In this document: positions 1 through 64,000 of the stretch, piece after piece
Layout: each line of letters starts with the position of its first letter
Numbering within the stretch: position 1 is the stretch's first letter
Virus record (IMG/VR): IMGVR_UViG_3300038435_000048
Span: 12,277-76,276 of that record
Length of the DNA: 64,000 nt
Source: a virus
Taxonomy: Duplodnaviria > Heunggongvirae > Uroviricota > Caudoviricetes
Reading direction: 5' to 3' (one strand)
Translations under genes and position numbers: made by a program
Notes under the pieces: generated by a model
The model's input: only the letters and a program-made list of their open reading frames with translations
Database searches by the model: none
Told to the model about the DNA's origin: nothing

Positions 1-90
1 CTTTTGGAAACTGGCAATGTTATTCGCATTAGAGGCAAAGTAGACGAACGAGGATCTCTCATTGCCGATACAATAGAAAGACCCAAATGA
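1..90 (+). CDS. 3' end of an upstream gene, partial (C-terminus ...TGNVIRIRGKVDERGSLIADTIERPK)
   Basis: An open frame runs in from the window edge and ends at TGA 88-90, overlapping the next ATG in an ATGA junction. Confidence 0.4.
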   Translation, partial: LLETGNVIRIRGKVDERGSLIADTIERPK

Positions 91-302
91 AGTACGAATA
101 CGACTTTCAAGACATTGGTCTAAATGATGATCAGCGTAAACTGGTTGAGCTTGGACTAGTCAAGGTAGAAGACATTAGTGCTCGCATCAAGGAAATCCTG
201 AATGCTAGAGCTAAGGATGGTTGGGAGCCACTCTACCCGTTCTCTGTACCCCTGCTGTGGTTCAAGCGAATTGCAGTTACACAAAAGCCAAAAAAGAAGT
301 GA
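87..302 (+). CDS. hypothetical protein (71 aa)
   Basis: ORF is translationally coupled to the upstream gene; no recognisable motifs. Confidence 0.45.
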   Translation: MKYEYDFQDIGLNDDQRKLVELGLVKVEDISARIKEILNARAKDGWEPLYPFSVPLLWFKRIAVTQKPKKK

Positions 303-327
303 CATTTTAGTCGGTTGGTGACATAAT

Positions 328-693
328 ATGTTTGACTATGCAATGGTCAACCTGCTTGGACGGGCCACAAGCGACGCGACCTTTTCGAGATCAGAGGATG
401 GGAGAATCGTTAAGGCTGTATTCACGATAGCCTGTAACATTCCAATACAGCGTAACGAAGAGAAGATCACTAAAACGATATATCGTATAGTGATGGTGAT
501 AGGGGCATATGCAAACTACGTGAGTAAGTGTCAGGATGAGGACGGCCTCAAGGGTCGCTTAATCAACGTGGTTGGAATCATGGATGACGAAAAATATGTC
601 GAAAATGGTAGCGATAAATACCGAGAGGTTACTCGCGTCTCACCAAGTGGATTCATCAAGATCATGGACCGGAGAGCGAGACATGATGGTTGA
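328..693 (+). CDS. divergent SSB-like OB-fold protein
   Basis: Its residue pattern (NLLGR..D......DG..VA.F..A... W..V..G..A......L.KG..V...G) follows the bacterial SSB OB-fold. A canonical SSB is encoded separately at 56432-56818. Confidence 0.5.
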   Translation: MFDYAMVNLLGRATSDATFSRSEDGRIVKAVFTIACNIPIQRNEEKITKTIYRIVMVIGAYANYVSKCQDEDGLKGRLINVVGIMDDEKYVENGSDKYREVTRVSPSGFIKIMDRRARHDG

Positions 694-1342
694 TATTCCA
701 GACGATGCCGTTGCTCAAGTACTCGATCAGTACCACCCTCTTGTGCGTTACATAGCCAAGCGGGCCTTTCACTCATCGTCTACACTAGATATCAATGATC
801 TATATCAAGTGGGTGATATGGCGGTGTTGAGAGCGGTGAAAGCATACGATCCCTCTTCTGGTCGCAACATCAAATCGTTCGTGGCAAACTCGATTCGAAA
901 TGCCATCTTCAATGAGGCTGCTCGTTTCCTCGGTGTGTTCACAGTAGATGTTAGAACCACCACTCAAGCCTCCTTCGCTGCCAAGATGCATGAAAAGGGA
1001 AAAAGTGACGAGGAGATTGGGGCGGCATTGACCGAAAAGTATGGTCGTAACTTTGATGCCGAGCACGCACGCGACTTGCGTCTTACCTACAATCGCAGAC
1101 TGTATACGCCGGTTCCGGAACACTTGACTGTTGAAGGTCTTGAGAACGATATTACTATCAAAGAATTGCTTGATAGTGTTGTCAAGGATGAAGTCGATCG
1201 CGTCATTCTTGATAGACGTATTTTGGGTGGTTGCTCCGTTGAACAAACTGCTGCCATTCTTCACATTTCAAAGAAGGCGGTTTCCAAAAAAGAAATCTGC
1301 CTCAAGACTAGAATTAAGCGAGCCCTTGAGGACGCAGCATGA
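683..1342 (+). CDS. RNA polymerase sigma-70 family factor
   Basis: Region 2-like DLYQVGDMAVLRAVKAYDPSSGRNIKSFVANSIRNAI and region 4 HTH ILGGCSVEQTAAILHISKKAVSKKEICLKTRIKRAL. Start chosen at the internal MMVDIPDD, overlapping the upstream stop. Confidence 0.8.
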   Translation: MMVDIPDDAVAQVLDQYHPLVRYIAKRAFHSSSTLDINDLYQVGDMAVLRAVKAYDPSSGRNIKSFVANSIRNAIFNEAARFLGVFTVDVRTTTQASFAAKMHEKGKSDEEIGAALTEKYGRNFDAEHARDLRLTYNRRLYTPVPEHLTVEGLENDITIKELLDSVVKDEVDRVILDRRILGGCSVEQTAAILHISKKAVSKKEICLKTRIKRALEDAA

Positions 1343-3147
1343 GTTACAAAAAGAAAGTTCTGTTTGTCGGTGAAGCCAGTTTTTTGAACACTGGTTTCGC
1401 GACTTACTATCGAGAGTTGTTGCCGCGTTTGGCGGCTACCGGCAAATATGAAATTGCTGAACTTGGCTCATACGCCGCACAGAATGATCCGCGAGTGCAG
1501 GAGTTCATTGCTGGTCGTTGGCGATTCTATGGCGTGATGCCAACCAACGAGGAAGAGCAGCGTGCTTTCCAACAACCTAATCCTCATCCTCGTACACGCG
1601 GACAGAACACGAATCAGTTTGGTGAATACAAGTTTGCTCACGCTTGTGCCGATTTCAAGCCTGATATTGTGATTGACATTCGTGACTGGTGGATGCTTGA
1701 GTTCCAAGAACGCAATATCTTCCGTCAATGGTACAAGTGGATTGTGATGCCCACTGTAGATGCCGAGCCACAGCAAGAAGAGTGGATGCAGACGTACGAG
1801 AACGCTAATATGGTTCTTGCATATTCTGACTATGGCATTGCTACGCTCCGTCGTCAATCGGGTATTTCTCCCAATGGCAAGCGAAGCGTGCGTATCTTCC
1901 CCAAGGCCATGAGACCCGGTGTGGATATCGAGGCTTTCAAGCCCACCGACAAGAAGCTAGCTCGTGAACACTGGAATTTGTCTGCCGACATCCCGATTAT
2001 CGGGACGGTTATGCGTAACCAGAGTCGCAAGCTATATCCCGATTTGATTGACGCTTTTGCGTTCATGAAGAACAAGTACAAGGGCGAACCGCAAGTCGAT
2101 AAGGCCGCTCTGCTCATCCATTCGTGTTGGCCGGATAACGTTTATTCATACGACTATCCTCGCCACATCTTCCGTCTTGAACGCTATGACTGGATGTCGA
2201 ATCACAAAAAGGGTATTCGCGGCGACGTTCTACAATCGCTGTTCTGTCATGCGTGCCAGCAAACGTCGGTAACGTTTGCGGCTAATCTTTGGGGCCGTCC
2301 CGTTCAAGACGGTCGCATCAAGATGCCGTGCAACTATTGTGGCAAAACGGAAGCTTCGCCGCCGAACACAAGTGTTGGATTCGGGCGTACTGACTTGGCC
2401 AAGTTGTACAACCTAATGGACGTATATGTGCAATGCTCCATCTGTGAAGGCGACGGCATGCCGATACAGGAAGCCAAGGCGTGCGGTGTCCCGTCGCTCG
2501 TTGTAGACTATACGGCAATGCGTGAGAAGGGTAGATACCCCAACTATTCCCATTTCGAGGAATCTGGAATTAATGAAGGTAACTACACTTGCCATAAGGG
2601 CGGCGAAGTAATCGAAGTAGATCGTTATTACTATGAGCCTGAAACTTCTTGCAAGAGAGCGTTGCCGAGCATCGCTGATCTAGCTCTCAAGATGCGTAAC
2701 ATGATTAATGATCCTGAGAAGCTAGCCAGAATGGGCAAGGAAGCTCGCGAGTGTGTTGAAGAGAATTATGACTGGGAAAAGCTTTGGCATCAATGGGAGT
2801 ATGTCCTAGATAACGTCAAGATTCTAGACCGTTCCGAAACTTGGGATAGTCCTATTGCTCCGCTTGACGAGATTACTTCTATGCCAGTGCCAGCCAATTT
2901 GACTGACGAACTATACGTTCACTGGCTATACTTGAATGTGCTTAAATATCCTGCGGTTGATACTGATGGTGCCAAGATGTGGATTTCGCATCTACAACAG
3001 GGTGTCACTCGCGATCAATTGATGCAGCAGTTTGTTGCTATTGGTAATCAACAGTCAAGTGTTAGCAAGCTACGTGATCAGGTGCGTTTGGAAATGGGTG
3101 GCAAGGTGAATATGCGTGCCGCTAAGAAGACTCAGGAGTTTGTATGA
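1339..3147 (+). CDS. glycosyltransferase (GT-B/GT4-like) with a C-terminal DUF4214-like domain
   Basis: N-terminal Rossmann half (KVLFVGEASFLNTGFATYYREL) and a GT4 C-half (EGDGMPIQEAKACGVPSLVVDYTAM). C-terminus DELYVHWLYLNVLKYPAVDTDGAKMWISHLQQGVTRDQL resembles DUF4214. Confidence 0.7.
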   Translation: MSYKKKVLFVGEASFLNTGFATYYRELLPRLAATGKYEIAELGSYAAQNDPRVQEFIAGRWRFYGVMPTNEEEQRAFQQPNPHPRTRGQNTNQFGEYKFAHACADFKPDIVIDIRDWWMLEFQERNIFRQWYKWIVMPTVDAEPQQEEWMQTYENANMVLAYSDYGIATLRRQSGISPNGKRSVRIFPKAMRPGVDIEAFKPTDKKLAREHWNLSADIPIIGTVMRNQSRKLYPDLIDAFAFMKNKYKGEPQVDKAALLIHSCWPDNVYSYDYPRHIFRLERYDWMSNHKKGIRGDVLQSLFCHACQQTSVTFAANLWGRPVQDGRIKMPCNYCGKTEASPPNTSVGFGRTDLAKLYNLMDVYVQCSICEGDGMPIQEAKACGVPSLVVDYTAMREKGRYPNYSHFEESGINEGNYTCHKGGEVIEVDRYYYEPETSCKRALPSIADLALKMRNMINDPEKLARMGKEARECVEENYDWEKLWHQWEYVLDNVKILDRSETWDSPIAPLDEITSMPVPANLTDELYVHWLYLNVLKYPAVDTDGAKMWISHLQQGVTRDQLMQQFVAIGNQQSSVSKLRDQVRLEMGGKVNMRAAKKTQEFV

Positions 3148-4403
3148 AATTGCTATTCACGGGACCGCTGCTAGATTTCAGTGGGTTCGCTCACGCTTCT
3201 CGTATCGTCTTGCGTACTCTATTGCAAGATCAGAATATTGAAGTGACTGCTCGTGCTTTGAAGTATGATCAGCTAGACGCTGGTCAGAATTTTGTGCCTG
3301 AGCAATGGTTGTCCGAGGCATTGCAGCGTGATCTGCAAGGCGTCGATATGGCTATCCAAATGACAACGTGCAACGTTGAGGCCGTACCTATTCCTGGTAT
3401 ACTCAATGGCTTGTATACTTTTCTAGAAAGCGGTCACATGCAGGTTTCGTGGGTCGCCAAGGCCAATGAATTTGACTTTTTGATGGTGCCATCGAAGTCT
3501 AATGCTGAGGCGATGCTGAATTCAGGAGTTGTGAAACCTATCATTGTCTGTGGCCTGCCGTGCGATCAAGACATTTATGATAGAGATTACGAGCCATACA
3601 AGCTTGAACATGCAGGTAGTCGTACGGTCTTTTACAACATCTGTCAGTTGAGTAACAAGAAGGGCATTGATGCTTTACTAAGAGCATATCATGCAGGCTT
3701 CTGGGATCGTCCTGATGAAGTCTTGCTCGTCCTTAAAACGTACATTCAAATGTCCAACCGTACTAATGAGTTGGATCAGGTGAAGCAGTATATTCAGAAC
3801 ATCCGTCAGCGTTGTCGCATTCCGGCAGATAGATTTCCGCCGGTCTTGCCTCTTGTCTTTACCATGACGGATGATGAGATTAATGGTCTTCATGCTCGCG
3901 GTGATGCTTATGTATGTTCTTCGCGTGCAGAGGGCTGGGGCATTCCCGTGTTCGATGCACTAGGACACGGCAAAACTGTTATCACTAACTCTGCTGGCGG
4001 TATGGCAGATTTTGTGACTCGTGATAATGCATTGATCTATGGTGGTATGGCAACATACTTCTTTGATACGCCTCACAGTGATCCTGGACTCTACACTGGT
4101 GTTGAACAGTGTTTCGAGCCATGCGTTCCTGAAATGGCTCTTGTGATGAGAAACTTCCACTTGCTTCGTAAGGGTAATGCGGAGGGAGTTCTGGATGATC
4201 AACACAAAGAACAGTGGGAATCAGTATTGATCCGCCGTCAGAATGCTAGGATCGTTGGACAGAAGCATGACTATAGACGTATCTCACCAATCATTACAGG
4301 CCAACTTCATGCCATGCTCAAAGTATGGAAACAAACAGGGACAATAGTCTTCGATGAAACCTTCAAAGAGAATAGCGAAGTACAACCTCAAGCCGCGTCT
4401 TGA
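3144..4403 (+). CDS. glycosyltransferase group 1 (GT4-like)
   Basis: GT4 C-terminal signature VCSSRAEGWGIPVFDALGHGKTVITNSAGGMADFV; ATGA coupling to the upstream gene. Confidence 0.7.
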   Translation: MKLLFTGPLLDFSGFAHASRIVLRTLLQDQNIEVTARALKYDQLDAGQNFVPEQWLSEALQRDLQGVDMAIQMTTCNVEAVPIPGILNGLYTFLESGHMQVSWVAKANEFDFLMVPSKSNAEAMLNSGVVKPIIVCGLPCDQDIYDRDYEPYKLEHAGSRTVFYNICQLSNKKGIDALLRAYHAGFWDRPDEVLLVLKTYIQMSNRTNELDQVKQYIQNIRQRCRIPADRFPPVLPLVFTMTDDEINGLHARGDAYVCSSRAEGWGIPVFDALGHGKTVITNSAGGMADFVTRDNALIYGGMATYFFDTPHSDPGLYTGVEQCFEPCVPEMALVMRNFHLLRKGNAEGVLDDQHKEQWESVLIRRQNARIVGQKHDYRRISPIITGQLHAMLKVWKQTGTIVFDETFKENSEVQPQAAS

Positions 4404-4410
4404 GAACGAG

Positions 4411-4698
4411 ATGCGGGTTTCACGCCCGCAACTTGGCAAAAAGGCCGACTATGCTGGTAGCCGCACTGCGGCCATTCAGTTGTTTTGTCTTTCTTGTATG
4501 GGTGGTTGCCGTGCGGATGTAGTAGCGTGTGCTTCTTATTCGTGTCCATTATGGCAATTTCGACCGGGCGGCAAGAAGGGTGTTAGACCTGCTGGCATTC
4601 CTACTGCTGAACAATACGATGAAATGATTGATGATAGTGTCAGTGCCAAACAACGTGCTGCTGGCAGAAAGTTACGGGAGAAGAATGATGGAGAGTGA
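4411..4698 (+). CDS. small Cys-rich (putative zinc-binding) protein
   Basis: Motif FCLSCMGGCRADVVACASYSCPLWQFRPG. Start inferred at the internal Met just after the upstream stop. Confidence 0.4.
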   Translation: MRVSRPQLGKKADYAGSRTAAIQLFCLSCMGGCRADVVACASYSCPLWQFRPGGKKGVRPAGIPTAEQYDEMIDDSVSAKQRAAGRKLREKNDGE

Positions 4699-4885
4699 TA
4701 GAAGATTTGCTTACGTGAAACGTTCAAGTAAGTATGAGAAGATTGACTTCTCGCAGATTGCAGTCAACGAATCCTTCATTCTCTGTGAGCCGGATGGCAC
4801 TCCTGTTGGGCATTATGTTGCGGCATCATGGCCATACGAGCAGCGTGGCATTGAGACTATTCAGGTTGTGGAGTGTAAGAAATGA
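4685..4885 (+). CDS. hypothetical protein
   Basis: ORF with ATGATG start overlapping the upstream stop. Confidence 0.35.
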   Translation: MMESDRRFAYVKRSSKYEKIDFSQIAVNESFILCEPDGTPVGHYVAASWPYEQRGIETIQVVECKK

Positions 4886-5988
4886 ATCAGATGTACTATG
4901 AGCCTCAGATGAAATCGATCTCGGAGCGTGTGAATCGCAAGCCGCGATTGGTGCAGTGCATTCAGATGTTGAATGAAGAATACTTTGCCCCCCTGGTTCT
5001 TAGTTCGATCTATGATCAGGTAGATCGTATCATTGTTATCGAAGGGGCGGTCGCGAACAATCCACGTTCAACTCCAGATGGACATTCTATTGACAAGACA
5101 CGCGAAGTGCTGGCGGATTTCAAGGCCAATCACGATCCCAAGAAGAAGGTTGTTGTAATTTCAATCAACAAACACTGGAAGAACTTGGAAGAGATGAAGC
5201 AGACATTCCTGGACATGTCTATTCCAGGCGATTGGATGCTCATTAACGACGCGGATGAATTTTATCGTCCACAGGATATAGTCCGTCTTCGTCAGGCTAT
5301 TGAACTGAATCCTCATGCCTGCGAATTTGTGCCGAACTTCTTACACTTCTATGGCGACTACTTGCACGTTGCCAAACCTGGGCCGGAATGGCAGCCACAA
5401 CACCAACGTATTTTCAAGTACGTTCGTGGCATGAAGTACAACAGTCACCCGGTTGTTACTGACCCTGTGGGGCATTGCACCTACTTCTCGCCACACTATC
5501 AGCATCGTAGGGTCATGCTGAATGACTTCTTTATCTTCCACTATGGCTATGCTCGTGGTAATATGGACGAGATTATGAAGGCCAAGCAGGAATACTACGA
5601 GAAGGAACTCGCGGCACACGGTGCCGCTAATAAGAAGTTTGACCAAAAGGTCAAGGATTGGTTTGCTGATACGGAACCTGTGCTGGAATTTGATGGTCAG
5701 CATCCGGCCGTACTTCAAAACATAACGGCTGCCTTGCCGCCTCATGGTAAGGTTATTGGTAATTGGCGTGACGATCCTTTTTACGCCAAGGTACTTGCTG
5801 GCGAAGAGTATGGTAATATTTGGCTGTGTATGACTCGTCAGTCTCAGCCACATATGAATCATTACCACAATGGTATGACTCTGGATATTCCTATCGCCAT
5901 GTTAGCCGTTCAAGATTCAATGAGGCAACAACAAAGTGCTGGACTGACTGGTCTTGGTGAATCCTGGGCTCATGTTGGCTCTTGCTGA
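4882..5988 (+). CDS. putative GT-A fold glycosyltransferase (DxD motif)
   Basis: IVIEGAVANNP ... WMLINDADEFY DxD-like motif; ATGA coupling. Confidence 0.5.
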   Translation: MNQMYYEPQMKSISERVNRKPRLVQCIQMLNEEYFAPLVLSSIYDQVDRIIVIEGAVANNPRSTPDGHSIDKTREVLADFKANHDPKKKVVVISINKHWKNLEEMKQTFLDMSIPGDWMLINDADEFYRPQDIVRLRQAIELNPHACEFVPNFLHFYGDYLHVAKPGPEWQPQHQRIFKYVRGMKYNSHPVVTDPVGHCTYFSPHYQHRRVMLNDFFIFHYGYARGNMDEIMKAKQEYYEKELAAHGAANKKFDQKVKDWFADTEPVLEFDGQHPAVLQNITAALPPHGKVIGNWRDDPFYAKVLAGEEYGNIWLCMTRQSQPHMNHYHNGMTLDIPIAMLAVQDSMRQQQSAGLTGLGESWAHVGSC

Positions 5989-6000
5989 AATGGTATTATC

Positions 6001-6336
6001 ATGAAAATTCGCAATTGGTTAGGTAGATCCTTTGTTCAATTTGGTGTCAAGCTTCTTGATACATCGAATGGTGCTCTAGTTAAACATGAATTGCTACCCG
6101 CTGAAAGTCCTTTTTTGCAGGTAAGTAGTATTCTATGTAGTGATACTGAAGATGAAATACGAGCACGAGCACTTGTTCGGGCTCGCACCGGAGATGAAAA
6201 ATTGGCGAGGGCGTATATGGCATACGTTCGCGATGTTCCAAAAGGCAGCATTAATGACTTCAATCAATTGAGTGCCGAAGATCGTAGACGTTACTTTGAG
6301 ACTTCTGTTCCTCTCCTGAGTAAGATTGATGCCTAA
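6001..6336 (+). CDS. hypothetical protein
   Basis: ORF in the operon context. Confidence 0.4.
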   Translation: MKIRNWLGRSFVQFGVKLLDTSNGALVKHELLPAESPFLQVSSILCSDTEDEIRARALVRARTGDEKLARAYMAYVRDVPKGSINDFNQLSAEDRRRYFETSVPLLSKIDA

Positions 6337-7168
6337 GCTATCGTATCTTGTTTCGACTTATGATGCTGGTCATTATCTTGACCGACACATTGCCGACTTA
6401 CTTGAAAAGCAAACGGATCAAGACTTCGAAATCGTTGTGATGAATCCCGATTCGCCGGGCACAGACGATATGATTGGTCGTAAGTGGGCTGATATTGATT
6501 CTCGTGTCAAGTATCTATATTGGCCAAAACGAGAGTGGTATGGTACTTCGTGGTTACGTGCTTGGCAATGTGCTACTGGTGACTTTGTTATCAATAGTAA
6601 CACTGACGACTATCATGCCCCCACTACCACAGCAGCATTTCACAAGAATATGACCTATGCGACTAGTGGTATGCATGCTGGTCGCAAGATTGGATTTTGT
6701 TACGCTGGCATTCAAGTCATTGACGAGAATGGCAAGATGCTTGGTGGCGGAATCAAACCTCCATTTGATTTCGAGCTTATGAGTAGGGAATGCTGGGCGG
6801 GTCCTCAAGTTTGTTGGCGTAATGATGCAGCCTTCAAGAAGACGCTAGATTGGGATCTGATGTTCAAGAGGTCTGAACAATACCGATCGGCGTTTGATTA
6901 CTGGCTGTGGCTGTACTTCATGTCCTTGGGATACCACGGATATGTGATACCTCAAGTGCTGACGATTTATACTCAAAGGCCGGGCTCGATCGAGAATAGC
7001 AACAAATCGGCCAACAATTACGAAACTTACTCGGCCATTTCAGAGTTCTTCGGTCACAATTTCAATGGGCACTTGAAGCATGCGATAGAGTTTGTTGACT
7101 TTGGCAGGCGTCCACCACGCGATGAATGGATTGCTACTATGCAGGCTGGTAAGAAATGGAAAGACTAA
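6326..7168 (+). CDS. glycosyltransferase family 2
   Basis: LSYLVSTYDAGHYLDRHIADLLEKQTDQDFEIVVMNPDSPGTDD matches the GT2 N-terminal signature. Confidence 0.7.
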   Translation: MMPKLSYLVSTYDAGHYLDRHIADLLEKQTDQDFEIVVMNPDSPGTDDMIGRKWADIDSRVKYLYWPKREWYGTSWLRAWQCATGDFVINSNTDDYHAPTTTAAFHKNMTYATSGMHAGRKIGFCYAGIQVIDENGKMLGGGIKPPFDFELMSRECWAGPQVCWRNDAAFKKTLDWDLMFKRSEQYRSAFDYWLWLYFMSLGYHGYVIPQVLTIYTQRPGSIENSNKSANNYETYSAISEFFGHNFNGHLKHAIEFVDFGRRPPRDEWIATMQAGKKWKD

Positions 7169-7359
7169 AGTCTTGTAAGCATGATTACACCACGCTGATG
7201 GGTAAGGATTACAGTACCCTTGTACAGATGGATTGTGAGCGTGTGTGTAAGTTGTGTGGCTTGATTGGTCTATACAGCGTGCTAGACAAGAAGTGGGTTG
7301 ATGTTGGTTACATACAAGACGATTTTCCAGAAGAGACGCCGAACTATGTCATTCGCTAA
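7156..7359 (+). CDS. hypothetical small protein
   Basis: ORF only. Confidence 0.3.
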   Translation: MERLKSCKHDYTTLMGKDYSTLVQMDCERVCKLCGLIGLYSVLDKKWVDVGYIQDDFPEETPNYVIR

Positions 7360-7771
7360 TTTGTGGTATAAGCTAGTCGCCAGACGCCTGCAAGCCGATC
7401 ATACTCGTTTGGTGTCTGAGAGTATTGATCTGAATGTCACAATCAAAGGATTAGAACGCACAATCATTAGGCTTGAAGTTGATCTTAAAAACGTCAAAGC
7501 GACTAATGATAAACTGCGTACTGACATTAACACTCTTGAACATCCTACTTTTGTGGGTTCATGGGTGGGAGCACAGGCTCATGCTGCTAAGCAACGCAAT
7601 ACAGAACTTGAACGTCAACTCGGAAAGATGGATTTAGTACGTCAAGCACTCAAGAACGAAAAGGCGTATACTTTATTCCTTGAAGATTGTTTGCTGTGTA
7701 ATAATCCCTCCGACATTTTCAATGCTCTGCCGCTTGAAAAGCGTAAAGAGTATTTTGACAAAGTACAATGA
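7346..7771 (+). CDS. hypothetical coiled-coil protein
   Basis: Heptad-rich sequence (LERTIIRLEVDLKNVKATNDKLRTDINTLE). Confidence 0.4.
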   Translation: MSFANLWYKLVARRLQADHTRLVSESIDLNVTIKGLERTIIRLEVDLKNVKATNDKLRTDINTLEHPTFVGSWVGAQAHAAKQRNTELERQLGKMDLVRQALKNEKAYTLFLEDCLLCNNPSDIFNALPLEKRKEYFDKVQ

Positions 7772-8865
7772 TCAAGGTTTTACACTACCTCCGTCACCTT
7801 GGCTTGGGTGGCACCGAGAAGACTTGTCAGCTATTCTTCGAACATGCTAGTAAGGACTTTGAAGTGGCAGTTGTGTTTGAAGAAACTGGCTGTCATCCTC
7901 GCTTAGACGAATTCTGGAAATCAAGTCAGGTTTGTGGCGGACGGCTTTTCAAGATTAATTCATATCTTGATGGCCCACAGGGGAAGCCGTATTCACATGA
8001 CTTGCAGCACGTCGTTGACAACATCAAGCCTGATATTGTACACGTTTACAGAAGTGGCTACCATGAGTTCCCAAGTCCTGGGTTCCATGTGAAGGTGCCG
8101 CACTTCGTAGAGACTAATGTGTTTGGCTTCTACGACGCCAACCCCAAGATTAGCAAGTCATTGTTCATGAGTAATTGGCTTATGAACAGTACCGTTAAGA
8201 AGCTAGGTTTTAAGCCCGATCGCTTTGATTTCGTTAACAATCCCGTTGAGATGCCGTGTACGAATGATGAGCTTGAAATCGCAAAAAGATGGAAGGCTGA
8301 TGGAGCGATTGTTGTGGGGCGTTGCGGTCGTCCCGATAATGGTATCTATAATGCAGTGAGTGTAGACGCGGTGCGACTGCTACGCATGCAGGGATATGAC
8401 ATCCGATTCTTGGTAGTGGCTCCTCCCTCCAACATGATCGATGATCTGGCACGTCATGACATTCCGTTTTATGTTATCGAACCAACGACAAGCCCACTTG
8501 TTTTGAGTACGTTCTATAATAGCGTTGACATCTATACGCATGCACGAGCGGATGGCGAAACGTTTGGCGTTAACATTGCCGAAGCTATGATTCATGGTAA
8601 GCCTGTGATTACTCATATCGCTACACCAAGCGTTCCTGGCATGGGTGTGTTTCAATCACAGACGGAACTTGTTGATAGTGACAAAACAGGATTTGTTGTT
8701 GAAAATAACCCGGCTGTATATGCAATGGAATTAAAAACTTTGATCGATTGTGAACCATTGAGATTGAAGATGGGCGAGAATGGTAGACGTAAGGCGGAAG
8801 CAGAGTACGAAGTGGGCGTTTGTATGCAGAAGCTAGAACGTATCTATAGAGAAATTGTATCATGA
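7768..8865 (+). CDS. glycosyltransferase group 1 (GT4)
   Basis: VVGRCGRPDNGIYNAVSVDAVRLL ... YTHARADGETFGVNIAEAMIHGKPVITH. Confidence 0.75.
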   Translation: MIKVLHYLRHLGLGGTEKTCQLFFEHASKDFEVAVVFEETGCHPRLDEFWKSSQVCGGRLFKINSYLDGPQGKPYSHDLQHVVDNIKPDIVHVYRSGYHEFPSPGFHVKVPHFVETNVFGFYDANPKISKSLFMSNWLMNSTVKKLGFKPDRFDFVNNPVEMPCTNDELEIAKRWKADGAIVVGRCGRPDNGIYNAVSVDAVRLLRMQGYDIRFLVVAPPSNMIDDLARHDIPFYVIEPTTSPLVLSTFYNSVDIYTHARADGETFGVNIAEAMIHGKPVITHIATPSVPGMGVFQSQTELVDSDKTGFVVENNPAVYAMELKTLIDCEPLRLKMGENGRRKAEAEYEVGVCMQKLERIYREIVS

Positions 8866-10016
8866 GTAAGATCCGCGTAGTTCACCATTCCAAGACTGTT
8901 GGCTTTAGCGGCACAGATCGCACAGCCCAACTCTTTTGTAAGCATCTGGCACAGAGCGAAAAGTACGAGCCCTTTATAGTTTATCGTGAGGGCGACCTTG
9001 CTAACAACCGCCTAGATATCGTCAAGTCTTGGCTTGGCGAAGACCACGTAATTCCCTATCAGTGGACGCCTGGAAAGAAGGGACAGCAGCCTCCCTTCCT
9101 GCCGGAGTCAGACAACCTCTACGACGTTTTAAAGCAGATCGATCCACAGATTATGCACGTCCACAGAAGCGGCTATACCGAATGGCCGTGTTTTCGTTGG
9201 ATGGCACCCAAGGCCAAATGGATTGAGACTAACATCTTCGGCTTTAAGGATAACGCACCTGAGCCGCAGATCGACCTTAACGTCTATATTTCGCAGTACA
9301 TCCTGAATACCGCCCTGCGAGCGGGAGGTCCCAAGGGGCCAGTGCTGTACAACCCTATTGAAGTGCCCGTCCTGGAAATGACGCCAGAAAACAAAGAGGC
9401 GTGCCGTGAACACCTTCTTTCTACTTTCAAGCTACCTCCGAACGCGGTTTTACTTGGACGTGTAGGTAGAGCGGACAACTTCGATCCTATCTCTCTGAGA
9501 GCATTCAAGGAAGTAGAAGACGCCTATCCTAATGCTTACTATCTCGTAGTTAACCCATGTCAGGGATGGCACGACACGGTTCGCAAATTAGGGATTCAGA
9601 ACGTTCGCTTTTCAGGTCCGATCGTTAACGATAGCGAGCTATCAAAATTCTACATGGGACTTGACATTTATGCCCATGCTCGTCATGATGGTGAATGCTG
9701 CCCATGCAACATTCAGGAAGCCATGATGCATGGCCTACCTGTTGTCTCACATGAAAGCATGATCTTCAATGGACAATCTGAGATTCTTGCGGAGAGTGGA
9801 TTCGTTGTGCCAGTAGGACACCACGAAGCATATCGTGACATCCTCATGCAGCTTATTGAGAATCCTGAAATGATGAATGAAGATGAGACCGCTCGCGTGC
9901 GTCTTCGAGCACATTTTAGTCGAGAGGCTAGACGACGTGCTATGCGATACTTTGAGGCTAGTACGGTTACGAGCCAGCTTGTTCAGATCTATGATTGGAC
10001 ACTTGCCAACAAATGA
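8862..10016 (+). CDS. glycosyltransferase group 1 (GT4), tandem paralog of 7768-8865
   Basis: LLGRVGRADNFDPISLRAF ... YAHARHDGECCPCNIQEAMMHGLPVVSHE; same architecture as the upstream gene. Confidence 0.75.
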   Translation: MSKIRVVHHSKTVGFSGTDRTAQLFCKHLAQSEKYEPFIVYREGDLANNRLDIVKSWLGEDHVIPYQWTPGKKGQQPPFLPESDNLYDVLKQIDPQIMHVHRSGYTEWPCFRWMAPKAKWIETNIFGFKDNAPEPQIDLNVYISQYILNTALRAGGPKGPVLYNPIEVPVLEMTPENKEACREHLLSTFKLPPNAVLLGRVGRADNFDPISLRAFKEVEDAYPNAYYLVVNPCQGWHDTVRKLGIQNVRFSGPIVNDSELSKFYMGLDIYAHARHDGECCPCNIQEAMMHGLPVVSHESMIFNGQSEILAESGFVVPVGHHEAYRDILMQLIENPEMMNEDETARVRLRAHFSREARRRAMRYFEASTVTSQLVQIYDWTLANK

Positions 10017-10804
10017 AGATCATCAGCTTTTGTCTATGGGGCGATAATCCCAAATACAATATTGGTGCCATCAAGAACGCTCAGATCGCACGCGATTTGT
10101 ATCCTGATTGGACTTGTCGGTTTTATTGTTCCGCACTGACTACTCCGATTGACGTGTTGAGGACGTTGTATAGTGTTGATGGTGACGATACATCAACTAC
10201 TACAGCCTCATCATACGATCTTGGATTCCCTGCAATCATGCATACGACTCCCAGTCGTAGAATTCAATTGGTAATAGCACCAATGCGTGATGGTTGGAAA
10301 ATGATGTTCGATCGTTTTCAAGCCGCTTCCGATCCTGACTGCGAAGTAATGATTTCACGAGACTGCGACTCTCGTCTCTCGAAGAGAGAGAAAGCGGCAG
10401 TTGACGAGTGGTTAGCTTCGTCAAAGGCGTGGCACATTATGCGGGATCACCCGTGGCATGGTGCCCTGATGTTAGGTGGCATGTGGGGGGTCAAAGGCTG
10501 CCCCGCAATGACGGATTGGATTTCAGCATGGAATGCCGAAGACCGTTATCAGACTGACCAGGACTTTTTACGTACCAGTGTTTATCCAATTGCTCGTCAC
10601 AACGCAATGATTCATGCACAGTTCTGTGCAGTAGAGCCAGATACAATGCCCTTCCCTAGTATGCGTAGCGGGCTAGAGTTTGTTGGACAAGTATTTGACG
10701 AGAATGATATTACTATTGCCGAACATCAGACAATGCTTATGAAGGCCCTTAAGGGACGCGGGGAACCTATGCGTCTTGAACATCTACCAGAAGGATTACT
10801 ATGA
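10013..10804 (+). CDS. putative GT-A glycosyltransferase (DxD)
   Basis: MKIISFCLWGDNPKYNIG start and a VMISRDCDSRL DxD motif. ATGA overlap with the upstream gene. Confidence 0.45.
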   Translation: MKIISFCLWGDNPKYNIGAIKNAQIARDLYPDWTCRFYCSALTTPIDVLRTLYSVDGDDTSTTTASSYDLGFPAIMHTTPSRRIQLVIAPMRDGWKMMFDRFQAASDPDCEVMISRDCDSRLSKREKAAVDEWLASSKAWHIMRDHPWHGALMLGGMWGVKGCPAMTDWISAWNAEDRYQTDQDFLRTSVYPIARHNAMIHAQFCAVEPDTMPFPSMRSGLEFVGQVFDENDITIAEHQTMLMKALKGRGEPMRLEHLPEGLL

Positions 10805-11262
10805 AGATTATCGCACTGTTTATTTTGTCTTTGTTTGCCGCTCCTCAGAGTAGCAATCCATATTGTGGAACTAGTCCTGACGACTTCTATCCTATCCCTC
10901 AACCTAACTGCCCTAGCACAAGCACGATCGATATCAATTGTGCGGCGGCATGTGCTGATCTGTGGCAGACGGAAATGATGTTGGCATATGATGCGGCGTG
11001 TGCGTCATACGCCGCCGCAGAGGCGGAATGGAATTCTTGGGAAGCTGCCATTCAAGCTGGATATGAAGCCTGTATGGCTGTAGCACAAACGCCTCAAGAT
11101 GGTGTCAATTGTTATAGAACGATGCTACAACAACAAGACGCTAATCAAGATCTATTCGATTTGCGAAAGGGGTATATCGAAGAGGATTTGGCTGATGATG
11201 TGCAGGACGCTATGGACTCGTACAACGACTGTACTGACGACTGCTGCATCAATGGACACTGA
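10801..11262 (+). CDS. secreted Cys-rich acidic protein (signal peptide)
   Basis: N-terminal MKIIALFILSLFAAPQS signal-like segment and many Cys. Confidence 0.45.
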   Translation: MKIIALFILSLFAAPQSSNPYCGTSPDDFYPIPQPNCPSTSTIDINCAAACADLWQTEMMLAYDAACASYAAAEAEWNSWEAAIQAGYEACMAVAQTPQDGVNCYRTMLQQQDANQDLFDLRKGYIEEDLADDVQDAMDSYNDCTDDCCINGH

Positions 11263-11560
11263 TGTTTTAGCTGGCTATGGACAGGACGCTGTGACTAAAG
11301 AGCAGCGTCCGGTCATTGCAGGCGAACACATTTTTAAGTTGATCGATTCTAAAGGTATGCCATTAGATCTCGTTCAAGAGCTACTACAAGAACACAAGCT
11401 GGCCTTTGATGTATATGGTTTTATCAAGGCGGCACGTAAAAGCAAAAACTATTCACGAGAGCGACTGATCAATCTATTGATCCCGATAGACAATAAGATG
11501 TCAGATCAACATCAAGCACTGACACGATTTTGCATAGACAAGGTATACAATGATTCGTAA
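11252..11560 (+). CDS. hypothetical protein
   Basis: Internal Met start (MDTDVLAGYG) immediately after the upstream stop. Confidence 0.35.
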   Translation: MDTDVLAGYGQDAVTKEQRPVIAGEHIFKLIDSKGMPLDLVQELLQEHKLAFDVYGFIKAARKSKNYSRERLINLLIPIDNKMSDQHQALTRFCIDKVYNDS

Positions 11561-12611
11561 GGGTTATTCATTTGACGACGTTCTGCTCGTCCCACGTTAC
11601 AACGACATACCATCGCGTCGTGACGTAGATACCTCCATGAAGTTTGGCGGACTCAATCTAAGAGTGCCTGTGCTCTCGTCAAACATGGACACGATCACTG
11701 GTCTCCAAATGGCAGGCAAGATGTGCTACTTGGGTGGACTGGGGGTACTGCATAGATTCTGTACCATTGACGAGAACGTTCAAATCTTCCGCCAGCTTGG
11801 TACGGGCAACGGTGGCGGAGCGGCTGTCAATTCACTTGGCGTCAATGAAGAGTTCACACGCTTTGAAGCCCTGTATGATGCTGGTGCTCGTTACTTCTGT
11901 GTAGACGTAGCTCATGGTCACACAAAAGCCATTGGCAAGTTCATCAAGTCACTCAAGCGGATCCACAATGATATCTTCGTGATTGGTGGCAATGTTGCGA
12001 CACACGCTGGGGCTGATTATCTTGCGTCGTGCGGAGCGGATGCTATCAAGGTGGGTATTGGACCAGGATCAGTTTGCACGACGCGAATCAAGACTGGTTG
12101 TGGCGTACCGCAGTTGACAGCGATCATGGACTGTGCCAAGGTTGATCGCCTCATCATTGCCGATGGCGGTATTCGTACTCCAGGTGATGCGGTCAAGGCA
12201 TTGGCCGCTGGTGCCCATGTCGTTATGCTTGGTGGCATGCTCGCTGGAACGGACGAGACCCCTGGCAAGATAATCGAACGTTCGTACACAACTGGACCAG
12301 CGGACGGTACACTTGTGCTAATTCAAGAAGTACATCGTTTCAAGACGTTCCGTGGCATGGCCTCTAAGGAAGCTCAAGAAGACTTCATGGGAGCCATGGC
12401 AGATTGGAAGGCAGCCGAAGGCGTACAGATTGAAGTCAAGTGCCGTGGACCTGTAGCCAATGTGATCAACGATCTCGTTGGCGGTATTCGTTCTGGCATG
12501 ACGTACTGTGGAGCAAAGGACATCGCGGCGTTGCAACGCAATGCCGAGTTCATTGAAGTTACACCTAATGGTGTAAAGGAAAACTCACCCCATGGAGAAG
12601 GAAGACTATGA
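11550..12611 (+). CDS. IMPDH/GMP reductase family protein (GMP-reductase-like; ~350 aa with no CBS insert)
   Basis: [29 protein letters not shown] catalytic Cys loop and [10 protein letters not shown]. Length fits GuaC rather than IMPDH. Confidence 0.7.
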
Positions 12612-12973
12612 CAATTATCGAGAAGTGTGAACGTGGCTTGGCACTTGCCAAGGAACTGGGATTGAATGACAATCAGACCAAGGAACTGATGGCACTCATT
12701 TTAGAGTTGCCATACTTCAAGTTCAATTTGAATCCACCCGTCACAGTACCGGCTACGCCGATTGTGCCGTGGATCCCCAACACGCCAACGTGGCCGGGTA
12801 TTGGCGGACCAGTGTATCCTGGCGACACCATCATCACATATGGCGTTGCACCAGGGAGCACAGATTTTGGTGGCATCACATTGTGTGCCTGCTCTCCCGT
12901 TGGACAGCCACACAGCGATAGCTGCAAGTCGGGCGACTCTATCTTTGAAGCTCACAAGGCACACGATCACTGA
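12608..12973 (+). CDS. Pro/Thr/Cys-rich small protein (possible glycosylation acceptor or modified peptide)
   Basis: Helical N-terminus LALAKELGLNDNQTKELMALILEL followed by PPVTVPATPIVPWIPNTPTWPG ... ITLCACSPVGQPHSDSCKSGDS. ATGA-coupled on both sides. Confidence 0.45.
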   Translation: MTIIEKCERGLALAKELGLNDNQTKELMALILELPYFKFNLNPPVTVPATPIVPWIPNTPTWPGIGGPVYPGDTIITYGVAPGSTDFGGITLCACSPVGQPHSDSCKSGDSIFEAHKAHDH

Positions 12974-13566
12974 TGCAAAACTATCGAGTGACTTTTGGCG
13001 GCGAGCAGATCGACTATCACAGCAACTTTGCTGCGTGTCGTGGCTATTGGCCGATCATCAAAGCTGTTCTTGACATTCTACGTACACACGGCATTGAAGA
13101 GGCGTGGTGGTTTTTCGAGCCATACGTAGAGATCACATGGCTCTGCGATGACAAAGAACGTGCTGAGAAGGCGATGGTAGCTGTATCTGGATTGCTTGAA
13201 AGCGAGCAATACAAGTATCAGAAGTTCACGCCGGACGATGGTATCTTCGGCGACTGGCATGGCCTCACTCCAGAGGAGCGTGAATTCGGTGCAAAGCGTT
13301 ACGCAGCCCTTGCCAAGACCTCGACGCACTACTATGAGAACCTTGGGATCATTGAAGGTGGCATGGGCGTCGAGAAGCACTTTGCGAGGGCAACGCACGT
13401 TCTAGCCAATCAGCTAGGCTTGAACTACGAAGCCGAAGGCATCGCACTCCTAAAGCGTGGCTTCTTGTGCATCCTGTTCTATCACCTTGGCCACCAGAAG
13501 GCCGTGGACACATACGAGAAGCTGTTCAAGGAAAAGTACCTGGGCCGCGATGAAGATCTTAGTTAG
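12973..13566 (+). CDS. hypothetical protein (197 aa)
   Basis: Coupled to the 12608 ORF; no clear motif. Confidence 0.45.
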   Translation: MQNYRVTFGGEQIDYHSNFAACRGYWPIIKAVLDILRTHGIEEAWWFFEPYVEITWLCDDKERAEKAMVAVSGLLESEQYKYQKFTPDDGIFGDWHGLTPEEREFGAKRYAALAKTSTHYYENLGIIEGGMGVEKHFARATHVLANQLGLNYEAEGIALLKRGFLCILFYHLGHQKAVDTYEKLFKEKYLGRDEDLS

Positions 13567-14401
13567 TTACCGTGGCATTCCACAGTCGCCCGGCTGGGCG
13601 ACCGGCGATTGCGTCGTGCGTGCGTTTCGAGAACTCGGGCACGACGTGACTCCGTACGGCAACTACTATCAAACACCAAAACGTTTGGAAGATCGTAGCG
13701 TGCTGGCAGAAGATTGGGATCTATTTCTTTTTATGGAATGCGGAGACGGCGATCCAGTCTATACTGAGCTAGCTAATCTACGATCCCGCAAGCGAGCAAG
13801 CTGGTTCTTTGACGCCGCCCTGTATCCTCAGAACTGGCTGGCCATCCTTCGCCTGTTTGAGTTTGATGTCAACTTCATGGCCAACAGCGTCATGCTGTAC
13901 GACAACCTCAACACGGTGTATCTGCCGTATGCCGCAGATCCATTGCATGTACGTCCAGCCGACCACAACAAGTATAGGGCCTTTGGCTTTGTCGGCTCCG
14001 ATAGACCCGATCGTCAAGCACTAGCGGCTCGACTGTCGTTCGCCAATGTAGAGCTAAAGAGCGGCATTTTTCGCGAGGAGTTCATCAGCTATCTCGCCGG
14101 TTCGCGTTACACCATCAACGACATCGCGGGCGGTGGTGCCGGTCTAATCCCCATGAGACCTTTTGAAGCTCTTGCTGCTGGATCATGTCTCATTACCCCC
14201 AAAGACGATGGAGTCAAGTCGCTTGGATTACCGTGTATTGAGTATGGCTCGCAGGACGAGCTAGTCTCTATTTGTCGTCATTTATACGACGACAACATTC
14301 TTCCAGATAGTGCTGGACAAGACGCAGTTTTGCGTGATCATATGTATAGGCACCGTTGTGCTACCATTCTAGAAAAGCTGTTTCCACATGAAAGAGTCTG
14401 A
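13550..14401 (+). CDS. CgeB-like glycosyltransferase (Glyco_trans_1_2-like)
   Basis: MKILVSYRG start; FVGSDRPDRQALAARLS...YTIND resembles the CgeB/YkvP family. Confidence 0.55.
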   Translation: MKILVSYRGIPQSPGWATGDCVVRAFRELGHDVTPYGNYYQTPKRLEDRSVLAEDWDLFLFMECGDGDPVYTELANLRSRKRASWFFDAALYPQNWLAILRLFEFDVNFMANSVMLYDNLNTVYLPYAADPLHVRPADHNKYRAFGFVGSDRPDRQALAARLSFANVELKSGIFREEFISYLAGSRYTINDIAGGGAGLIPMRPFEALAAGSCLITPKDDGVKSLGLPCIEYGSQDELVSICRHLYDDNILPDSAGQDAVLRDHMYRHRCATILEKLFPHERV

Positions 14402-15062
14402 TTCGGTCAGTGTTTTGATCTGCTGTCACAGCGTCGATCACGAGCATGATGTGCTCCTGCAAGAAGCTCTTGAGTCTTTGACTCGACAGACGTATCCGAA
14501 CTTTGAGACTGTTCTAGTTCTTGACCAATGCCACGAAGGCACGAAATGGACAGCAGAGCCGTACAAGGACATCTTGAATCTCAAAATTCACGAACGTCCA
14601 CACAAGCAGGGCTTGGCAATGGCCAAGAACTTTGGACTAGCTCACTGCTCTGGCGATTGGATCGCCTATCTTGACGCCGACGATCAGTGGATGGACTGCA
14701 AGCTTGAATGGCAACGCAACTTTCTACTAGAGAATCCAGGTGTGGATTTCTGCTTTACGGAAGCATGGGACAGAACTGGGGGCGTGCTATTGCCTAACTG
14801 TTTCAAGGTTGGTCAATATGAAACGCACGCCCAGATTGCAGCGGCTATTGGACGCGAGAATGTAGTGTGTCACGGCTCAGCGTTGATCAGGAAGCTCGCA
14901 ATCAATTCGCTAGGTGGCTACCGCACTGATCGTTCGCTCCTGGGTCGAGAAGACTGGGATCTTTGGAAGCGTGCCATTGAAGGTGGCTTCACCTTCCATA
15001 AGATTCGTGAACGTCTTTACATTTACTCGATGGGGACAAGCGTAACACGCGGCGAAGTATGA
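14388..15062 (+). CDS. glycosyltransferase family 2
   Basis: VSVLICCHSVDHEHDVLLQEALESLTRQTYPNFETVLVLDQ and DWIAYLDADDQW. Confidence 0.7.
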   Translation: MKESDSVSVLICCHSVDHEHDVLLQEALESLTRQTYPNFETVLVLDQCHEGTKWTAEPYKDILNLKIHERPHKQGLAMAKNFGLAHCSGDWIAYLDADDQWMDCKLEWQRNFLLENPGVDFCFTEAWDRTGGVLLPNCFKVGQYETHAQIAAAIGRENVVCHGSALIRKLAINSLGGYRTDRSLLGREDWDLWKRAIEGGFTFHKIRERLYIYSMGTSVTRGEV

Positions 15063-16060
15063 AGGTTCTGTACGTAGGCTTGAAGTTCAATTATGGGAAG
15101 CGTGAAGAGGGCTTCTCATATGAACACATGAATATCGAAGCCGGTATTCGTGACTGCATGAAGCGTGGCACGTTGCAGGCTGATTTTTATTGGCCAGACA
15201 TGCCTGATCGTTGCGAGATCAATGGCGAAGAGAGCGTGCTACATCCCAACGATAAGTTGGGCCTACTCAACAATCACATTGATGCCGTATTCCATGTTGC
15301 ATTCAACGAGTCGTTGGATCTACCAGAAGACGTTGCCAAGCTTGCGATCAAGCGAGACATTCCGGTCATTCAATGGGACTGCGACTCTAGCTGGCGATTC
15401 AAGAATTGGGTCTTCCCTCGCAGAGATCGTGTCACGCATTTTGTGACAACTCACTCGGCAACCATTCCAGAGTATCAACGGAATGGCATGAAAGTGATCA
15501 AGTCGCAGTGGGCTGGTTCTCCCGCCTATAAGGCGTACGAAGCTTTGTACGAGTACGATACCACGTTCGTTGGACAGAAGCATGGTCAGATGCCGAATGG
15601 CAAGTTCCTTCGCAGCGAGATCGTGGACGCGATGATGGCTGCGGGCATCAAGCTTGATCTGTTTGGCAACTACTGGGACGGCTATGCTAATTGGCACGGC
15701 TATCGTCAGAACTTCGAAGACATTATTCGTGTATTCAATTGCTCGCGTGTCAATCTGAACCTTTCGAATCCATGGCACCATGGCACAATGCCTCAGATCA
15801 AGGGCAGACACTTCGAGATCCCTCAGTGCGGCGGCTTTCAGATCAGCACGCCAGCCGACGATCTTGAAACGTATTTCGTGCCCGGCAAAGAGATCGTCAT
15901 TGTCAACAGCGTTCAAGACTTGATCGAAAAGACCAAGTATTATTTGGAGCACGCCGACGAGCGTGAGGCTATTGCTAACGCTGGACACGAACGCATGTTG
16001 GCGGAGCACCAGTGGCATCACCGTTTTCAGCACATCTTCCAGGAAGTGGGCCTGCTATGA
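15059..16060 (+). CDS. CgeB-like glycosyltransferase (DUF3880 + Glyco_trans_1_2)
   Basis: TTFVGQKHGQMPNGKFLRSEIVDAMMAAGIKLDLFG...HFEIPQCGGFQIS...EHADEREAIANAGHERMLAEH matches the CgeB family. Confidence 0.65.
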   Translation: MKVLYVGLKFNYGKREEGFSYEHMNIEAGIRDCMKRGTLQADFYWPDMPDRCEINGEESVLHPNDKLGLLNNHIDAVFHVAFNESLDLPEDVAKLAIKRDIPVIQWDCDSSWRFKNWVFPRRDRVTHFVTTHSATIPEYQRNGMKVIKSQWAGSPAYKAYEALYEYDTTFVGQKHGQMPNGKFLRSEIVDAMMAAGIKLDLFGNYWDGYANWHGYRQNFEDIIRVFNCSRVNLNLSNPWHHGTMPQIKGRHFEIPQCGGFQISTPADDLETYFVPGKEIVIVNSVQDLIEKTKYYLEHADEREAIANAGHERMLAEHQWHHRFQHIFQEVGLL

Positions 16061-16593
16061 TCAAGTTGAATCTGGCGTCCCACGGTGACAACCTTGAGGG
16101 CTTCATCAACGTAGACTTTGATCATCCGTCTGCCGACCTCAAGGCTGACGTATCGGCATTGCCATTTCAAGATGATTCCGTCGATGTCATTCTGGCGTTT
16201 CACATCCTCGAACACTTTCGTGCGGGCGAATACGAACCACACCTATCCAATCCGCTCAATCCAAAAACTGCTATGGCGGCACTTGGCGAATGGCGACGCA
16301 TCCTGCGTCCGGGCGGCAAGCTAGAGATCAAGGTGCCAGACTTTGAGAAGATCGTTTGGCTCTACTACCACTTTCCTCAGTGGGCAAGAGCAGAATCCTC
16401 GGTCAATACTCCCTTCGCCAGCTATTCGGACTGGGTTGTTTCCAATGGGCAGCATCAATGCCTATTCGATAAGAAGACCATGCACAGACTCTTGACGCTC
16501 TGTGGCTTCACCAACATCACCTTCTTGGATGGCCCGCCGGTCGCCGTCGTTGACAGAGCCAATTTGGAAATGTACGTTGTGTGCTCAAAATGA
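16057..16593 (+). CDS. class I SAM-dependent methyltransferase
   Basis: FINVDFDHPSADLKADVSALPFQDDSVDVILAFHILEHF ... LRPGGKLEI (Methyltransf_11-like). Confidence 0.65.
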   Translation: MIKLNLASHGDNLEGFINVDFDHPSADLKADVSALPFQDDSVDVILAFHILEHFRAGEYEPHLSNPLNPKTAMAALGEWRRILRPGGKLEIKVPDFEKIVWLYYHFPQWARAESSVNTPFASYSDWVVSNGQHQCLFDKKTMHRLLTLCGFTNITFLDGPPVAVVDRANLEMYVVCSK

Positions 16594-17225
16594 ACTACGC
16601 TACACGCAAAGACAATCACGACTTCTTTACGCCAGACCATGTGGCGTCCTTTCTCCGTAATCACAATACGGGTACGAACAATCACGGTCGTCATCGCCTA
16701 GCCTCTCTTTTGTTCGAGCACGTCAAGCCCACCGTTCTTGACGTAGCCTGCGGCACATGTGTCAACTGGGAAGTATTCAAGGGGCGTGGTCTAGATTGTC
16801 AGTACACCGGAGTGGATCGCACCAAGAAGATGTTGTCTCACGCCAAGGCTTTGTACGGCGACGAGATCAAGCTCGAAGAAGGATACATCCAATCTCTTCC
16901 ATTTCAAGACGCCTCATTTGATGTTGTGATTGCACGTCACATCCTTGAGCATTTAGGGGAAGGGTATGAAGCGGCGATCAAAGAAGTCTATCGTGTAGCC
17001 TCGAAGGAAGCGATCATCGTACTCTTTGTTGATCTTGCTGATATGCCGCATGACGTGATCAAAGAGTCTGAGCCTGACGAGAACGGCTGCACCTACTTTT
17101 GGAACACATACGCTCACGATAAATTCATGGCCTTCCTCGGCACATTAGGTTGTCGCGTGAGCGTAGAATACGTTCAAACCCCAGGTGCGGCTGCGGCGGA
17201 CACCATCATCAGGCTGATCAAATGA
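16590..17225 (+). CDS. class I SAM-dependent methyltransferase
   Basis: VLDVACGTCVNW motif I; SLPFQDASFDVVIARHILEHL. Confidence 0.75.
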   Translation: MNYATRKDNHDFFTPDHVASFLRNHNTGTNNHGRHRLASLLFEHVKPTVLDVACGTCVNWEVFKGRGLDCQYTGVDRTKKMLSHAKALYGDEIKLEEGYIQSLPFQDASFDVVIARHILEHLGEGYEAAIKEVYRVASKEAIIVLFVDLADMPHDVIKESEPDENGCTYFWNTYAHDKFMAFLGTLGCRVSVEYVQTPGAAAADTIIRLIK

Positions 17226-18067
17226 TTGACGTGACGTACGGTGTACTCAACTACAACCCCGACAACAACGAGGTTGCTACCGCTGCGTACATTGCGGCAG
17301 TTGAATCACTTGCTACCAATCGTAGCAAGAATCTGACGAGCGAAGTGTATTTGTTCGATCAGGCTAGTCAGCCCGATCTCACGGGGTCTTTGGCTCGTAA
17401 ACATGGCTTCAATGCCGTCACGTTGCAAAGCAATGTGGGTATTAGTCGTGGTATCAACCTGCTCGCCAATATGGCTCGCGGGCAATACGTGTCTCTCGTG
17501 ACCTCTGATGTGACGTTCACGCCTGGGCTGGACGACACGTTGATTGCCGCATTGCGTGCTGACCCCAAGATCTATCAGATCTGTCCTGTGTCTGACAACT
17601 CATCGCTCGATCACCAGCGTGCTCCATGTGCTCGTGAAGACGGCATCTTGTTGCAGAACCTAGTGCAAGAGTTGACGATTCAATTCTGGCCTCGCACCGT
17701 TTTCGAGAAGATCGGCTACTTCGACGAACGCTGGAAGGCGTGCTACGAGAACATGGACTTCGCCCTCAGGGCGTTCCTTGAGGGTGGCTCTGTCGTGATT
17801 CACCAGGGTGCCTTTTGCCATCACGAACACAATGGCACTACCAAGAGCGGTGCAATTCACAAGGCGTATGATGGCTATCTACCTATGCCGAATGGGTTGA
17901 CGCACGATTTATTGATGCCGATGTGGCGTGCCAAGTGGCCTAACCTCGAAAGGTACATGAACCACTATGAGACGTTTACTAAGGACATGGATCCGCTCCG
18001 GGCGGCGATGTTTCATGCGTACAGCAAGAACGTGTATCTACCGTATGTACAAGAGGTCGCTTACTAG
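17222..18067 (+). CDS. putative glycosyltransferase family 2-like
   Basis: YGVLNYNPDNNE start, typical of GT2; ATGA-coupled. Confidence 0.5.
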   Translation: MIDVTYGVLNYNPDNNEVATAAYIAAVESLATNRSKNLTSEVYLFDQASQPDLTGSLARKHGFNAVTLQSNVGISRGINLLANMARGQYVSLVTSDVTFTPGLDDTLIAALRADPKIYQICPVSDNSSLDHQRAPCAREDGILLQNLVQELTIQFWPRTVFEKIGYFDERWKACYENMDFALRAFLEGGSVVIHQGAFCHHEHNGTTKSGAIHKAYDGYLPMPNGLTHDLLMPMWRAKWPNLERYMNHYETFTKDMDPLRAAMFHAYSKNVYLPYVQEVAY

Positions 18068-18068
18068 C

Positions 18069-18656
18069 ATGAAGCGTTACGACATCATTCGCCACCTGAT
18101 CGAGCAACGTGGCTACAAGTCCTATCTGGAGATCGGCGTACTTGGAAACGAGACGTACAATAGTCTGCCGACGTTGGACGTGAAACACAGCGTAGATCCT
18201 AACGGACAGGCCGTGTTCAACGTCACGTCAGATGAGTTTTTTGAGCGTCACTGCAATCAGAGTTACGACATAATCTTCATTGACGGTCTGCACCTTGCGG
18301 AACAAGTTCAAAGAGATATCGAAAACTCATTGACACACCTAAACGATGGTGGTATAATAGTGGTGCATGACTGCTTGCCTTCGGCAGAGTACGAGCAGTT
18401 GAGAGAAGGGGTTAGCGGCAAACCATGGACTGGGGACGTGTGGAAGGCATTCGCGGCCTTGCGAGCCGATCGTCGTGACCTGATCATGCGTGTCGTGGAT
18501 ACAGACTATGGATGCGGACTCATTGAGCGTGGCGTTGATCCCTGCGTGCTTGTTGAGCTTCGTCCAATTGACGGCTACACCTGGGACTTCTTTTGTAAGC
18601 ATCGTAACAAGATCATGGGTGTAATCACCGTGGAGCAGTTCATTGGATGTGCATAA
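18069..18656 (+). CDS. class I SAM-dependent methyltransferase (CmcI/Methyltransf_24-like)
   Basis: SYLEIGVLGNETY ... YDIIFIDGLHLAEQVQRDIE ... GGIIVVHDC. Confidence 0.6.
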   Translation: MKRYDIIRHLIEQRGYKSYLEIGVLGNETYNSLPTLDVKHSVDPNGQAVFNVTSDEFFERHCNQSYDIIFIDGLHLAEQVQRDIENSLTHLNDGGIIVVHDCLPSAEYEQLREGVSGKPWTGDVWKAFAALRADRRDLIMRVVDTDYGCGLIERGVDPCVLVELRPIDGYTWDFFCKHRNKIMGVITVEQFIGCA

Positions 18657-19170
18657 TCGTGACTGGGTTGTAGCCCGTAACAATCTCTTGCAGGGTAAGC
18701 TGCTTGAGATTGGCAGCTTTGTTGTGCCGGGACAAGAGCATATCGCACTTCGTCCAGCGGTTGAGAAGTTCGTCGATAGCTATCTTGGCATCGATATGCG
18801 TGCAGGACCGGGCGTTGATCTCGTCACAAGCGAAGACAACGCCTTTCCTTTTGAACCGAACACGTTTGACGTGGTTGTGTCGCTCGATACCCTAGAGCAT
18901 GTTCGCAACCCCTGGACGTTCATTGAGAATGCTGCGAGAGTTTTGAAGCCCGGTGGCCACTTCTTTTTGGCTACCGTGTTTTCATTTCCGATTCATGGTT
19001 ACCCAGACGACTACTGGCGTTTCACTCCGAACTGCTTGAAGATGCTCATCGAGACCTACGGTCTCGAAGTCGCAGGAGATTTGACGCCATCCCAGTGTTG
19101 CACAACCAATCCTGCTCATCACTTAGCGAACCCCACAATCGTTCGCTTGATTGCGAGAAAGCCACTATGA
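18643..19170 (+). CDS. class I SAM-dependent methyltransferase
   Basis: LLEIGSFVVPG ... FDVVVSLDTLEHVRNPWTFIENAARVLKPGGHFF. Confidence 0.65.
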   Translation: MDVHNRDWVVARNNLLQGKLLEIGSFVVPGQEHIALRPAVEKFVDSYLGIDMRAGPGVDLVTSEDNAFPFEPNTFDVVVSLDTLEHVRNPWTFIENAARVLKPGGHFFLATVFSFPIHGYPDDYWRFTPNCLKMLIETYGLEVAGDLTPSQCCTTNPAHHLANPTIVRLIARKPL

Positions 19171-20159
19171 AGGTACTTGTAACTGGTGGCAATGGATTCG
19201 TTGGAAAGCACGTCGTTGCGGCACTGAATGCCGCAGGGCACGAAGTCGTCGCACCTACAAGCAAGGAATGGAATTGGCTTGTGTGCGGTGACATGCTTAG
19301 TGCAGATGTCCTACCGTCTGTGCTTGATACGCACATCACTCAACTGCGTAGAGGCAGATTTGATGCCGTCATTCACCTTGCTACCATCTGTGGTGGTATT
19401 GGCATCAACAAGGACAATCCAGGCAAGTTCATGTATGAGAACTTGCAGATGGGCTTGAATGTTGTCGAAGCGTGTCGCCTCGCTCACATCAAGAAGCTTG
19501 TAAACCTCAGCACTGTTTGCTCATATCCCAAGCACACACCAGTGCCATTCAAAGAGAGCGACATCTGGAACGGCTATCCAGAAGAGACCAATGCTCCATA
19601 TGGCATCGCCAAGAAGGCGATCGTCGAACTTGGCATTGCATACGCCCGCCAGTACGGACTGAATGTCACTAACTTAGTTCCAGTGAATATGGCGGGTGAG
19701 TTCGATCACTTCGACCTTTACAGCAGTCACGTCATTCCTGCTATCATCAAGAAGTTCGAGAGTCCACTTGTGGATACCACTGGTCAGTTTGGTATCTCAC
19801 CCCATAACTACCCAAAGAAGTATGTTGAGCTATGGGGAAGCGGGCGTGCATCACGCGAGTTCTTGTATGCTGGCGACTGTGCGAAAGCTATCGTTTCAAG
19901 CCTTGATAAGAACACCGGACCAGATCCGATCAATCTAGGTACTGGCCGCGAAATCACTATTCAAGATCTAGCTACGTTGATCAAGAAGATCGGTGGCTAC
20001 GACGCCGATATCGTGTGGGTTCTCAGTAAGCCAGACGGCCAACCACGCAGAAGCCTAGACACTTCACGAGCCAAACAGGTTCTTGGTTGGGAAGCTACTA
20101 CACCCATTGAAGAGACTGTGCGTCGCACAATTGAATGGTATAGAGCGAATCATGGGTAG
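19167..20159 (+). CDS. fcl: GDP-L-fucose synthase (GDP-4-keto-6-deoxy-D-mannose 3,5-epimerase/4-reductase)
   Basis: MKVLVTGGNGFVGKHV Rossmann start and STVCSYPK, ETNAPYGIAKK, LVPVNMAGEFDHFDLYSSHVIPA, LWGSGRASREFLYAGDCA, KPDGQPRRSLD. These track E. coli Fcl motifs. Confidence 0.8.
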   Translation: MKVLVTGGNGFVGKHVVAALNAAGHEVVAPTSKEWNWLVCGDMLSADVLPSVLDTHITQLRRGRFDAVIHLATICGGIGINKDNPGKFMYENLQMGLNVVEACRLAHIKKLVNLSTVCSYPKHTPVPFKESDIWNGYPEETNAPYGIAKKAIVELGIAYARQYGLNVTNLVPVNMAGEFDHFDLYSSHVIPAIIKKFESPLVDTTGQFGISPHNYPKKYVELWGSGRASREFLYAGDCAKAIVSSLDKNTGPDPINLGTGREITIQDLATLIKKIGGYDADIVWVLSKPDGQPRRSLDTSRAKQVLGWEATTPIEETVRRTIEWYRANHG

Positions 20160-20691
20160 ACTAGCATTAGATCTAAATGGTAAACGCTTTGGCAGACTTG
20201 TCGTTAGCGATCAGGTGCGTAAGGTTGGACGTGCCGTACAACGCCTATGTCATTGTGAATGTGGTCATGAGACTTGGCAGATAGCAAATCATCTAACTTC
20301 TGGACACACCAAGAGTTGTGGGTGTTTATTGCGTGAATTCAAAAAGCTTAGTCCTGGAATGGCAGCCAGAAATGAAGTGCTAGATGACTATAGGCGTGGT
20401 GCTGCAAGTCGTGGACTTGAATGGAAACTAACAGACGACGAGTTTGACGCACTCATGTCTTCTGAATGCTTTTACTGTCACAGACAGCCAAATACCAGTC
20501 GAAAGTCAAGAAGATCTAATGGAGATTTTACCTATAATGGTATTGATAGGCTTGACAATAACAGAGGGTATAGACCGGCTAATGTTGTCGCATGTTGCAA
20601 GATCTGTAATCGAGCCAAGAGCGATATGACATATGATGAATTTACCGACTGGTTGCACGACGTGAGCGAGGCTATTCATGGAATCAAATAG
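20155..20691 (+). CDS. HNH homing endonuclease
   Basis: CxCxCG...KSCGC N-terminal module; CFYCHRQP...NGIDRLDNNRGYRPANVVACCKICNRAK HNH motif. Inserted between fcl and gmd. Confidence 0.75.
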   Translation, partial: GRLALDLNGKRFGRLVVSDQVRKVGRAVQRLCHCECGHETWQIANHLTSGHTKSCGCLLREFKKLSPGMAARNEVLDDYRRGAASRGLEWKLTDDEFDALMSSECFYCHRQPNTSRKSRRSNGDFTYNGIDRLDNNRGYRPANVVACCKICNRAKSDMTYDEFTDWLHDVSEAIHGIK

Positions 20692-21709
20692 AAAGCGTGT
20701 CGCCATGATCACTGGCGTCACTGGCCAGGACGGTTTCTATCTTGCTCACCATCTGCTGCAAGCGGGCTACTACGTTGTTGGTATTCGCCGCCGCACGTCA
20801 ATGCCCACGGATGGACGCCTCCGCACATTGCGTGGCAGCCCGAATTTCGTGTTAGTCGATGGTGACATTTCTGACCTTTCAAGCCTACAGGACATAGTGC
20901 GAAAGTTCCAACCAGATGAATTTTATCATTTGGCCGCACAAAGTCATGTCGCTATGTCCTGGAAATACCCGATCACTACTTGTGAACTGACAGGTCTTGG
21001 CGTCCTCAATTGTCTTGAAGCTATTCGTCAAGAGAAGATTGATTGTCGCTTCTACTTTGCTGGCTCAAGTGAACAGTTTGGCAACCCCATCCATAATGGC
21101 AAGGTAGCGAGCTTGAATGAAGATACGCCGATGGAGCCTGAGTCACCATATGCGGCGGCTAAGGTCTTTGGCTACAATATTTCTCAGGTGTATCGTCGTT
21201 CATTCGGCATGTACACAGCCTGTGGCATCTTGTTCAACCATGAGTCACCACTGCGAGGCGAAGAGTTCGTAACCCGCAAAATTACGAGCAACCTTGCTCG
21301 TGTCAAGTGGGGACTTCAAGAGTATGTCGAGCTTGGTAATATGGATGCTTGCCGCGACTGGGGCTTTGCTGGTGATTACGTGCGTGCGATGCACGCAATG
21401 CTACAGCTAGACGCTCCAGACGATTTCGTAATTGCAACGGGCTCTACTCATTCTGTACATGAGTTCTTTAATGCTTGTTGTAAGTGGTTTGGTCTGTCTC
21501 CTGAAAAGGTTTATCGGATCAATCCTGAATTCAAACGCCCTAAGGATGTTGAAGTATTGTTGGGCGATTCTTCCAAGGCTAGAGAGTTGTTAAACTGGTA
21601 TCCTCAGTGTGACTTCAATCAGCTAGTCGAGAAGATGTGTCGTTATGATCATCATCTTCAATCTCCCAATTCTGACTATGCCCGCAGGGCAGACGAATTC
21701 CTTTTCTAG
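20678..21709 (+). CDS. gmd: GDP-mannose 4,6-dehydratase
   Basis: MITGVTGQDGFYLAHHLLQAGYYVVGIRRRTS ... SPYAAAKVFGYNISQVYRRSFGMYTACGILFNHESPLRG. Confidence 0.85.
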   Translation: MESNRKRVAMITGVTGQDGFYLAHHLLQAGYYVVGIRRRTSMPTDGRLRTLRGSPNFVLVDGDISDLSSLQDIVRKFQPDEFYHLAAQSHVAMSWKYPITTCELTGLGVLNCLEAIRQEKIDCRFYFAGSSEQFGNPIHNGKVASLNEDTPMEPESPYAAAKVFGYNISQVYRRSFGMYTACGILFNHESPLRGEEFVTRKITSNLARVKWGLQEYVELGNMDACRDWGFAGDYVRAMHAMLQLDAPDDFVIATGSTHSVHEFFNACCKWFGLSPEKVYRINPEFKRPKDVEVLLGDSSKARELLNWYPQCDFNQLVEKMCRYDHHLQSPNSDYARRADEFLF

Positions 21710-21717
21710 GAGTCAAT

Positions 21718-22404
21718 ATGAATAAAAATGAAAAGCCGCACGAAGTCACTGAACGTGAAAAGCGTGCATGGAAAGATGGGGCCAAGCCCCGTAAGCGTGA
21801 ACGTCCCAAGCTATCAATGCCACAGCGTATTGAATTCTTGAAGATGGTTGCACAGTTAGCCAGCAACACAACCTTTGAGCGTAAATTCGGGCTAGAGCCT
21901 GCTGACGTTGAATTCTACAAGAAGCAGTTTGACGTTGAGTCTCAGGACGACGCCAGACGTTTGTATAAGCGTCTAGAAGTCGATATGATCGAAGGCAATG
22001 AAGAGCGTATCATCAGCGAAACAAGCAAAGCTCGTTCCGCTGAGGAGATTGCCAACATGCGTTTGAGAGAATTAGAACTGCGTCGTAACATTGAACGACG
22101 TGAAAAGGAAGTTGCCAAGCCGGATGGTAACAAGGTACGTGCAGAAGACGCCGAACGCCAACAACGTTTCCAGCAAGAACAAAAAAATCAAGTCGCAGAA
22201 GCTCTTAGCAAGAGCGAACCTTGGTGTCTACCACTTGAAGGAACTGCTGACGATCAGCGTGGCATGACAGAACGATTTCGTAGAGACATTGAACACTGTG
22301 GTATGCAGTTCTGCGTCAACAAGTATCAGGCATCTCCGCTTCAAATCAAATCAGAAGCAGCCAGACTCAAGCTACGCATCAATTGGGATCGTGTGAAGCG
22401 TTAA
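21718..22404 (+). CDS. hypothetical charged/coiled-coil protein
   Basis: ORF rich in Lys/Glu/Arg. Confidence 0.4.
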   Translation: MNKNEKPHEVTEREKRAWKDGAKPRKRERPKLSMPQRIEFLKMVAQLASNTTFERKFGLEPADVEFYKKQFDVESQDDARRLYKRLEVDMIEGNEERIISETSKARSAEEIANMRLRELELRRNIERREKEVAKPDGNKVRAEDAERQQRFQQEQKNQVAEALSKSEPWCLPLEGTADDQRGMTERFRRDIEHCGMQFCVNKYQASPLQIKSEAARLKLRINWDRVKR

Positions 22405-23123
22405 TGAAGTTGACGAAGCAAAGTCTGCAAGATCTATATGACACTATGTCTATAGATGCAATGGCTGCTCATTTGGGCATGTCAAAGTCCACTCTTTATT
22501 ATCATATGAAGAAGCTTGGCGTTGCTCGTAGAAGTAAGAGTGATGCCCAGCGTATGCATATCGATGCCTCTGGACATCAACGCACGGGCAGTCACCATAC
22601 GAACGAGACACGCGAAAAGATTTCCACCGGCACGAAAGAGTTCTGGGAATCGGATCGTGGCAAGGCACAGAAAGCTGCATTGCGTAAATTACGTCGCCAA
22701 GAGTGGGCGAATAGCACAAGTAAGAAGCGTGGAGCCGTATTAGCACGGTTGCAGGAAGCTCACCGGCCAGAACCCGGCGAGCTTTCGAATTTTGGTAAGA
22801 AGCTAACAGCATTCCTTTCGTCACGCGAGCGTGTTTCTACAGGAATCAAGCTGACGAACGACCACGTTTCTGACATAATCTTGGAAGACAGGAAGGTGGT
22901 TGTTGAGCTTATCTTCCCCATTAGCATTTATGGCGAACAACAGAAGCATCGTCTCGAAGAACGATACGATCGGCTATGTCAGCATCTAAACGCTGCCGGT
23001 TATCGTGTAATGATCATCGAAGACAAATCTAACTCAGTCTCTCAGGCCCGTTGTCAGCGGGCCTATGACCAACTATGTCTCTTCTTTCAAGAGACGCAAC
23101 CTGTAAAGACAATCGTTTCATGA
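22404..23123 (+). CDS. HTH + NUMOD3-like DNA-binding protein (possible degenerate homing endonuclease)
   Basis: MSKSTLYYHMKKLG helix-turn-helix and HHTNETREKISTGTKEFW NUMOD3-like motif. C-terminal D..E.QK pattern might be PD-(D/E)xK. Confidence 0.45.
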   Translation: MKLTKQSLQDLYDTMSIDAMAAHLGMSKSTLYYHMKKLGVARRSKSDAQRMHIDASGHQRTGSHHTNETREKISTGTKEFWESDRGKAQKAALRKLRRQEWANSTSKKRGAVLARLQEAHRPEPGELSNFGKKLTAFLSSRERVSTGIKLTNDHVSDIILEDRKVVVELIFPISIYGEQQKHRLEERYDRLCQHLNAAGYRVMIIEDKSNSVSQARCQRAYDQLCLFFQETQPVKTIVS

Positions 23124-23818
23124 TTACACCCAAGCTAGTACGTTACGGCACGAATTGGGAAGAGCAATTCCAGTCGTCAGAAGTTGGCACTCGAAAAGAA
23201 GATAATAGGGAGATGAAGGTTGTGTACCTTCGTGGTCTACAGCGTCTTGCTCAAGAGGCTGGCATTGTTCGTAGTGAGTGCTCTTTCAAGTTCATCTCTC
23301 AGAACGACACTGGCACTATTGGTATCATGCAAGCTGTGTATGTTGCCGAGTTCTCCGATGGCACGTCATGGACTGGAGCCGCTGATTGCAATTCTTTCAA
23401 TACGTCTGACAAGTTCATGCGTTACCCGACCGCCGTTGCTGAGTCGCGTGCAGAAGCTCGTTGCCTTCGCAAGGCTCTGAACATAGGTATTCTATCTTCG
23501 GAAGAGATTGGCTTTGTTGACGGCGGGGCAATCGAACAGATCGCCGCCTCCTCTAACAAGCAGATTGATTCGCAGGTTGTCAAGGCAATTGAAAAGCTGT
23601 GCGAAACTCGCAGCGTGACCACTGCCGAAGTGTTAGAGTCGGTTCTTAGCAAGGAACGCAATAGCTCTATTTTCGAGCTTAGCGAACTGACCGTGGAAGA
23701 AGGTCAGAAGGCAATGAGTTGGCTGAATGAGCAGAAGGCCAAGACTGTAAAGCTAACCGCCGCACAGGAACGTGATGCTCGCAAGAAAGAGTTGCTATCG
23801 CAACAAGAGAAAAACTAA
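23120..23818 (+). CDS. hypothetical protein
   Basis: ATGA-coupled ORF. Confidence 0.4.
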   Translation: MITPKLVRYGTNWEEQFQSSEVGTRKEDNREMKVVYLRGLQRLAQEAGIVRSECSFKFISQNDTGTIGIMQAVYVAEFSDGTSWTGAADCNSFNTSDKFMRYPTAVAESRAEARCLRKALNIGILSSEEIGFVDGGAIEQIAASSNKQIDSQVVKAIEKLCETRSVTTAEVLESVLSKERNSSIFELSELTVEEGQKAMSWLNEQKAKTVKLTAAQERDARKKELLSQQEKN

Positions 23819-24156
23819 TGAAGATTACCTATCGTGCTCGTAATGGCCTGTCGGCCGAGATGCAGGGTGAAAACCAGAAAGACCTCTTTCAACAGATTGC
23901 TTCTTTTCAAGAAGTGTTCGAAGAGACTGTCTGTGGAGCGTGTAGCGGAGAGGATCTACGCTTTGTTGTGCGTAATGTAGACGATAATGATTTCTACGAA
24001 CTGCACTGTCAAACTGTGTCCTGCCGTAGTCGTCTAGCATTTGGTCAACATAAGAAGGGTGGCAGTCTATTCCCAAGCCGCAAGGACAAGGATGGCAAGT
24101 GGCTACCTAAGAATGGTTGGACAAAGTGGAATCCTGAAACGAAGAAGGAAGAGTAA
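23818..24156 (+). CDS. Zn-ribbon hypothetical protein
   Basis: CGACSGED ... CQTVSCRS. Confidence 0.4.
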   Translation: MKITYRARNGLSAEMQGENQKDLFQQIASFQEVFEETVCGACSGEDLRFVVRNVDDNDFYELHCQTVSCRSRLAFGQHKKGGSLFPSRKDKDGKWLPKNGWTKWNPETKKEE

Positions 24157-24157
24157 T

Positions 24158-24406
24158 ATGGATGCACCTAGTTGGGGACCGGGAGGTCCGCCCGAAAAGA
24201 TTAACGTCTTCCGCAAGACGTATCGTAAACTTAATCAGGTTGAACTGGACTATCTTGACGCTTTGAAAGATAAGGCTCAGGAGTTGTACGATTTGATTGA
24301 TACTGGTGGCCCGACACATCAGGCTCCACAGTCTCGTGAGAAGTCTCTCGCAAAGACTAATCTGGAACAGGCTATCATGTGGGCGGTTAAAGACGTTACG
24401 CGATGA
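24158..24406 (+). CDS. hypothetical protein
   Basis: Internal Met immediately after the upstream stop. Confidence 0.35.
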   Translation: MDAPSWGPGGPPEKINVFRKTYRKLNQVELDYLDALKDKAQELYDLIDTGGPTHQAPQSREKSLAKTNLEQAIMWAVKDVTR

Positions 24407-24870
24407 CATTTTGTCGTTGCCATTGCCATACTATTCCTGGCGTTAAGCACGTTATACCGTGCTGTCATTGGTCTGGTGAGCAGTTTACATTTACGGAGTT
24501 ATACATGGGACTGACGTTTGAAGAATATCAGCGGCACTCTGCTGCTACTGCTAAGTATCCTAAGGTATTTGTTCAGCAGGAGGATGGTAGTATGCTTGAA
24601 GCTACCTACATCTATCCAGCCTTTGGTCTTGGTGGTGAATCTGGTGAAGCTCTTGAAAAAGTCAAGAAGCTTATTCGCGATCAGCGTGGTGTAGTAGATG
24701 AAGCTGCACGAGCGGCTATTGCCAAAGAGCTTGGCGATGTACTTTGGTATGTTTCTGCAATCTGCAAAGAGTTTCAGCTTGATATGGGCGATGTCGCTCA
24801 GGGCAATTTGGATAAGTTAGCGTCGCGTTCCGCACGCGGTGTGCTCGGTGGTAGTGGAGACAACAGATGA
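24403..24870 (+). CDS. mazG: MazG-like nucleotide pyrophosphohydrolase
   Basis: LTFEEYQRHSAATAKYP ... GLGGESGEALEKVKKLIRD ... ELGDVLWYVSAICKEFQLDMGDV. Start may instead be the internal Met at 24505. Confidence 0.6.
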   Translation: MTFCRCHCHTIPGVKHVIPCCHWSGEQFTFTELYMGLTFEEYQRHSAATAKYPKVFVQQEDGSMLEATYIYPAFGLGGESGEALEKVKKLIRDQRGVVDEAARAAIAKELGDVLWYVSAICKEFQLDMGDVAQGNLDKLASRSARGVLGGSGDNR

Positions 24871-26606
24871 AAATTTTGATTAAAGCTTTAGCAATTCTCG
24901 CTCTCTGTTCTGTAGGGGTCGCTCAAGTCAGTTCGTCTGCAAGAACTGCTATGAAGACGGCGAACATCGTCAGTGGTCCCGCACCGCTGTCTGTTGTGTT
25001 TGATGCCGTTGGTATTGATACTAAGGTTGTTCAACCAAAGAACTTCAATGATGCTAGCTATAAGTGGGGCTTTGGTGACTCCAATGCTGGTACGTTCGCT
25101 GTCAATGGCAAGAGTAAGAATAGTGCCTTTGGTTATGTAGCTGCTCACGTTTATGAAGTGCCCGGCACGTATACAGCTTCGCTACAGCTTGTGACATCAG
25201 ACGGTGCTCTTCGTAATTACACACAGATAATTACTGTTACAGATCCAGATGTGGTATATGCTGGACAGACATATTACATTGCTGATAGTGGAAATGATGC
25301 TACTGGTAATGGTAGTCTAGCTAACCCATGGAAGACGCCCAGTAGAGGATTCAGTGTTCTATGGAACGACTCTGTTCCACGTCGCATTCTCTTTAAGCGA
25401 GGCGATGTATTTGCAACGTCTCCATTACAGGCTCCTATGGGTGGACGAGTTGGTCCGTTCCATGTAGGTGCATATGGTACTGGTAGCAAGCCCATCATTC
25501 GTCTCACGACTACATCTGGTAGCGGCGACTATAGTATCTTGAACTTGTCGTATTGGCATCAATCGACTGGCCTAGCGGTTATTGATGGTTTGAGAATTGT
25601 CGATGTTGACTTTGACCGTGTTGACGATCGTGGTCAAGGCATCATCATTGGCAAAAATACTCTGTTGCTCAATTCATTGGTAACGAATTGTGGTACGGGC
25701 TTGACATGCTCTGACCCTATCTGTAAGAACAATGTTGTTGCCAAGTGTGAATTCTTATCTCAGGGCGTATATGCCATCTATTATTCTGTTGGCTATGGTA
25801 ACATTGGTTCTCCAGACCACTTCGCATTGCTAGACACGAAGGTTAATCCTCCCACGAACAACTCTCTAGTGAGAACATACGCTGGACGTATGGTGTGGCA
25901 GGGGAATAACTTCATTGGCTTTGCTAACCAAAGTCCTACACGTATTATGGGTATGTCAGATGAGCACCCTACCAAGTATGTTTGTGTAACGGACAACGTG
26001 TTTCAAGTTCAAGCAGCTTGGGTGCTAGAAATTGGTCCTGAAAACAATCAGAACGGTGATGGTGTTCACCCTCAAATTGTAGACACGCTTCTACTTGAAG
26101 GCAATATCTTTAGACGTGCCCCTGGTGGTGATTACTTCCAGACTTTTGCTATGCTCTGGGGCCACAATATTGAGGTACGCAATAACATCTTTGATTGTTC
26201 AAACACTATTGGTGGCAATGTTATCGAAGTAAATACTCGTGGCATTGGTCCTAATCCTCGTGGAGTTCGTGTTAGGAACAATACTGGATTCAGATCCACT
26301 TCTACTACAGAGGCGTGGAACTTTGTTGGCGTTGGTGTCGTTGGTGAGCCGGTGATTGTGGGGAACAACTTGGTGTACGCTCCAGCATCGACTGTGCGTA
26401 TTGCTACTGGCAATGCAACGACGTTCAATAACCTGACTGGTTATGACGCCTTTGTTGATGAAGCTAATGGCGACTTTCACTTGTTCTCTGGTACTAACTC
26501 AGCAGTGAACACTGGAGCAAACGCTCCTATCAGATACGATTTCGATCGTAACCCTCGTCCCTTCACCCCACTATGGGATATTGGGGCTTTCGAAAGGCAG
26601 CAATGA
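24867..26606 (+). CDS. secreted PKD-domain / right-handed beta-helix protein (putative polysaccharide depolymerase)
   Basis: Sec signal MKILIKALAILALCSVGVAQV; PKD-like VSGPAPLSVVFDAVG...GYVAAHVYEVPGTYTASLQLVTSDGA; long Asn/Gly-rich parallel beta-helix-like repeats. Confidence 0.55.
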   Translation: MKILIKALAILALCSVGVAQVSSSARTAMKTANIVSGPAPLSVVFDAVGIDTKVVQPKNFNDASYKWGFGDSNAGTFAVNGKSKNSAFGYVAAHVYEVPGTYTASLQLVTSDGALRNYTQIITVTDPDVVYAGQTYYIADSGNDATGNGSLANPWKTPSRGFSVLWNDSVPRRILFKRGDVFATSPLQAPMGGRVGPFHVGAYGTGSKPIIRLTTTSGSGDYSILNLSYWHQSTGLAVIDGLRIVDVDFDRVDDRGQGIIIGKNTLLLNSLVTNCGTGLTCSDPICKNNVVAKCEFLSQGVYAIYYSVGYGNIGSPDHFALLDTKVNPPTNNSLVRTYAGRMVWQGNNFIGFANQSPTRIMGMSDEHPTKYVCVTDNVFQVQAAWVLEIGPENNQNGDGVHPQIVDTLLLEGNIFRRAPGGDYFQTFAMLWGHNIEVRNNIFDCSNTIGGNVIEVNTRGIGPNPRGVRVRNNTGFRSTSTTEAWNFVGVGVVGEPVIVGNNLVYAPASTVRIATGNATTFNNLTGYDAFVDEANGDFHLFSGTNSAVNTGANAPIRYDFDRNPRPFTPLWDIGAFERQQ

Positions 26607-26893
26607 GACGACTGAGCCAGAAGCCCGTTGACAAGCGAATTTTTACGTGCCCTCAATGCAACAAGATGCGTATGACTCGCCCCTTGGCTCACGTAGTGAG
26701 CCAAGAGAAGCAGGAGTTCAAGACGCGAGACGGTAAGACGGTTTCACTCTTCACGGACACTTGTGATAATTGTGTTGGCAAGAATTATAGACTGTATTTC
26801 GAGCCAACTAAATCTGATATTCGCAAAGTGCTCAAGGCAATGAACGATGAGGCTCAGGCTTCGCCTGATGTGTCGCTAGAAGAACTTCTGTAA
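26603..26893 (+). CDS. Zn-ribbon hypothetical protein
   Basis: CPQCNKM ... CDNCVGK. Confidence 0.4.
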   Translation: MRRLSQKPVDKRIFTCPQCNKMRMTRPLAHVVSQEKQEFKTRDGKTVSLFTDTCDNCVGKNYRLYFEPTKSDIRKVLKAMNDEAQASPDVSLEELL

Positions 26894-26894
26894 T

Positions 26895-28118
26895 ATGGTC
26901 CGACACGCAAATCTGTGGTTTGAATCTTGCCCAACCAAGCGTGAAATCACGTCTGGTTTGATTAAGAACGTGGATACACTTATCATCGGCGGTGGGCTCG
27001 CCGGGATAAGCCTGCTGTACTACCTCGTCCAAGGGGGTATGATTAATACCTATCTTGTGGAGGAAACATCAGTAGGATTCCATGCGTCTGGACGAGGGAT
27101 GGGACAGCTTCTATTGCGGGGCAATAAACTGTTTCATGAAATGTCAGACGGCGAAGAGTACCTTGAGTTTGTTGGTGAGAACAATAGACGCTTTTTGAAT
27201 GGTATGCGGGTTCTAACCTTTGATCACGACATGCGTGAGACTGGTGGGTTAAGGCTTGCAATCGATGATGAAGAAATGTCTAAGTTGGAGAAGGAAGCCG
27301 CCTTCATTCAGCGTGTCCGTGGCATTGACTGCCCTGTTCTTTCCAGACGCCAATTGGACCTCATGGTTCCACAGAAAAACTTCGTTGGCGGAATCTTTGT
27401 TCCTAATGAAGCCACTTACAATCCATACAAGGTAGTCAATGGACTACGCGATGCTGTTGAGAAGGGTGGTACTCGTGTATTCACAAACACACAAGTGGAA
27501 TCGGTGGTTCCAAATGACGATGGTAGTTTGACTGTTTCAATTCGACATCGCGGAACGATTCGAGCCAAGCAAGTAGTGTACTGTACTGGAGCATACACAA
27601 ATAGACTGTTGCCAGAGTTTGCAGATATCCTCGTTCCGTTTCGTGAACAGATGATAGCTACCGACTATCTTGAAAACGACATTGTACAGTCTCTACCTAC
27701 CATGAGCATTTCGTGCAACAATGGTAATGAAAGATTCCGCCAGTACAATGCACGTTTGATCATGGGAGGAATGCGTCAGGCCGTTCGCGGACAGCAAGAG
27801 GGTATCGTATACGATGGAGAGATTAGCTCTGCTGTGTATGAAAAACTTCGTCTATACGCAATCGAGTCTTTTCCAGTCTTGAAATCTGCTAAATTCAGTC
27901 ACGTTTGGTCAAGTGTTTTCTGCTCCACCCCGGACGGGAAGCCACTTGTTGGACCCGTGCCCGACAAGCCCAACCAATACATACTGACTGGATTCGGTTG
28001 CTATGATTCTAGCAACGCGATTCTAGGTAGCATGATGATTAAAGACTACATCAAGCATAAGGACTCGACTGTACCCGGTCACAAGATTTTGAATCCAGGA
28101 CGCTTCTTAAATGTTTGA
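26895..28118 (+). CDS. FAD-dependent oxidoreductase (DAO family)
   Basis: DTLIIGGGLAGISLLYYL dinucleotide-binding motif. Confidence 0.6.
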   Translation: MVRHANLWFESCPTKREITSGLIKNVDTLIIGGGLAGISLLYYLVQGGMINTYLVEETSVGFHASGRGMGQLLLRGNKLFHEMSDGEEYLEFVGENNRRFLNGMRVLTFDHDMRETGGLRLAIDDEEMSKLEKEAAFIQRVRGIDCPVLSRRQLDLMVPQKNFVGGIFVPNEATYNPYKVVNGLRDAVEKGGTRVFTNTQVESVVPNDDGSLTVSIRHRGTIRAKQVVYCTGAYTNRLLPEFADILVPFREQMIATDYLENDIVQSLPTMSISCNNGNERFRQYNARLIMGGMRQAVRGQQEGIVYDGEISSAVYEKLRLYAIESFPVLKSAKFSHVWSSVFCSTPDGKPLVGPVPDKPNQYILTGFGCYDSSNAILGSMMIKDYIKHKDSTVPGHKILNPGRFLNV

Positions 28119-30072
28119 TATCGCCGCACCGTCATTCACCTTACCTGATTCGTTCCTCACAAAATACCGTGGCAAACAACCCGAGTGGGGACCGCTTGGC
28201 TATTTCACTTACAAGCGAACATACTCGCGTGCTATTGAAGGTGAAAGCCGCTCAGAAGAGTATTGGGAAACTTGTCGGCGTGTAGTCGAAGGCACGTTCA
28301 GTATTCAGCGTAACCATTGTAAGCGTAATCACTTACCATGGGACGAACGTAAGGCTCAACGCACAGCCAAACGTATGTTTGAGCTAATGTGGGCGTTCAA
28401 ATTCCTACCGCCTGGACGTGGCTTGTGGGCTATGGGCACGAAATACGTGCAAGAGCGTGGTGGTGCCGCACTTAACAACTGTGCATTCGTTAGCACAAAA
28501 GATTTGGCTACCGATCCAGTTAAGCCGTTCCTGTTCATAATGGATATGAGTATGGTTGGCGTGGGTGTAGGCTTTGACACCATGGGTGCTGGTAAGCTTA
28601 CGATCAAAGAGATCACGGTCAATAGGGCCGAACCATTTGTCGTTCCAGATACCCGCGAAGGTTGGGTTGAAGCGTTGCGACTTCTGCTAGAAGCGTACGT
28701 CAATGGCACTCCAGGCCCATGGTATGACTTTAGTTTGGTGCGACCAGAAGGTGCTCCCATCAAAGGCTTCGGTGGTACTGCCAGCGGACCTCAGCCTCTC
28801 ATTGAGATGTTGCAGGACATTCGCGGTATCCTCGACGGCAAGGTCGGGCAAACATTATCTTCGGCCGATATTGTTGACATCGGCAATCTCATTGGTAGGT
28901 GCGTCGTCGCGGGCAACGTTCGGCGTTCAGCCGAGATTGTATTTGGCGATCCTACTGACGAGACTTTTGCTCTTTTAAAGCAGGATAAAGCCAAGCTTAC
29001 GCATCATCGCTGGGCTTCCAACAATTCCATATTTGCAACTGTAGGTATGGACTATGCATGGCATGCTCGTCAGACAGCACTCAATGGTGAGCCTGGATAT
29101 ATGTGGCTTGACAACGCCCGTGCGTATGGACGCATGAAAGACCCTGCTGATTGGGCAGACCGCGAAGCCGTTGGTGGCAATCCCTGTCTAGAGCAGACAT
29201 TGCACCAATATGAACTTTGCACGCTCGTTGAGACCTTCCCTTCGAGACATGAAAGTCTCGAAGAGTATTTCGAGACTCTCAAGATTGCGTACTTGTACGC
29301 GAAGACTGTCACGCTTATTCCTACGCACTGGGCAGAGACTAACTCTGTCATGGCTAAGAATCGTCGCATTGGTCTGAGTCAGAGCGGTATTATCAAAGCA
29401 TTCGGTCGTCACGGCAGACGCGAGATGCTGCGTTGGTGCGACAAGGGATACGAATTCATCTCTGGGCTTGACGTACAGTATTCCAATTGGCTGGGTGTGC
29501 CCAAGTCGATTAAGAAGACTTCGGTCAAGCCCAGTGGGACTATTAGCTTACTGGCCGGTGAGCCACCGGGTATTCATTACCCGCATTCGGAATACTACAT
29601 CAGGCGAATCCGTGTGGGCACGACTTCGCCTTTGGTCGAATCAGCACGCCAAGCTGGCTACAAGATTGAGCCTGCCGTTGGCCAAGAGGCTAACACGGTT
29701 TGCATCGAGTTCCCGATCAAGGAAGAATTCTTCGTACGTTCGAAGGACGACGTATCGATCTGGGAGCAGGTTGCTAATGCAGTTGCGTACCAACGTTACT
29801 GGGCTGACAATCAAGTGTCTGTTACTGTGACTTTTAAGCCAGTTGAGAAGGAAGACATTCAACACATCCTTGAGCTATACGAGGATTCATTGAAGGGTAT
29901 TTCGTTCTTGCCGATTGAGGAGCACGGTTACGTTCAGGCACCGTACGAGACGATCACCAAAGAACAGTACCTTGAAATGTCGAAAGACTTGAAGCCTATC
30001 GTTTTCGACGACGCCTCGGAGGGCGACGCGGTAGCTCCTAAGTATTGCGATTCGGACTCTTGTGAACTATGA
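28111..30072 (+). CDS. nrdJ: ribonucleotide reductase class II, monomeric adenosylcobalamin-dependent (RTPR-like)
   Basis: N-terminus FTLPDSFLTKYRGKQPEWGPLGYFTYKRTYSR, NCAF, GGNPCLEQTL catalytic Cys region, ~650 aa. Confidence 0.8.
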   Translation: MFDIAAPSFTLPDSFLTKYRGKQPEWGPLGYFTYKRTYSRAIEGESRSEEYWETCRRVVEGTFSIQRNHCKRNHLPWDERKAQRTAKRMFELMWAFKFLPPGRGLWAMGTKYVQERGGAALNNCAFVSTKDLATDPVKPFLFIMDMSMVGVGVGFDTMGAGKLTIKEITVNRAEPFVVPDTREGWVEALRLLLEAYVNGTPGPWYDFSLVRPEGAPIKGFGGTASGPQPLIEMLQDIRGILDGKVGQTLSSADIVDIGNLIGRCVVAGNVRRSAEIVFGDPTDETFALLKQDKAKLTHHRWASNNSIFATVGMDYAWHARQTALNGEPGYMWLDNARAYGRMKDPADWADREAVGGNPCLEQTLHQYELCTLVETFPSRHESLEEYFETLKIAYLYAKTVTLIPTHWAETNSVMAKNRRIGLSQSGIIKAFGRHGRREMLRWCDKGYEFISGLDVQYSNWLGVPKSIKKTSVKPSGTISLLAGEPPGIHYPHSEYYIRRIRVGTTSPLVESARQAGYKIEPAVGQEANTVCIEFPIKEEFFVRSKDDVSIWEQVANAVAYQRYWADNQVSVTVTFKPVEKEDIQHILELYEDSLKGISFLPIEEHGYVQAPYETITKEQYLEMSKDLKPIVFDDASEGDAVAPKYCDSDSCEL

Positions 30073-30608
30073 AATCTGGTGATGTTATCGGGTCTTGGAC
30101 CGTCATTGAAGACGTGTCATTCTATCAACGTAACAACAAACGCGGAATGCTATTGTGTCGATGCGTCTGTGGCGTTGAGAAGAAGGTATGGAAATCTCAC
30201 TTAGAGGCTGGTGACAGCAAGTCTTGTGGATGTAAACGTCCAGGTGGAAAATCTCACTACAAGTGGACTGGCTGTGGTGAACTAGATGGCAATCACTGGA
30301 ATCAGATTGTACGCAATGCGACCGGCAAGAAGGGTCGTGCAGCATTCGCAATGACAATCACAATTGAAGACGCTTGGAATCTTTTTCTTACTCAAGACCG
30401 CAAATGTGCCCTCACTGGATTACAAATTCAACTAGGTAATGAGCGTACAGCGTCGTTAGATCGTATTGATAGCAGCCTTGGTTATGTATACGGTAACGTA
30501 CAGTGGGTACATAAAGACATCAACAGGATGAAGAACACGTTACCGCAGGGAAAGTTCGTAGCACTTTGCCATCTTGTATCAGAAAACTCTAGACAGACGA
30601 CCACATAG
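30069..30608 (+). CDS. HNH homing endonuclease (paralog of 20155-20691)
   Basis: LCRCVCGVEKKVW...KSCGC module shared with the 20155 ORF; C-terminal DRIDSSLGYVYGNVQWVHKDINRMK HNH-like. Confidence 0.7.
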   Translation: MKSGDVIGSWTVIEDVSFYQRNNKRGMLLCRCVCGVEKKVWKSHLEAGDSKSCGCKRPGGKSHYKWTGCGELDGNHWNQIVRNATGKKGRAAFAMTITIEDAWNLFLTQDRKCALTGLQIQLGNERTASLDRIDSSLGYVYGNVQWVHKDINRMKNTLPQGKFVALCHLVSENSRQTTT

Positions 30609-30624
30609 TCGTCATCATATCAAC

Positions 30625-30915
30625 ATGAAGAACACTCAGAAGTACGTCATCATCTTCGCCAAGGACGAAAAGGGCGAAGACATACACTACCGTTTCATGC
30701 TCTCGATCGGCAAGTCGATCAAATCGGTCGAGAAGTCATTGCTCGAAGCCCTGATGGGAACTGACGGCGTGGATCGCATGGAAATCCATGGTCGCTACAC
30801 AGCCGAGGTTGTCATTGCACGCTCGTTCGACGCCGAGGAAGTGCTGGCTGAATTGAGGCCAAAACTGGATGCGGCACTGAGCGACATCGTTGTACCAAAA
30901 TTGGTCATGCCATGA
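30625..30915 (+). CDS. hypothetical protein
   Basis: ORF. Confidence 0.35.
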   Translation: MKNTQKYVIIFAKDEKGEDIHYRFMLSIGKSIKSVEKSLLEALMGTDGVDRMEIHGRYTAEVVIARSFDAEEVLAELRPKLDAALSDIVVPKLVMP

Positions 30916-31112
30916 GAATTCATACCCTCAAACACTCCCATCTTGAAACGCATGGCACGGCACCGTACTCTGGTGTTGAAGTCAGTGCTGACAAGAAGTC
31001 ATTTGGCTTGACGTTCATGATCAATGAACACAATGGCGTTTATGTTTCTGACATGACTCGCAAGCAGTTGCAAGATTTGTACGACACTATTGAGCGAATG
31101 CTGGATCGCTGA
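30912..31112 (+). CDS. hypothetical small protein
   Basis: ORF. Confidence 0.3.
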   Translation: MRIHTLKHSHLETHGTAPYSGVEVSADKKSFGLTFMINEHNGVYVSDMTRKQLQDLYDTIERMLDR

Positions 31113-31113
31113 T

Positions 31114-31794
31114 ATGGAAAAAGGCTACACCATCCCCGTCCTCGGACAGGGGTACGTTCGTTACATCGACCACCTAGGCGACGACCTTCGTATTGTCGAG
31201 ACCGCACGGATCAGCTACAAGTCGCCTAGTAAAGGCGAAGAAGCTGACAAGAAGCTCTTGATGTACCTGCACAAGAATCGGCACACGAGTCCGTTCGAGT
31301 CGTGCAACATCACGTTCAATATCAAGATGCCTATCTTCTGTATGAGACAGTTCGTGCGTCACCGTACTTTCCGTCTCAATGAATGGAGTGGACGTTACTC
31401 AGAACTAGCCGATGAGTTCTACATGCCTGATGTCTGGAGAGTTCAAGACGACAAGAACAAACAAGGCAGTCTTGAAACAGATAAAGAACAGACATGGCAT
31501 GTGATTAACACTGGCCTCGCTCAAGAGGCTTTCAAGAATTGCTACAATACCTATCAGACTCTTTTGAGTCGTGGCGTGGCAAAGGAACTGGCCCGCGTTG
31601 TGCTGCCGGTGTCAATGTTCACGGAAGTGTATGTCAATGTGGATGTGCATAATCTCATGCACTTTTTGAGGTTGAGACAGGATGCCCACGCACAAAAAGA
31701 GATGCGTGATGTCGCTGATGCGATGGCTGAGATTTTCAAGGAACTGTATCCTTGGTCTTATGAGGCATATCAAAATAGTCGTTCGGGGAATTGA
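31114..31794 (+). CDS. thyX: FAD-dependent thymidylate synthase ThyX
   Basis: ThyX motif RHRTFRLNEWSGRYS. Confidence 0.85.
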   Translation: MEKGYTIPVLGQGYVRYIDHLGDDLRIVETARISYKSPSKGEEADKKLLMYLHKNRHTSPFESCNITFNIKMPIFCMRQFVRHRTFRLNEWSGRYSELADEFYMPDVWRVQDDKNKQGSLETDKEQTWHVINTGLAQEAFKNCYNTYQTLLSRGVAKELARVVLPVSMFTEVYVNVDVHNLMHFLRLRQDAHAQKEMRDVADAMAEIFKELYPWSYEAYQNSRSGN

Positions 31795-32492
31795 ATATGA
31801 AGTTTAGTTTGTCTTCCGCAGTTATGGGTGCGTGTATTGCGTTTGGTCTACTTGGTTTGAATTCGTTTCGATCACCGCGAGTAGATTGTTTGACACAGGA
31901 GCAGGAAGAAGTACTTGCTCTATTGAGCGTCACTACGATTCCTGATTGTGTAGAAGGACCAGGATACAACACATTGGTTTTAACTGGTGCTAACCTACAG
32001 ATTGTTAATGGTACAGGCTATACCGATACCACCAATGGTCTTGGCAACTTGATTGTTGGTTATGGTGGCACTGGTGGTACTATCTGCGACAACAGCGGAT
32101 CGCATAATGTGATTGTTGGTCAGAACAATGCCTATGCTTCATACGCTGGTCTTGCCACAGGACTGAATAATCAGATGCTAGCACCATTCAATGTAGTACA
32201 TGGTGGTGCAAACATCGCGTCTGATCAATTCAGTGAAGTCCTGGGAGGTCTCAACGGTCTTTCCGATCATGACTTTTCTGTGCTTGTTGGTGGATCATAC
32301 AATATTGCCGAGGGCGATTACTCAGTTGGTGTAGGTGGCGAATTTAACTCTGTCTCCAATAACTATGGAGTGACAGTAGGTGGATATTCTAATACCAATA
32401 CGGCTGACCATGGTGTGATGGATGGTGGTAGTACTCGTTCTATTTCTGGTCAATATGATTGGCGTGCAGGTAGTCTATTTGAGGACAACTGA
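31791..32492 (+). CDS. signal-peptide YadA-head-like beta-repeat protein (fiber/adhesin-like); paralog of 61692-62606
   Basis: N-terminal MNMKFSLSSAVMGACIAFGLLG hydrophobic segment; repeated xVxVGGxxNxAxG motifs; C-terminus DWRAGSLFEDN shared with the minus-strand paralog. Confidence 0.55.
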   Translation: MNMKFSLSSAVMGACIAFGLLGLNSFRSPRVDCLTQEQEEVLALLSVTTIPDCVEGPGYNTLVLTGANLQIVNGTGYTDTTNGLGNLIVGYGGTGGTICDNSGSHNVIVGQNNAYASYAGLATGLNNQMLAPFNVVHGGANIASDQFSEVLGGLNGLSDHDFSVLVGGSYNIAEGDYSVGVGGEFNSVSNNYGVTVGGYSNTNTADHGVMDGGSTRSISGQYDWRAGSLFEDN

Positions 32493-33157
32493 TGGCTAAT
32501 ATTGCGAAATTTATTAATGTCGTAGGACATAAGTATTTTCGTAATAAGGATCAATTCCTTCTTGAGGCTGAAATACGCTTCAAGAAGGAATGTTCTATTG
32601 ACGGTTGGGCTTCTGCTGGATTGATGAGTCTTATGAACCAAGCGGTTGGGGAATGTATATCTCCCGATGAATATTATCTTGAAATAGGTACTTACGCTGG
32701 TAGAAGTTTAGCTGGTGCCTTACAAGGCAATCATGCACTTGCTTACGTTATAGATAATTTCTGGGATAGTCAATCTCTGTTACCAACTTTCAAACATAAC
32801 ATTAAGACTTTTGCTATTGATGATCGTGTGGCTTATTATGAAGGTAATGCCGAAACGTTTACTGAGTCATTACCCAAGATCGGTGTCATGTTTTACGATG
32901 CCAATCACGATCGTGGATACACGCACTTCAATCTGAATAAGTTTGAATCGTTTTTGAGTGACGAAGCTATCATTATCATTGATGATCTTGAAATAGAAGC
33001 AGGGTTGGGGCACACTACTTATCCAGGCTATGAGATGAAGTCCATGACTCCTGTATTAGATGATACAATTCAGTGGCTTAGAGAACACCCCAAGAGCGAT
33101 CTTATGATGTTAACTCCATGGACCTTTAAGCAGGCGTGGATTCATTATAGACGCTGA
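32492..33157 (+). CDS. class I SAM-dependent (O-)methyltransferase, CmcI-like
   Basis: YYLEIGTYAGRSLAGAL ... VMFYDANHD ... IIIIDD. Confidence 0.55.
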   Translation: MANIAKFINVVGHKYFRNKDQFLLEAEIRFKKECSIDGWASAGLMSLMNQAVGECISPDEYYLEIGTYAGRSLAGALQGNHALAYVIDNFWDSQSLLPTFKHNIKTFAIDDRVAYYEGNAETFTESLPKIGVMFYDANHDRGYTHFNLNKFESFLSDEAIIIIDDLEIEAGLGHTTYPGYEMKSMTPVLDDTIQWLREHPKSDLMMLTPWTFKQAWIHYRR

Positions 33158-33183
33158 TATAGACTCTAATGATACCGATCCAA

Positions 33184-33211
33184 TGGGCCGCGTGAGTGGC
33201 CCATTAGTGTA
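33184..33211. terminator. intergenic hairpin (8-bp stem AATGGGCC/GGCCCATT, 8-nt loop); putative terminator or regulatory stem-loop ahead of the structural block
   Basis: Inverted repeat in the 104-bp gap 33158-33261, the largest + strand intergenic region. Confidence 0.4.
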
Positions 33212-33261
33212 TTACCTAATGGTCCCGTGTCGGTTCAGTGCCCTTTTAAGGGGAGTCTAGT

Positions 33262-33708
33262 ATGTCTTCAACGGTAGCATCAATTATTGGCAGCGGAACG
33301 CTGGTCCAAACTCGTGGTATTCTTCCGCCCTCTCAGCGTGGCACCCAGTCTAATGGCGAGGGCGTGCGTCTTGGCATGCAAGTCATGGTTGGCAATCCCG
33401 AGGACTTGAACTCGGTCGATGCATTTGCCGTGTCTGGTGTATCGCTCGCGGCAACTCCAGTTCGTATCTGGGGACCGGGCATTAACTCATTGCCAAGACA
33501 ACGCGAAGTGAAGATTAAGAATCAGGGTCCTGGCTCTGTGTACATTGGTCCGAACTCGACTTCGGTCATTGCACCTAGCGGTTTCCAGATTGCTCCACCA
33601 ACAGCGAACAACACGTTCAATGAAATCACGTTGCCAGTTCTATGGAACGTTGACATTTGGGCTAGAGCAGATGGCGGCGGTGCATCCGTAACGATCCTCG
33701 CGTACTAA
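33262..33708 (+). CDS. small putative virion protein, tandem paralog A
   Basis: Similar to the 33739 ORF (GEGV...NPE...; NxGPG..YIG); sits at the head of the fiber module. Confidence 0.45.
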   Translation: MSSTVASIIGSGTLVQTRGILPPSQRGTQSNGEGVRLGMQVMVGNPEDLNSVDAFAVSGVSLAATPVRIWGPGINSLPRQREVKIKNQGPGSVYIGPNSTSVIAPSGFQIAPPTANNTFNEITLPVLWNVDIWARADGGGASVTILAY

Positions 33709-33738
33709 GGGGACTCCCTTTGATGGAGAATACCCCTT

Positions 33739-34179
33739 ATGCCACGAGACTATAACTCTGTACTCGGGTCAGGTACGACACCGAACGTAGCTCAGTCGCC
33801 GCCTTACAGTATTGCGGACGGCACATTTCCCGTACCCGATCAACGCAACCACCTTCGCAACCGTCAAGGTGAAGGCGTTGTGGTCGTTAACCCCGAGAAT
33901 TTCTCGGTGTCAATTGGCCTGCGACAACAGGCCATTTCTGTGCCGGGCGGTACTGGTGTAGCATTGCCAGTGACGCCCCTCGAATACAGGCGAGCACTTG
34001 TATTACACAACTCTGGTCCTGGAATACTGTATATTGGACTTGTTGGTGTAACTACTGGTGACGGATTTCCTATCGCTGTGGGCGAGAAGATTTCAATCGA
34101 CTGTCAAGGCACTCCCAACGTAACCCTTTACGGCGTCTCTGACTCTACATCTGATGTCAGAGTGCTTGAGTTCGCGTAA
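33739..34179 (+). CDS. small putative virion protein, tandem paralog B
   Basis: Paralog of 33262-33708. Confidence 0.45.
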   Translation: MPRDYNSVLGSGTTPNVAQSPPYSIADGTFPVPDQRNHLRNRQGEGVVVVNPENFSVSIGLRQQAISVPGGTGVALPVTPLEYRRALVLHNSGPGILYIGLVGVTTGDGFPIAVGEKISIDCQGTPNVTLYGVSDSTSDVRVLEFA

Positions 34180-34577
34180 TGGTAAACGTTGGCGGCATTG
34201 TATCTGTCGGTGGTAGCTCCGGCGGCAGCGGTGGATCTACTTCTGGCATCACGTCAATCAACGGCCAGACTGGCCCTGCGATTGTTATTGTTGGCGTTAA
34301 TGGTATAACAGTCACAGCTGGCGGCAACCAAATTCTCATCGATGGTGCCGGTGCCTCGGGCACAACGAGCGGAGCGAGTAAGTTTGCCGCATCCTTTTCT
34401 TCTATTTCAAGTGGACTGTTCACACACAACTTAGGTACGCTTGATGTAATAGTTCAGGTGTACGATAATGGCGGTCCACGTCGTGCAATCATGCCTGACG
34501 ACATTATCATTGAAAATACTAATGAGATATCCATAATCTTCAACTCCCCACAATCGGGGAGAGTGGTCATTATTTAG
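34179..34577 (+). CDS. Gly/Ser-rich fiber-associated protein with a shared C-terminal domain
   Basis: GGSSGGSGGSTSG tract; C-terminal FTHNLGTLDVIVQVYDNGGPRRAIMPDDIIIENTNEISIIFNSPQSGRVVII is homologous to the C-terminus of 34602-35372. Confidence 0.5.
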   Translation: MVNVGGIVSVGGSSGGSGGSTSGITSINGQTGPAIVIVGVNGITVTAGGNQILIDGAGASGTTSGASKFAASFSSISSGLFTHNLGTLDVIVQVYDNGGPRRAIMPDDIIIENTNEISIIFNSPQSGRVVII

Positions 34578-34601
34578 TGTAATGATAGCTGGAGGAATAC
34601 C

Positions 34602-35372
34602 ATGGTAAGACTAAACGGCGATCTCATACCCGGCAGTAGCGGCCAAGCACACTTGGGTGTGAATGGTGGCGTAGGCGATGCATTTGATATAACCACGCTA
34701 ACACCGTTCGGTCATATCCATATGAACTCTGGCGTCTGGCACGACCCCATGACGGGGCAGTCAGGCGTCCTTAGATTTAGCCAAGCTGCTGGTGCAATGC
34801 AAGTCTCGGTTGACGGCGGTAGAACGTTCACGAATCTCGTGACGAGTGCCGGTACCGTTACATCTGTTGGCGTGCTTGGTGGGGCTAACCTTACTGGCGA
34901 CGTTGATGTTGCAACTCGTGCTAGTGGCTTCTTGGCCATTACTGATTCTACGGGTGCTTCACCACTATTTTTCGCAGTTGACAACCTTGGTTTGTCTGGT
35001 CTGTGGAGATTCCCAACACAAGGCTTCAACGGATCCGTTGTTAACGAATTGACGGACTTCAATGGTACAAAAGTACAAGGATCCGTTGCTGTTGTTGGTG
35101 CCTCTGGTGTTGTTGTTGACATCGTTGGACAAACAATGACGATCACTATGGGCAACGGAGTGGTCAGAGCATTCGCTCAGACGTTCGGTGCTGCTGTGAC
35201 GTGGACTGTCACACATAACCTTGGCACTTCCGATGTAATGGTTGATGTGTACGATGCTAATTCCCCACGCAACGCTATCATTCCTGACTCTGTTGCAATC
35301 ACAGATTCAAACACGGTAACAATTGGTTTCAACGTTGCACAGGCCGGTCGAGTGATGATCACAGGATTCTGA
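34602..35372 (+). CDS. tail fiber protein (short)
   Basis: N-terminus MVRLNGDLIPGSSGQAHLG is shared with the 1002-aa fiber; contains a HIHMNSGVWHDP repeat unit and the FAVDNLGLSGLWRFPTQGFNGSVVNELTDFNGT block. Confidence 0.6.
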   Translation: MVRLNGDLIPGSSGQAHLGVNGGVGDAFDITTLTPFGHIHMNSGVWHDPMTGQSGVLRFSQAAGAMQVSVDGGRTFTNLVTSAGTVTSVGVLGGANLTGDVDVATRASGFLAITDSTGASPLFFAVDNLGLSGLWRFPTQGFNGSVVNELTDFNGTKVQGSVAVVGASGVVVDIVGQTMTITMGNGVVRAFAQTFGAAVTWTVTHNLGTSDVMVDVYDANSPRNAIIPDSVAITDSNTVTIGFNVAQAGRVMITGF

Positions 35373-35373
35373 T

Positions 35374-38300
35374 ATGGCTAGAGTAACCGGAGATCTGTGG
35401 CCGCAGTCTAGCGGTACAGCTTCGTTGGGAGCGGAGATGACAAATGGTGGTCTTGGCCGCGAGATCCGTCCATTCGCAAGTATCCACCAGAACAGTGGTG
35501 TGTTCCATGATCCCAAGCATGGGACTTCGGGTGTCCTTAGATACACTCGTGTGCCACAAAATTTCGAACAGGGCTTTTTCGAAATGTCTGTGGACGGTGG
35601 TGCTAACTTCGCCAGAGTCGTGACTGGCTCCGTCGTTACTCAAGCGGACCTGCCTAATAGCAATAACGACATCGTCGGTCAGGTTGAATTTGGTAGTCAT
35701 GGTAGCGGTTTTGTGGCCGTTACGCTTGGTGGCTTCGGGGCAACATTCCTCTTTGCCGTTGATAACCTTGGACTATCTGGTTTGTGGGGATTTCCTACAC
35801 AGGGATTCAACGGCAAAGTTGTCAATGAACTCACCGACTTCAATGGCACGCGAGCACAGGGTGCTATCAGTGTTGTTGGTGCCTCCGGTATTGTTGTAGA
35901 CATCATCGGTAACACGATGACGATTGTGCAAGGAGCGGGCACGGCCCTACCTCCGACTGGCAACATTGTCCCTGACGCTAGCGGCACTCGCCACATTGGC
36001 TTTGAACCTGTTGGCGATATCCTAAGACCATACGCTTCCATTCACCAGAACAGTGGCGTGTTTCACGGTACATTTGGTGGCTCTGGCATCATTAGTTTTG
36101 TCGATCCAATTGATGACTTCCGTAGCTTCCCTGGTGGTCAAAATCGTGTTGACTATGGACACTTCGCCTTCTCAGCGGATGGTGGAATTACAAATCCGCT
36201 TTTGATTGGTGCTCGTCGTGACCCACTTGGATGGCCAACGTTACCAGATGGAGCCACGCTTCGTAATATCAACGGCCCCATTCATATCCTTTCTAGCGGC
36301 CTGAATATCAATACCGCTGGACAAGGCATGACTATTAACGCCTTTGATGGTGGCATTAACTTTGGTGCTAACTTTGGCATCACAATTCAGTCTGATCTGT
36401 TGCTGACATTGATGGCTAGTAGAAATGGCAATATCATTGCTACTGCCGGTACATCTGCTCTTGATGGTGGCCAGATCTCACTTTCTCCATTTGGTGGCAG
36501 TGGCACCTTATCGTACCAATTTGGCCCTCACCAGGGCTGGTACATCAAGACAAGTCATAGTAGCACTGGCGGACCATTCAATGATGGTAGTTGGCCAATT
36601 GCTCACTCTGGTAATGTAAACCAGTTGTTGAATGCTGCTGTTGCTACACTGAATACCTCTATTAATGCCTTGGGTGCAGACCTACAGAGCAACCTTGTTC
36701 CTGATTTTAGTGGTGTTCGTTATATTGGTTGGGTAGGCTATTCCACAAAAGCAATTAGACCCTACGCCCACGTTCACCAGAATAGTGGCGTGTTCCACAA
36801 CCCAACTCGTGGATCATCTGGTGTAATTCGTTTCCAGAATAGTGCATTGACATCGCCATCAAATGGTGACTACTTTGGATTCTCTTTCGATGGTGGCAAG
36901 TGGTATCCATTTGAGCTTGGTATCAACAAGACTCTTGAGGGTATTGGTGCTGATCTTCTTGCTCCGCATGGCGGCATGCGTGTTCTTGCTAGTGGTGCTC
37001 TTAGTCTGCACTCTGTGAATGATAATGTGGAGCTAACTACTGCTGCCGGTGACATTGTCATTGCTCCGGTCGGTAATGAAATCCACAACGTAACTGGACT
37101 CTATTCAGAAAACGTGGCTGGTAATCGATCTTCATCTGCTCAGGATGAATCGCATACCGTTGATGACAACTTTAGTGTTGTTGCTACAAACGGTGTGATT
37201 AACTTTGAAACATTGTCTGATGTTGGTGACATTACACTGAATAGTGTTGCCGATGTGATGCTAGAAGCGTTCAATCACAGTGGCGTTCTGTCATATAGAT
37301 TTGGTCGGCACCAGTCTTGGTACATTAAGACCACTCACAGCAACACGGGTGGACCGTACAATGATGGCTTCTGGCCGATTGCTCACTCTGGCAACGTTGC
37401 CCAGATGATTGCACAGGCTGGTGGAGGTTCCATTCCTGGTAACACAGGCGATGTGTTCTTCAATAATGCTGGAGCGTTGGCTACTGATAGTCTTGGACTA
37501 ACCTTCAACGACTCAATCAATGCCCTTGGCGTGAGTGGCCAGATTCAATTCGGTCGCAACAATAGCTTGTCTATTGATGCTACAGCCAAGGGGCCACGCT
37601 CTGGTTCTGGCGTCGCACAATTCTCTGCTATCAATCTGGCTGAGCGTCCGATGTTCGGGGCTTCGAACTCTGGCATGAACTTGCCATACTTTTTCCAGCC
37701 AGCACTATTCACCAAGCATATTTTTATGGTGATGCCATCTGTTTCGACATTAGTTTCGACATATGGTAACACATCAACAAACGCTGGTACAATTTCTCAT
37801 CCCGCAGCAGGTGTTGGCTCTGGTTTCATGGCCAACTTTGTGACGGGTGCATCTGCCAACTCTGCCGCTGGTACTGGTAGCAATAATACGCTTTACTATC
37901 GTGGTGCGATGTCTGGTGTGAACACTGGATTCTTCTACGCAACTCGTATTACATTGCCGGATGCAAACCTTGATGGTGGTAGAGTCTTCGCTGGATTGAC
38001 TGCTGGTTTGATGGCTAACATGGTAACAGCCGACGATCCTGCTGGGGACTATTGTGGATTCCAGTTCACAACTACACAAGCCAATCCAAAGAACTGGCAC
38101 TTCATTACTAAGGATGGTACTGCTCAGAATAGACAAGACACTGGTATCTCTTGCTCCGGCAATAGAATCTGGGATATGTACATCTATTCACCGCCATTCC
38201 CGAACAACAACGTTCTCTATTGGACGTTGCACGATGTGTCATGGAACAGAATCTCTAACGGCTATGCCATTAATCGTTTGCCGCGTGTCAACACTATCAT

Positions 38301-38382
38301 GCGTCCTGGTTTCCAGCTTAACAACCTGACTGCCAGTGCTCGCAATATTCGTATGCAACACCTTTACTGTGAAGGATTGTAA
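35374..38382 (+). CDS. large tail fiber protein (1002 aa) with internal repeats
   Basis: Three copies of the (I/L)RP(F/Y)A(S/H)(I/V)HQNSGVFH unit; duplicated SG(T/V)LSY(Q/R)FG.HQ.WYIKT.HS.TGGP(F/Y)NDG.WPIAHSGNV block; N-terminal anchor shared with 34602. Confidence 0.65.
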   Translation: MARVTGDLWPQSSGTASLGAEMTNGGLGREIRPFASIHQNSGVFHDPKHGTSGVLRYTRVPQNFEQGFFEMSVDGGANFARVVTGSVVTQADLPNSNNDIVGQVEFGSHGSGFVAVTLGGFGATFLFAVDNLGLSGLWGFPTQGFNGKVVNELTDFNGTRAQGAISVVGASGIVVDIIGNTMTIVQGAGTALPPTGNIVPDASGTRHIGFEPVGDILRPYASIHQNSGVFHGTFGGSGIISFVDPIDDFRSFPGGQNRVDYGHFAFSADGGITNPLLIGARRDPLGWPTLPDGATLRNINGPIHILSSGLNINTAGQGMTINAFDGGINFGANFGITIQSDLLLTLMASRNGNIIATAGTSALDGGQISLSPFGGSGTLSYQFGPHQGWYIKTSHSSTGGPFNDGSWPIAHSGNVNQLLNAAVATLNTSINALGADLQSNLVPDFSGVRYIGWVGYSTKAIRPYAHVHQNSGVFHNPTRGSSGVIRFQNSALTSPSNGDYFGFSFDGGKWYPFELGINKTLEGIGADLLAPHGGMRVLASGALSLHSVNDNVELTTAAGDIVIAPVGNEIHNVTGLYSENVAGNRSSSAQDESHTVDDNFSVVATNGVINFETLSDVGDITLNSVADVMLEAFNHSGVLSYRFGRHQSWYIKTTHSNTGGPYNDGFWPIAHSGNVAQMIAQAGGGSIPGNTGDVFFNNAGALATDSLGLTFNDSINALGVSGQIQFGRNNSLSIDATAKGPRSGSGVAQFSAINLAERPMFGASNSGMNLPYFFQPALFTKHIFMVMPSVSTLVSTYGNTSTNAGTISHPAAGVGSGFMANFVTGASANSAAGTGSNNTLYYRGAMSGVNTGFFYATRITLPDANLDGGRVFAGLTAGLMANMVTADDPAGDYCGFQFTTTQANPKNWHFITKDGTAQNRQDTGISCSGNRIWDMYIYSPPFPNNNVLYWTLHDVSWNRISNGYAINRLPRVNTIMRPGFQLNNLTASARNIRMQHLYCEGL

Positions 38383-38702
38383 TGCTGCTAGAAATCACAA
38401 GCTTCGGTGACATCGTTAGTATGCTGATTCAGCAATACGGTATCACTGGATTAGCGTTTGGTGCTCTACTATGGTTGCTATGGAAGAATAAGAAGGATGC
38501 CGATGAACGTATTACAGAGCTTGAAAAAGCAGCAGACGCACACCAAGCACAGCTAGTGGCGAACTATAAAGAAATGATTAGTGAGTACGTTGGACTTGTG
38601 AAAAGCAAAACCGAAGTGCTTGCTAAACTGACCAACTGTCTTGAGTCTATGAACGACACTCTTCTTCGTCTAGAAGACAAGAAGAATGAAGACTTGAACT
38701 AA
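38382..38702 (+). CDS. membrane-anchored coiled-coil protein (possible holin, i-spanin-like or fiber assembly factor)
   Basis: Single TM helix ITGLAFGALLWLLW followed by a coiled coil. Confidence 0.4.
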   Translation: MLLEITSFGDIVSMLIQQYGITGLAFGALLWLLWKNKKDADERITELEKAADAHQAQLVANYKEMISEYVGLVKSKTEVLAKLTNCLESMNDTLLRLEDKKNEDLN

Positions 38703-38705
38703 ACA

Positions 38706-38732
38706 ATCGGGGCCGCGAAAAGCGGCCCCGAG
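38706..38732. terminator. bidirectional rho-independent terminator hairpin
   Basis: GGGGCCGC gaaaa GCGGCCCC perfect 8-bp GC stem, sitting exactly between convergent + and - gene blocks. Confidence 0.7.
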
Positions 38733-38735
38733 CGG

Positions 38736-38981
38736 TTAGATGATTGTTGGCTTAGCACTATTTGGATCGGCTCGTTTTGCGACCCGTTCCTTGTCAGCCG
38801 CCACACTTGCCTCTGGCGTCATGACACAAGCTCCGAATGGCTTGCGTTCTGGACGGCCGAAGAAGGCCATCACTTCTTTGCGAAGTTCTGCACGTACCTC
38901 TTGCGGCACGTTGTATTGATCTAGACGCTCACGTAGAATTCTATCTAGCGTGAGGCTGTTGTCATTACTATTAGCATTCAT
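38736..38981 (-). CDS. hypothetical protein
   Basis: ORF. Confidence 0.35.
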   Translation of the reverse strand: MNANSNDNSLTLDRILRERLDQYNVPQEVRAELRKEVMAFFGRPERKPFGACVMTPEASVAADKERVAKRADPNSAKPTII

Positions 38982-39477
38982 TGTTCCACGTCCTTTTAAA
39001 GCGATCTAGCACGCGAGCTTTCAAAGAGCGTGCTTGTTGTGTCTTAACGACCTCTGCCTTATTTGCTATATCTCTTAGCACTACCGGGTCGTTGGTAGAT
39101 AGCATACTAGCACCAATCTCTACCTTAGTCTGCACATAGTCGCCGTGCTTCTTACGGAAGAACACTAGCGATCTAATGGATGGTACAAGCTCGCGGCGAA
39201 TCAACTGCTGCCACTTACGACAGATATCATCGAGCGGCTGAATCTGCCCATTGAGTTCATCTACAATCCGCGAATCATTGTAGACTAATACATCACCCTT
39301 AACGCCTTTGTTTCGAGCCACTTCTCTAAGGGCTAGATACATGACCTTATAGGTATGATGTAGTTCGTGAAAGATAGGATGTCCTCTCTCATCTGTGGCC
39401 GGCGAACACTGTAGAGTTGCCTCTACACCCTCACCGGCCACATAGTATCCTTCTTTAGTTACGAAGACAGTAATCAC
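38971..39477 (-). CDS. RNase H-like protein
   Basis: Pattern VFVTKEGYYVAGEG ... TYKVMYLALREVA ... YNDSRIVDEL parallels RNase HI TDGSC / NNRMEL / STDSQYV; weak. Confidence 0.35.
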   Translation of the reverse strand: MITVFVTKEGYYVAGEGVEATLQCSPATDERGHPIFHELHHTYKVMYLALREVARNKGVKGDVLVYNDSRIVDELNGQIQPLDDICRKWQQLIRRELVPSIRSLVFFRKKHGDYVQTKVEIGASMLSTNDPVVLRDIANKAEVVKTQQARSLKARVLDRFKRTWNNEC

Positions 39478-40007
39478 TGCTGTCTACAGAAGTCAGCACG
39501 CATCTCAGAGGCTTGCGATTGCTCTGTAGGCGTGACAGTGCCAGCAGAACGCAATGCATTCGCGATGATGTCTAGCACTTCCTTGGTACGAGGAGACAGT
39601 TCGAACACATGAGTTTCTGGGTTCAACCATTCTAGAGCACAGCGAGCCAATAGTTCCTGTTCAGCAACAAGTAGAATAAACTCTACTTCATCGTTGTTGA
39701 ATCCAGCATTACGAAGTGCTGGAATGATAAGCGACGTTGCTCCACCAAGAATTGGTTGGTCTTGTAGAGCGTCAATAGCTCCAGCGGCAACCGTCAATTC
39801 GTTTTGAGAGACAAGGTTCTCTTCTAGAAGACGGTTAGCACCAATCTTCACGCCTAGTTGGATGTACAGCTTCCACTTACTGTATTCAAGTTCCGTCATT
39901 TCTTCCAAGGGCTTGACGCCGTTGGTTGATGTGCATCCGGTGCTAGCTACAAAGCCACCAACCAAACACAATGACAACATCAAAATTGCGAGACTGTTCT
40001 TAATCAT
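39474..40007 (-). CDS. lipoprotein
   Basis: Signal plus lipobox LVGGFVASTGC. Confidence 0.5.
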   Translation of the reverse strand: MIKNSLAILMLSLCLVGGFVASTGCTSTNGVKPLEEMTELEYSKWKLYIQLGVKIGANRLLEENLVSQNELTVAAGAIDALQDQPILGGATSLIIPALRNAGFNNDEVEFILLVAEQELLARCALEWLNPETHVFELSPRTKEVLDIIANALRSAGTVTPTEQSQASEMRADFCRQQ

Positions 40008-40576
40008 GATTCATTCTTCTCCTGTGCTACCCTACTAACGCCTTCTCTGCTGTCTGGCGGTGCTTTAGCACCTAGGAAAGCGGCCTTCTCTTCTTTAGTT
40101 CTCTCGGAAACACGCTGACGGCAATCGCGACATGTTCGATAGGCATGTCGTTTACCGTCTTTCATTGTGGTTTGTATACCACTTTTGTTCAAGTGCATAC
40201 AATCAGAACCATTACCTTCTAGTTCTGGTAGTATGCTTGGCTGATTACTGTTTTTTTCACGAGGGCTCGTATCGACTCCCTCTTCTGCCATAGCTCGTCG
40301 CTTCTCTGCCACGAATCTATCATCGCTATCGAGGTCTGCTAAGGTACGCTGACCTTCATTCGCGACATTTTGTCGTGATCCACCACCGAATCCCCATCCA
40401 TCAGGCAACTTGCTGCCCGATACAAGCTGTTGCTCAAGCTTAGCGGCAGCGGCCGCAGATAGTTCGTACGTACGACCAGTCTTTTTACCACTCTTCTTAA
40501 TGACGAGCGTTACTGTATCGGCAGGATCATATTCCTGCTTTGTCAAATCACATTCTTGAACAACACGTTTTGCCAT
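40004..40576 (-). CDS. Lsr2-like N-terminal domain protein with a C-terminal Zn finger
   Basis: DTVTLVIKKSGKKTGRTYELSAAAAAKLEQQLVSG vs the Lsr2 dimerisation domain (TV.F..DG..YEIDLS..NA.KL); CMHL...CRDC. Confidence 0.35.
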   Translation of the reverse strand: MAKRVVQECDLTKQEYDPADTVTLVIKKSGKKTGRTYELSAAAAAKLEQQLVSGSKLPDGWGFGGGSRQNVANEGQRTLADLDSDDRFVAEKRRAMAEEGVDTSPREKNSNQPSILPELEGNGSDCMHLNKSGIQTTMKDGKRHAYRTCRDCRQRVSERTKEEKAAFLGAKAPPDSREGVSRVAQEKNES

Positions 40577-41265
40577 TAGAATACTTCCTGGCTCCTAAAC
40601 TCTTTGTATCTAGTCAGGATGGCCTTGACGATAGAAGAACGCTGGACGGTTTCAATGTCCTTCATTTCAACTATACCAATACCATCTAACCCTTCCAATA
40701 CGTTTAGTGCTTCCGCTAGAGCACTTCTATCTGGGTGAATGTCACACTGATCAATGTCGCCCGCAATAACTAGTTTAGAATGCTTACCAACTCTCGTCAG
40801 TAGCATTTGCATTGCGTCTCCATCCAAGGGAACGTTCTGTGCTTCTTCCACAATCACGAAACAGTTATTGAATGAGCGACCGCGACACAGACTGAGTACC
40901 GTAAACTCAAACTTCTGACGAATGATGTTGTCAATGTCTTGGTCGTTGTTAAACAACTGACGCAGGTTATCCTTGAGGCCCAGGACATATGGTGTGACCT
41001 TCTCATCGACTGTGCCGGGTAGGGCACCTAGCTTCTCTCCAGTGTTGGACTGAATATACGGACGAACGATTACGATGCGTTGAATGCCACCCTTCTTGGG
41101 TGCGTTGAACATCATTTCCAAAGCCTTGTTGACAGCAAGAAATGTCTTTCCTGTACCGGCAATGCCGTTACAAATAGTGATGATGTTTCTATCCAGTGAA
41201 TCTTGATACTCTTCTTGTCCCGGTGCTGGCTTAGCTGGGACAAAACGGACTTCACTCTTTTGCAT
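40576..41265 (-). CDS. phoH: PhoH-like ATPase
   Basis: Walker A GIAGTGKTFLAV and PhoH C-terminal pattern. Confidence 0.85.
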   Translation of the reverse strand: MQKSEVRFVPAKPAPGQEEYQDSLDRNIITICNGIAGTGKTFLAVNKALEMMFNAPKKGGIQRIVIVRPYIQSNTGEKLGALPGTVDEKVTPYVLGLKDNLRQLFNNDQDIDNIIRQKFEFTVLSLCRGRSFNNCFVIVEEAQNVPLDGDAMQMLLTRVGKHSKLVIAGDIDQCDIHPDRSALAEALNVLEGLDGIGIVEMKDIETVQRSSIVKAILTRYKEFRSQEVF

Positions 41266-41268
41266 CTA

Positions 41269-41895
41269 TTAGCCTCTGTTGGCCCTACGCGAAGCCTTCG
41301 CTTGCTTGTTTCGGGCTCTACGATTCTCAACAACCTTGAGACGGTGGGGAGTAAGTTTCATGCCAAACTTAGTTTGGCTAACTTGCTTGGCGACCTCTTG
41401 CTCAAGATGATGAGCAATCAGTACACCATTCAGGTGATCCATCTCGTGGCAAATTGCACGAGCCCAGAATCCACTGAATACTTCTCGCTTGATTTCGCCA
41501 TCAAGCTCGTGATATTGAAGCTCAACTCGCTTGGGTCTCTTAAAGACCGCACCGAATCCCGGCAGCGACAAACAAGCTTCGCCATCGCTCTTCATTTCCT
41601 GACTCAACGACACGATTACCGGATTGATAAACGCACGGTTTACACCGTTCTTGCGTAGTAGGAAGATTCTCTTGGGGTAACCAATTTGCACAGCAGCTAA
41701 GCCAGCCGCCGTATCTCCAAGCATATCTAGCACAGCATCCATCTTACCAATCATGGCAGCGTCAGTGTCATTGATCGGAATACTACATAGCTGTGATGGG
41801 CCTTCGAGTAGCGGCCAACGCTCAGGATCATTAGGCGTGATGATGGGGTTTGCCATCGGTGCGACAGCCGTTGTCTGTGCTTCGGAATCGTTCAT
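41269..41895 (-). CDS. def: peptide deformylase
   Basis: GLAAVQIGYPKRIF, EACLSLPG, HEMDHLNG motifs. Confidence 0.8.
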   Translation of the reverse strand: MNDSEAQTTAVAPMANPIITPNDPERWPLLEGPSQLCSIPINDTDAAMIGKMDAVLDMLGDTAAGLAAVQIGYPKRIFLLRKNGVNRAFINPVIVSLSQEMKSDGEACLSLPGFGAVFKRPKRVELQYHELDGEIKREVFSGFWARAICHEMDHLNGVLIAHHLEQEVAKQVSQTKFGMKLTPHRLKVVENRRARNKQAKASRRANRG

Positions 41896-42698
41896 GATAG
41901 AATTTCGTATCCTGTTTCTGTGACTAGAATGCAACGTTCGGAGTGAGCAACTAGCGAGCCATCAGCGGATCGCACAGTCCAGCCATCTCCATCTACTATT
42001 ATGTCAGTTTTTCCAAAAGTGACTACTGGTTCTAGACAAATTACTTGTCCAGTCTGTAGTTTGTACTTATCGAATTCTCTTTCAGCCTGCCAGCGTTTGA
42101 TCTTTGAAAGCTTTGGGTCAACGCAATTCGGGATGAATGGATCCATGTGTAGCTGCTGACCTATCTGATGTCCACCCCATTGCGGGTAGATGTTAATGCC
42201 TAACTCGGCAGCTTTTGCTTCGGCAATTCTGGCTATTTCAAGCAAAGATCGGCCATTTTGGAGAATTGAGATCTCAGCATCCAGTATACTCTCGACAGCT
42301 TCAACCAGACGTTCTTGAAAAGGAAAAAGTCCAGGAGAAGTGAGGCCAATAACGCGGGTGCGGGCAGAGTCCACACACCAACCTTCGTAGCTACAGCCCA
42401 CGTCAATAGTGAGCACGTCGCCAGCTTTTAGAATGTAGTCGGATGGAACGCCGTGGACGACTACATCATTAGGAGATAAGCAACATGCCGCTGGGAATCC
42501 GCGATAGCCTTTAAAGATAGGCACGCACTTAGAATCTAAGATGTATTCCTCGACAGCCTCATTGATCTTGAGTAGCGAGACACCGGGGCGACGTGCTACA
42601 AAGAAGCCTACTTCAATAGCTTCGCGATTGATGCGGCCAGCGTAGCGTGTGGCTTCAAGCCTATCCATTACTTGGATGTTCTCTGTTGTTCGACCCAC
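41892..42698 (-). CDS. map: methionine aminopeptidase (type I, M24)
   Basis: AGDVLTIDVGCSYEGWCVDSARTRVIG and overall M24 pattern. Confidence 0.75.
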   Translation of the reverse strand: MGRTTENIQVMDRLEATRYAGRINREAIEVGFFVARRPGVSLLKINEAVEEYILDSKCVPIFKGYRGFPAACCLSPNDVVVHGVPSDYILKAGDVLTIDVGCSYEGWCVDSARTRVIGLTSPGLFPFQERLVEAVESILDAEISILQNGRSLLEIARIAEAKAAELGINIYPQWGGHQIGQQLHMDPFIPNCVDPKLSKIKRWQAEREFDKYKLQTGQVICLEPVVTFGKTDIIVDGDGWTVRSADGSLVAHSERCILVTETGYEILS

Positions 42699-43276
42699 GC
42701 CTTAACCTTCTGCCAGTGTGGCAAGGTCTCGCGATATGCCTTCTCAGGGCTGCGTAGATGATAGCTAGGATGATACGTGACGATCAGCTTAGACTCGTGT
42801 CCATCTACAGAGTAACCTAACCAGCCATCCTTATTCGGGATCTTGTCAAAGAAAAACTGGTTGAGTGCTCCCTTGATGGGCTGCCCACGGAACTGTTCCA
42901 GGGCAGTGCGGCCGAGCAGAATGATCATTTTTGGACGCAGCAATTTGACTTGTAGATCTAGTCGCCATTTGCATGCATCCATTTCTTCTTTTCGAGGCGT
43001 TCTGTTATTGGGTGGACGGCACAGAACAGTGTTCGTAATGTAGATATCCTGGCGTGAAACACCAAGGTAGCTTAGAATGGAGTCTAGCTTTTGTCCAGCC
43101 TTCCCAATGAAAGGTACGCCCTCTAGATCCTCTTCTTCTCCTGGAGCTTCGCCAACAATAAGAATGAGAGGCTCGTGTGAGCCACTGCCGAATACCACCT
43201 TGTTGCGGGTCTTGCATAAGTCGCAGGATCCACACACAGACATTTGGTCTTTGAGTGCTTCGAGTTTAGCGTTCAT
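42668..43276 (-). CDS. uracil-DNA glycosylase family 4
   Basis: CGSCDLCKTRNKVVFGSG...LILIVGEAPGEEED...GVPFIGKAGQ motif. Confidence 0.75.
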   Translation of the reverse strand: MNAKLEALKDQMSVCGSCDLCKTRNKVVFGSGSHEPLILIVGEAPGEEEDLEGVPFIGKAGQKLDSILSYLGVSRQDIYITNTVLCRPPNNRTPRKEEMDACKWRLDLQVKLLRPKMIILLGRTALEQFRGQPIKGALNQFFFDKIPNKDGWLGYSVDGHESKLIVTYHPSYHLRSPEKAYRETLPHWQKVKAWVEQQRTSK

Positions 43277-43802
43277 ATTTTTTCTTGTTGCGAATCATGA
43301 GAGCGTCTGAATCGGATAGTTTGGTTTGCACCCACTTATCGTATTGCTCTGTAGTGAGACACAAATATTCTGCTAGCGTCTGATTCGTATCGGTGGTGTG
43401 CCAGATTCTAACTAGTTGTTCTATGCGTTGCTTCGGATCATTTTCGCGATAACACTTAGGACACATAGAGTATACAGCGGTAGGATATTCGTTGCATGTC
43501 CATGAATGTCCGCACTCACATTTGTACTCTGCTAGCACCGTGGTGCGTGTGAGTCTCAGTTGTGATTTGCGACAGTCGTCCATACAGGAAATACCTTCAC
43601 CACAATTAGCCTTGTGCCAGTCGTGTGGCTCCTCAAAGGCATCCAAGATCTCTTTGAGAGCTTGAAAACTGCCGTGGGCCATAGCTGTCGGCCATACATT
43701 CACCGTGCCGTTATCATTAGTGCATACACCATCTCGGTGTGTTTCATAGTACGCGGCAGCTTCACGCACTTTCTTTATGATCGCTTCGTACGTCTTATCC
43801 AT
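43266..43802 (-). CDS. Cys-rich hypothetical protein
   Basis: Multiple CxxC clusters. Confidence 0.35.
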   Translation of the reverse strand: MDKTYEAIIKKVREAAAYYETHRDGVCTNDNGTVNVWPTAMAHGSFQALKEILDAFEEPHDWHKANCGEGISCMDDCRKSQLRLTRTTVLAEYKCECGHSWTCNEYPTAVYSMCPKCYRENDPKQRIEQLVRIWHTTDTNQTLAEYLCLTTEQYDKWVQTKLSDSDALMIRNKKKYER

Positions 43803-44742
43803 TGTTGTGACCCGTAAACAATTCGTTAGTCCAATTGCCATTGGTCTTCCGACGGAGTGCGTCGCCACCAAAGTGCAAGAGGTTCATCATGTCGTCTGCG
43901 GACGCTGCGATACGCCCTTCAATAGTTTTGATCTCGGCCATGACATTACAGGAGTTCTCTAGTGCCTGCTTCTTTGCTTCTGGAACATGGATGTCGAGAT
44001 CGCTTTCGACATGGATCATGAGATGGTCAACATAGCGAGCACTCGCACGATTGATGCCAGTCATATAGTACGCATCTCGTGCTCGCAGGTAGCCATTCGT
44101 GAAGCATGTTGTCGTGTTCCAGCCAATATTCCTCAGGATACAACTAGCTAGAACTAGTGAGATATTAAGGGGCGTTTCCGATTCCTTGGCCTGAGCCGCC
44201 ATCACCTTGGCCAAACGTAGTGAGCCAGCTACGTGTACCAAGAGACCGCCGCGATAGGCCAAGGGACCAGATAGCCCGTACGGGCTTGTCTTGAGAGCGT
44301 GAATGAGATCGAGGCGGTGGATTGCATTACCAATTACGTTGCGGTAGTGCTCATCGCTCATCATTTCAAAGGCTTCTTCTACCGTGGCACCACAAGCAGC
44401 CAATGCTGCATCGCTCATGCCCTTGATGTAATCGTGAACGTTGAGTGGCGTATCTACTTCTGTGTCACCACTTGGAGTATTGATGGATAGATTTAGTTTA
44501 CCCTTATACTCTTTGACTTCAACTGGGAGTCTGTAGTAGCGACCTTCTACAAAGATGCAGTCGTCACAGTTCCAGGCTACACCTTCGATCTCACCAGTGA
44601 TGTCGCGGGCTACTATCTTGGCGAATGGACTACCTGATGAGGTAACCATACCCTCATTAAACGTCACCTTATCAATCAAGAATACCTGTTCGTATCGTCC
44701 GACCTTCAAGTCCTTGATCGGGATATAAGTTTCAGTATTCAT
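43795..44742 (-). CDS. OB-fold + HD-domain nuclease/phosphohydrolase (YhaM-like)
   Basis: N-terminal OB region, then HD region (...LVHVAGSLRLA ... HVESDLDIH). Confidence 0.5.
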   Translation of the reverse strand: MNTETYIPIKDLKVGRYEQVFLIDKVTFNEGMVTSSGSPFAKIVARDITGEIEGVAWNCDDCIFVEGRYYRLPVEVKEYKGKLNLSINTPSGDTEVDTPLNVHDYIKGMSDAALAACGATVEEAFEMMSDEHYRNVIGNAIHRLDLIHALKTSPYGLSGPLAYRGGLLVHVAGSLRLAKVMAAQAKESETPLNISLVLASCILRNIGWNTTTCFTNGYLRARDAYYMTGINRASARYVDHLMIHVESDLDIHVPEAKKQALENSCNVMAEIKTIEGRIAASADDMMNLLHFGGDALRRKTNGNWTNELFTGHNNG

Positions 44743-44944
44743 ACTTCGTTCTTTTGCCGCCCTTGGTGCGATCGTCCCCTGCTTTGCAGGTTGGGCACTT
44801 GGCGACTTTTCGTGTAATGATGTAGATTTCATCGGGCTGTTCTCGTTCTGTCCCTGGGTGCAGCGTCACCTTTAATTGTCCACCGTAATAGCAACCGCGA
44901 CAGTTGCCGCATTCGATGAGCGTGACGGTCTTAGGCGTTTTCAT
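44732..44944 (-). CDS. Zn-ribbon small protein
   Basis: CGNCRGC ... CPTCKAG. Confidence 0.3.
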   Translation of the reverse strand: MKTPKTVTLIECGNCRGCYYGGQLKVTLHPGTEREQPDEIYIITRKVAKCPTCKAGDDRTKGGKRTKYEY

Positions 44945-45452
44945 GATGCAATCTTTTTTCTAGCAACTTGATGAGTCGCTTGACATGCAATGCTACTCCC
45001 TGGTGAGAGAGTCCATTATCCTTGGCAATCTTGCGGAATGATTTGCCTTTAACGTAATACTCAATCAAGAGGTTGGCGTGTGGGTCTTCTGCCACAGCAC
45101 TCAAGATCGTCTTCATCAATTCGTTTTCATCAATCGTCGTATCTAGATAGCCAGATTCGACATCGATAGGATCCGCGTCAGTTCGTCCAGGTGATAGCCT
45201 TGTCTTTTCAAGGATGTACCTGAGGATACGACCACGGATATAGTGATATGCATACGTCGTAAACTTCGCCTTGGTGGAGTCGTAGTTCTTTGAGGCTGTG
45301 AGTAGACCAACCCAGGCTTCTTGTTCTAGATCTTCATACGAGATTAGCGGATCGTTCTTTGCGTATACCAGGAAGGGACGTAGGATGCTGCTAATGAATG
45401 CGTCCCATTCACTTTGCTGTAAACAGTCTAAAGGACTATCTTTCATATGCAT
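44931..45452 (-). CDS. sigma-70 family (ECF-like) sigma factor
   Basis: Region 2 QEAWVGLLTASKNYD...FTTYAYHYIRGRIL and region 4 AKDNGLSHQGVALHVKRLIKLL. Confidence 0.65.
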   Translation of the reverse strand: MHMKDSPLDCLQQSEWDAFISSILRPFLVYAKNDPLISYEDLEQEAWVGLLTASKNYDSTKAKFTTYAYHYIRGRILRYILEKTRLSPGRTDADPIDVESGYLDTTIDENELMKTILSAVAEDPHANLLIEYYVKGKSFRKIAKDNGLSHQGVALHVKRLIKLLEKRLHHENA

Positions 45453-45813
45453 TAATCTGTGCCACCAGAAGGGTGATGTATGTTTGCTTTTCGTCGTCTG
45501 TGAGAGCGGACCAATGAGAGATGATATCCACGTTCCCACCGTTTGGCACTTCTTCGTTACCCACTACTTGGCGATGGCGATACAGGACGCGACCTTCTAC
45601 GTCTTGAACAATGAAGGTTAGAACTTTTAGTGATTCGTCGTCCATTAGATGCCAGCAGAACTTATACAGTTCTTTGAACTGCACTACTGCTTTCTTAGGC
45701 TTGCCACCTTTTTCGATTAAAATAAAGAGTAGCTTGTCATTTTTCTTCCAGCCATCGGCCTCCAGTTCGGCGTTAAGTTGCTTGACTCTATCCCAATTGA
45801 GTTTGATCGCCAT
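45436..45813 (-). CDS. hypothetical protein
   Basis: ORF. Confidence 0.35.
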   Translation of the reverse strand: MAIKLNWDRVKQLNAELEADGWKKNDKLLFILIEKGGKPKKAVVQFKELYKFCWHLMDDESLKVLTFIVQDVEGRVLYRHRQVVGNEEVPNGGNVDIISHWSALTDDEKQTYITLLVAQINAYER

Positions 45814-45849
45814 GAGATGCCGCCCCCTTTATAGGGGATTACACTAATT

Positions 45850-47106
45850 TCAAGCAACCTTTCCGTCTTCGATGTAGACTCCCATTCTATCCTGATCGTT
45901 CTTTGAGCGGTATTCAATCCACACTTGAAAGTCTTTGTCTACTGCCATGTCTCGAATCATTGCCATGGCATCATCGTCTAGCAAAGATCCGTCAGCAATT
46001 CTAATTACGCGGAGCGTAGGATTTGCCGCCATCGCAATAGCTAGCGAAATCTTCAAGCGACGTGCTGCTGACGCTTGACAGAACGGCACGTCTTGTCCGT
46101 CGTCATTAATGATGCGGACGCCATCAGCATTGATTGTGAATCCCTTGACGGGCAGTGGAGCCGCTTCTAGAGCCTCGGCCTTCTCAATCTCGATGAGTTC
46201 CATCTTGGCATTCAGCTTGCCAATATCCTCATCCACCTTATCGAGGGACGTACGCAGCTTCTTGTACTCAATGACTTCACGAGCACGCTTGTTGCGTCCC
46301 TCGATATCTTTGAGTTGACCTTGCAGGAAGGCTACGTCAATCGGTTCCACTCTCTCTAGCTCTGCTGTATTAGCCACAGTGATTGTATTAGCGTCAGCTA
46401 CAATCTTTTGAAGTCTTTCTATTTCACGTTGAGCATCGGCAATAGACTTAGCTGAGCGTTCATTCTCGGCAATCAAGTCCTTGATGCGTTGATTGGCACC
46501 TAGACCATGAGTAATTGCTGCCGTCACATCAGAACTAGCGATCTCTTCTGTTGGTTCTTGATCAGTCGGTGGACGTAGGTTAGCCAACAGACTAGCTAGC
46601 TGTTTCTTTTGACGGTTAGCATCGGTACGAGCATCATAAGCTTCCTGCTTACGAGCATCGAAGTCTGCAAGATTCAGTTTGCCATCGGTAATCTTGAAGA
46701 GAACATCTGACAGGAGTGTACGCTGCTCTTGTTCTGTCTTGCGTGCGAACTCCCATGGGTCAAACGAGAGATCGCCAATCATGCCATCAAGTAGTTTTTG
46801 AGGCGATGGCAGTTTAATTCCGTCTGGTGAACGAATCTCTAGCGTACTATCCTCACCAGTAAATCGTCTCGTGGCAATGTAATCGCCTAAATCTAATGAG
46901 ATTAGGCTCTTTGTTTCACCCTTACGGATTGGTTCAGGATTCTTTTTGGCTGCTGCACGATACTCTAACACAGACCAAATTGCATCCAGTACTGATGTCT
47001 TGCCATTCTCATTTTTGCCTGAGATAATGACACAACTATTGTCTGGAGTAATGTCAACGACCTTAAGTCGCTTGTAATTCTCGGCGTGAAACTGGATGAT
47101 TCTCAT
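45850..47106 (-). CDS. SbcC/Rad50-like (AAA_23) recombination ATPase
   Basis: MRIIQFHAENYKRL...ISGKNENGKTSVLDAI Walker A, coiled-coil middle, C-terminal signature/D-loop region. Confidence 0.65.
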   Translation of the reverse strand: MRIIQFHAENYKRLKVVDITPDNSCVIISGKNENGKTSVLDAIWSVLEYRAAAKKNPEPIRKGETKSLISLDLGDYIATRRFTGEDSTLEIRSPDGIKLPSPQKLLDGMIGDLSFDPWEFARKTEQEQRTLLSDVLFKITDGKLNLADFDARKQEAYDARTDANRQKKQLASLLANLRPPTDQEPTEEIASSDVTAAITHGLGANQRIKDLIAENERSAKSIADAQREIERLQKIVADANTITVANTAELERVEPIDVAFLQGQLKDIEGRNKRAREVIEYKKLRTSLDKVDEDIGKLNAKMELIEIEKAEALEAAPLPVKGFTINADGVRIINDDGQDVPFCQASAARRLKISLAIAMAANPTLRVIRIADGSLLDDDAMAMIRDMAVDKDFQVWIEYRSKNDQDRMGVYIEDGKVA

Positions 47107-47489
47107 TGTAGTCCTTCAAAAGATCTGTCAACCTGATTCATTTCACTCAGAAAGGCATCGAGTTCTGCGTAACATTTGTCACACATATCAGCCTCATTGA
47201 GATGTTTGCCGTGTGGGCAATGAGTACGATAAGGTATACCGCACATATGCTGTTCCGAATCACCTTCGCGTGCCCATGATACGGTGTCTCGTTCTACCTT
47301 ACTGCGACCGTCTGGTTCAATCTTGAAGTAATGGCAGACGCCACAAGTGCAGACGCCATGCAACTTCCAGCGTCCACAATCGCCGTCACAGAAGTACTTG
47401 CCGTTATCTAGCTTACGCCATGTACGAATTGGCTCGCCAGTGAATGCTAGCCAAGCCATACGTGCAGTGAATCTTAGTCTACGTATCAT
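47103..47489 (-). CDS. Cys-rich Zn-binding hypothetical protein
   Basis: CDGDCGRW...CTCGVCH. Confidence 0.35.
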   Translation of the reverse strand: MIRRLRFTARMAWLAFTGEPIRTWRKLDNGKYFCDGDCGRWKLHGVCTCGVCHYFKIEPDGRSKVERDTVSWAREGDSEQHMCGIPYRTHCPHGKHLNEADMCDKCYAELDAFLSEMNQVDRSFEGLQ

Positions 47490-47662
47490 TAGTACAGGAT
47501 ATCAAACCAGAAGCCACGTTCGCATAACAGGCTACACAAGTTTGCTCCGGTTGCTTTGAGCTTCAATATCTTCTTTGTTTCTTCCTTACAATAATCACAC
47601 ACAACTACCTCGTCTAAATGGACCCAGCCTTCCGGCCCACATTGTTTCTTTGTATTAGTCAT
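47489..47662 (-). CDS. micro-ORF (~57 aa) Zn-ribbon peptide, unlisted in the ORF track
   Basis: MTNTKKQCGPEGWVHLDEVVVCDYCKEE...; ATGA-coupled to the GT2 stop. Confidence 0.3.
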   Translation of the reverse strand: MTNTKKQCGPEGWVHLDEVVVCDYCKEETKKILKLKATGANLCSLLCERGFWFDILY

Positions 47663-48240
47663 CTTGCGAACTCAAATGTAATGTTGTCGGTTAAAACTGG
47701 TACCCCGCCCACACCAATCATAGCATTCCACAAAAGCTTGTCATGATTATCGACTGGCATCCACCCTGCTGTGCGTTTAAAAAGCTCGCGAGTGTGAACC
47801 ATACCTACAGTCAAAATATCAGCAGAGTTGACGCCGCTTAGTTTGCGAACCCGCTCTTTAGAGCGAGGAGATTTACGTCTCAGATAGAAAGCCTGTCCTG
47901 CTGTCCTTGCCATTGTAGCACGAGGAGAAGCTTCAAGCAAGCTGGAAATGGTAGAAAGGTGATTGGGAAGCCAGACATCATCGTCGTCTATATAGGCTAT
48001 CCATTGGTGCGACCCTTCTGCTATTCCTTTGTTTCGAGCCCACGCACCAAAGTCTTCGTGTCTGGGACCCTCGGCACCTAGAATGGTGACGCGATCGTCG
48101 TTAATGACTTGCTCCAATCCACCAATGCCGTCACAGACTACCCACAGACGCCAGTGTGGATAGTCTTGATTGAGGACGGATTCGATAGCCTGTAATAGGC
48201 TTAGCCTTCCGACCGATGGAAGGATGATATCAAATTGCAT
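47659..48240 (-). CDS. glycosyltransferase family 2
   Basis: FDIILPSVGRLSLLQAIESVLNQDY ... IAYIDDDDVW. Confidence 0.65.
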   Translation of the reverse strand: MQFDIILPSVGRLSLLQAIESVLNQDYPHWRLWVVCDGIGGLEQVINDDRVTILGAEGPRHEDFGAWARNKGIAEGSHQWIAYIDDDDVWLPNHLSTISSLLEASPRATMARTAGQAFYLRRKSPRSKERVRKLSGVNSADILTVGMVHTRELFKRTAGWMPVDNHDKLLWNAMIGVGGVPVLTDNITFEFAR

Positions 48241-48592
48241 AGAATTCTACCTCGATCATTGGAAGATCCTCGCTCCATTGATACCAAATATTGTCGCTAC
48301 CCTCTCCTCGCATTTCACATTCACCCAGGCAGTAGCGTTCACTGACGATAAAGTTGTTGTAGTGAGCTTCGATGAGTACCTTCTGAATCTTTTTGCGAAT
48401 CTCAGTGGCAGACTCACCATGAAGAAGCCCTACAATAATCGTAGGTTTGTAGAAGTGACCATTCCCTCCACCGCCACATGAGCTTATGGTGCGTATCCCG
48501 TGCTGACGCAACAGAGCTACTTCCTTACGAATACCTTCTTCGATACGATTAATATCGAATCGTTCGTCAATTAGACAGATGGTGTCTTTCAT
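48230..48592 (-). CDS. hypothetical protein
   Basis: ORF. Confidence 0.3.
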   Translation of the reverse strand: MKDTICLIDERFDINRIEEGIRKEVALLRQHGIRTISSCGGGGNGHFYKPTIIVGLLHGESATEIRKKIQKVLIEAHYNNFIVSERYCLGECEMRGEGSDNIWYQWSEDLPMIEVEFYAI

Positions 48593-49074
48593 TTAAGGTC
48601 TCTCCATACAAATTTGCTGACTGGGATTTTGTAGCTTGGCTTGCCGCCGAACCCAGTCCATGGAATGATCTTGCAAGTATCGATAATGTCTTGCAAGGCG
48701 GGTGGCTTAAGCATCGTATATCGAGGCGTAGTTTCACTAGACCCATTGATCATGAGTACGGTGGCACCATCTCGTAGATAAGACTTCACTTGAGATGCTT
48801 TCAAGTGAAAGAACTTGTCGAGCATTGGCTTCGAGAACTTAACCTCAACCTTCCCGTAACCTTCAACCTGGAAGTCGGCATCCATAGATACCTCTTTGTC
48901 GGTCAGCAGTTCACCTGTTTGACCACATCCAGTGTCAGTGTATTGGGGGCGAGTGCCTGATGTTTTCTCGATCAGATCAAGCCATGCTATGAATAACGCT
49001 CGCTCTTCCTGAGTACGGGACTTGATATCTTTTTTGAACTGATCTTCTGAGCGATTGTCGTAACGATAGTTCAT
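48589..49074 (-). CDS. hypothetical protein
   Basis: ORF. Confidence 0.35.
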   Translation of the reverse strand: MNYRYDNRSEDQFKKDIKSRTQEERALFIAWLDLIEKTSGTRPQYTDTGCGQTGELLTDKEVSMDADFQVEGYGKVEVKFSKPMLDKFFHLKASQVKSYLRDGATVLMINGSSETTPRYTMLKPPALQDIIDTCKIIPWTGFGGKPSYKIPVSKFVWRDLK

Positions 49075-49326
49075 TCACCACGGCCTTAGATCATCTTCGT
49101 CGTTTAGCTGAGTGTCTGTGTCGCCAGAAATCCAGCCGTCGTCCCACAATTTATGCTTGTCCGAACTCTTTGGGTACGGATTAGAACTTCTGGAACGGCC
49201 TAGCTTGTAAGCTTCAAAGCCGTTCCAGAATATATCAGCGTGCATTAGATACAATAGACACGGCCTGTTCTCGTGTGTATGCCTTCTTGCGGGTACGATG
49301 AATCCATCGCCACACGAAGGCACCAT
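49075..49326 (-). CDS. hypothetical small protein
   Basis: ORF. Confidence 0.3.
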   Translation of the reverse strand: MVPSCGDGFIVPARRHTHENRPCLLYLMHADIFWNGFEAYKLGRSRSSNPYPKSSDKHKLWDDGWISGDTDTQLNDEDDLRPW

Positions 49327-49410
49327 TACGCTTTAGTGCAGGAACAGCTTTCCATCCAGACTTATGGAGGATGCGTCGTTCCATCTCACGCCGATCTTTG
49401 TTACCATCTC

Positions 49411-50010
49411 TCATTGCGTCAGTCTTTCAATGACATCTGCTTGAGACAAAACCTTGCGGAACTTATGTAGGACTCGGAAGCAAACAATAGAGTCGTACAG
49501 AGCCGCGTGGAACTTTCCCTTGCCTAGATCAGACAGATCGATCTTGAACGCCTTTGATGCTTGTGTTAGACTCGCACCACTCTTCACGTTGTCGTTGCCA
49601 GTGAATAGTCTTACGACTGGTAGACCGTCAATAAAACGATACGTGAAATTGGCTTCGAACTGTTGTGGTTCGACCTTATAGATGCCGTGTGCCATCATGC
49701 GAACATCGAAAGGACAATTCCATCCGCCCATAATTTGGGCACCATGGGCATGCCACAAATCCATGAACTTATTCTGGATCTCTTCGGTAGTCAAACCTTC
49801 CGCAAAAGCTTGTGAAGGTGTGATGCCATGGATCTCTACAGCCTTGGCCGTAAACTTGTAGTCGTCAACGGAGGGTAGCTTGTGTAGAGCTTCAAACTGA
49901 GAAATGATCTCACCAGTTTCGAGGTCTCCAACGAGAGCACCCACAGAGAATACTGAATGAGCCTTTGGATCTAGGCCACCAGTTTCCGTATCGAATACCA
50001 TAATTCTCAT
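49411..50010 (-). CDS. DnaQ-like 3'-5' exonuclease (DEDDh)
   Basis: MRIMVFDTETGGLD exo I motif, WNCPFDVRMM exo II and HAALYD exo III. Confidence 0.75.
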   Translation of the reverse strand: MRIMVFDTETGGLDPKAHSVFSVGALVGDLETGEIISQFEALHKLPSVDDYKFTAKAVEIHGITPSQAFAEGLTTEEIQNKFMDLWHAHGAQIMGGWNCPFDVRMMAHGIYKVEPQQFEANFTYRFIDGLPVVRLFTGNDNVKSGASLTQASKAFKIDLSDLGKGKFHAALYDSIVCFRVLHKFRKVLSQADVIERLTQ

Positions 50011-50465
50011 GAGGTAACCTTCTGAACGCTAGCGGCCTGCACGGCATCCTTGAACATGCCAGTGATCTTACGCCACTGTTCATCGCGAGTCATTTTCTCA
50101 CGCACAATCGTACCCACCGATCCAAATGGATTAGTTAGCTTACGCTCTACCGAGAACGTATTGTCGTTGCACATAGGATCAGGCTTGAAGTTCTTGCGAA
50201 GTTCGCGAATGACGCCACGAGCATCTACCTTATCAGAGAGATGTTCAACAACAGCAACAAACTTGACGTTTGAGTTCTCTTCAATCGTGCTCACAACACG
50301 CTGAGCCAGAATGTTGCGGGCCAGCTTGCGATTGAAGAAGTCACCTTCACGAACGAAGCCAACCGATAGGTAGGCAACGCCAGCGATTACCGCTACGCCA
50401 ACACTGATACCGTCATTGGGACGGTGAGAGAACGCCATCGAGTCGATCAGATCATAGCTCTTCAT
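50007..50465 (-). CDS. hypothetical protein
   Basis: ORF. Confidence 0.35.
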   Translation of the reverse strand: MKSYDLIDSMAFSHRPNDGISVGVAVIAGVAYLSVGFVREGDFFNRKLARNILAQRVVSTIEENSNVKFVAVVEHLSDKVDARGVIRELRKNFKPDPMCNDNTFSVERKLTNPFGSVGTIVREKMTRDEQWRKITGMFKDAVQAASVQKVTS

Positions 50466-50655
50466 TACTTGAAGTTCCTTGGTTCGTTTGAACCCTTGGT
50501 GGTTGCACTTGGCTAATTGCATTCAGTGCGAGATAAAGATTCACAGTGATCCCCATAGGAGCACCGATATTAGAGGTACGGAGAGCGACAATAAGAATAC
50601 GGGCCTCGTCTCCGGTCAATGAGATGTTGGGTTGTTGAGCGTCAGACATTGGCAA
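50452..50655 (-). CDS. hypothetical small protein
   Basis: Small ORF bridging the neighbouring genes, with a short overlap on each side. Confidence 0.3.
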   Translation of the reverse strand: MPMSDAQQPNISLTGDEARILIVALRTSNIGAPMGITVNLYLALNAISQVQPPRVQTNQGTSSNEEL

Positions 50656-51346
50656 TCAGTCCTTTTTGTATCAGAATGCTACGAAGATAGTTTTCGAGGT
50701 CATTGAATGAACCATCATTCCGATACTTGTTTTCAAAGTTGTAACCATCCAGAGCGACTTCACTGGCATGATTGTCATTAAAACCAGTAGACCTACTCAA
50801 CCTAATTATGACACCGCCAGCTTCCTCTGTCACTAACTTTTCATTTGGAAAGCGACAGTCGGTTAAGATTACTACGTCAGCCGCAGACCAGTCACGATTG
50901 AATGGTGCCTTAGCCCAAACGTTGCCGTAGATAGCACGGAACACATCGGTGCCCATTACCTGTAGGACTTCGCGGTTGGTCATTGGTCCACTACGCGGCG
51001 TAGGATCATAGATTCCATCGCCAGCAGTCACACCACTATTTGAGTATTTCAAGCGGATCTCTTCTGAGAATCCGTCCCAATTGATATGACAAAGCGAGTT
51101 CTTTTGTGCGTCTGTACCGTTCACGCCCTCGGGACTGAGCCCCAAGATCTCAACACACATACGCTTAAGAGGTTCCGCAAAGGCCGTTAGGACAACCTTC
51201 TTGCCTTGTGACTCGCACATTCGTACGATCATGCTGGCTGCGGTGTCTTTGCCTACTTGCTTCTTGCCTGAGAGGGCAATAAATATAGTACCGGGGGTCT
51301 TGTTATTCATCTGTTTTAAGCTCTCAATTGACGCACCGCTAGTCAC
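50642..51346 (-). CDS. deoxynucleoside monophosphate kinase (T4 gp1-like)
   Basis: IALSGKKQVGKDT, LQVMGTDVF, LTDCRFPNE, VIIRLSR and DGSFNDL track T4 gp1 blocks GVKRSGKDT / LMQALGTDLI / VPDTRQDHE / VIHVVRP / DGSLEEL. Confidence 0.6.
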   Translation of the reverse strand: MTSGASIESLKQMNNKTPGTIFIALSGKKQVGKDTAASMIVRMCESQGKKVVLTAFAEPLKRMCVEILGLSPEGVNGTDAQKNSLCHINWDGFSEEIRLKYSNSGVTAGDGIYDPTPRSGPMTNREVLQVMGTDVFRAIYGNVWAKAPFNRDWSAADVVILTDCRFPNEKLVTEEAGGVIIRLSRSTGFNDNHASEVALDGYNFENKYRNDGSFNDLENYLRSILIQKGLIANV

Positions 51347-51409
51347 ACCATAGTGTACTTCACCAAACTAGAACGTGAGCCAACTAACTTGAAAAAACTG
51401 TAGGAGTCT

Positions 51410-51892
51410 TTAGTAGTCACCTAAGATAGCTCTAACGATCTTCACTGCGTCAGCTAGGTTGTCCACCCGGTAAGCTACACAATCCCTGATCATTGCGTGA
51501 TCGTGGGGATTTCCCTCTTTCTCCATCACTAGAACCACTGGAATTCTCTCTAGATCTGCCCACGCAACTTCCATACAAGTGCCGATTGACACTCGTTTGG
51601 TGCCGAGCATATTGACTAGGACAACTCCACAATTCGTACAATCAAAACGGTCACGAGACGTGATGCCACGCTCAGTACTCATATTGACAAATGTATTGTC
51701 GTTGAGATCCTTATCTGTATAAGAATCCTTGATGGCACCTGTCTCGCGAAGGTACACCTTCGCTCGCAGCGGAGAAATAGCGGCGATGTTACTGCTGCGG
51801 AGTGCAGCCGTTACTTCGTCACGCCATCCCGTTGATTCCTCATACGATAGACCACTGATTGGCCCCGCTAGATACACTGCTTTTGTTACCAT
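51410..51892 (-). CDS. nucleoside 2-deoxyribosyltransferase-like protein
   Basis: VYLAGPISGLSYEES...W start typical of the family. Confidence 0.6.
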   Translation of the reverse strand: MVTKAVYLAGPISGLSYEESTGWRDEVTAALRSSNIAAISPLRAKVYLRETGAIKDSYTDKDLNDNTFVNMSTERGITSRDRFDCTNCGVVLVNMLGTKRVSIGTCMEVAWADLERIPVVLVMEKEGNPHDHAMIRDCVAYRVDNLADAVKIVRAILGDY

Positions 51893-52407
51893 TTGTATTC
51901 GTTGGCGTCCAGATAGACTTGGACGTGTCTCCTAAGGTGGTTAGCCGCCTTTGGCGGCAGGATGTCTTTATGAGTAGCTCTAATGAATGCTCGCCACGTA
52001 AAGTCTGATGCCGCCGTGCCACGATGTTCGTCGGCTTGATTGAATTTGATCCAGGTTTGTGACTTAATATAACCTGTTCTGAATTGTGTCAGTGGTGCTC
52101 CACTGACCCATAGATACATAGGTAGCGTGAGATTCACTTTATCAAATTGCTGTCGTCCGTCTTCGCGTGGCACATTATCTACGTGCCAATTAGGGATGCA
52201 CGGATACTGCCGTGGCATAAGCATATGCACTTTGACATCCCAGGTAAAGTCATGAACGTTATCTGGAAACGTTGCCATGATTTCTTTCAAGTCTGGCATC
52301 AATTCCATCATGACATTGAACGGTGCTTGGTGAACACCGCAATGCTGCTTGCTCCAATCAATCGGTTTGAGGGAGGGCTGTATCAATTGTTCTGAATTCG
52401 AACCCAT
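51886..52407 (-). CDS. hypothetical protein (possible HxD...H 2OG-Fe(II) oxygenase-like)
   Basis: NWHVDNVPRED ... ADEHRG spacing suggests an HxD...H facial triad. Weak; start uncertain. Confidence 0.3.
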   Translation of the reverse strand: MGSNSEQLIQPSLKPIDWSKQHCGVHQAPFNVMMELMPDLKEIMATFPDNVHDFTWDVKVHMLMPRQYPCIPNWHVDNVPREDGRQQFDKVNLTLPMYLWVSGAPLTQFRTGYIKSQTWIKFNQADEHRGTAASDFTWRAFIRATHKDILPPKAANHLRRHVQVYLDANEYKW

Positions 52408-52594
52408 ACACCTTCTCCAGTTCCTTGACGATGGCAATGAAATGTGGCATGGCAGACTCTTTACCGCCTCTAACCAGATTAGACTCGGCAATAGCTAGGT
52501 TCGACAGCACGACGCAATACTCTTGCTGTAGACGTGCAGCCTTATCGTTGTGCGTGTAGACAATACGCAGTGGTTTGTTCTCAGGATTTTTCAT
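52358..52594 (-). CDS. hypothetical small protein
   Basis: ORF. Confidence 0.3.
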   Translation of the reverse strand: MKNPENKPLRIVYTHNDKAARLQQEYCVVLSNLAIAESNLVRGGKESAMPHFIAIVKELEKVYGFEFRTIDTALPQTD

Positions 52595-52845
52595 TCCACA
52601 CTACTCACTTTTTTCACGGTCCAAGTAATACAATCTGTCAAAATACTCTCTTCGCTGAACCACTCGCCGGCCAGCGTCATGATTCTTCGATTGCAGAAGT
52701 CGTTTGCTAGCTCCTGAGATTCAAACGGTCCCCACACAATCGGCCACTTGCGTGCCGGCGTGTTGATACCTAGCTCCAACACTACCCAGTGCTCAATCGA
52801 CCGCGATTGTTTTGGTTTGCTCATCCTTAACCTTGTCCAGTACAA
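52591..52845 (-). CDS. hypothetical small protein
   Basis: ORF. Confidence 0.3.
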   Translation of the reverse strand: MYWTRLRMSKPKQSRSIEHWVVLELGINTPARKWPIVWGPFESQELANDFCNRRIMTLAGEWFSEESILTDCITWTVKKVSSVE

Positions 52846-53872
52846 TCTTCCAAATCTTATCGTTCATTGGCTTGGCGTCCATGAGACCAAACACAATACC
52901 CGTTAGGACGTTCGGCGTGTTAGCCTGGATCCATAGAGCCTTCGTCTTACGATCCCCTTCTGGGATTCGTGCAACGATATCCTCAGCCTCGATACGAAGC
53001 TTGTCGTGCATGGTCTGCACGTACGCACGGATATCATCGAAGTCTTGCTGGATTCCCTTCGGTAATTCCAGCAAGGTAACACCGAATTCCTTGCCACGGA
53101 TTAGTTCAATGACACCCTTAGGGCTCATGTAGTTTAGCAAGCGGTGGACTCGTAGATATGCAGGCGACTTCACCTTTACGCGGCGACCGCTTGCAAAGCG
53201 AGCGACGTAACCTTCTGCGTTTTCCTCGAAAGGAATTTCGCCACGAAGGTCCACGTTATAGCGGCGAGGGCGACGAAAGCCACACTTCTCCGCGATTTGA
53301 TCTACCCTACGAGGGTGCCACTCCTCGCCGCTAAGCTCGAAAATGGCTAGCAGAGACAAGAAGCTTTCGCCTTGATAGTCTACAACGATACGGTTCGAAG
53401 GATAGATGATCTCGAATACTGGCGTACAATTCTTAGGCAGATGCTCTAGACCGTCGCGATATTGTAGATTCAACATCAACGTACCATGGAATGCTTGATC
53501 AGACTCCATGCTGCCCGGCGTGGACAAACGCCACTCGGGATGTACCTTGTTCAATCCAGGCGTAAAGTAGCCAATGCCGCACGAGCCGTCTACCTTTTCG
53601 TAGATCTCCACTTCCTCATGCCATGGCAGATTTTCTACCATGGATTCTGAAACCTCACCGAGGTTAAAGAACTTGGAAAATGGGCGTGCAACGACAGTGC
53701 CGTCCTCACGCATGATTAGACCGCGAGCCTGACGGTTTACGTCGTTCCAAAGCCCTTGGATATGAGTATCCTGGGTGTACTTGAAGATGGCGAGGTCGCC
53801 CGAGCGTTGAACGCTCACGCGGCCCTCGTCCACTTCCTTCAAGAGCGACTTGTATAGAATGTAGTCCTTCAT
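52793..53872 (-). CDS. RNA ligase, Rnl1-like (tRNA repair ligase)
   Basis: Motif I YEKVDGS (KxDG), motif IV EGYVARF, motif V RVKVKSP. Confidence 0.6.
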   Translation of the reverse strand: MKDYILYKSLLKEVDEGRVSVQRSGDLAIFKYTQDTHIQGLWNDVNRQARGLIMREDGTVVARPFSKFFNLGEVSESMVENLPWHEEVEIYEKVDGSCGIGYFTPGLNKVHPEWRLSTPGSMESDQAFHGTLMLNLQYRDGLEHLPKNCTPVFEIIYPSNRIVVDYQGESFLSLLAIFELSGEEWHPRRVDQIAEKCGFRRPRRYNVDLRGEIPFEENAEGYVARFASGRRVKVKSPAYLRVHRLLNYMSPKGVIELIRGKEFGVTLLELPKGIQQDFDDIRAYVQTMHDKLRIEAEDIVARIPEGDRKTKALWIQANTPNVLTGIVFGLMDAKPMNDKIWKIVLDKVKDEQTKTIAVD

Positions 53873-53962
53873 GTCAATCGTTTCCGACGCCCAATAGACG
53901 TAGGGCGATAGAACAGACTATCACAACAACCGCTATGATGCCAACTATTTCCAGACAACTCA
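53873..53962 (-). CDS. micro-ORF, 28-aa hydrophobic peptide (MSCLEIVGIIAVVVIVCSIALRLLGVGND)
   Basis: ATGA-coupled to the cca stop and ends at the Rnl1 start. Confidence 0.3.
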
Positions 53963-55213
53963 TCACATAACCTTGGATCTTGCTTGTTCCATCTTGGCAC
54001 GAATCTTATCGCCGTCCTTTAGAACAGCGAACTGATCTCCCTTGACACTACGGAATCTAGCAGCGGCGTCAAGCATAGCCTGACGTTGCGGATAGGGTTG
54101 GTCGTGAAACAGAGGACCCCGACCTTGAGCGTCAGCTTGTGCGGCCAACGTCACACGTTCGACCATAGCGTCGCCGTGTGCGGCACCTAGACGTTCAAGT
54201 ATACGAACCTTCGTCGTTGGACGAAGCTCCATAAACTTGTGGACATTCAAGTGTTCGCGTGAAGCGGCAACCCCCACGTCTCGCATCGTGTTTGGTGCCT
54301 TAACCCTATCACAAAACTTGTGAACCAGAGGTACGCCAAGTGCTTCGTGATTGTAGTGGTGCGGCAGGTTGTCGTCGTCCGTTACAGCCTTGCCCAGATC
54401 ATGGACAAGCGAAGCGAACATGGTAGCATCATCGGCTCCCAATTCACGGGCTCTATCCACAACCAGCAACGTATGCACGAATGCATCGCCTTCCGGGTGA
54501 TACTTCTCAGGTTGAACGCGACCCTTTAGAGCAGCGATTTCTGGGAATACAATGTCAAGACACTGGAACGCATCCAGCACTTCGAAGAACTGACTAGGCT
54601 TATCCGAACGGAGGGCCTTCATAAGCTCATCGAAGACACGCTCTTGCGAGAGCGTGGGAAGCTCGAAACTCAAGTATTGACACATGCGAATTAGCTCTTG
54701 CGAAGGCTGAAAGCCAAGCTGGGCTGCGAACCTTGCGGCACGCAGAACGCGAAGCGGATCCTCCACGAAGTGGTCGCTCACTGGACGCAATACCTTTGCG
54801 AGCAAATCCTTTTGCCCACCATACGGGTCAATGATTTCGCCATGAATAGGCTCCATGGCAATCGCATTGATCGTAAGGTCACGACGGAATAGATCTTGTT
54901 CAAGCGTGACGTTTTGCGTCTCGCAAACAAAACCCGTGTGTCCTTGTCCCATCTTGCGTTCGACGCGAGCCAGGGCAATCTCGACACCATCGACAATCAC
55001 AATAGGGAAGTCCTTGCCCACGGCGTCGCCGTTAGGGAAAAGTTCCAGCAATTGTGGCATCGTCATACCGACGACGCACAAGTCGATGTCCTTGGCCGTC
55101 TTACCCATAAGGTAGTCCCGAACGCTGCCACCGACAACGTACGAACGCCCACCGGCCCCGTGAATGCGGGCCAGGATGGCAACCAGATTATCCCATTCAG
55201 GAACCTGTCTCAT
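53963..55213 (-). CDS. cca: CCA tRNA nucleotidyltransferase with HD domain
   Basis: GGSVRDYLMGKTAKDIDLCV, RRDLTINAIAM head motifs; HD domain FASLVHDLGK. Confidence 0.8.
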   Translation of the reverse strand: MRQVPEWDNLVAILARIHGAGGRSYVVGGSVRDYLMGKTAKDIDLCVVGMTMPQLLELFPNGDAVGKDFPIVIVDGVEIALARVERKMGQGHTGFVCETQNVTLEQDLFRRDLTINAIAMEPIHGEIIDPYGGQKDLLAKVLRPVSDHFVEDPLRVLRAARFAAQLGFQPSQELIRMCQYLSFELPTLSQERVFDELMKALRSDKPSQFFEVLDAFQCLDIVFPEIAALKGRVQPEKYHPEGDAFVHTLLVVDRARELGADDATMFASLVHDLGKAVTDDDNLPHHYNHEALGVPLVHKFCDRVKAPNTMRDVGVAASREHLNVHKFMELRPTTKVRILERLGAAHGDAMVERVTLAAQADAQGRGPLFHDQPYPQRQAMLDAAARFRSVKGDQFAVLKDGDKIRAKMEQARSKVM

Positions 55214-55232
55214 AGCAAACTATACCATACGG

Positions 55233-55679
55233 TTACGGCGTCGTCAACTTCTTTCTCAGTTCCATGAGAAGCTTGCCCAGGAAATTGTTTCCCTTCCCAT
55301 TGCACACTCCCCAGTAGGTGTCGCCCCAGGCATTACCTTCAATCAATTCGGCATCGCCTGTCGCAATCAGTGCCTTACGAAGATCGTCATTGTCGAATTT
55401 AGCTTCCAAAATAGAAGCCATCTGAGCGAGCTTAATCTTGTCCCAATTAGGACGAAGCTCTAGAGCTTGTCCAAGGTGCTTGGACATTCCCGCAGTCATA
55501 AAAGGAAACGTAAAGACGTAACGTGCTTTTTGATTCAGAGTTTTGGCTGCTTGGTATGCGTGCTCAGAGGAGGGATAGACATGCCCCTCATAAACCACAG
55601 AGCAAGCATAGAAGTTACTGAGAAACTGATACTCGCCATCAAACTTATCGATCTTCATAGCGACTGCACTCCGTGACAA
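55233..55679 (-). CDS. NADAR (YbiA/DUF1768) domain protein
   Basis: FLSNFY...EHAYQAAK ... GDTYWG motifs. Confidence 0.65.
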   Translation of the reverse strand: MSRSAVAMKIDKFDGEYQFLSNFYACSVVYEGHVYPSSEHAYQAAKTLNQKARYVFTFPFMTAGMSKHLGQALELRPNWDKIKLAQMASILEAKFDNDDLRKALIATGDAELIEGNAWGDTYWGVCNGKGNNFLGKLLMELRKKLTTP

Positions 55680-55926
55680 CGTTGAAGACTAGTGGCGACA
55701 CAATAGGACCAGCCTGAGACCGCCAGAAACAAACTGACCGCACCTTGCTAAGGTCAACGGACATTTGCGTAAACCCCGGCTTGTCCTCCTCGCCGTCAAA
55801 CGGATCGCCCGGCACGATTCCTGGCTGAACGAACGTTTGGAGATCCTGTTCGAACAAGACCATGCCGTGCTTGCAATTCCAGCACTTGCTATCCTGCGGC
55901 TTTGCTACTTCTTCATTCTCCGGCAT
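55645..55926 (-). CDS. hypothetical protein with CxxC
   Basis: ORF with a CWNCKHG motif. Confidence 0.3.
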   Translation of the reverse strand: MPENEEVAKPQDSKCWNCKHGMVLFEQDLQTFVQPGIVPGDPFDGEEDKPGFTQMSVDLSKVRSVCFWRSQAGPIVSPLVFNVVTECSRYEDR

Positions 55927-56428
55927 ATTCTTCTTCACTTTCAAGCGGTTGGTATTTGTTGATTTGCTTTTGCACAACTTCAATGCTAACGCCATGAGCG
56001 TTCCGAGAAGCAAAGAGCTTAGCGTCCCATGGCCCCTTGATACGATAGACCTTTACTTCGTATCCGAATTCCTTGGCGAACGCCAAATAGGGATTGAGTT
56101 CCCAACGGGTCATGCTCGTATTGGACACGACCAAAAGCTCTTCGTCTCGTTCCATAGCGGCTCGCACACGATGCTGACAGTCGCCATGTGCCTGTCCTAG
56201 CTTAGCCGCATCGAACTGATACGTACCATTCTTGTAGAAGAAATGGTCAGCTTCGAACACACGTTCGTCCACGCCACTGTCATACTCACTACCGAGTAGC
56301 TTATGAGCGAGGGTAGACTTGCCAGACCCCGAGGGACCACGAATGATGATAAGCTTCTTCATCCTTCCATAATACCACGAGAGCGACCCTTCGTCAAGGT
56401 CGCTCTCGTTTTTTCTTGAAACAGACAA
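55913..56428 (-). CDS. P-loop polynucleotide-kinase-like kinase (AAA_33)
   Basis: LIIIRGPSGSGKSTLAHKL Walker A; size and pattern like the Pnk kinase domain or zeta toxin. Confidence 0.55.
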   Translation of the reverse strand: MSVSRKNESDLDEGSLSWYYGRMKKLIIIRGPSGSGKSTLAHKLLGSEYDSGVDERVFEADHFFYKNGTYQFDAAKLGQAHGDCQHRVRAAMERDEELLVVSNTSMTRWELNPYLAFAKEFGYEVKVYRIKGPWDAKLFASRNAHGVSIEVVQKQINKYQPLESEEEYAGE

Positions 56429-56431
56429 GAC

Positions 56432-56818
56432 TCAGAAGAGTTTGCCTTCTCCTGTGCCAGCCGTAGCCTCAGCGGGAGCACCTTCCTTGTCAGCGGGCTT
56501 ACCGCTACCGACAAAGCTGAATCCGCCATAGTTTTCGAGCACGACTTCTAGCTTGGAACGCTTCTCGCCTTCCTTCGTCTCCCAACGGTTTTGACGCAGG
56601 GAGCCCTTCACTAGCACTTGCTTGCCCTTCGTGAAGTATTCCTTGATGGCTTCGACTTGCTTGCCGAAAGCCACACAGTCAACGAATGCCGTTTCCTTCT
56701 TTTCGCCAAAGCCATTGTTAACGGCGATGGTAAAGCGGGCCACGTTTTCTTCCTTGCCGACGATCTCAGGATCAGCGACCAAGTTACCTTGCAAAGCTAC
56801 CAAATTCAAACTAGTCAT
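56432..56818 (-). CDS. ssb: single-stranded DNA-binding protein
   Basis: LNLVALQGNLVADPE...RFTIAVN OB fold and an acidic/Gly-rich C-terminal tail. Confidence 0.85.
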   Translation of the reverse strand: MTSLNLVALQGNLVADPEIVGKEENVARFTIAVNNGFGEKKETAFVDCVAFGKQVEAIKEYFTKGKQVLVKGSLRQNRWETKEGEKRSKLEVVLENYGGFSFVGSGKPADKEGAPAEATAGTGEGKLF

Positions 56819-56825
56819 ATCTACC

Positions 56826-57197
56826 TCAGTTAGTTACGGTTTGTGACGCCTTTACTGAGGCGATCACTTCTTGAAGAGCCTGCTCACGAGTGAGCACGCC
56901 ATCCTTGTGTCGTTGGCATTGCTCACGATTCATGCGGAATCTACGGGCTACGCCTGTCTCCGCTTTCACTCGTTCCGAGAAATTCTCTACCGTCAAACCA
57001 TCAGCTAGATAGATCGACAGCGGAATCTCAGGCTTACGGGGCTTGAGGTTAGCGGCTCCACCGCTAGCCAAAAACTCAGCAAATGCCTGCTCTCTAGTCA
57101 GAGTACCATTTGCAATACGTTCGTGCTGTGAATTGTTCACACGAAAACGATATCCAGTCTTCGCATTGAAGTTCTCCAGCGTTAGTTCATCACTCAT
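56826..57197 (-). CDS. hypothetical protein with a tandem ~55-aa internal duplication
   Basis: Repeats NGTLTREQAFAEFLAS / DGVLTREQALQEVIAS. Confidence 0.4.
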   Translation of the reverse strand: MSDELTLENFNAKTGYRFRVNNSQHERIANGTLTREQAFAEFLASGGAANLKPRKPEIPLSIYLADGLTVENFSERVKAETGVARRFRMNREQCQRHKDGVLTREQALQEVIASVKASQTVTN

Positions 57198-57311
57198 TGT
57201 TACCAGCCTCCATACAGCTATTATGACAATCTCAGCGTCTAATGTCTATCCCAAACCAGAATTCGTAGGAAGGGTAGTTAGACTCTAAACTTACTCAAGA
57301 CCTTGAGTGTT

Positions 57312-58193
57312 TCAAGGCTTCATATTCAGCATCGTGGCAAAGTCGCCTCCCATGACCTGGGGCGGCGTACCATTCCACTTCTCGATCGTGCGGTAACGTA
57401 CGAGTTCTGGTGTAAGCGACTTGGTGAGTTCTAGGTTGCCTCGGGCCTCAAGCTGCATCGCTTCAAAACGACCTTGAGCCTCAATAATCACGGACTGGCT
57501 ACGGCCACGGGCGGTTTCAATCGCTTGGTCGGCTTCGGCCTTCGATTGTACGACCTTGTTCTGGGCAGAGATGGCAAACTGCGTCGCTTCAATAGTCGCA
57601 TTGATACTACCCATGACGCTCTTGTCGGCACGCGGAGCACCAACGAAAGACACCATTTCGAACTTGAAGCCAAGATGGCCTAGACGGCTATTGAGATCAT
57701 TCGTGACGTTTTCGAGCAGACCTTGCTTGCCAGAGCCGAAAATATCAATCACTCGTACCATGCTCGCATGACGGTTGAACGCATTGCGAACTTCCGAGCG
57801 TAGATAGACCAAGGTGATATCTTCGATGCCCTTGCGGAATTCCACGAAAACGTGCGGGACCTTTTCCGGATCAATCGCATAGCTGATCGCAACGTCAGCA
57901 TTTACGATGGCACCCTCAGAAGAGTTAAACGTGATGCTTTCGTCAGCATCGCCAGCACTGCTGTCCGGGCCTTCGTTCGGATCCTTCGTCCATACCACGT
58001 TCTGACGGAACGTCGGGAATTTGTAGACATCCTCAGTGAAGATGTTGTACCAAACGCGACCAGTCTGAATCGGGAAGTCGTCTACTCCCTTTTGACTGCC
58101 GTATTGGTTGACCTTGATCCCGACGTAGCCGGGTTCCACCTTGGTGCAGGCAACGGCCAGCAGAGCAAGACACGCAATCAGCATATTCTTCAT
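57312..58193 (-). CDS. SPFH/band-7 domain lipoprotein
   Basis: Lipobox LLAVAC; SPFH core plus a C-terminal Ala/Glu-rich coiled coil (AQNKVVQSKAEADQAIETARGRSQSVIIEAQG). Confidence 0.65.
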   Translation of the reverse strand: MKNMLIACLALLAVACTKVEPGYVGIKVNQYGSQKGVDDFPIQTGRVWYNIFTEDVYKFPTFRQNVVWTKDPNEGPDSSAGDADESITFNSSEGAIVNADVAISYAIDPEKVPHVFVEFRKGIEDITLVYLRSEVRNAFNRHASMVRVIDIFGSGKQGLLENVTNDLNSRLGHLGFKFEMVSFVGAPRADKSVMGSINATIEATQFAISAQNKVVQSKAEADQAIETARGRSQSVIIEAQGRFEAMQLEARGNLELTKSLTPELVRYRTIEKWNGTPPQVMGGDFATMLNMKP

Positions 58194-58194
58194 G

Positions 58195-58386
58195 TCAGAT
58201 GAATTTCTTGATAGAAAACTTGAGAATGTGAAAATCCACAAAGATGATCAGAACGATCAAAAACAAGCCTGCAATGTTAGCGAGCGTATTAGCCGCCGAC
58301 ATTAGGAAGGCTAGCAGGTCCAACCCCAGAAGTGAAACAATCACTAGCAGGACTAGACTTGAAATGAATAGAAAGGGGTGTTTCAT
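58195..58386 (-). CDS. small multi-TM membrane protein (NfeD-like partner?)
   Basis: Hydrophobic FLFISSLVLLVIVSLLG...IAGLFLIVLIIFV; coupled to the SPFH gene. Confidence 0.4.
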   Translation of the reverse strand: MKHPFLFISSLVLLVIVSLLGLDLLAFLMSAANTLANIAGLFLIVLIIFVDFHILKFSIKKFI

Positions 58387-59462
58387 AGGTCTTCGTTCGC
58401 ACGGAACACGATACCAACCGGGAAACGCGGAACGCCGTCGTCGGTGCGATCGAAGAAGCGGACCGTCAGTTTCTTGCCAATGAATTTCTTGTTTTGGGCA
58501 AACATGCGGCGACGTTCGTCCATCGTCACCTTCATGGTGCAATCGAAGGTTTCGTCGTTTGTATCATTCTGGCAAATCCAGATAATACCACCCTCCATCT
58601 TGCCGCGACCCTCTTTGGCTCCAATTACCTTGAATTCGGCATCTTGGAATTCCTTGACCTTGAGCAATTCCGATGAACGATAACCCCAGAGGTAGCGACC
58701 ATGATATAGCCGCAGAATTGCACCTTCATAGCCCTCTTGCATAAATTCGCCATATCGCAGAATCATCTCATCGTGCGACTTGACGTTGTATCCTGGCACA
58801 AGCTCTACATTAATAGAGGTTTTCACACTATGCATCATAAGACGATCGGCATATGTGAGGCCGTCTTCGCCATCTAGCACTGGCACGTCATAGACGTTAT
58901 AGATAATCTTTTCGCTACCGGGCTGCCACTTCTTAACAAGAGAAGTCACTTGTTGACAGGTCATACCGTGTCGATAAAGCTCGCCATCGAGCACCATATC
59001 CTTAGGCAGCCATTTAGCTAATTGCTCTTCTACCGTTGGCATATTCCAAGGTAGGCCAGATCGCGAAGTCAGTAGAATCTTATTGCCTGACCATTCGGCT
59101 AAACAACGTACGCCGTCTAGCTTAGGCTGTACCCAAGCCGGGAATTCTACCTTTTTCTTTTTGTCTTCGTACTTATGAGCTAACATCGGAAGCCGCAGTT
59201 CTTCCTGGGCGTCTTCCTTGGTTTCGCTGTATTTTCTCTTGACCTTGAAACGCCAGAGCGATTCAGCCTCGGCTTGGGCCTGAGACTCAGGTGTGGTCTC
59301 GTTCGACCGTCCTACGTTCTTGGAGACGGCTTTTTTCGAGGACGTTTGAAGCTTTCCACCAACCTGACCGTATTCGGTGTAGATTGTGTCCTTTTCGTGC
59401 CAAACACGCCACTGACGAAGATCGCCGCCTTTGGCTTTATGGTATAAGATGGGAAGTTTCAT
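58383..59462 (-). CDS. ATP-dependent DNA ligase (minimal T7/Chlorella-virus type) with an N-terminal extension
   Basis: KLDGVR motif I; C-terminal KEFQDAEFKVIG and GKKLTVRFFDRTDDGVPRFPVGIVFRANED match ChV ligase motifs. Confidence 0.75.
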   Translation of the reverse strand: MKLPILYHKAKGGDLRQWRVWHEKDTIYTEYGQVGGKLQTSSKKAVSKNVGRSNETTPESQAQAEAESLWRFKVKRKYSETKEDAQEELRLPMLAHKYEDKKKKVEFPAWVQPKLDGVRCLAEWSGNKILLTSRSGLPWNMPTVEEQLAKWLPKDMVLDGELYRHGMTCQQVTSLVKKWQPGSEKIIYNVYDVPVLDGEDGLTYADRLMMHSVKTSINVELVPGYNVKSHDEMILRYGEFMQEGYEGAILRLYHGRYLWGYRSSELLKVKEFQDAEFKVIGAKEGRGKMEGGIIWICQNDTNDETFDCTMKVTMDERRRMFAQNKKFIGKKLTVRFFDRTDDGVPRFPVGIVFRANEDL

Positions 59463-60562
59463 TAGTGGTGCTCCGTGCCACCCTTACGGGTGAGGTAATC
59501 GGGCGAAATCACCTTGAAGATACGACGCTTCGGATTCGGATCAAGTTCACCACGACCCCAGGTTTCTTCACCTAGCGGACGCACGACGATCCCTTCCTTA
59601 ATTTGACCAGGAGACAGTACGCTCTCACCTTCTGCCATTTCACACAATTCCTCGAAAGTGTAAAAAGAAGGATTTAGGTGTGGCACAATTGGGATGCCGT
59701 ATAGCGTGCATACCTCGCGAACATACGTCCACGGCAGATAGTCACCATTAATGGCAATGTCAAAAACACGCCAAGCCTTTTCCGTGCCGTATGTCAAGTC
59801 CTGTACGCCAGGACCAAAGATTTCACCAAAGAAGATTACCGACTTAACCTCGACGGGAGGCTTGTCGCCCATAATCTCTGGAATAATCTTGTCAAACGTG
59901 GCGTTATCAAGGGCTTCGCCATAAAGCTCGAAAGGCAAGCCATACACGCCGCTATCTTCGACTTTGCGTTGCGTGCGGTGTGAGCCGACAACTCTTTCAA
60001 GGTAATCGCTCATCCCACCATTTTCAGGATCGGGAGTTCGCACCCAACCAACACGACTATTTGAGCCGTGTAGCTTTTCGGTCACGATCAAAGGATCGCC
60101 GTAATTCAGAGCACGCGGATAATTTCGCAAGTTCTGAATATCCGTGTACGTATGGAACAGCGGGTGATTGCGGGACATCTGCCCCGCCTGCATGCCGATC
60201 GGCACGGGCTCTTCGTACTTTTCGATACCAAGGGCTTCGGCGAGATTAGTGTCGACTTCTGCATTCGTGTCGTTAGGAGCTAAAAATCCGAAACTTGGTG
60301 CTCCTCTGAGCCGCACGCACTTTACACGTCCTTTGGTGGCGTCTTTTTTCCATGAAAGGTAAGGTGTAACCGCCCATTGATCTGCCAATTCCTTAGGCAC
60401 CATCACATCAGGCGGCACATGTATCGCGGTTTGGCCCGCAATATAGTTTCCCTTGCCAGATACGATTTGCCAGCCGCCAAGCCTGATAATTTCAAGCTTA
60501 TCAGCATTCGGATGCGGCAGTACCTCGTCGATCACGACGACTCTCACTAGAAGATCGCTCAT
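59462..60562 (-). CDS. RNA ligase (Rnl5/Rnl2-like) with an N-terminal tRNA-binding OB domain
   Basis: N-terminus VIDEVLPHPNADKLEI...QIVSG matches the Trbp111/CsaA-type tRNA-binding domain. Motif I VTEKLHGSN, motif IV EGIVVRP, motif V KRRIFKV. Confidence 0.6.
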   Translation of the reverse strand: MSDLLVRVVVIDEVLPHPNADKLEIIRLGGWQIVSGKGNYIAGQTAIHVPPDVMVPKELADQWAVTPYLSWKKDATKGRVKCVRLRGAPSFGFLAPNDTNAEVDTNLAEALGIEKYEEPVPIGMQAGQMSRNHPLFHTYTDIQNLRNYPRALNYGDPLIVTEKLHGSNSRVGWVRTPDPENGGMSDYLERVVGSHRTQRKVEDSGVYGLPFELYGEALDNATFDKIIPEIMGDKPPVEVKSVIFFGEIFGPGVQDLTYGTEKAWRVFDIAINGDYLPWTYVREVCTLYGIPIVPHLNPSFYTFEELCEMAEGESVLSPGQIKEGIVVRPLGEETWGRGELDPNPKRRIFKVISPDYLTRKGGTEHH

Positions 60563-60655
60563 AGTTACATGATATCCTGTAAAGCGTGTTCTGTCAAGCT
60601 CAAAGGTATAACATTTCCAAACTTAGTGTATTTGGAATTAGGATGGAGTTATACA

Positions 60656-61192
60656 ATGGGTAATCCTCGAAAATTGTCGTTGACGTGTAAGAACTGTGGT
60701 ACTGCTTTCTCTGGATCCGTTACGATTGATGGAGTCAGACGAAAGCTTAGCAAATCGCGTTATTGTCTAACCTGTTCACCTTGGCAGGGTCCGGGTGCCA
60801 CGAAACGACAGCTAACCAAGTACAAGACTATTGATAGTGTAGAGCACAGACTTTGTTCTAGGTGCAATCAGTTCAAGCCATTGACAAAAGAGTTCTTTAC
60901 ATTCAGACCAAGTGGCAGAGTTGATTTCTGCAAGCCGTGTATGGCAGACAAAGTACGTATTGCGGCACGCGAAGATAAGTTGCTGTGCATTGAATACAAG
61001 GGCGGTAAGTGCGAGGATTGTGGTGGAGTATTCGCTCCGGGCGTCTATGATTTTCACCATTTAGAGCCACACACGAAAGAATTCGCTATCTCTCGTAAGA
61101 TGCGTAGGTCATGGGAGACGCTCAAAGCTGAACTTGATAAGTGCGTTTTGCTTTGTGCTAATTGTCATAGAATACATCACTCGAATTTGTAG
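60656..61192 (+). CDS. HNH endonuclease
   Basis: YDFHHLEP...CVLLCANCHRIHH; GGAG RBS upstream; opposite strand to all its neighbours. Confidence 0.65.
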   Translation: MGNPRKLSLTCKNCGTAFSGSVTIDGVRRKLSKSRYCLTCSPWQGPGATKRQLTKYKTIDSVEHRLCSRCNQFKPLTKEFFTFRPSGRVDFCKPCMADKVRIAAREDKLLCIEYKGGKCEDCGGVFAPGVYDFHHLEPHTKEFAISRKMRRSWETLKAELDKCVLLCANCHRIHHSNL

Positions 61193-61692
61193 ACGTAACG
61201 CTCTATGAAGGCCGCGTGACTGTCTTCAATGAGTTTGCGAGTCTCGGGCGTGTAGTACGATTGATATGGTCGTCGGATAGAAGCATTGACCACCTGAAAC
61301 TCAGATTCCAATAATGGCCATCCGGCTCGTTCACAGATCAGCGGAACATCGTTTTGCAGCGTTTCATATCGAAACACGTCGTCAACGATAACGCGATCAT
61401 TATCCATGAAGTAACACGCCTGATCAATGTCTGTCTGCATCAACCATTCGTGGAATGGTGTTGTGATCCCGCAGTGATGATAGAACGACACTGCCCTGTC
61501 CCATGGATTGCGGATGATGGTGAACTTGTACACTGCATCCCATAGTGTGCCAAGCCTACGCCTACGCTCTATGGCGTGGCTATGATCTTGAGCATTGATA
61601 TATTCAAGATTGTTGATCTTGTTATTCAATGCCCATTTCAAGGCCACACCACCAGTTCGCGGGATGTGTATGAAAACACTATCCCAATTCAT
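61177..61692 (-). CDS. sulfotransferase-family protein
   Basis: IHIPRTGG (5'-PSB-like) and RNPWDRAVSFY (3'-PB-like) motifs. Confidence 0.55.
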   Translation of the reverse strand: MNWDSVFIHIPRTGGVALKWALNNKINNLEYINAQDHSHAIERRRRLGTLWDAVYKFTIIRNPWDRAVSFYHHCGITTPFHEWLMQTDIDQACYFMDNDRVIVDDVFRYETLQNDVPLICERAGWPLLESEFQVVNASIRRPYQSYYTPETRKLIEDSHAAFIERYVYKFE

Positions 61693-62606
61693 CAGTTGTC
61701 TTCGAACAGACTACCAGCACGCCAGTCAGAAGTACCCGATGACGTTCTGCTGTCGCCACCTGAGACAGTTGCTTGAGCACCAGAAGCAGTGTTGTTGCTG
61801 CCACCAGATACAACACTGTTGTTGTAAGAAGCGGTATTTGTATGACCGCCAGCAACCGATGAGTTGTTGCCACTTGCTACGTTGTTTTGACCACCAGTCG
61901 TAACGGCAAACGCTCCACTAGCGGTGTTGGAGGGGAACGTTGACGAATTACCTCCACCAACCGTTGTGGAACGCATTCCGCTAGCATAGTTCAGGCTACC
62001 ACCAAAACAAGAAGCGGCTTCCACGTCGTCAGTCTGATTGCCTACGCCACCAGCAATAACACCATAGTAACTACGAAGTGTTCCTTCGTCGCCGCCAATC
62101 ATTGCACCGAGAGAGGCGTCAGACGTAATCGTATTCAGATATCCGCCACCCATGAATGCACTATCAGCATTGTTGATGTTGGAATATCCACCAATAATGG
62201 CGTTGTATTGAGCGGTCGAAGTGTGCGTCTGTCCAACAACGATGCTACCGAAGCTCGTATAGTTGTTATCAACACCACAAATGATGTTGTGAGAACCATC
62301 ACGATCGCAGGGATTCAAAACTTCATTGTAGCCAACAATCAGGTTACCAACTCCAGTTGAAGTGGCGGTCGCATTTTCTCCATTGACGATCTGGAAGTTT
62401 GCACCAGTGACGCGAAGCGTCGTAAATCCAGGACCGTCCACACAGTCAGGCGTTGTCGTCACGCTCAACAAGGCTAATACGTCCGCCTGTTCTTGTGTCA
62501 GGCACTCCCGCATTGGAGCACGGAACGAATTCAGGCTAAACAAACCGAACACAAGACATGCACCCATAAGGGCGGACTTGAAATCAAACTTCATACTCTT
62601 CTCCAT
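61692..62606 (-). CDS. signal-peptide YadA-head-like beta-repeat protein; paralog of 31791-32492
   Basis: N-terminus, CLTQEQ..VLALLSVTT.PDCV.GPG core and C-terminal DWRAGSLFEDN all shared with the + strand paralog. Confidence 0.55.
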   Translation of the reverse strand: MEKSMKFDFKSALMGACLVFGLFSLNSFRAPMRECLTQEQADVLALLSVTTTPDCVDGPGFTTLRVTGANFQIVNGENATATSTGVGNLIVGYNEVLNPCDRDGSHNIICGVDNNYTSFGSIVVGQTHTSTAQYNAIIGGYSNINNADSAFMGGGYLNTITSDASLGAMIGGDEGTLRSYYGVIAGGVGNQTDDVEAASCFGGSLNYASGMRSTTVGGGNSSTFPSNTASGAFAVTTGGQNNVASGNNSSVAGGHTNTASYNNSVVSGGSNNTASGAQATVSGGDSRTSSGTSDWRAGSLFEDN

Positions 62607-62609
62607 AAG

Positions 62610-64000
62610 TTACTCTGAAACGCGAGCCCGAATTTGGGCGAGCGTATTTTGGAAGCCTTCGCGACCGTCTTCAAAGACGACGTTGAAGGAACAATTGTTG
62701 ACTTGGTACCAAGATGCCTGTTGCGTCATCTTGATGCCTTCGCCGGGCATATTGTATACAGCAATAAGACCCTTCGCGGACTTCTTGCTGAAAGCACCCT
62801 TGTTCGTCTTCGGATCTTTGAAGATCTCACGGTCTTCGGTATTCACCACGCCGAAGGTGGCCTTCATTGCAAAACCGAAGGTGTCGCGAGTGTTGTACTG
62901 ATACGTGTAGCTGCCGATACCGGCGACCCAGTTCGTGCTGGCGAAGCCCTTGGCCTTGAGAGCCGCGTTGATTCGCTTGGCGAGGTCTCGCGTGATCGAG
63001 TCACCGTAGATGAGGCCGATGTGCGAGTCAAGCTCACGGTAGCCAGCGGCGTTCGTGGTACCTCCGAAGAGTTCCCACAGGACTTCGATCGACCCCTTGA
63101 ATTCCGGCGAGCCGGGCGTTGCGTCAGGATCGCCGCAGATGATCTCCAAGGGCGTCTTGGGCGACGAGTCGGGGCGAATGACAAGCTTGCCGTTTCGAGC
63201 CAGAATCTCGCCCTTGAGTTGCGGCAAAATAGTGGTCAAAACTCCCCAGTAGTCCCAAGTGTCCGACACAACCGACAGGATGCCATTCGGGTAGAGCGAG
63301 AAGAGGCGACGGAAGGTCTCGATTTCGCCTTCCTTGGTCCCCATGCACATGACCGAGTGCTCAGTCGCCGGAACGCTCACTCCGACCAATTCCTTGTCGG
63401 AATCGGCGAAGTAATACTGTTCCAAGAATTCGATCGCAGGAACGGTATCCGTTCCAGCGAACGAGAGAAGGTGACCGGCACCGCTCAGGCAAGCCGACTC
63501 AAGGCTCGACATCCCACGGAACGAGAAGTCGTGGCCCTGGAACATCGTGAAGTCCTGCGAGCCACCAGTTTCACTGGCTGCTCGCAAAAATTCCTTGCGG
63601 TATTCGCGGGCGATCGTGGCCGACGTGCAAGCCTGCCACAGCGTGCAAGACAGGATCGTTTCCAGGTAGTTCGGGAGCCAGAATCCGCTCTCGTGCGTGC
63701 TGTGAATCACGACGGGCGGCGTTCCGATCGGCACTCGCGTGCCTTCCGGCAGGGCCAGAATTCGAATCGGCAGATATCCGAGAGCGTGAAGCTCTCGGAT
63801 GTGATCCATCGGCACGGCATCTTTGCCGAGGGCGTTGTCCACACGACGCTTGTACTTCGCGACCACTTCTTCGACGGGACGCGAGAAGAAATTCTCGTTC
63901 CACTGCTTGACCAAGTATTCCTTGATGAAATACTGGAGGCCGAAGAACACCACGCTGTCCACGCCTTCCAGGCGAGACGAACGAGGCGTGAAGTTCGAGA
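62610..64000 (-). CDS. nadV: nicotinamide phosphoribosyltransferase, 5'-truncated by the window edge
   Basis: VVFFGLQYFIKEYL, GTDTVPAIE, ATEHSVM, IYGDSIT align with the NAMPT family. The N-terminus with the DSYK motif lies beyond the window. Confidence 0.75.
   Translation of the reverse strand, partial: SNFTPRSSRLEGVDSVVFFGLQYFIKEYLVKQWNENFFSRPVEEVVAKYKRRVDNALGKDAVPMDHIRELHALGYLPIRILALPEGTRVPIGTPPVVIHSTHESGFWLPNYLETILSCTLWQACTSATIAREYRKEFLRAASETGGSQDFTMFQGHDFSFRGMSSLESACLSGAGHLLSFAGTDTVPAIEFLEQYYFADSDKELVGVSVPATEHSVMCMGTKEGEIETFRRLFSLYPNGILSVVSDTWDYWGVLTTILPQLKGEILARNGKLVIRPDSSPKTPLEIICGDPDATPGSPEFKGSIEVLWELFGGTTNAAGYRELDSHIGLIYGDSITRDLAKRINAALKAKGFASTNWVAGIGSYTYQYNTRDTFGFAMKATFGVVNTEDREIFKDPKTNKGAFSKKSAKGLIAVYNMPGEGIKMTQQASWYQVNNCSFNVVFEDGREGFQNTLAQIRARVSE

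Follow-up and report, generated by a model that had tools for sequence, protein, structure and literature searches.

A conserved phage gene island that may assemble a methylated, fucose-containing glycan

[quoted passage not shown] In chloroviruses, GMD and GMER work on host GDP-mannose, and the accompanying transferases are soluble and lack signal peptides; O-methyltransferases acting on sugars are encoded as well (PMC9614988). The PBCV-1 set includes A118R (GMD), A295L (GMER), A064R, A111/114R and A061L. Mycobacteriophages O-glycosylate their virions (Freeman et al. 2023, summarised in PMC12619734) with transferases that act on structural proteins in the bacterial cytoplasm, a precedent for glycosylation of capsid and tail-tube subunits by tailed phages. 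Bacterial O-antigen and colanic-acid clusters combine gmd and fcl with GT2 and GT4 genes.

The locus described here lies in a 64-kb stretch of DNA (the window) whose phage origin is supported by its phage-type genes (RNR, DNA and RNA ligases, NAMPT, Acb2/Tad1-like and HNH genes) and by relatives in IMG/VR. The window also encodes a dNMP kinase, MazG, a nucleoside 2-deoxyribosyltransferase-like protein and ThyX, as well as a secreted PKD/beta-helix protein, lipoprotein-like ORFs and two paralogous Gly-rich repeat proteins, each with an N-terminal leader. Positions 1339-21709 form a single co-directional array on the plus strand, with ATGA overlaps at 13 of 29 gene junctions, which encodes 11 glycosyltransferases (nine above the Pfam gathering score and two GT-A enzymes confirmed by structure prediction), four class-I SAM methyltransferases, GMD and a GDP-L-fucose-synthase-like enzyme. 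The gene content, coupling and transferase count (four GT4, several GT2/GT-A, two CgeB-like) given in a preliminary description of this DNA are confirmed. That description put the glycan genes at about 19 kb; the array stands, and its size has to be corrected to a span of 20.4 kb, of which about 5 kb (about a quarter) is unrelated or has no demonstrable glycan role. This part comprises the genes for an enzyme of the IMPDH/GMP-reductase family and for an HNH endonuclease, together with an AlaRS-fragment-like ORF and some further ORFs that only this window has. The proposed placement between a sigma factor and a tail-fibre block holds loosely. The stop of the sigma-70-family factor (572-1342, plus strand; Sigma70_r2, 43.8 bits; 31-81% identity in relatives), a context gene kept in relatives, overlaps the first transferase start as ATGA; the fibre-like genes, so named from weak PHROG C-terminal matches, begin at 34179, 12.5 kb beyond the island, and about 20 unrelated genes intervene. 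None of the genes adjoining the island could be identified as a capsid or tail gene, and the major capsid protein is absent from the window.

Like the cyanophage islands, this locus is a co-directional block (15-20 kb in that group) of GMD, GDP-L-fucose synthase, many transferases and SAM methyltransferases. The earlier suggestion that such a scale is uncommon in phages was therefore overstated, since S-SCSM1, S-SRM01 and S-SCSM2R hold comparable islands; among 50,697 phage records, 86 have a GMD, and most of these are Kyanoviridae. The island of S-SRM01 (MW015081) is equivalent and includes a 34.5%-identical homologue of the Pfam-less GT-A enzyme at 10013-10804. However, our phage belongs to another lineage, with no nucleotide match to the 50,697 records and at most about 46% identity in the proteins tested. 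The transferase repertoire differs too: four GT4 and two CgeB-like enzymes stand beside a SunS/GmaR-like GT-A, and GT10, GT11 and NodZ fucosyltransferases are missing, as are MPI, GME and any NDP-sugar synthase from the window. Cyanophage glycan islands are patchy accessory regions, whereas ours belongs to the conserved core and evolves slowly. The comparison with chloroviruses made earlier is apt: both systems have a GMD/GMER route that draws on host GDP-mannose, both have soluble transferases and methyltransferases for sugars, and the GT-A enzyme at 10013-10804 marginally resembles domain 1 of A064R (profile E 0.022; Foldseek E 2e-4, TM 0.44-0.55). Unlike PBCV-1, ours is a bacterial virus, and its enzymes are separate single-domain proteins instead of multidomain ones.

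The first of the four GT4 enzymes, GT1 (1339-3147; GT-B; Glycos_transf_1, 37.7 bits), has a zinc-ribbon-like CxxC...CxxC insertion with four invariant Cys and a C-terminal DUF4214 (28.2 bits), and its homologues form more than 120 clusters at at least 53% identity. It is followed by 3144-4403 (Glycos_transf_1, 31.5 bits; Glyco_trans_1_4, 28.2 bits; 51-85% identity in relatives) and by two paralogues with 29% identity (E 2e-40) at 7768-8865 (Glycos_transf_1, 37.9 bits) and 8862-10016 (Glyco_trans_1_4, 41.2 bits; Glycos_transf_1, 39.9 bits). GT2 enzymes matching Glycos_transf_2 are encoded at 6326-7168 (48.8 bits), 14388-15062 (67 bits) and, in a variable tailoring segment, 17222-18067 (38.1 bits; present in some relatives only). 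Two transferases at 13550-14401 (PF13524, 39.2 bits) and 15059-16060 (PF13524, 109.4 bits; 53-71% in relatives) belong to the CgeB-like (Glyco_trans_1_2) family, whose namesake is a Bacillus spore-maturation protein tied to spore-surface glycosylation.

Structure prediction assigned GT-A folds to both candidates singled out earlier. The lineage-specific, GT2-like enzyme at 4882-5988 (AlphaFold (AF2) pLDDT 85.9) matches Pfam GT2 below threshold (E 9e-4); most of its homologues carry PF00535, an NDADE motif is invariant in the family, and the family profile matches the transferase domain of GmaR (E 2.7e-5). Foldseek placed its model closest to ThuS/SunS (E 1.3e-8), followed by WrtF, TarS/TarP and SpsA. 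The enzyme at 10013-10804 (AF2 pLDDT 91.5) has no Pfam or NCBIfam match and belongs to a family of 1,918 homologues without a Pfam model, in which a DxD-type motif, RDCDSR, is invariant; its structural neighbours in Foldseek include the Skp1 alpha-GalT, glycogenin, LgtC, PBCV-1 A64R and WrtF. The nearest neighbours of both enzymes act on peptides or proteins, at moderate structural similarity (TM 0.4-0.55).

All four methyltransferases proposed for the island are class-I SAM methyltransferases, generic ones that appear, from their families, to be of the small-molecule/O-methyl type. The first (16057-16593; Methyltransf_23 and Methyltransf_11) has an ATGA junction, and the second (16590-17225; Methyltransf_11, 69.2 bits) belongs to the conserved core (43-83% in relatives); the others lie in the variable segment at 18069-18656 (Methyltransf_24, PF13578, 44.7-45.1 bits) and 18643-19170 (Methyltransf_11, 49 bits). 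The fcl product (19167-20159) is a GDP-L-fucose synthase-like protein (GDP-4-keto-6-deoxymannose 3,5-epimerase/4-reductase) for which NF047922 is by far the best NCBIfam match (229.6 bits), yet below the 500-bit cut-off. In the PDB, too, GDP-L-fucose synthase is its top match; it aligns with E. coli GMER (1bws; E 2.6e-45), and judged by the aligned equivalents of Cys109, Tyr136, Lys140 and His179 its catalytic residues are intact. The gmd product (20678-21709) is a GDP-mannose 4,6-dehydratase that matches PF16363 (GDP_Man_Dehyd) over its full length (352.5 bits) and TIGR01472 below the cut-off (331 bits; cut-off 415), and is about 45% identical to cyanophage GMDs. ManB, ManC and mannose-6-phosphate isomerase were not found in the window, so the GDP-L-fucose pathway, described earlier as complete, is so from GDP-mannose onward only.

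Between these enzymes lie ORFs of other kinds. Two small ones, a Cys-rich 4354-4698 and 4628-4885, have no family matches and, in the presence/absence matrix, are restricted to close relatives or to this window. A secreted Cys-rich protein with an N-terminal hydrophobic leader (10801-11262) and an alanyl-tRNA-synthetase-fragment-like ORF (about 11252-11560; tRNA-synt_2c, 31 bits) are essentially confined to the window, the sole match being 45% to the former in a single relative; by this distribution they are outside the conserved core. The Pro/Thr-rich ORF at 12608-12973 and its neighbour at 12973-13566, neither with a family match even at E 5, are nearly as confined (sole match 41%, to 12608-12973). 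The short, CBS-less IMPDH/GMP-reductase-family enzyme at 11550-12611 (Pfam IMPDH, 325 bits; top PDB match 3r2g, 348 bits) scores 277 bits for IMPDH and 249 bits for GMP reductase in NCBIfam, both under cut-off. Most relatives keep it inside the island (identity about 54-76%), although one close-relative group has no more than a remote match of about 30%; its link to the glycan is putative. An HNH-type homing-endonuclease-like ORF (20152-20691; CxxC/HNH-like motifs in the translation), 26% identical to 30069-30608 and sporadic in relatives, splits fcl from gmd.

The lineage consists of uncultured, apparently freshwater phages with genomes of about 150-180 kb. From the sigma factor through gmd, the island is syntenic in every one of 28 viral contigs retrieved as relatives, the longest of them 183 kb, and all four contigs retrieved by a non-glycan query carry it. 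Median identities of island genes in three relatives are 81, 67 and 57%; the rest of the shared genes score some 10 points lower, with 71, 57.5 and 47%. Such comparisons are best explained by a vertically inherited core module and not by a recent acquisition or an accessory set. In several relatives GT1 contains an intein at a conserved-motif site (between GTVMRNQ and SRKLYP). Searching 185,579 species genomes for GT1 returned one, in a 158-kb contig with phage-like content that looks like a binned phage contig. What lies between the core methyltransferase and fcl is variable. Here this slot contains one GT2 gene and two methyltransferase genes, whereas distant relatives have genes for a HAD hydrolase, a sugar-nucleotidyltransferase and a different methyltransferase. 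Such variation would be in keeping with a surface antigen or ligand that diversifies, and diversification of the glycan between relatives is its best explanation.

No island protein has a TM segment, and the best explanation of the island is a soluble, cytoplasmic glycan-assembly line. As proposed, it goes well beyond a single DNA-glucosylating or receptor-modifying enzyme and includes the enzymes for a multi-sugar, methylated, 6-deoxyhexose glycan; a complex, possibly branched sugar coat is probably within its capacity. We suggest, with a probability of roughly 0.4, that a methylated, fucose-containing glycan is assembled in the cytoplasm on a protein acceptor, probably of the virion. From the enzyme families we infer an order of steps and the donor and acceptor specificities it entails. 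GMD and the Fcl-like enzyme would convert host GDP-mannose to GDP-L-fucose; the peptide/protein-type GT-A at 4882-5988, a candidate initiating enzyme, would start the glycan on the protein; the other ten transferases would elongate and branch it; and the four methyltransferases would cap its sugars. The likeliest acceptor would be exposed on the virion, as a capsid, decoration or fibre protein, and would receive its glycan in the cytoplasm while virions assemble. Speaking for this reading are the lack of membrane machinery in the window, the modelled and profile-based likeness of 4882-5988 to the peptide S-glycosyltransferases SunS/ThuS and the flagellin transferase GmaR, that of 10013-10804 to the Skp1 alpha-galactosyltransferase, glycogenin and the capsid-glycan transferase A64R, the two CgeB-family transferases, the variable slot and the island's behaviour as a core gene set. 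Virion glycosylation would parallel that of chlorovirus capsids and mycobacteriophage capsids and tails; the mycobacteriophages reportedly have few transferases, adjoining structural genes, whereas here there are eleven and a nucleotide-sugar pathway, none beside an identified capsid gene. Against a virion target stand the lack of an adjoining capsid or tail gene and the distance to the fibre-like genes. Moreover, the GT-A neighbours include LPS and teichoic-acid enzymes (LgtC, TarS/TarP), and family profile searches of the island detected no dedicated fucosyltransferase family (GT10, GT11, GT23; NodZ is likewise absent from the transferase set).

The main rival, which we regard as possible but rather unlikely, is remodelling of the host envelope: an LPS O-antigen, capsule or exopolysaccharide unit would be built or modified on host lipid carriers with a borrowed priming transferase, flippase and ligase. 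The altered cell surface would exclude superinfection, help the cell to avoid grazers or keep progeny from re-adsorbing. On the one hand, the closest known islands, those of cyanomyoviruses, are currently interpreted in this way, and soluble peripheral transferases are normal in LPS/EPS pathways that borrow host priming and export. O-antigen and colanic-acid clusters typically combine GT2, GT4, GMD and Fcl, the best matches in NCBIfam, weak as they are, are to EPS, teichuronic-acid or LPS transferases, and the window encodes the exported proteins named above. On the other hand, the 64-kb window contains no polytopic membrane protein, priming phosphoglycosyl transferase, flippase, polymerase, ligase or exporter, so the phage does not seem equipped to make and export a lipid-linked polymer by itself; bacterial clusters differ in having a priming transferase, Wzx/Wzy or an ABC transporter and chain-length/ligase functions, and GT1 is confined among species genomes to the apparent phage contig. 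Replication genes also evolve faster than the island, whose strict conservation sets it apart from the patchy cyanophage islands. Inteins persist in genes important to fitness, and the one in GT1 suggests a gene of high value to the phage; a lytic-type genome, we infer, would gain little from slow surface change.

It is improbable that the acceptor lies outside the virion, whether as a phage or host protein (the Gly-rich repeat proteins, for example, could be modified before they are exported), as a glycolipid or as a soluble product that is either a small molecule or an oligosaccharide. The SunS/ThuS-like and GmaR-like neighbours do act on non-virion peptides or proteins, the two paralogous Gly-rich proteins have leaders, and the generic methyltransferases have no assigned substrate; but eleven transferases kept as a block throughout the lineage would be a high price for modifying a target in a regulatory or toxin-like way, and the nearest candidates, 12608-12973 and 10801-11262, are essentially window-confined and so cannot be a conserved target. 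Decoration of modified DNA bases against restriction, as in T-even/5hmC-glycan systems, is very improbable: family searches were negative for dCMP/dUMP hydroxymethylases, TET/JBP-type dioxygenases, DNA cytosine methyltransferases and DNA-glucosyltransferase families, the presence of ThyX points to normal thymidylate, the methyltransferases appear to be small-molecule/O-methyl types, and we know of no described DNA-glycan system that approaches eleven transferases and a GDP-fucose pathway. What speaks for it is that DNA is the classic substrate of phage glycosyltransferases, that the window has the dNMP kinase, MazG and deoxyribosyltransferase-like protein, and that multi-sugar DNA glycans are known (bioRxiv 10.1101/2023.12.21.572611).

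Three further genes had been proposed elsewhere in the window. The sulfotransferase (61177-61692, minus strand) is marginal, with 22.9 bits for Sulfotransfer_2 against a cut-off of 22, a match around the RNPWDRxxS motif only and no PDB relative found. The methyltransferase at 32492-33157 (plus strand) belongs to Methyltransf_24 (PF13578, 37.1 bits); its proposed likeness to CmcI was not upheld by a direct match to the CmcI model. The GT2 glycosyltransferase at 47659-48240 (minus strand) was recovered as described, with 47.9 bits for Glycos_transf_2 and 46-64% identity in relatives.

The plus strand from 572 to approximately 38,700 forms a single tight co-directional gene array. In the island at 1339–21709 of this strand, ATGA overlaps join genes at 13 of 29 junctions, and Pfam searches identified nine glycosyltransferases scoring above the gathering threshold: four GT4 (Glycos_transf_1) proteins encoded at 1339, 3144, 7768, and 8862, three GT2 proteins at 6326, 14388, and 17222, and two CgeB-like (Glyco_trans_1_2) proteins at 13550 and 15059. 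Four class I SAM methyltransferases (16057, 16590, 18069, and 18643) were assigned to Pfam families on the same strand. With two GT-A enzymes recognized from structure models, the island comprises 11 transferases and four methyltransferases within 20.4 kb; the preliminary description was right to count about 11 clustered glycosyltransferases, whereas the length of about 19 kb that it gave is too short. Of the additional enzymes it placed elsewhere in the window, a GT2 protein (47659–48240, minus strand) and a Methyltransf_24 protein (32492–33157) are indeed there, and the sulfotransferase (61177–61692, minus strand) is marginal. NCBIfam searches with ten transferases returned only matches far below threshold; thus, neither donor nor acceptor could be assigned for any of the ten. 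PDB sequence searches were uninformative for a CgeB-like protein, the sulfotransferase-like protein, and two methyltransferases. G+C content is 50–53% at 12001–20000, the second half of the island, versus 44–48% for its first half and for the 14 kb downstream, a modest compositional step. Scans for promoters and terminators gave no excess over shuffled sequences (28 versus 26 and 18 versus 16, respectively).

Both GT-A candidates named in the preliminary description have confident GT-A models. The model of the first (4882–5988; pLDDT 85.9) best matches the glycocin S-glycosyltransferases ThuS and SunS (E 1.3e-8), followed by the WrtF fucosyltransferase, TarS/TarP, and SpsA. A profile of 14 relatives matches the transferase domain of GmaR, the flagellin O-GlcNAc transferase of Listeria (E 2.7e-5), and an NDADE motif is invariant. 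The second enzyme (10013–10804; pLDDT 91.5) comes from a family that has no Pfam or NCBIfam model and of which 1,918 members were detected, and no match to either database was found in any of the 17 relatives examined. Its nearest structural neighbors are Skp1 alpha-galactosyltransferase, glycogenin, LgtC, AvpGT, PBCV-1 A64R, and WrtF, and an RDCDSR motif is invariant. Compared with A064R-D1, a proven capsid-glycan enzyme, it gave a profile E value of 0.022, and the Foldseek match to A064R (E 2.2e-4; TM score 0.44 normalized to the query and 0.54 normalized to the target) ranks below those to glycogenin and the Skp1 galactosyltransferase. Further members of this family are encoded within the S-SRM01 fucose island, by an uncultured phage of 735 kb, and in a record of an Acinetobacter phage. 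The locus is therefore a source of uncharacterized transferases: this Pfam-less GT-A family of about 1,900 members, the lineage-specific SunS/GmaR-like GT-A, and GT1, the zinc-ribbon/DUF4214 GT4 protein encoded first in the island (1339–3147).

The product of gmd (20678–21709) matches the full length of the GDP-mannose 4,6-dehydratase model (PF16363, 352 bits), and for the product of fcl (19167–20159) GDP-L-fucose synthase (NF047922, 229.6 bits) is by far the top NCBIfam match, the runner-up family scoring 89 bits. The fcl product aligns with E. coli GMER (E 2.6e-45) and retains the equivalents of Cys109, Tyr136, Lys140, and His179. Both proteins score below the NCBIfam equivalog cutoffs and are therefore divergent members of their families. 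ManB, ManC, and MPI were not found in the window; therefore, GDP-mannose must be supplied by the host, and the GDP-L-fucose pathway, previously described as complete, is complete only from host GDP-mannose onward. No protein of the island has a Pfam or NCBIfam match to the fucosyltransferase families GT10, GT11, GT23/NodZ, or POFUT; the sole resemblance of a fucosyltransferase type is a moderate similarity in fold between WrtF and the two GT-A models.

Genes of the window assigned with PHROG and Pfam are those of a tailed phage: ribonucleotide reductase (RNR), ligases, NAMPT, Acb2/Tad1, HNH, and a virion structural C-terminal domain. Its many relatives lie on viral (IMG/VR) and metagenomic contigs of up to 183 kb, such as IMGVR_UViG_3300023223_000669 (183,100 bp) and NZ_JAILWB010000012.1 (157,945 bp). 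Nucleotide searches of 50,697 phage records with the island and the RNR region found no match, and protein matches to cultured phages are distant: identity does not exceed 38% for a repair ATPase or 35% for a relative's DnaE, and it is 23% for GT1 (to Synechococcus phage S-EIVl). Two proteins of the window, looked up by exact sequence, were not on record. Among 185,579 species-representative genomes, GT1 was detected only on the 157,945-bp contig, which is binned in a Hydrogenophaga MAG and is most simply a phage genome. Thus, the lineage is uncultured and the island is essentially restricted to phages. As the sole hint of a Hydrogenophaga host, this one 158-kb MAG contig is too weak, and assignment to the moraphage lineage was rejected because that is a different lineage with larger genomes (PMC12619734).

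We compared all island proteins with 41 loci from 28 related contigs using tblastn. Every relative examined has the island in syntenic arrangement, and all four contigs that were fetched with a non-glycan query carry it. Gene order is fixed: the sigma factor gene is followed by two GT4 genes, a GT-A, a GT2, two further GT4 genes, a second GT-A, an IMPDH-family gene, a GT2 gene between two CgeB-like ones, a methyltransferase gene, a variable slot, fcl, and gmd, after which come regulators. In three relatives that span the lineage, median identity is 81, 67, and 57% for island genes versus 71, 57.5, and 47% for other shared genes. In the window, the variable slot that separates fcl from the core methyltransferase gene contains a GT2 gene and two methyltransferase genes; in distant relatives (L039 11817–18465 and L030 11900–15814) it contains a HAD hydrolase, an NTP_transferase of the sugar-1-phosphate nucleotidyltransferase type, a Methyltransf_24-like gene, and unassigned ORFs. 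Several GT1 homologs of 950–980 aa (for example, P0005, P0008, P0045, P0104, and P0109) contain LAGLIDADG or intein-splicing domains. The P0005 intein splits the conserved motif GTVMRNQ|SRKLYP at the bar; we read this motif as the one that binds the nucleotide sugar where the C-terminal Rossmann domain begins. Inteins are, to our knowledge, unusual in glycosyltransferases. Upstream of the island in one relative (L042 1–9000) are genes for RecA, DnaB, primase, a PD-(D/E)XK nuclease, a ClpP-family protease, and a DnaE-type Pol III alpha subunit.

Approximately 5 kb of the island span has no demonstrable link to a glycan. The short, CBS-less IMPDH/GMP-reductase-family gene (11550–12611, plus strand; best PDB match Legionella 3r2g, 348 bits) lies inside the island at about 54–76% identity in most relatives, with a distant match of about 30% in one group of close relatives. 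Its candidacy as a GTP supplier for GDP-sugars was dropped, as the sequence fits either IMPDH or GMP reductase. This gene aside, the region 10801–13566 consists of nearly window-confined ORFs with single matches of 41–45%, in one relative each; it encodes a secreted Cys-rich protein, a Pro/Thr-rich protein, a 197-aa protein with no assigned function, and a fragment of about 100 aa that resembles the catalytic region of alanyl-tRNA synthetase (31 bits). The ORFs at 4628, 6001, 7156, 10801, 11099, 12608, and 12973 are all essentially confined to the window. The Pro/Thr-rich ORF (12608–12973) and its neighbor (12973–13566) were rejected as a conserved acceptor or RiPP-like pair because they are essentially absent from relatives. 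An HNH-type endonuclease-like ORF (20152–20691) between fcl and gmd is present in some relatives only, as a homing element would be; it is distant kin (26% identity, E 2e-8) of a second such ORF (30069–30608) directly 3' of the ribonucleotide reductase gene.

From these firmly assigned enzymes, we infer a donor, an acceptor, an order of steps, and a target for the glycan. None of the island enzymes has a transmembrane segment or signal peptide (maximum 19-residue hydropathy below 1.6 for all), and there is no polytopic membrane protein among the real genes of the 64-kb window. Tentatively, with a probability of roughly 0.4, glycan assembly is cytoplasmic and takes place on a protein acceptor, for which a virion component is the most plausible candidate. 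This assembly on protein is favored because membrane machinery is absent from the 64 kb, because the structural neighbors of the two lineage-specific GT-A enzymes modify peptides or proteins, because a CgeB-like pair is present, and because the block behaves as core genes. A fuller version, which we hold more cautiously still, is that a widespread uncultured freshwater lineage coats its own virions with a complex, branched, O-methylated fucose glycan made wholly in the cytoplasm by about 12 phage enzymes. The starter would be a SunS/GmaR-like protein glycosyltransferase of a new type, and a conserved core glycan would be decorated by an exchangeable tailoring cassette.

The main alternative, somewhat unlikely in our judgment, is that the enzymes modify host surface polysaccharide by way of host priming and export, as published for cyanophage islands; soluble peripheral transferases are compatible with polysaccharide modification too. 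A self-contained O-antigen or EPS cluster, on the other hand, is contradicted by the 64 kb, where no priming phosphoglycosyl transferase, flippase, polymerase, ligase, or exporter (Wzx/Wzy, ABC) was found. An acceptor that is a non-virion protein, a lipid, or a small molecule is improbable. DNA hypermodification is very improbable, because a hydroxymethylase, a 5mC/T dioxygenase, and a DNA-glycosyltransferase family all went undetected in the window, where ThyX is present.

The preliminary description, whose interpretation is partly supported, overstated the rarity of such an island in phages. GMD is found in 86 phage records, mainly from Kyanoviridae, and comparable islands are carried by S-SCSM1, S-SRM01, and S-SCSM2R. 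In S-SCSM1, a single block contains MPI, GMD, Fcl, GME, about nine transferases (three of them fucosyltransferases), and two methyltransferases (PMC9602691), and S-SCSM2R is reported to have 13 glycosyltransferases, possibly a record for a marine phage according to its authors (PMC12801897). The equivalent island of S-SRM01 includes a homolog of the 10013–10804 GT-A with 34.5% identity. Kyanoviridae-type islands share with the window island the setting in a tailed-phage genome, the GMD/fucose synthase pair, and the clustered transferases and SAM methyltransferases. The window island is a further instance of the phage GDP-fucose/glycosyltransferase/methyltransferase islands already known, set apart by its lineage, its GT4/CgeB/SunS-like repertoire, its lack of recognizable fucosyltransferase families, and its core-gene behavior. 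S-SCSM1 and S-SRM01 are annotated with fucosyltransferases (GT10, GT11, GT23/NodZ, POFUT), whereas none is recognizable here; the wcaG RNA is annotated beside the S-SCSM1 fucose genes, whereas an Rfam scan of the whole window found no match to it or to any other family. Cyanophage islands are accessory and patchy among related phages, whereas the window island occurs in every relative and exceeds other shared genes in conservation.

Virion glycosylation offers a second comparison. The capsid N-glycan of PBCV-1 is made by GMD/GMER from host GDP-mannose, soluble transferases, and sugar methyltransferases (PMC9614988), and mycobacteriophages are summarized in PMC12619734 as having glycosylated capsid and tail-tube C termini. 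Soluble transferases without signal peptides or transmembrane segments are common to these systems and the window island. In mycobacteriophages, transferase genes reportedly adjoin capsid and tail genes, and the acceptor tails are said to be on structural proteins. This adjacency is not matched here: a sigma factor gene borders the island on one side and regulators border it on the other, the major capsid gene lies outside the window, and the nearest fiber-like genes (34179–38382) start 12.5 kb downstream, beyond regulators, an Acb2/Tad1-like gene, MazG, a DAO-family oxidoreductase, RNR, and ThyX. Their fiber-like identity rests on a common C-terminal domain, which PHROGs label virion structural or head decoration. 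A scan of viral contigs with the 1002-aa fiber found no relatives; neighboring loci have only partial matches, the pattern expected of a variable receptor-binding protein. The flanking sigma-70-family gene (572–1342, plus strand) is translationally coupled to GT1 through an ATGA overlap and is unrelated to a second one (44931–45539, minus strand).

Cyanophage glycan islands have been catalogued for twenty years, and we know of none for which a product or target was demonstrated. The present lineage is a cleaner test case than cyanophages, because its island is no accessory set but a core module that evolves slowly and bears inteins, and this behavior suggests that the island functions in the production of infectious particles. 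Should the glycan prove to be on the virion, complex glycosylation directed by viruses would be known not only from giant eukaryotic viruses and a few actinophages but also from abundant aquatic phages, with a bearing on adsorption, survival outside the host, and evasion of recognition. A lineage that coats itself would be the bacterial-virus counterpart to giant-virus self-glycosylation.

Several other genes of the window deserve mention. The protein encoded at 24041–24406 has an Acb2/Tad1 hairpin domain (51.9 bits), with a homolog in one related locus only; this family of signal sponges counters CBASS and Thoeris defense. A nicotinamide phosphoribosyltransferase (62610–63962, minus strand) and a NADAR-domain protein (55233–55679, minus strand) suggest NAD+ salvage and ADP-ribose handling, possibly as counter-defense. 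Two paralogous proteins (31791–32492, plus strand, and 61692–62606, minus strand; 40% identity, E 1.5e-60) have no family match; they have an N-terminal hydrophobic leader, Gly/Asn/Ser-rich repeats like those of adhesin heads and fibers, and a shared C-terminal ...DWRAGSLFEDN. The product of 24867–26606, found in the window and absent from relatives, combines a signal peptide with a PKD domain and a long stretch resembling a beta-helix; it may be a depolymerase of polysaccharides that is either secreted or carried on the virion. No tRNA genes were found in the window; two RNA-ligase-family genes and a CCA-adding tRNA nucleotidyltransferase gene (in 52793–55213 and 59462–60562, both on the minus strand) are a possible tRNA-repair set. 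Finally, genes for PhoH, peptide deformylase, and methionine aminopeptidase are adjacent at 40576–42698 (minus strand), and together with MazG and ThyX, encoded at other places in the window, they make up a set typical of cyanophages and other aquatic phages.

Follow-up and report, generated by a model that had tools for sequence, protein, structure and literature searches.

A predicted PacI-like His-Me finger endonuclease gene, probably of the free-standing homing type, between the phage GDP-fucose genes fcl and gmd

The analysed window comprises 64,000 nucleotides of a virus assigned to the Caudoviricetes (positions 12,277 to 76,276 of IMG/VR record IMGVR_UViG_3300038435_000048). Within it fcl, an endonuclease ORF and gmd follow each other in this order, head to tail, on the plus strand, and the fcl/gmd pair closes a block of about 20 kb which is rich in glycosyltransferase and methyltransferase genes. 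The features referred to below are the following (window coordinates; basis of the assignment in brackets).

13457..19170, plus strand: upstream glycan-building genes, four glycosyltransferases and five methyltransferases (Pfam)
19167..20159, plus strand: fcl, GDP-L-fucose synthase-like short-chain dehydrogenase, 330 aa (Pfam, NCBIfam, PDB)
20150..20155, plus strand: left copy of the 6-nt direct repeat TCATGG, holding the endonuclease start codon
20152..20691, plus strand: free-standing endonuclease gene, 179 aa (PHROG, homologs, presence/absence)
20152..20346, plus strand: N-terminal zinc-ribbon-like module, residues 1-65, with Cys33/35/37 and Cys56/58 (conservation, model)
20380..20655, plus strand: PacI-type beta-beta-alpha-metal nuclease core, residues 77-168, with the Cys106/109/149/152 zinc site, Asp132-Arg133, Asp135, Tyr140, Asn144, Asn153 and Lys156 (profile, Foldseek, conservation)
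20676..20681, plus strand: right copy of TCATGG, holding the gmd start codon
20678..21709, plus strand: gmd, GDP-mannose 4,6-dehydratase, 343 aa (PF16363, PDB)
30069..30608, plus strand: second, divergent PacI-like endonuclease gene, 179 aa (similarity to the first copy, PHROG)

The endonuclease ORF starts with the ATG at 20152-20154, just ahead of the TAG stop codon of fcl at 20157-20159, and ends with a TAG at 20689-20691. It overlaps fcl by 8 nt and gmd by 14 nt; the ATG of gmd at 20678, which lies inside the latter overlap, is kept in the orthologous loci L016 and L021. This arrangement of three ORFs is not a chance pattern. An earlier note on this DNA had described three co-oriented ORFs, the middle one wedged between fcl and gmd and overlapping both, and our reading agrees with it. 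Of the coordinates given there for the middle ORF (20155-20691) the end is correct, while the start has to be moved one codon upstream to the ATG at 20152. The note had also spoken of an interrupted pathway: an insert is indeed present between fcl and gmd, but neither gene is broken, as both are full-length with their catalytic residues intact. A scan for promoters and terminators between 18.5 and 22.5 kb returned no more sites than shuffled sequence, so that a promoter of its own is unsupported for the endonuclease gene.

The product of fcl, also termed GDP-4-keto-6-deoxymannose 3,5-epimerase/4-reductase, matches the Pfam family Epimerase (2.8e-50), and its best NCBIfam model is GDPFucSynFcl (NF047922, GDP-L-fucose synthase; 7.5e-68), with 229 bits staying below the cut-off of 500 bits. 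Its nine best relatives in the PDB are all GDP-fucose synthases, headed by the E. coli enzyme (1BWS, 2.6e-45), and alignment to 1BWS reveals conserved equivalents of Cys109, Tyr136, Lys140 and His179. In E. coli GMER, we take the relevant roles to be those of a Ser/Thr-Tyr-Lys triad and of a Cys109/His179 epimerisation pair. Gmd matches PF16363 over its full length (3.7e-105, 352 bits), reaches 331 bits against TIGR01472 (below the cut-off of 415 bits), has its best PDB match in the GMD of P. aeruginosa (1RPN, 1.4e-90) and contains the motifs FNHESPxRGxxFVTRK and SPYAxAK. The identification of both enzymes and the role in GDP-fucose formation proposed for them earlier are thus supported, the best solved relatives being GDP-fucose synthase and GDP-mannose dehydratase, the catalytic residues being conserved and a glycosyltransferase block adjoining. 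Pfam matches within that block (13457..19170) comprise Glyco_trans_1_2, Glycos_transf_2 and Methyltransf_11/23/24, and the glycosyltransferases and methyltransferases encoded there are likely to use the GDP-fucose. Fcl and Gmd would remain able to convert host GDP-mannose to GDP-L-fucose for the neighbouring glycosyltransferases. Cyanophages likewise encode Gmd together with Fcl/GMER, the Gmd of Synechococcus phages being about 45% identical and in one case adjoining a GDP-L-fucose synthase gene, and the chlorella virus PBCV-1 also encodes the GDP-fucose pathway genes Gmd and Fcl/GMER. In contrast to the cyanophage and PBCV-1 pairs, the pair described here ends a glycan-gene block and has an endonuclease gene between its members.

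Against Pfam and NCBIfam the endonuclease ORF gives no match at E 0.01 or better. PHROG families of endonuclease VII/HNH type are matched at 4e-17 to 1e-13, and 86 database homologs were found (best 1.6e-97). A family profile retrieves PacI from the PDB (3LDY, E 2.5e-11), profile positions 77-168 corresponding to residues 30-128 of PacI; the single sequence matches PacI at 4.6e-5 with an identity of only about 25%. The AlphaFold model, a predicted structure with a pLDDT of 92.8, has PacI as its top PDB match in Foldseek (3ldy_A, E 1.7e-4, probability 1.00), followed by the Gme HNH nickase, and its strands 126-133 and 145-148 and its helix 150-156 are predicted to follow one another in beta-beta-alpha order. 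Among 51 homologs Asp132, Arg133, Tyr140, Asn144 and Asn153 are invariant, and Cys106, Cys109, Cys149, Cys152 and Lys156 are conserved in at least 90%. Asp132 and Asn153 align with the VDR and CNR motifs of PacI, Tyr140 with its GY, and the four cysteines with its CxxC pairs, which form a Cys4 structural zinc site; the position of the canonical HNH catalytic histidine is occupied by Arg133. In PacI a tyrosine stands in for the catalytic histidine, while Asp and Asn bind the metal (PMC5714182, PMC4081073), and Tyr140 would be the counterpart of this catalytic tyrosine. On the strength of the predicted fold, the protein is a member of the His-Me finger (HNH/beta-beta-alpha-metal) superfamily and belongs to its PacI-like group; presumably it is active as a nuclease. 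The HNH identity assigned to this ORF earlier holds for the His-Me fold, which both the PacI profile and the AlphaFold/Foldseek comparison bear out, but not for the canonical catalytic histidine or for a Pfam HNH model.

PacI and the phage protein share the CxxC...CxxC pairs of the zinc site, a strand with the motif G(I/V)DRxD, the tyrosine of the GY loop, the Asn starting strand 2 and a helix with CN(R)xK; both lack the canonical catalytic His. PacI, however, is a homodimeric bacterial enzyme of 142 aa reading 8 bp, whereas the protein described here carries an extra N-terminal module of 65 residues, is encoded by a phage genome and shows presence or absence at one intergenic site. A type II restriction endonuclease like PacI would have a short palindromic target that its carrier genome avoids; the window contains 0 copies of TTAATTAA, with 0.64 expected, which is uninformative on avoidance. 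Within the N-terminal module Cys35, Cys37, Ser55, Cys56 and Gly57 are invariant in the 51 homologs, and beta strands are predicted at 16-25, 28-35 and 40-44. The module recurs, often in tandem, in proteins with HNH_3 or AP2 domains and is probably a DNA-recognition module.

Searched against the phage collection at the nucleotide level, 17-24 kb of the window gave no relative; by protein-guided scans of IMG/VR and metagenomes about 27 non-redundant related phage loci were obtained for comparison. The junction between fcl and gmd is precisely empty in about 12 of them, since the two genes overlap directly there. Relatives without the insertion, as the earlier reading of an insertion implied, thus exist, and they include the closest one, contig L001 (= L076; Gmd 88% identical), which has neither the endonuclease gene nor its paralog. 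Nine lineages carry the endonuclease gene between fcl and gmd, and on the Gmd tree these carriers are interspersed with empty sites (window and L001, L021 and L028, L041 and L042). Carriers occur in the samples SRR26786857 and related runs, ERR3478706 and JGI 3300020180. Such sporadic presence with precisely empty sites is as in free-standing homing endonuclease genes. At the same junction L036 and L037 hold an unrelated HNH_3 endonuclease gene (PF13392, 6.9e-12) in the same orientation and of similar size (185 aa); its product differs in having the canonical His-containing motif and shows no tblastn similarity to the window protein (E 1e-6). The PacI-like gene of L038 lies not here but upstream of fcl. 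In other relatives the junction is taken by a DUF7870 gene, a second putative methyltransferase-like ORF or small ORFs, and these non-nuclease occupants share the left boundary ATGGGTAGA, which overlaps the fcl stop codon. As genes other than nucleases also enter, the junction is a general exchange hot spot. Homologs of the endonuclease in cultured phages lie in unrelated contexts. Mosaicism is seen in the genes neighbouring the pair: mt18643 shares 95% identity with its counterpart in L023 compared with 47% with that in L001, whereas mt17967 shares 94% with that of L001.

If the 526 bp between the two TCATGG copies are taken out, fcl stop and gmd start overlap as they do in empty-site relatives, e.g. 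L007. The boundary repeat is present only in the clade of the window and is, for this reason, weak evidence of insertion. It was also considered as a general target-site duplication and rejected as such; the repeat is real but confined to this one clade.

The second endonuclease gene (30069-30608) follows the gene of the class II ribonucleotide reductase (28111-30072) and precedes the ORF 30574-30915. The alignment of the two endonuclease ORFs that the earlier note had proposed shows them to be related: the protein is a true paralog, 26% identical to the one at fcl/gmd over the full length (E 2e-8) and matching the same PHROG families. It retains D-R-x-D, GY, N and N and is devoid of the CxxC...CxxC pairs. 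In all eight of the eight syntenic IMG/VR relatives the paralog is missing, the reductase gene being directly followed by the homolog of 30574.

Compared with its orthologs the endonuclease gene has a dN/dS of 0.08-0.2, which shows that its protein has been kept functional by purifying selection. Between the window and L016/L021 its synonymous divergence (pS about 0.65) equals that of the flanking gmd (0.59-0.76), and the gene is hence an old occupant of the junction. The endonuclease tree broadly follows the Gmd tree, and the gene is also found in the deepest branch (L027/L050). With divergence equal and trees broadly congruent, nothing points to a recent horizontal move. When the identity of Fcl and Gmd is followed in sliding windows, no clear co-conversion tract emerges; in Fcl only the last 20 or so residues look closer among carriers. 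The idea that the divergent window Fcl is a foreign allele was rejected, as the greater variability of Fcl holds throughout the clade (66-83% identity for all pairs). An early gmd codon is mostly Lys in empty sites and mostly Arg in occupied ones; it was discarded as a signature of target-site immunity, as the empty-site Lys codon overlaps the fcl stop and is constrained otherwise.

We consider it probable, by a modest balance, that the 179-aa ORF is a free-standing gene of the homing endonuclease type which has settled between fcl and gmd and damaged neither. The earlier note had seen a homing-endonuclease insertion pattern here; sporadic presence and precise empty sites confirm the pattern as such, whereas the target site, homing itself and present-day mobility are what we infer from it. 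In such a course of events the endonuclease would be translated within the operon via the overlapping stop and start codons. Its cysteine-rich N-terminal module would read the DNA sequence and its PacI-type C-terminal part would cut, Asp and Asn holding the metal ion and Tyr140 serving as the catalytic histidine, whose own position is Arg133. Upon co-infection with a relative having an empty fcl/gmd junction the enzyme would cut near that junction, and repair from the endonuclease-carrying genome would copy the gene into it.

Several observations favour homing: the PacI fold with its conserved catalytic residues, the sporadic distribution at one site with carriers and empty sites interleaved on the Gmd tree, the second endonuclease family (HNH_3) at the junction, the copy in L038, the unrelated contexts of homologs, the shared N-terminal module and the low dN/dS. 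Others speak against it, namely the synonymous divergence equal to that of the flanks, the broad congruence of endonuclease and Gmd trees, the want of a clear co-conversion tract, the restriction of TCATGG to one clade, the entry of non-nuclease genes into the junction and the missing canonical His. The age of the gene would be accounted for by a resident, possibly domesticated nuclease which entered long ago, was inherited vertically, has dropped out repeatedly and has ceased to home, being retained for a benefit to the phage such as cutting the DNA of the host or of competing phages. The equal synonymous divergence, the dN/dS, the rough congruence of the trees and the occurrence in the deepest branch (L027/L050) all agree with this explanation, which nevertheless requires many independent precise losses, each bringing back the overlap of fcl and gmd. 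Moreover, an unrelated endonuclease family at the same junction, a copy at the neighbouring junction and a paralog present in this genome alone among nine relatives are typical of mobile endonuclease genes, and we regard permanent residence as unlikely, if by no means negligible.

The content of the junction can also be altered by ordinary modular recombination, as the DUF7870 gene and the small ORFs found there indicate. The endonuclease gene might be but one swappable passenger of a recombination hot spot, with no role in its own spread; DUF7870 genes, the methyltransferase-like ORF and small ORFs sharing the left boundary ATGGGTAGA, and the mosaic neighbours mt18643 and mt17967 with their differing identities to L023 and L001, would be in line with this. 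Two of the occupant types, however, are nucleases of families known as homing endonucleases, and a member of the same family has also entered next to ribonucleotide reductase, a classic neighbourhood of homing endonucleases (PMC10448857), which makes a purely passive cargo improbable. We give hardly any credence to the idea that the nuclease fold is inactive and now regulates the glycan operon by binding DNA. In its favour, the canonical catalytic histidine is replaced by Arg133, some His-less groups of His-Me fingers are inactive (PMC5714182), and the PHROG families of Srd and sigma-70 decoys are matched weakly. Against it, PacI with the same D-R...GY...N...N arrangement is an active restriction enzyme, all residues used by PacI are invariant in the 51 homologs, and the same operon exists in many relatives without the endonuclease gene.

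A homing endonuclease-type gene at this junction resembles the Mob family of T4-like phages, e.g. MobE between nrdA and nrdB: small nuclease genes, co-oriented with the conserved genes between which they lie, occurring sporadically, with a copy adjoining a ribonucleotide reductase gene and combining a nuclease with a DNA-binding module. Mob proteins differ in that their domain is of HNH_3 type and contains the catalytic His, whereas the protein described here is of PacI type. Background on these free-standing enzymes is given in PMC2790892 and PMC2988022.

Since many phages carry free-standing genes for homing endonucleases, the finding is, in itself, unsurprising. We know of no PacI-type nuclease, i.e. 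one with tyrosine for histidine, for which a homing function has been demonstrated. The sole published suggestion which we found for viral PacI-type members is that they may be restriction enzymes (PMC5714182). For a PacI-type candidate, the occupied and precisely empty sites of this locus form a natural series from which the target can be guessed and tried on synthetic DNA. The locus also exemplifies a junction in a phage sugar operon at which members of two unrelated nuclease families as well as other genes have settled, in keeping with the idea that boundaries of genetic exchange are marked by nuclease genes (PMC10448857). Distinctly doubtful, in our estimation, is the wider proposal that the tyrosine-dependent His-Me nucleases of PacI type form an uncharacterised family of free-standing phage homing endonucleases whose breaks, together with those of the HNH_3 enzyme, drive cassette exchange at fcl/gmd; if true, endonuclease activity would diversify the glycan-modifying gene set of the phage. 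Finally, the locus exposes an annotation gap, a PacI-type phage gene being missed by Pfam and NCBIfam; the only source annotation found for it is a shortened gene call of 110 aa named McrA.

Three ORFs, all in the same orientation, occupy positions 19167-21709 of the window:

19167-20159, + strand, fcl (stop codon TAG at 20157-20159)
20152-20691, + strand, middle ORF, endonuclease gene of 179 aa (ATG at 20152-20154, stop at 20689-20691)
20678-21709, + strand, gmd

The bases, read directly, reveal that fcl overlaps the middle ORF by 8 nt and that the latter overlaps gmd by 14 nt, which bears out the arrangement described in the earlier note, namely a nuclease gene between fcl and gmd which overlaps both in the same orientation. 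Its coordinates hold as well, save for the start of the nuclease gene, which it had placed one codon too far downstream, at 20155. The gmd start codon inside the overlap is also kept in the orthologous loci L016 and L021, and a scan for promoters and terminators gave no signal above background separating the three genes, which look like one translationally coupled unit. The sole source annotation found for the middle ORF is a 110-aa protein named 'McrA' (P0004, window 20359-20691; 100% identical, covering 61% of the ORF), which begins at an internal Met and leaves out the conserved N-terminal module, compared with 179 aa in the conserved form.

The middle ORF has no match in Pfam or NCBIfam, while among the PHROGs it matches families of endonuclease VII and of HNH type (4e-17 to 1e-13). 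As a single sequence searched against solved structures, it has the restriction enzyme PacI as its sole significant match (4.6e-5), and a profile of 51 homologs aligns residues 77-168 with PacI 30-128 at an E-value of 2.5e-11. The AlphaFold model built on this 51-homolog alignment (pLDDT 92.8) features a hairpin (126-133 and 145-148) and, after it, a helix (150-156); in a Foldseek search of the PDB the top match is PacI (probability 1.00), with an HNH nickase next. Local alignment of the nuclease motifs pairs the following segments:

Window ORF: GIDRLDNNRGYRPANVVACCKICNRAKS
PacI: GVDRSDSFEGYSPQNARLACFICNRIKS

Across the 51 homologs D132, R133, Y140, N144 and N153 are invariant, and C106, C109, C149, C152 and K156 are conserved in at least 90%. 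PacI does without the usual catalytic histidine, using a loop tyrosine instead, and holds its metal by one Asp and one Asn (PMC5714182, PMC4081073). The middle ORF shares the nuclease-core motif and catalytic-residue pattern of PacI and is of PacI type, its modelled fold being broadly that of HNH enzymes although the H-N-H motif is missing. Thus, the nuclease fold claimed in the earlier note is upheld by profile, model and Foldseek search, whereas a canonical HNH motif is not, its histidine position being taken by Arg133. The first 65 residues constitute a small beta-sheet module (conserved C33, C35, C37, C56 and C58) which also occurs, often in tandem pairs, in proteins with HNH_3, HNH or AP2 as other domains. 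Together with the nuclease core, it resembles the combination of a DNA-reading and a nuclease module usual in homing endonucleases (PMC10448857).

Among deposited phage genomes no close relative of the window was found. Syntenic loci were found by protein-guided scans of IMG/VR and metagenomes, and the fcl|gmd junction was scored in about 27 non-redundant loci (L-numbers):

Precisely empty (overlap of fcl with gmd): L001, L007, L028, L029, L030, L034, L039, L040, L042, L046, L067, L038
PacI-like gene in the junction: window, L016, L021, L023, L025, L026, L027, L050, L041 (partial)
Different endonuclease, HNH_3 (PF13392, 6.9e-12): L036, L037
216-aa DUF7870 gene: L002, L004, L006 (the latter with a second ORF too)
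Small ORFs of 74 and 67 aa: L005, L032

Relatives without the insertion, a comparison which the earlier note had proposed, are thus at hand in 12 loci, including the closest relative, a 147.9-kb contig of which L001 and L076 are parts and which is without the middle-ORF gene. In the Gmd tree carriers and empty sites are mixed, with window/L001, L021/L028 and L041/L042 as neighbours. In L038, whose fcl|gmd junction itself is empty, an intact PacI-like gene (1021-1566; 54% identical) lies upstream of fcl, with an unknown gene of 272 aa on its other side, and thus marks an alternative insertion site in the neighbourhood. This site and the fcl|gmd site are both located just upstream of a 5' end coding for a Rossmann motif. 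The endonuclease of L036 (3441-3998; L037 likewise) is a canonical HNH_3 enzyme of 185 aa dissimilar to that of the window, and the N-terminus of the DUF7870 gene product (L002 5352-6002, L006 5355-6014, also L004), VFLDVGCNTGQS, resembles a methyltransferase motif. The fcl|gmd junction is a general hot spot.

Compared with L001 and L007 the insert measures 526 bp and has TCATGG on each side (20150-20155, 20676-20681), a repeat to which we give little weight since it is confined to the window's clade. Upon deletion of the insert in silico the fcl end (...ANHGIK*) again overlaps the start of gmd, an arrangement like that of the empty L007 site. Both the PacI-like and the DUF7870 gene start with ATGGGTAGA because the same bases also code for the end and stop of fcl; hence, different cassettes have the same left boundary. 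At the empty site of L039 (around 1800-1840) gmd opens with ATGGATAGACGA (MDRR...), resembling the opening codons of the endonuclease gene (ATGGGTAGAC) fused to the Arg-Thr-Ala gmd start of the carriers, which could be the footprint of an endonuclease-gene deletion. The region upstream of fcl (16581-19170) is a mosaic with respect to L001 and L023: the methyltransferase at 18643-19170 is 95% identical to L023 and 47% to L001, while the preceding gene (17967-18656) is 94% identical to L001, which places a recombination breakpoint no more than about 1 kb away from the endonuclease gene.

The second PacI-like gene of the window (30069-30608, +), against which the earlier note had suggested aligning the middle ORF, indeed proves homologous (26% identity over the full length, E 2e-8). 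It matches the same PHROG families and retains D-R-x-D, GY, N and N, the CxxC pairs being lost. It lies directly 3' of a class II ribonucleotide reductase gene, and reductase genes are a classic neighbourhood of phage homing endonucleases (PMC10448857). In eight of eight syntenic IMG/VR relatives this endonuclease is absent, the reductase gene being followed directly by a homolog of 30574-30915. Several more distant phage contigs (reductase loci L094-L102) match only residues about 7-370 or restart about 1 kb on, which suggests inteins, introns or inserted genes within the reductase gene. In cultured phages endonuclease homologs reside in unrelated genomic places: in an Acinetobacter phage in the tail-fibre region, and in a Lactococcus Skunavirus between two methylase ORFs. 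In this Skunavirus, Lactococcus phage PhiM1127 (L103, 771-2780), the flanking ORFs are annotated 'cytosine MTase' and 'DNA methylase', and it looks as if the endonuclease gene splits a methylase gene.

The dN/dS of 0.08-0.2 between the middle ORF and its orthologs indicates that the protein has been kept functional. Synonymous differences of the endonuclease between the window and L016 and L021 (about 0.65 per site) equal those of the flanking gmd (0.59-0.76), and the endonuclease tree broadly follows the Gmd tree; accordingly, the gene has been at this site as long as the genomes have diverged, and it is an old occupant of the junction. Neither comparison shows a recent transfer, and a sliding-window comparison shows no clear co-conversion tract in the Fcl/Gmd flanks. 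The divergence thus speaks for long residence, in line with the main rival reading of a resident and by now useful nuclease that passes from parent to progeny with occasional losses. Mobility is favoured by the abundance of precisely empty sites, by another nuclease family occupying this junction and by the private paralog. We regard the rival as a distinctly weaker candidate.

The non-nuclease occupants of the junction keep alive the notion that the gene is passive cargo there, albeit an improbable one, while an inactive nuclease fold serving as a regulator is very unlikely because every residue used by PacI is invariant. We consider it probable that a free-standing gene of homing-endonuclease type, belonging to the PacI class, was inserted between two intact pathway genes. 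This supports the homing-endonuclease insertion put forward in the earlier note and refines it to a PacI-type, old occupant of a general hot spot. We know of no case in which homing was shown for the PacI-type class, and the main value of the fcl|gmd locus lies in offering these nucleases a clean, testable natural target.

Concerning the pathway genes, Gmd is a full-length match to PF16363 (3.7e-105), its nearest solved relative being the GDP-mannose 4,6-dehydratase of Pseudomonas aeruginosa (1RPN, 1.4e-90). Fcl matches the Epimerase family, with GDP-L-fucose synthase as top NCBIfam model, and the top nine among its solved relatives are without exception GDP-fucose synthases, headed by that of E. 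coli (1BWS, 2.6e-45). Alignment with 1BWS shows equivalents of Cys109, Tyr136, Lys140 and His179, functional residues of E. coli GMER, to be retained. As both remain below the strict NCBIfam equivalog cut-offs (Gmd 331 bits versus 415, Fcl 229 versus 500), the identification, in which the earlier note agrees with the family and structure matches, is very likely although not curated-grade. Two segments of Fcl (alignment columns 41-80 and 201-240) are hypervariable, with 15-50% identity among close relatives compared with 80-98% in the remainder; one is a length-variable insertion following an FES/FEN motif.

Both genes stand at the end of a long glycan-building block (1339-21709, +), very large for a phage, which holds five further glycosyltransferase matches and a weak one at 1.3-10 kb, and four glycosyltransferases and five methyltransferases at 13.4-19.2 kb. 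That Fcl and Gmd supply GDP-fucose to the adjoining transferases, as the earlier note proposed, is reasonable, and a gene of the IMP dehydrogenase / GMP reductase family inside the block could be a guanine-nucleotide source for GDP-sugar synthesis. These and other auxiliary genes of the window are:

1339, 3144, 6326, 7768, 8862, 13457, 14388, 15059, 17222, + strand, glycosyltransferase ORFs above the Pfam cut-off (n = 9)
4882-5988, + strand, weak glycosyltransferase match (Pfam)
11099-11560, + strand, 153-aa ORF with weak alanyl-tRNA synthetase segment match
11550-12611, + strand, member of the IMP dehydrogenase / GMP reductase family (5.4e-97)
26895-28118, + strand, DAO-family FAD oxidoreductase, conserved beside the reductase gene in relatives
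31090-31794, + strand, ThyX
53963-55213, - strand, poly(A) polymerase / CCA-adding-type nucleotidyltransferase with HD domain

Follow-up and report, generated by a model that had tools for sequence, protein, structure and literature searches.

Left-handed beta-roll repeats are known from the heads of several bacterial adhesins. In UspA1 of Moraxella catarrhalis (PDB 3pr7/3ntn; Pfam PF18792, UspA1_rep), a trimeric autotransporter adhesin, the beta-roll head is accompanied by a neck, a coiled-coil stalk and a C-terminal YadA-type barrel anchor. Similarly, the immunoglobulin-binding Eib adhesins of E. coli (for example EibD, PDB 2xqh), which are expressed from prophages, are trimeric autotransporters complete with both stalk and anchor. 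Beta-rolls of the same class occur in phage and giant-virus fibres, such as the 'YadA-like protein [Myoviridae sp.]' of BFVD and the collagen-repeat proteins of Pithovirus, which are 300–1,200 aa in length and some of which have collagen repeats or an S74 chaperone domain. The ice-recrystallisation-inhibition protein of Lolium perenne (PDB 3ult; PF21300, LbR_Ice_bind) is monomeric and comes from a plant.

Here, we describe two phage-encoded beta-roll proteins, copy A (231 aa) and copy B (300 aa), from a stretch of 64,000 nucleotides (hereafter the window) that looks like part of the genome of a large uncultured phage. Both match the UspA1 head in the type of their beta-roll repeat, but they are without the neck, coiled-coil stalk and C-terminal barrel anchor of that protein, end about 10 residues past the last turn, and have an N-terminal cap (TGANLQ[IV]VNG..GNLIVGYNE..GSHN) and a C-terminal cap (R..DW.AGSLFE) of their own. 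The stalk and anchor of the Eib proteins are likewise absent, Foldseek matches to the viral fibres in BFVD were weak (E 5e-4 or worse), and both copies fall below the family threshold of the Lolium protein. Bacterial proteins such as G3M70_08820 of Ca. Nitronauta litoralis (P0077) and P8N09_00045 of a member of the Planctomycetota (P0010) share the N-cap, the repeats and the DW.AGSLFE motif with A and B, and have signal peptides where A and B have a putative one. However, these are mostly 300–500 aa long, have an apparent coiled-coil or collagen segment ahead of the roll, and are often encoded in tandem arrays of two to five genes without a methyl- or sulfotransferase gene downstream. While the fold and repeat type are already known, the anchorless succession of signal, cap, roll and cap is that of a very large undescribed family. 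The head module of trimeric adhesins therefore also exists as a stand-alone, anchorless protein with a predicted signal peptide, within a large uncharacterised bacterial family.

Copy A, the short type, lies on the plus strand (31797..32492), and copy B, the long type, on the minus strand (61692..62594), 29.2 kb away and in inverted orientation. The initial annotation had described the two as diverged paralogs on opposite strands about 29 kb apart, and the alignments bear this out: BLASTP with composition-adjusted statistics found 119/301 identities (40%) over the full length (E 1e-60), and residues 1 to ~90, which are not repetitive, are 69% identical without gaps. Because this non-repetitive region is so well conserved, the similarity is more than low-complexity resemblance, and an artefact of that kind is ruled out by the N-terminal identity together with the composition-adjusted E value. 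A and B are thus true, diverged paralogs. The features they had been said to share were also recovered, namely a hydrophobic, signal-like N-terminal segment, a CLTQEQ..VLALLSVTT.PDCV.GPG core, an identical C-terminal DWRAGSLFEDN and 31 matching positions in the last 36 nt. The open reading frames were as listed (233 aa at 31791-32492 on the plus strand and 304 aa at 61692-62606 on the minus strand), but the starts had to be moved. Copy A probably begins at ATG 31797, which has a GGGGA ribosome-binding site, rather than at the alternative TTG 31791, and the database protein P0004, identical to copy A in sequence, begins MKFSL. Similarly, copy B probably begins at ATG 62594, which has a GGAG site, rather than at the alternative ATG 62606, and its ortholog P0001 begins MKFDF. 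Copy A matched the family HMM at E 9e-72, and a scan of the window with this HMM found no third member.

Structural models place both proteins among left-handed beta-rolls of the UspA1/YadA-head type. In copy A, a signal-like helix (residues 1-23) precedes a helix and a Cys-containing N-cap (residues ~31-104), a beta-roll (residues ~104-225) and the C-terminal cap R..DWRAGSLFEDN, and copy B has the same layout with a beta-roll of ~13 turns (residues ~104-293). The AlphaFold2 models were built as monomers with a 58-sequence family alignment, any oligomeric state being a matter of inference, and had pLDDT values of 74 (A) and 85 (B), with values above 90 over most of the beta-roll (in A, over residues ~150-220). 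Both models show an N-terminal helix (residues 5-23), a second short helix (residues 34-42) with a small sheet, a loop near residues 80-100 that was predicted poorly, and a beta-roll with one short strand set per 14-15 residues, a period that was also obtained from the autocorrelation of Gly and Asn in the sequence. The family profile matched the UspA1 sequence at E 3.5e-30, and in Pfam the relatives matched both UspA1_rep and LbR_Ice_bind, with P0008 and P0010 passing the latter at 36-40 bits. The N-cap motif (TGANLQ[IV]VNG ... GNL[IV]VGYNE ... GSHN) and the C-terminal cap (R-x7-W-x-[AS]-G-x-L at the protein end) are present in both copies, and N-cap residues G83, N84, G88, Y89, G101, S102 and H103 are invariant among the 58 aligned sequences.

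Although YadA/UspA1-type left-handed head repeats are present in A and B, the remaining parts of a trimeric autotransporter are not. The signal segment and the roll are separated by just one helix of 7-9 residues (residues 34-42), with no coiled-coil stalk, the Pfam search returned no YadA_anchor at E<=1, and the models end at the last beta-roll strand plus ~10 residues. As neither stalk nor barrel anchor is present, A and B are not trimeric autotransporters. The resemblance to YadA heads proposed earlier therefore holds for the repeats, which are more exactly UspA1-like, but does not extend to the autotransporter as a whole. The chain would instead run from a Sec-type signal or signal-anchor, through a short helix and a Cys cap, to the beta-roll and a Trp-containing C-terminal cap.

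Several features of the two proteins suggest that they are exported across a membrane. Judged by sequence heuristics applied to the N-termini, both copies have a hydrophobic segment at residues 8-22 following a Lys (mean Kyte-Doolittle 2.4), and an N-terminal hydrophobic segment was present in 92 of the 115 Met-started family matches among the best 120. Classical AXA sites or a lipobox were found in the relatives inspected (P0008, P0010, P0077, P0038 and both L014 copies), and the window copies are without a canonical AXA site (LNS followed by F). The mature proteins contain no lysine and are acidic, with a pI near 4, and their conserved Cys residues at positions 51 and ~97 form a pair that would fit an extracytoplasmic disulfide. 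A lipoprotein was considered on account of VMGAC at residues 9-13, but this is unlikely, as only ~5 hydrophobic residues precede the Cys, which falls midway along the hydrophobic stretch and is not conserved in P0007 or P0017.

Profile searches assign A and B to a very large, unnamed and mostly bacterial family. A first database search returned 1,816 relatives, and scanning 1.84 billion cluster representatives with the family HMM gave 25,666 matches at E<=1e-3, of which 7,798 reached E<=1e-30. When the query was restricted to the N-terminal 107 residues, there was one match, reflecting a word index limit. Named sources include the Planctomycetota, Ca. Nitronauta (Nitrospinota), Deltaproteobacteria and Thermomicrobiales. 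The proteins are typically 300-500 aa long, with the N-cap, many SVSGG..N.ASG turns and a terminal DW.AGSLFE, and W-x-[AS]-G-x-L falls within the last 16 residues of 97 of the 120 top matches. Collagen repeats (PF01391) in P0014 and P0116, and apparent N-terminal coiled coils in several relatives (judged by eye), suggest that such members form trimeric fibres. Tandem arrays are common in bacteria: Ca. Nitronauta litoralis has five such genes, a Planctomycetota contig has two, and more than one family gene was present in 16 of the 93 loci fetched.

A family-wide model was found in none of Pfam, NCBIfam, PHROG and PADLOC (in NCBIfam not even for the bacterial relatives), and the literature searched held no description of either the beta-roll family or the phage clade. 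Among GenBank phages, neither the gene nor its 8-kb surroundings had a protein or DNA match, tblastn of A and B against the 50,697 phage records of INPHARED gave none, and IMG/VR returned no close relative with either protein and one repeat-only match with the family alignment. A and B look like cell-envelope proteins captured from bacteria. Assignment to an anti-phage defence or counter-defence family was rejected, there being no PADLOC match.

Genes in the window are tightly packed in two convergent arms, one on the plus strand to 38.7 kb and the other on the minus strand from 38.9 kb, and scans around both copies found promoters and terminators no more often than by chance. Directly upstream of copy A is a gene for the thymidylate synthase ThyX (31090..31794, plus strand; PHROG 85, E 2e-68), and downstream is a gene for a cation-dependent, O-methyltransferase-like protein (MT24; 32492..33157, plus strand; Methyltransf_24, 37.1 bits against a cut-off of 26.3). 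Copy B is directly preceded by a gene for a nicotinamide/nicotinate phosphoribosyltransferase (NAMPT; 62610..63962, minus strand; Pfam NAPRTase, E 2e-32) and followed by one for a sulfotransferase-like protein (61177..61692, minus strand; Sulfotransfer_2, 22.9 bits against a cut-off of 22; PHROG 3347, 'galactose-3-O-sulfotransferase', E 1e-11). In addition to ThyX, the window encodes RNR, HNH endonucleases, T4-type RNA ligases, a DNA ligase, a tRNA nucleotidyltransferase, PhoH, a dNMP kinase, MazG, peptide deformylase, UDG, SSB, NADAR, an Acb2/Tad1-like protein and two sigma-factor-like proteins. A glycan cluster at 1.3-21.7 kb comprises at least 11 glycosyltransferases, several methyltransferases, an epimerase and a GDP-mannose 4,6-dehydratase, and the window as a whole holds at least five methyltransferase genes.

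Contigs of 162-173 kb, drawn from four separate samples, carry relatives of A and B. Across these related ~165 kb contigs, the family gene occupies at least four different loci: after ThyX (copy A, L004-L007 and, with a distant ThyX, L014), after NAMPT (copy B, L001, L002 and L008), within a glycosyltransferase cluster after an IMPDH-like gene (L003), and after a DNA ligase gene (L010). A short and a long type occur together in the window (231 and 300 aa) and in L014, where genes for proteins of 214 and 280 aa lie in tandem with a 1-nt gap. P0003/P0001 and P0017/P0002 may represent further pairs, linked only by the similarity of their leaders and coming from different samples. Identity between these proteins is mosaic by region, with leaders grouping copy B with P0003 (88%) and P0002 with P0017 (73%), while the roll bodies group by type (60% between copy B and P0002 and 71% between P0003 and P0007, but only 20-29% between short and long types).

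Exchange of cassettes between phages is evident at the DNA level. For example, L001 and L008 share 962 bp at 99.4% identity between flanks of 75-78%, and this tract consists of the 3' half of the long-type gene and the sulfotransferase gene. In L001, a short-type gene, a methyltransferase gene and an HNH-like gene fragment have taken the place of the 5' 192 codons of the long-type gene, of which there is still a remnant of 117 aa, 98% identical to residues 193-300 of copy B. Copy B itself is a strongly constrained coding gene under purifying selection, with 85% nucleotide and 97% protein identity to its ortholog in L008 (dN 0.020, dS 0.96, ratio 0.02). A clade of uncultured large phages keeps two versions of the head module under strong selection.

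With moderate confidence, we consider A and B to be a pair of exported, envelope-binding beta-roll proteins that were captured from the bacterial family and function at the infected cell's envelope. The family would have been acquired by an uncultured clade of ~165 kb phages, which possess a large cluster for glycan synthesis and have retained a short and a long member. The proteins are likely to be made inside the infected cell and then delivered to its envelope, since their genes abut or overlap genes of nucleotide and NAD metabolism and transferase genes. Export to this site is made probable by the family-wide signal peptides, the Cys pair and the small size of the proteins, and also by a metabolic or auxiliary gene context combined with the absence of virion-attachment regions and of matches to fibre families. 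At the envelope, the flat beta-roll may serve as a binding surface that masks or binds a surface glycan or protein receptor, or that alters the adhesiveness of the infected cell; receptor masking and altered adhesion are guesses by analogy. If the two proteins do act there, their genes would represent a novel class of 'surface remodelling' genes in phages, acting in parallel with an unusually large glycan cluster.

Alternatively, A and B could be virion fibres or receptor-binding proteins, forming alternative tail-fibre tips or capsid fibres for two host specificities. The initial annotation had suggested an adhesin or receptor-binding role, but a place in the virion is doubtful. The short type evolves fast, with 45% identity between copy A and its L004 counterpart (P0017) compared with ~75% for the adjoining ThyX, but copy B is highly conserved (ratio 0.02), unlike typical receptor-binding tips. 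Similarly, the exchange of cassettes resembles that of receptor-binding genes, and the beta-roll fold is present in viral fibres. However, proteins of only 231 and 300 aa with an export-type N-terminus like that of the secreted bacterial relatives are short for this role, and they have no recognisable virion-attachment domain, no match to PHROG or tail-fibre families and no counterpart in GenBank phages. Gene context is divided, as copy A is closely followed by small genes that have weak PHROG matches to 'head decoration / virion structural' proteins, whereas copy B and its relatives are found among NAMPT, ligase and sulfotransferase genes, and one relative (L003) lies inside a glycosyltransferase cluster. 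The position of copy A, the existence of similar beta-rolls in phage and giant-virus fibres, and the missing canonical AXA site of both copies also count against the envelope reading. Overall, a virion fibre is unlikely, and less likely than an exported envelope-binding protein.

An exported beta-roll protein could also be linked to the enzyme encoded next to it. That a transferase gene follows each copy had been recognised from the window alone, and the arrangement recurs in related phages with non-homologous enzymes, although the proposal that each copy has a dedicated modification enzyme is only suggestive. The stop codon of copy A overlaps the ATG of the MT24 gene by 1 nt (TGATG), as does that of copy B with the ATG of the sulfotransferase gene, and the same 1-nt overlap joins the family gene to a Methyltransf_21 gene in L001, to a Methyltransf_11 gene in L003/L004 and to a gene for a distant sulfotransferase (27% identity) in L013. 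The pairing with a sulfotransferase gene was also found in L008, L001 and L013. MT24, MT21 and MT11 have no BLASTP similarity to one another, and in the slot formed by ThyX, beta-roll and methyltransferase genes the window carries MT24 and L004 carries MT11, while ThyX is ~75% identical. Sequence searches of the PDB gave weak matches to YrrM/PaMTH1 O-methyltransferases for MT24 and weak methyltransferase-fold matches for MT11 (E 0.01), and none for the other two neighbouring transferases. A linkage between beta-roll and transferase in this phage clade, in four non-homologous combinations, is suggestive. A conserved short and long pair with varying overlapping transferases in large phages was found in no library or paper searched.

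One explanation, improbable on present evidence, is that substrate and enzyme are encoded together, with the beta-roll methylated or sulfated by the overlapping transferase, either directly or on an attached glycan, and serving as a target or carrier for the phage's glycan cluster. The 1-nt stop/ATG overlap at five junctions (copy A, copy B, L001, L003/L004 and L013) fits this, but overlaps of 1-4 nt are the norm in these genomes, so that chance adjacency is not negligible. Similarly, the mutual dissimilarity of the three methyltransferases and the non-orthologous replacement of MT24 by MT11 in the ThyX slot favour a functional link, whereas the richness of the genomes in methyltransferase genes (at least five in the window) weakens it. 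The L003 beta-roll/methyltransferase pair lies within a glycosyltransferase cluster and a Planctomycetota beta-roll pair adjoins a GT4 glycosyltransferase and a sulfotransferase, but the L014 pair has no transferase downstream, and distant and bacterial relatives precede unrelated genes, for example those for an astacin or a permease. Methylation ahead of export takes place in adhesins such as rickettsial OmpB, which counts in favour, but mature A and B contain no lysine, the usual methyl acceptor, and neither an oligosaccharyltransferase nor a flippase was seen. On balance, it is doubtful that roll gene and transferase gene form an exchangeable two-gene cassette whose exported, adhesin-head-like product is methylated or sulfated or bears a glycan so modified. 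If they do, the glycan carried by the roll protein would be the product of the phage's 20-kb glycan cluster, and by swapping roll bodies and enzymes, co-infecting phages would diversify the surface coat that they give to the infected cell. In any case, the recurrent junctions with non-homologous methyl- and sulfotransferases provide a testable lead to post-translational or glycan modification.

An ice-binding or antifreeze function, as the Pfam name LbR_Ice_bind would imply, is highly improbable, as copy B scores 17.9 bits against a gathering threshold of 30 and copy A does not match, the UspA1 head is matched far more strongly, and relatives receive both Pfam repeat models, so that the label is not specific.

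Equally implausible is the earlier proposal that A and B are the ends of an invertible segment of ~29 kb flipped by recombination between them, which was dropped as unsupported. The copies are inverted with similar 5' and 3' ends, and recombination does reshape the beta-roll gene family between phages, but the longest exact run common to the two genes is 11 nt and out of register, and homologous recombination normally needs far more. Identical inverted crossover sequences were not present at the segment ends, and no invertase, resolvase or integrase was found by Pfam among window ORFs of at least 100 aa or in the PHROG scans. Nucleotide identity over codons 1-89 is 66% and synonymous change has reached saturation throughout (dS >1.5 or not computable in each segment), which together indicate that A and B are old paralogs whose shared ends have been kept by selection on the protein. 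The 31/36 match at the 3' end accordingly arises because the peptide is identical, the five mismatches falling at synonymous sites, and recent gene conversion was rejected, as dS is saturated even in the last 13 codons. The inverted orientation is explained by the two convergent gene arms, which meet near 38.8 kb, and the arm junction beside copy A is also present in L004.

A free-standing Cys-rich HNH-motif gene (60569..61192, plus strand; an ORF with no Pfam match) overlaps the 3' end of the convergent sulfotransferase gene downstream of copy B. By tblastn, relatives or fragments of this HNH-motif gene were located at the rearrangement breakpoints of L001 and beside the family gene in L012 and L013.

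Between two beta-roll loci on other contigs, L001 (11622-12583) and L008 (1104-2065), a tract of 962 bp spanning the 3′ half of the long-type beta-roll gene and the sulfotransferase gene is 99.4% identical, whereas its flanks are 75-78% identical. The phages carrying these loci are diverged and derive from samples of the same study, and the high identity of the tract relative to its flanks indicates recent lateral transfer between them. In the window, a free-standing, cysteine-rich HNH-motif gene (60569-61192, + strand) is convergent with the sulfotransferase gene that follows copy B, the long-type beta-roll gene, and overlaps its 3′ end. Relatives of this HNH-motif gene occur in L001 (11305-11634 and 12452-12931, - strand) and at two further beta-roll loci (L012 and L013), with at least five tblastn matches falling within 20 kb of L001, one of which is a fragment located exactly at the breakpoint that truncates the long-type beta-roll gene. 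These HNH-motif genes look like a homing-endonuclease family that drives local exchange.

Lysine is wholly absent from the mature beta-roll products of both the short-type copy A (residues 25-231) and copy B (residues 25-300), which are acidic (pI 4.0-4.2), and the family is lysine-poor in general (median 1.1% Lys across 120 hits). Short and long family genes occur side by side in a related contig of 169.7 kb (L014), which encodes products of 214 aa (short; 9361-10005) and 280 aa (long; 10007-10849) in tandem, separated by a 1-nt gap, both with classical AXA signal peptides and with no transferase gene 3′ of the pair. In bacteria, tandem arrays comprise five family genes in Ca. Nitronauta litoralis (CP048685; L092, 1712-9056) and two in a member of the Planctomycetota (L093, 217-3574), the latter followed 3′ by genes for a GT4 glycosyltransferase, a sulfotransferase, a sulfatase and a BNR sialidase-like protein.

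Within the methyltransferase gene that follows copy A, ~60 nt past the copy A stop, a terminator scan matched a hairpin with a 15-bp stem (ATTCCTTCTTGAGGC...GCTTCAAGAAGGAAT; window 32554-32591, +) and without a proper T-tract. Further 3′ lies a run of paralogous genes (33262-38382, +), also kept 3′ of the beta-roll locus in L014 and another contig (L004), whose products of 148, 146, 132, 256 and 1002 aa have in common a C-terminal domain, present repeatedly in the largest, with weak PHROG matches to 'head decoration / virion structural protein'.

The window additionally encodes a glycan-synthesis cluster of ~20 kb (1339-21709, +), including at least 11 glycosyltransferases (GT1/GT4-like, GT2 and Glyco_trans_1_2), several SAM methyltransferases, an NAD epimerase, a GDP-mannose 4,6-dehydratase and an IMPDH/GMP-reductase-like protein. 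The cluster is syntenic with L003, where a beta-roll/methyltransferase pair sits within it. Between the cluster and the RNR gene, a 579-aa protein containing PKD domains (24867-26606, +) is without a PHROG match. Counter-defence and takeover-type genes among the scanned window ORFs encode an Acb2/Tad1 hairpin-domain protein, a NADAR protein, two sigma-70 region-2 proteins and a nucleoside 2-deoxyribosyltransferase; Acb5 and Gad2 families are also present in L001, which is syntenic with the window.
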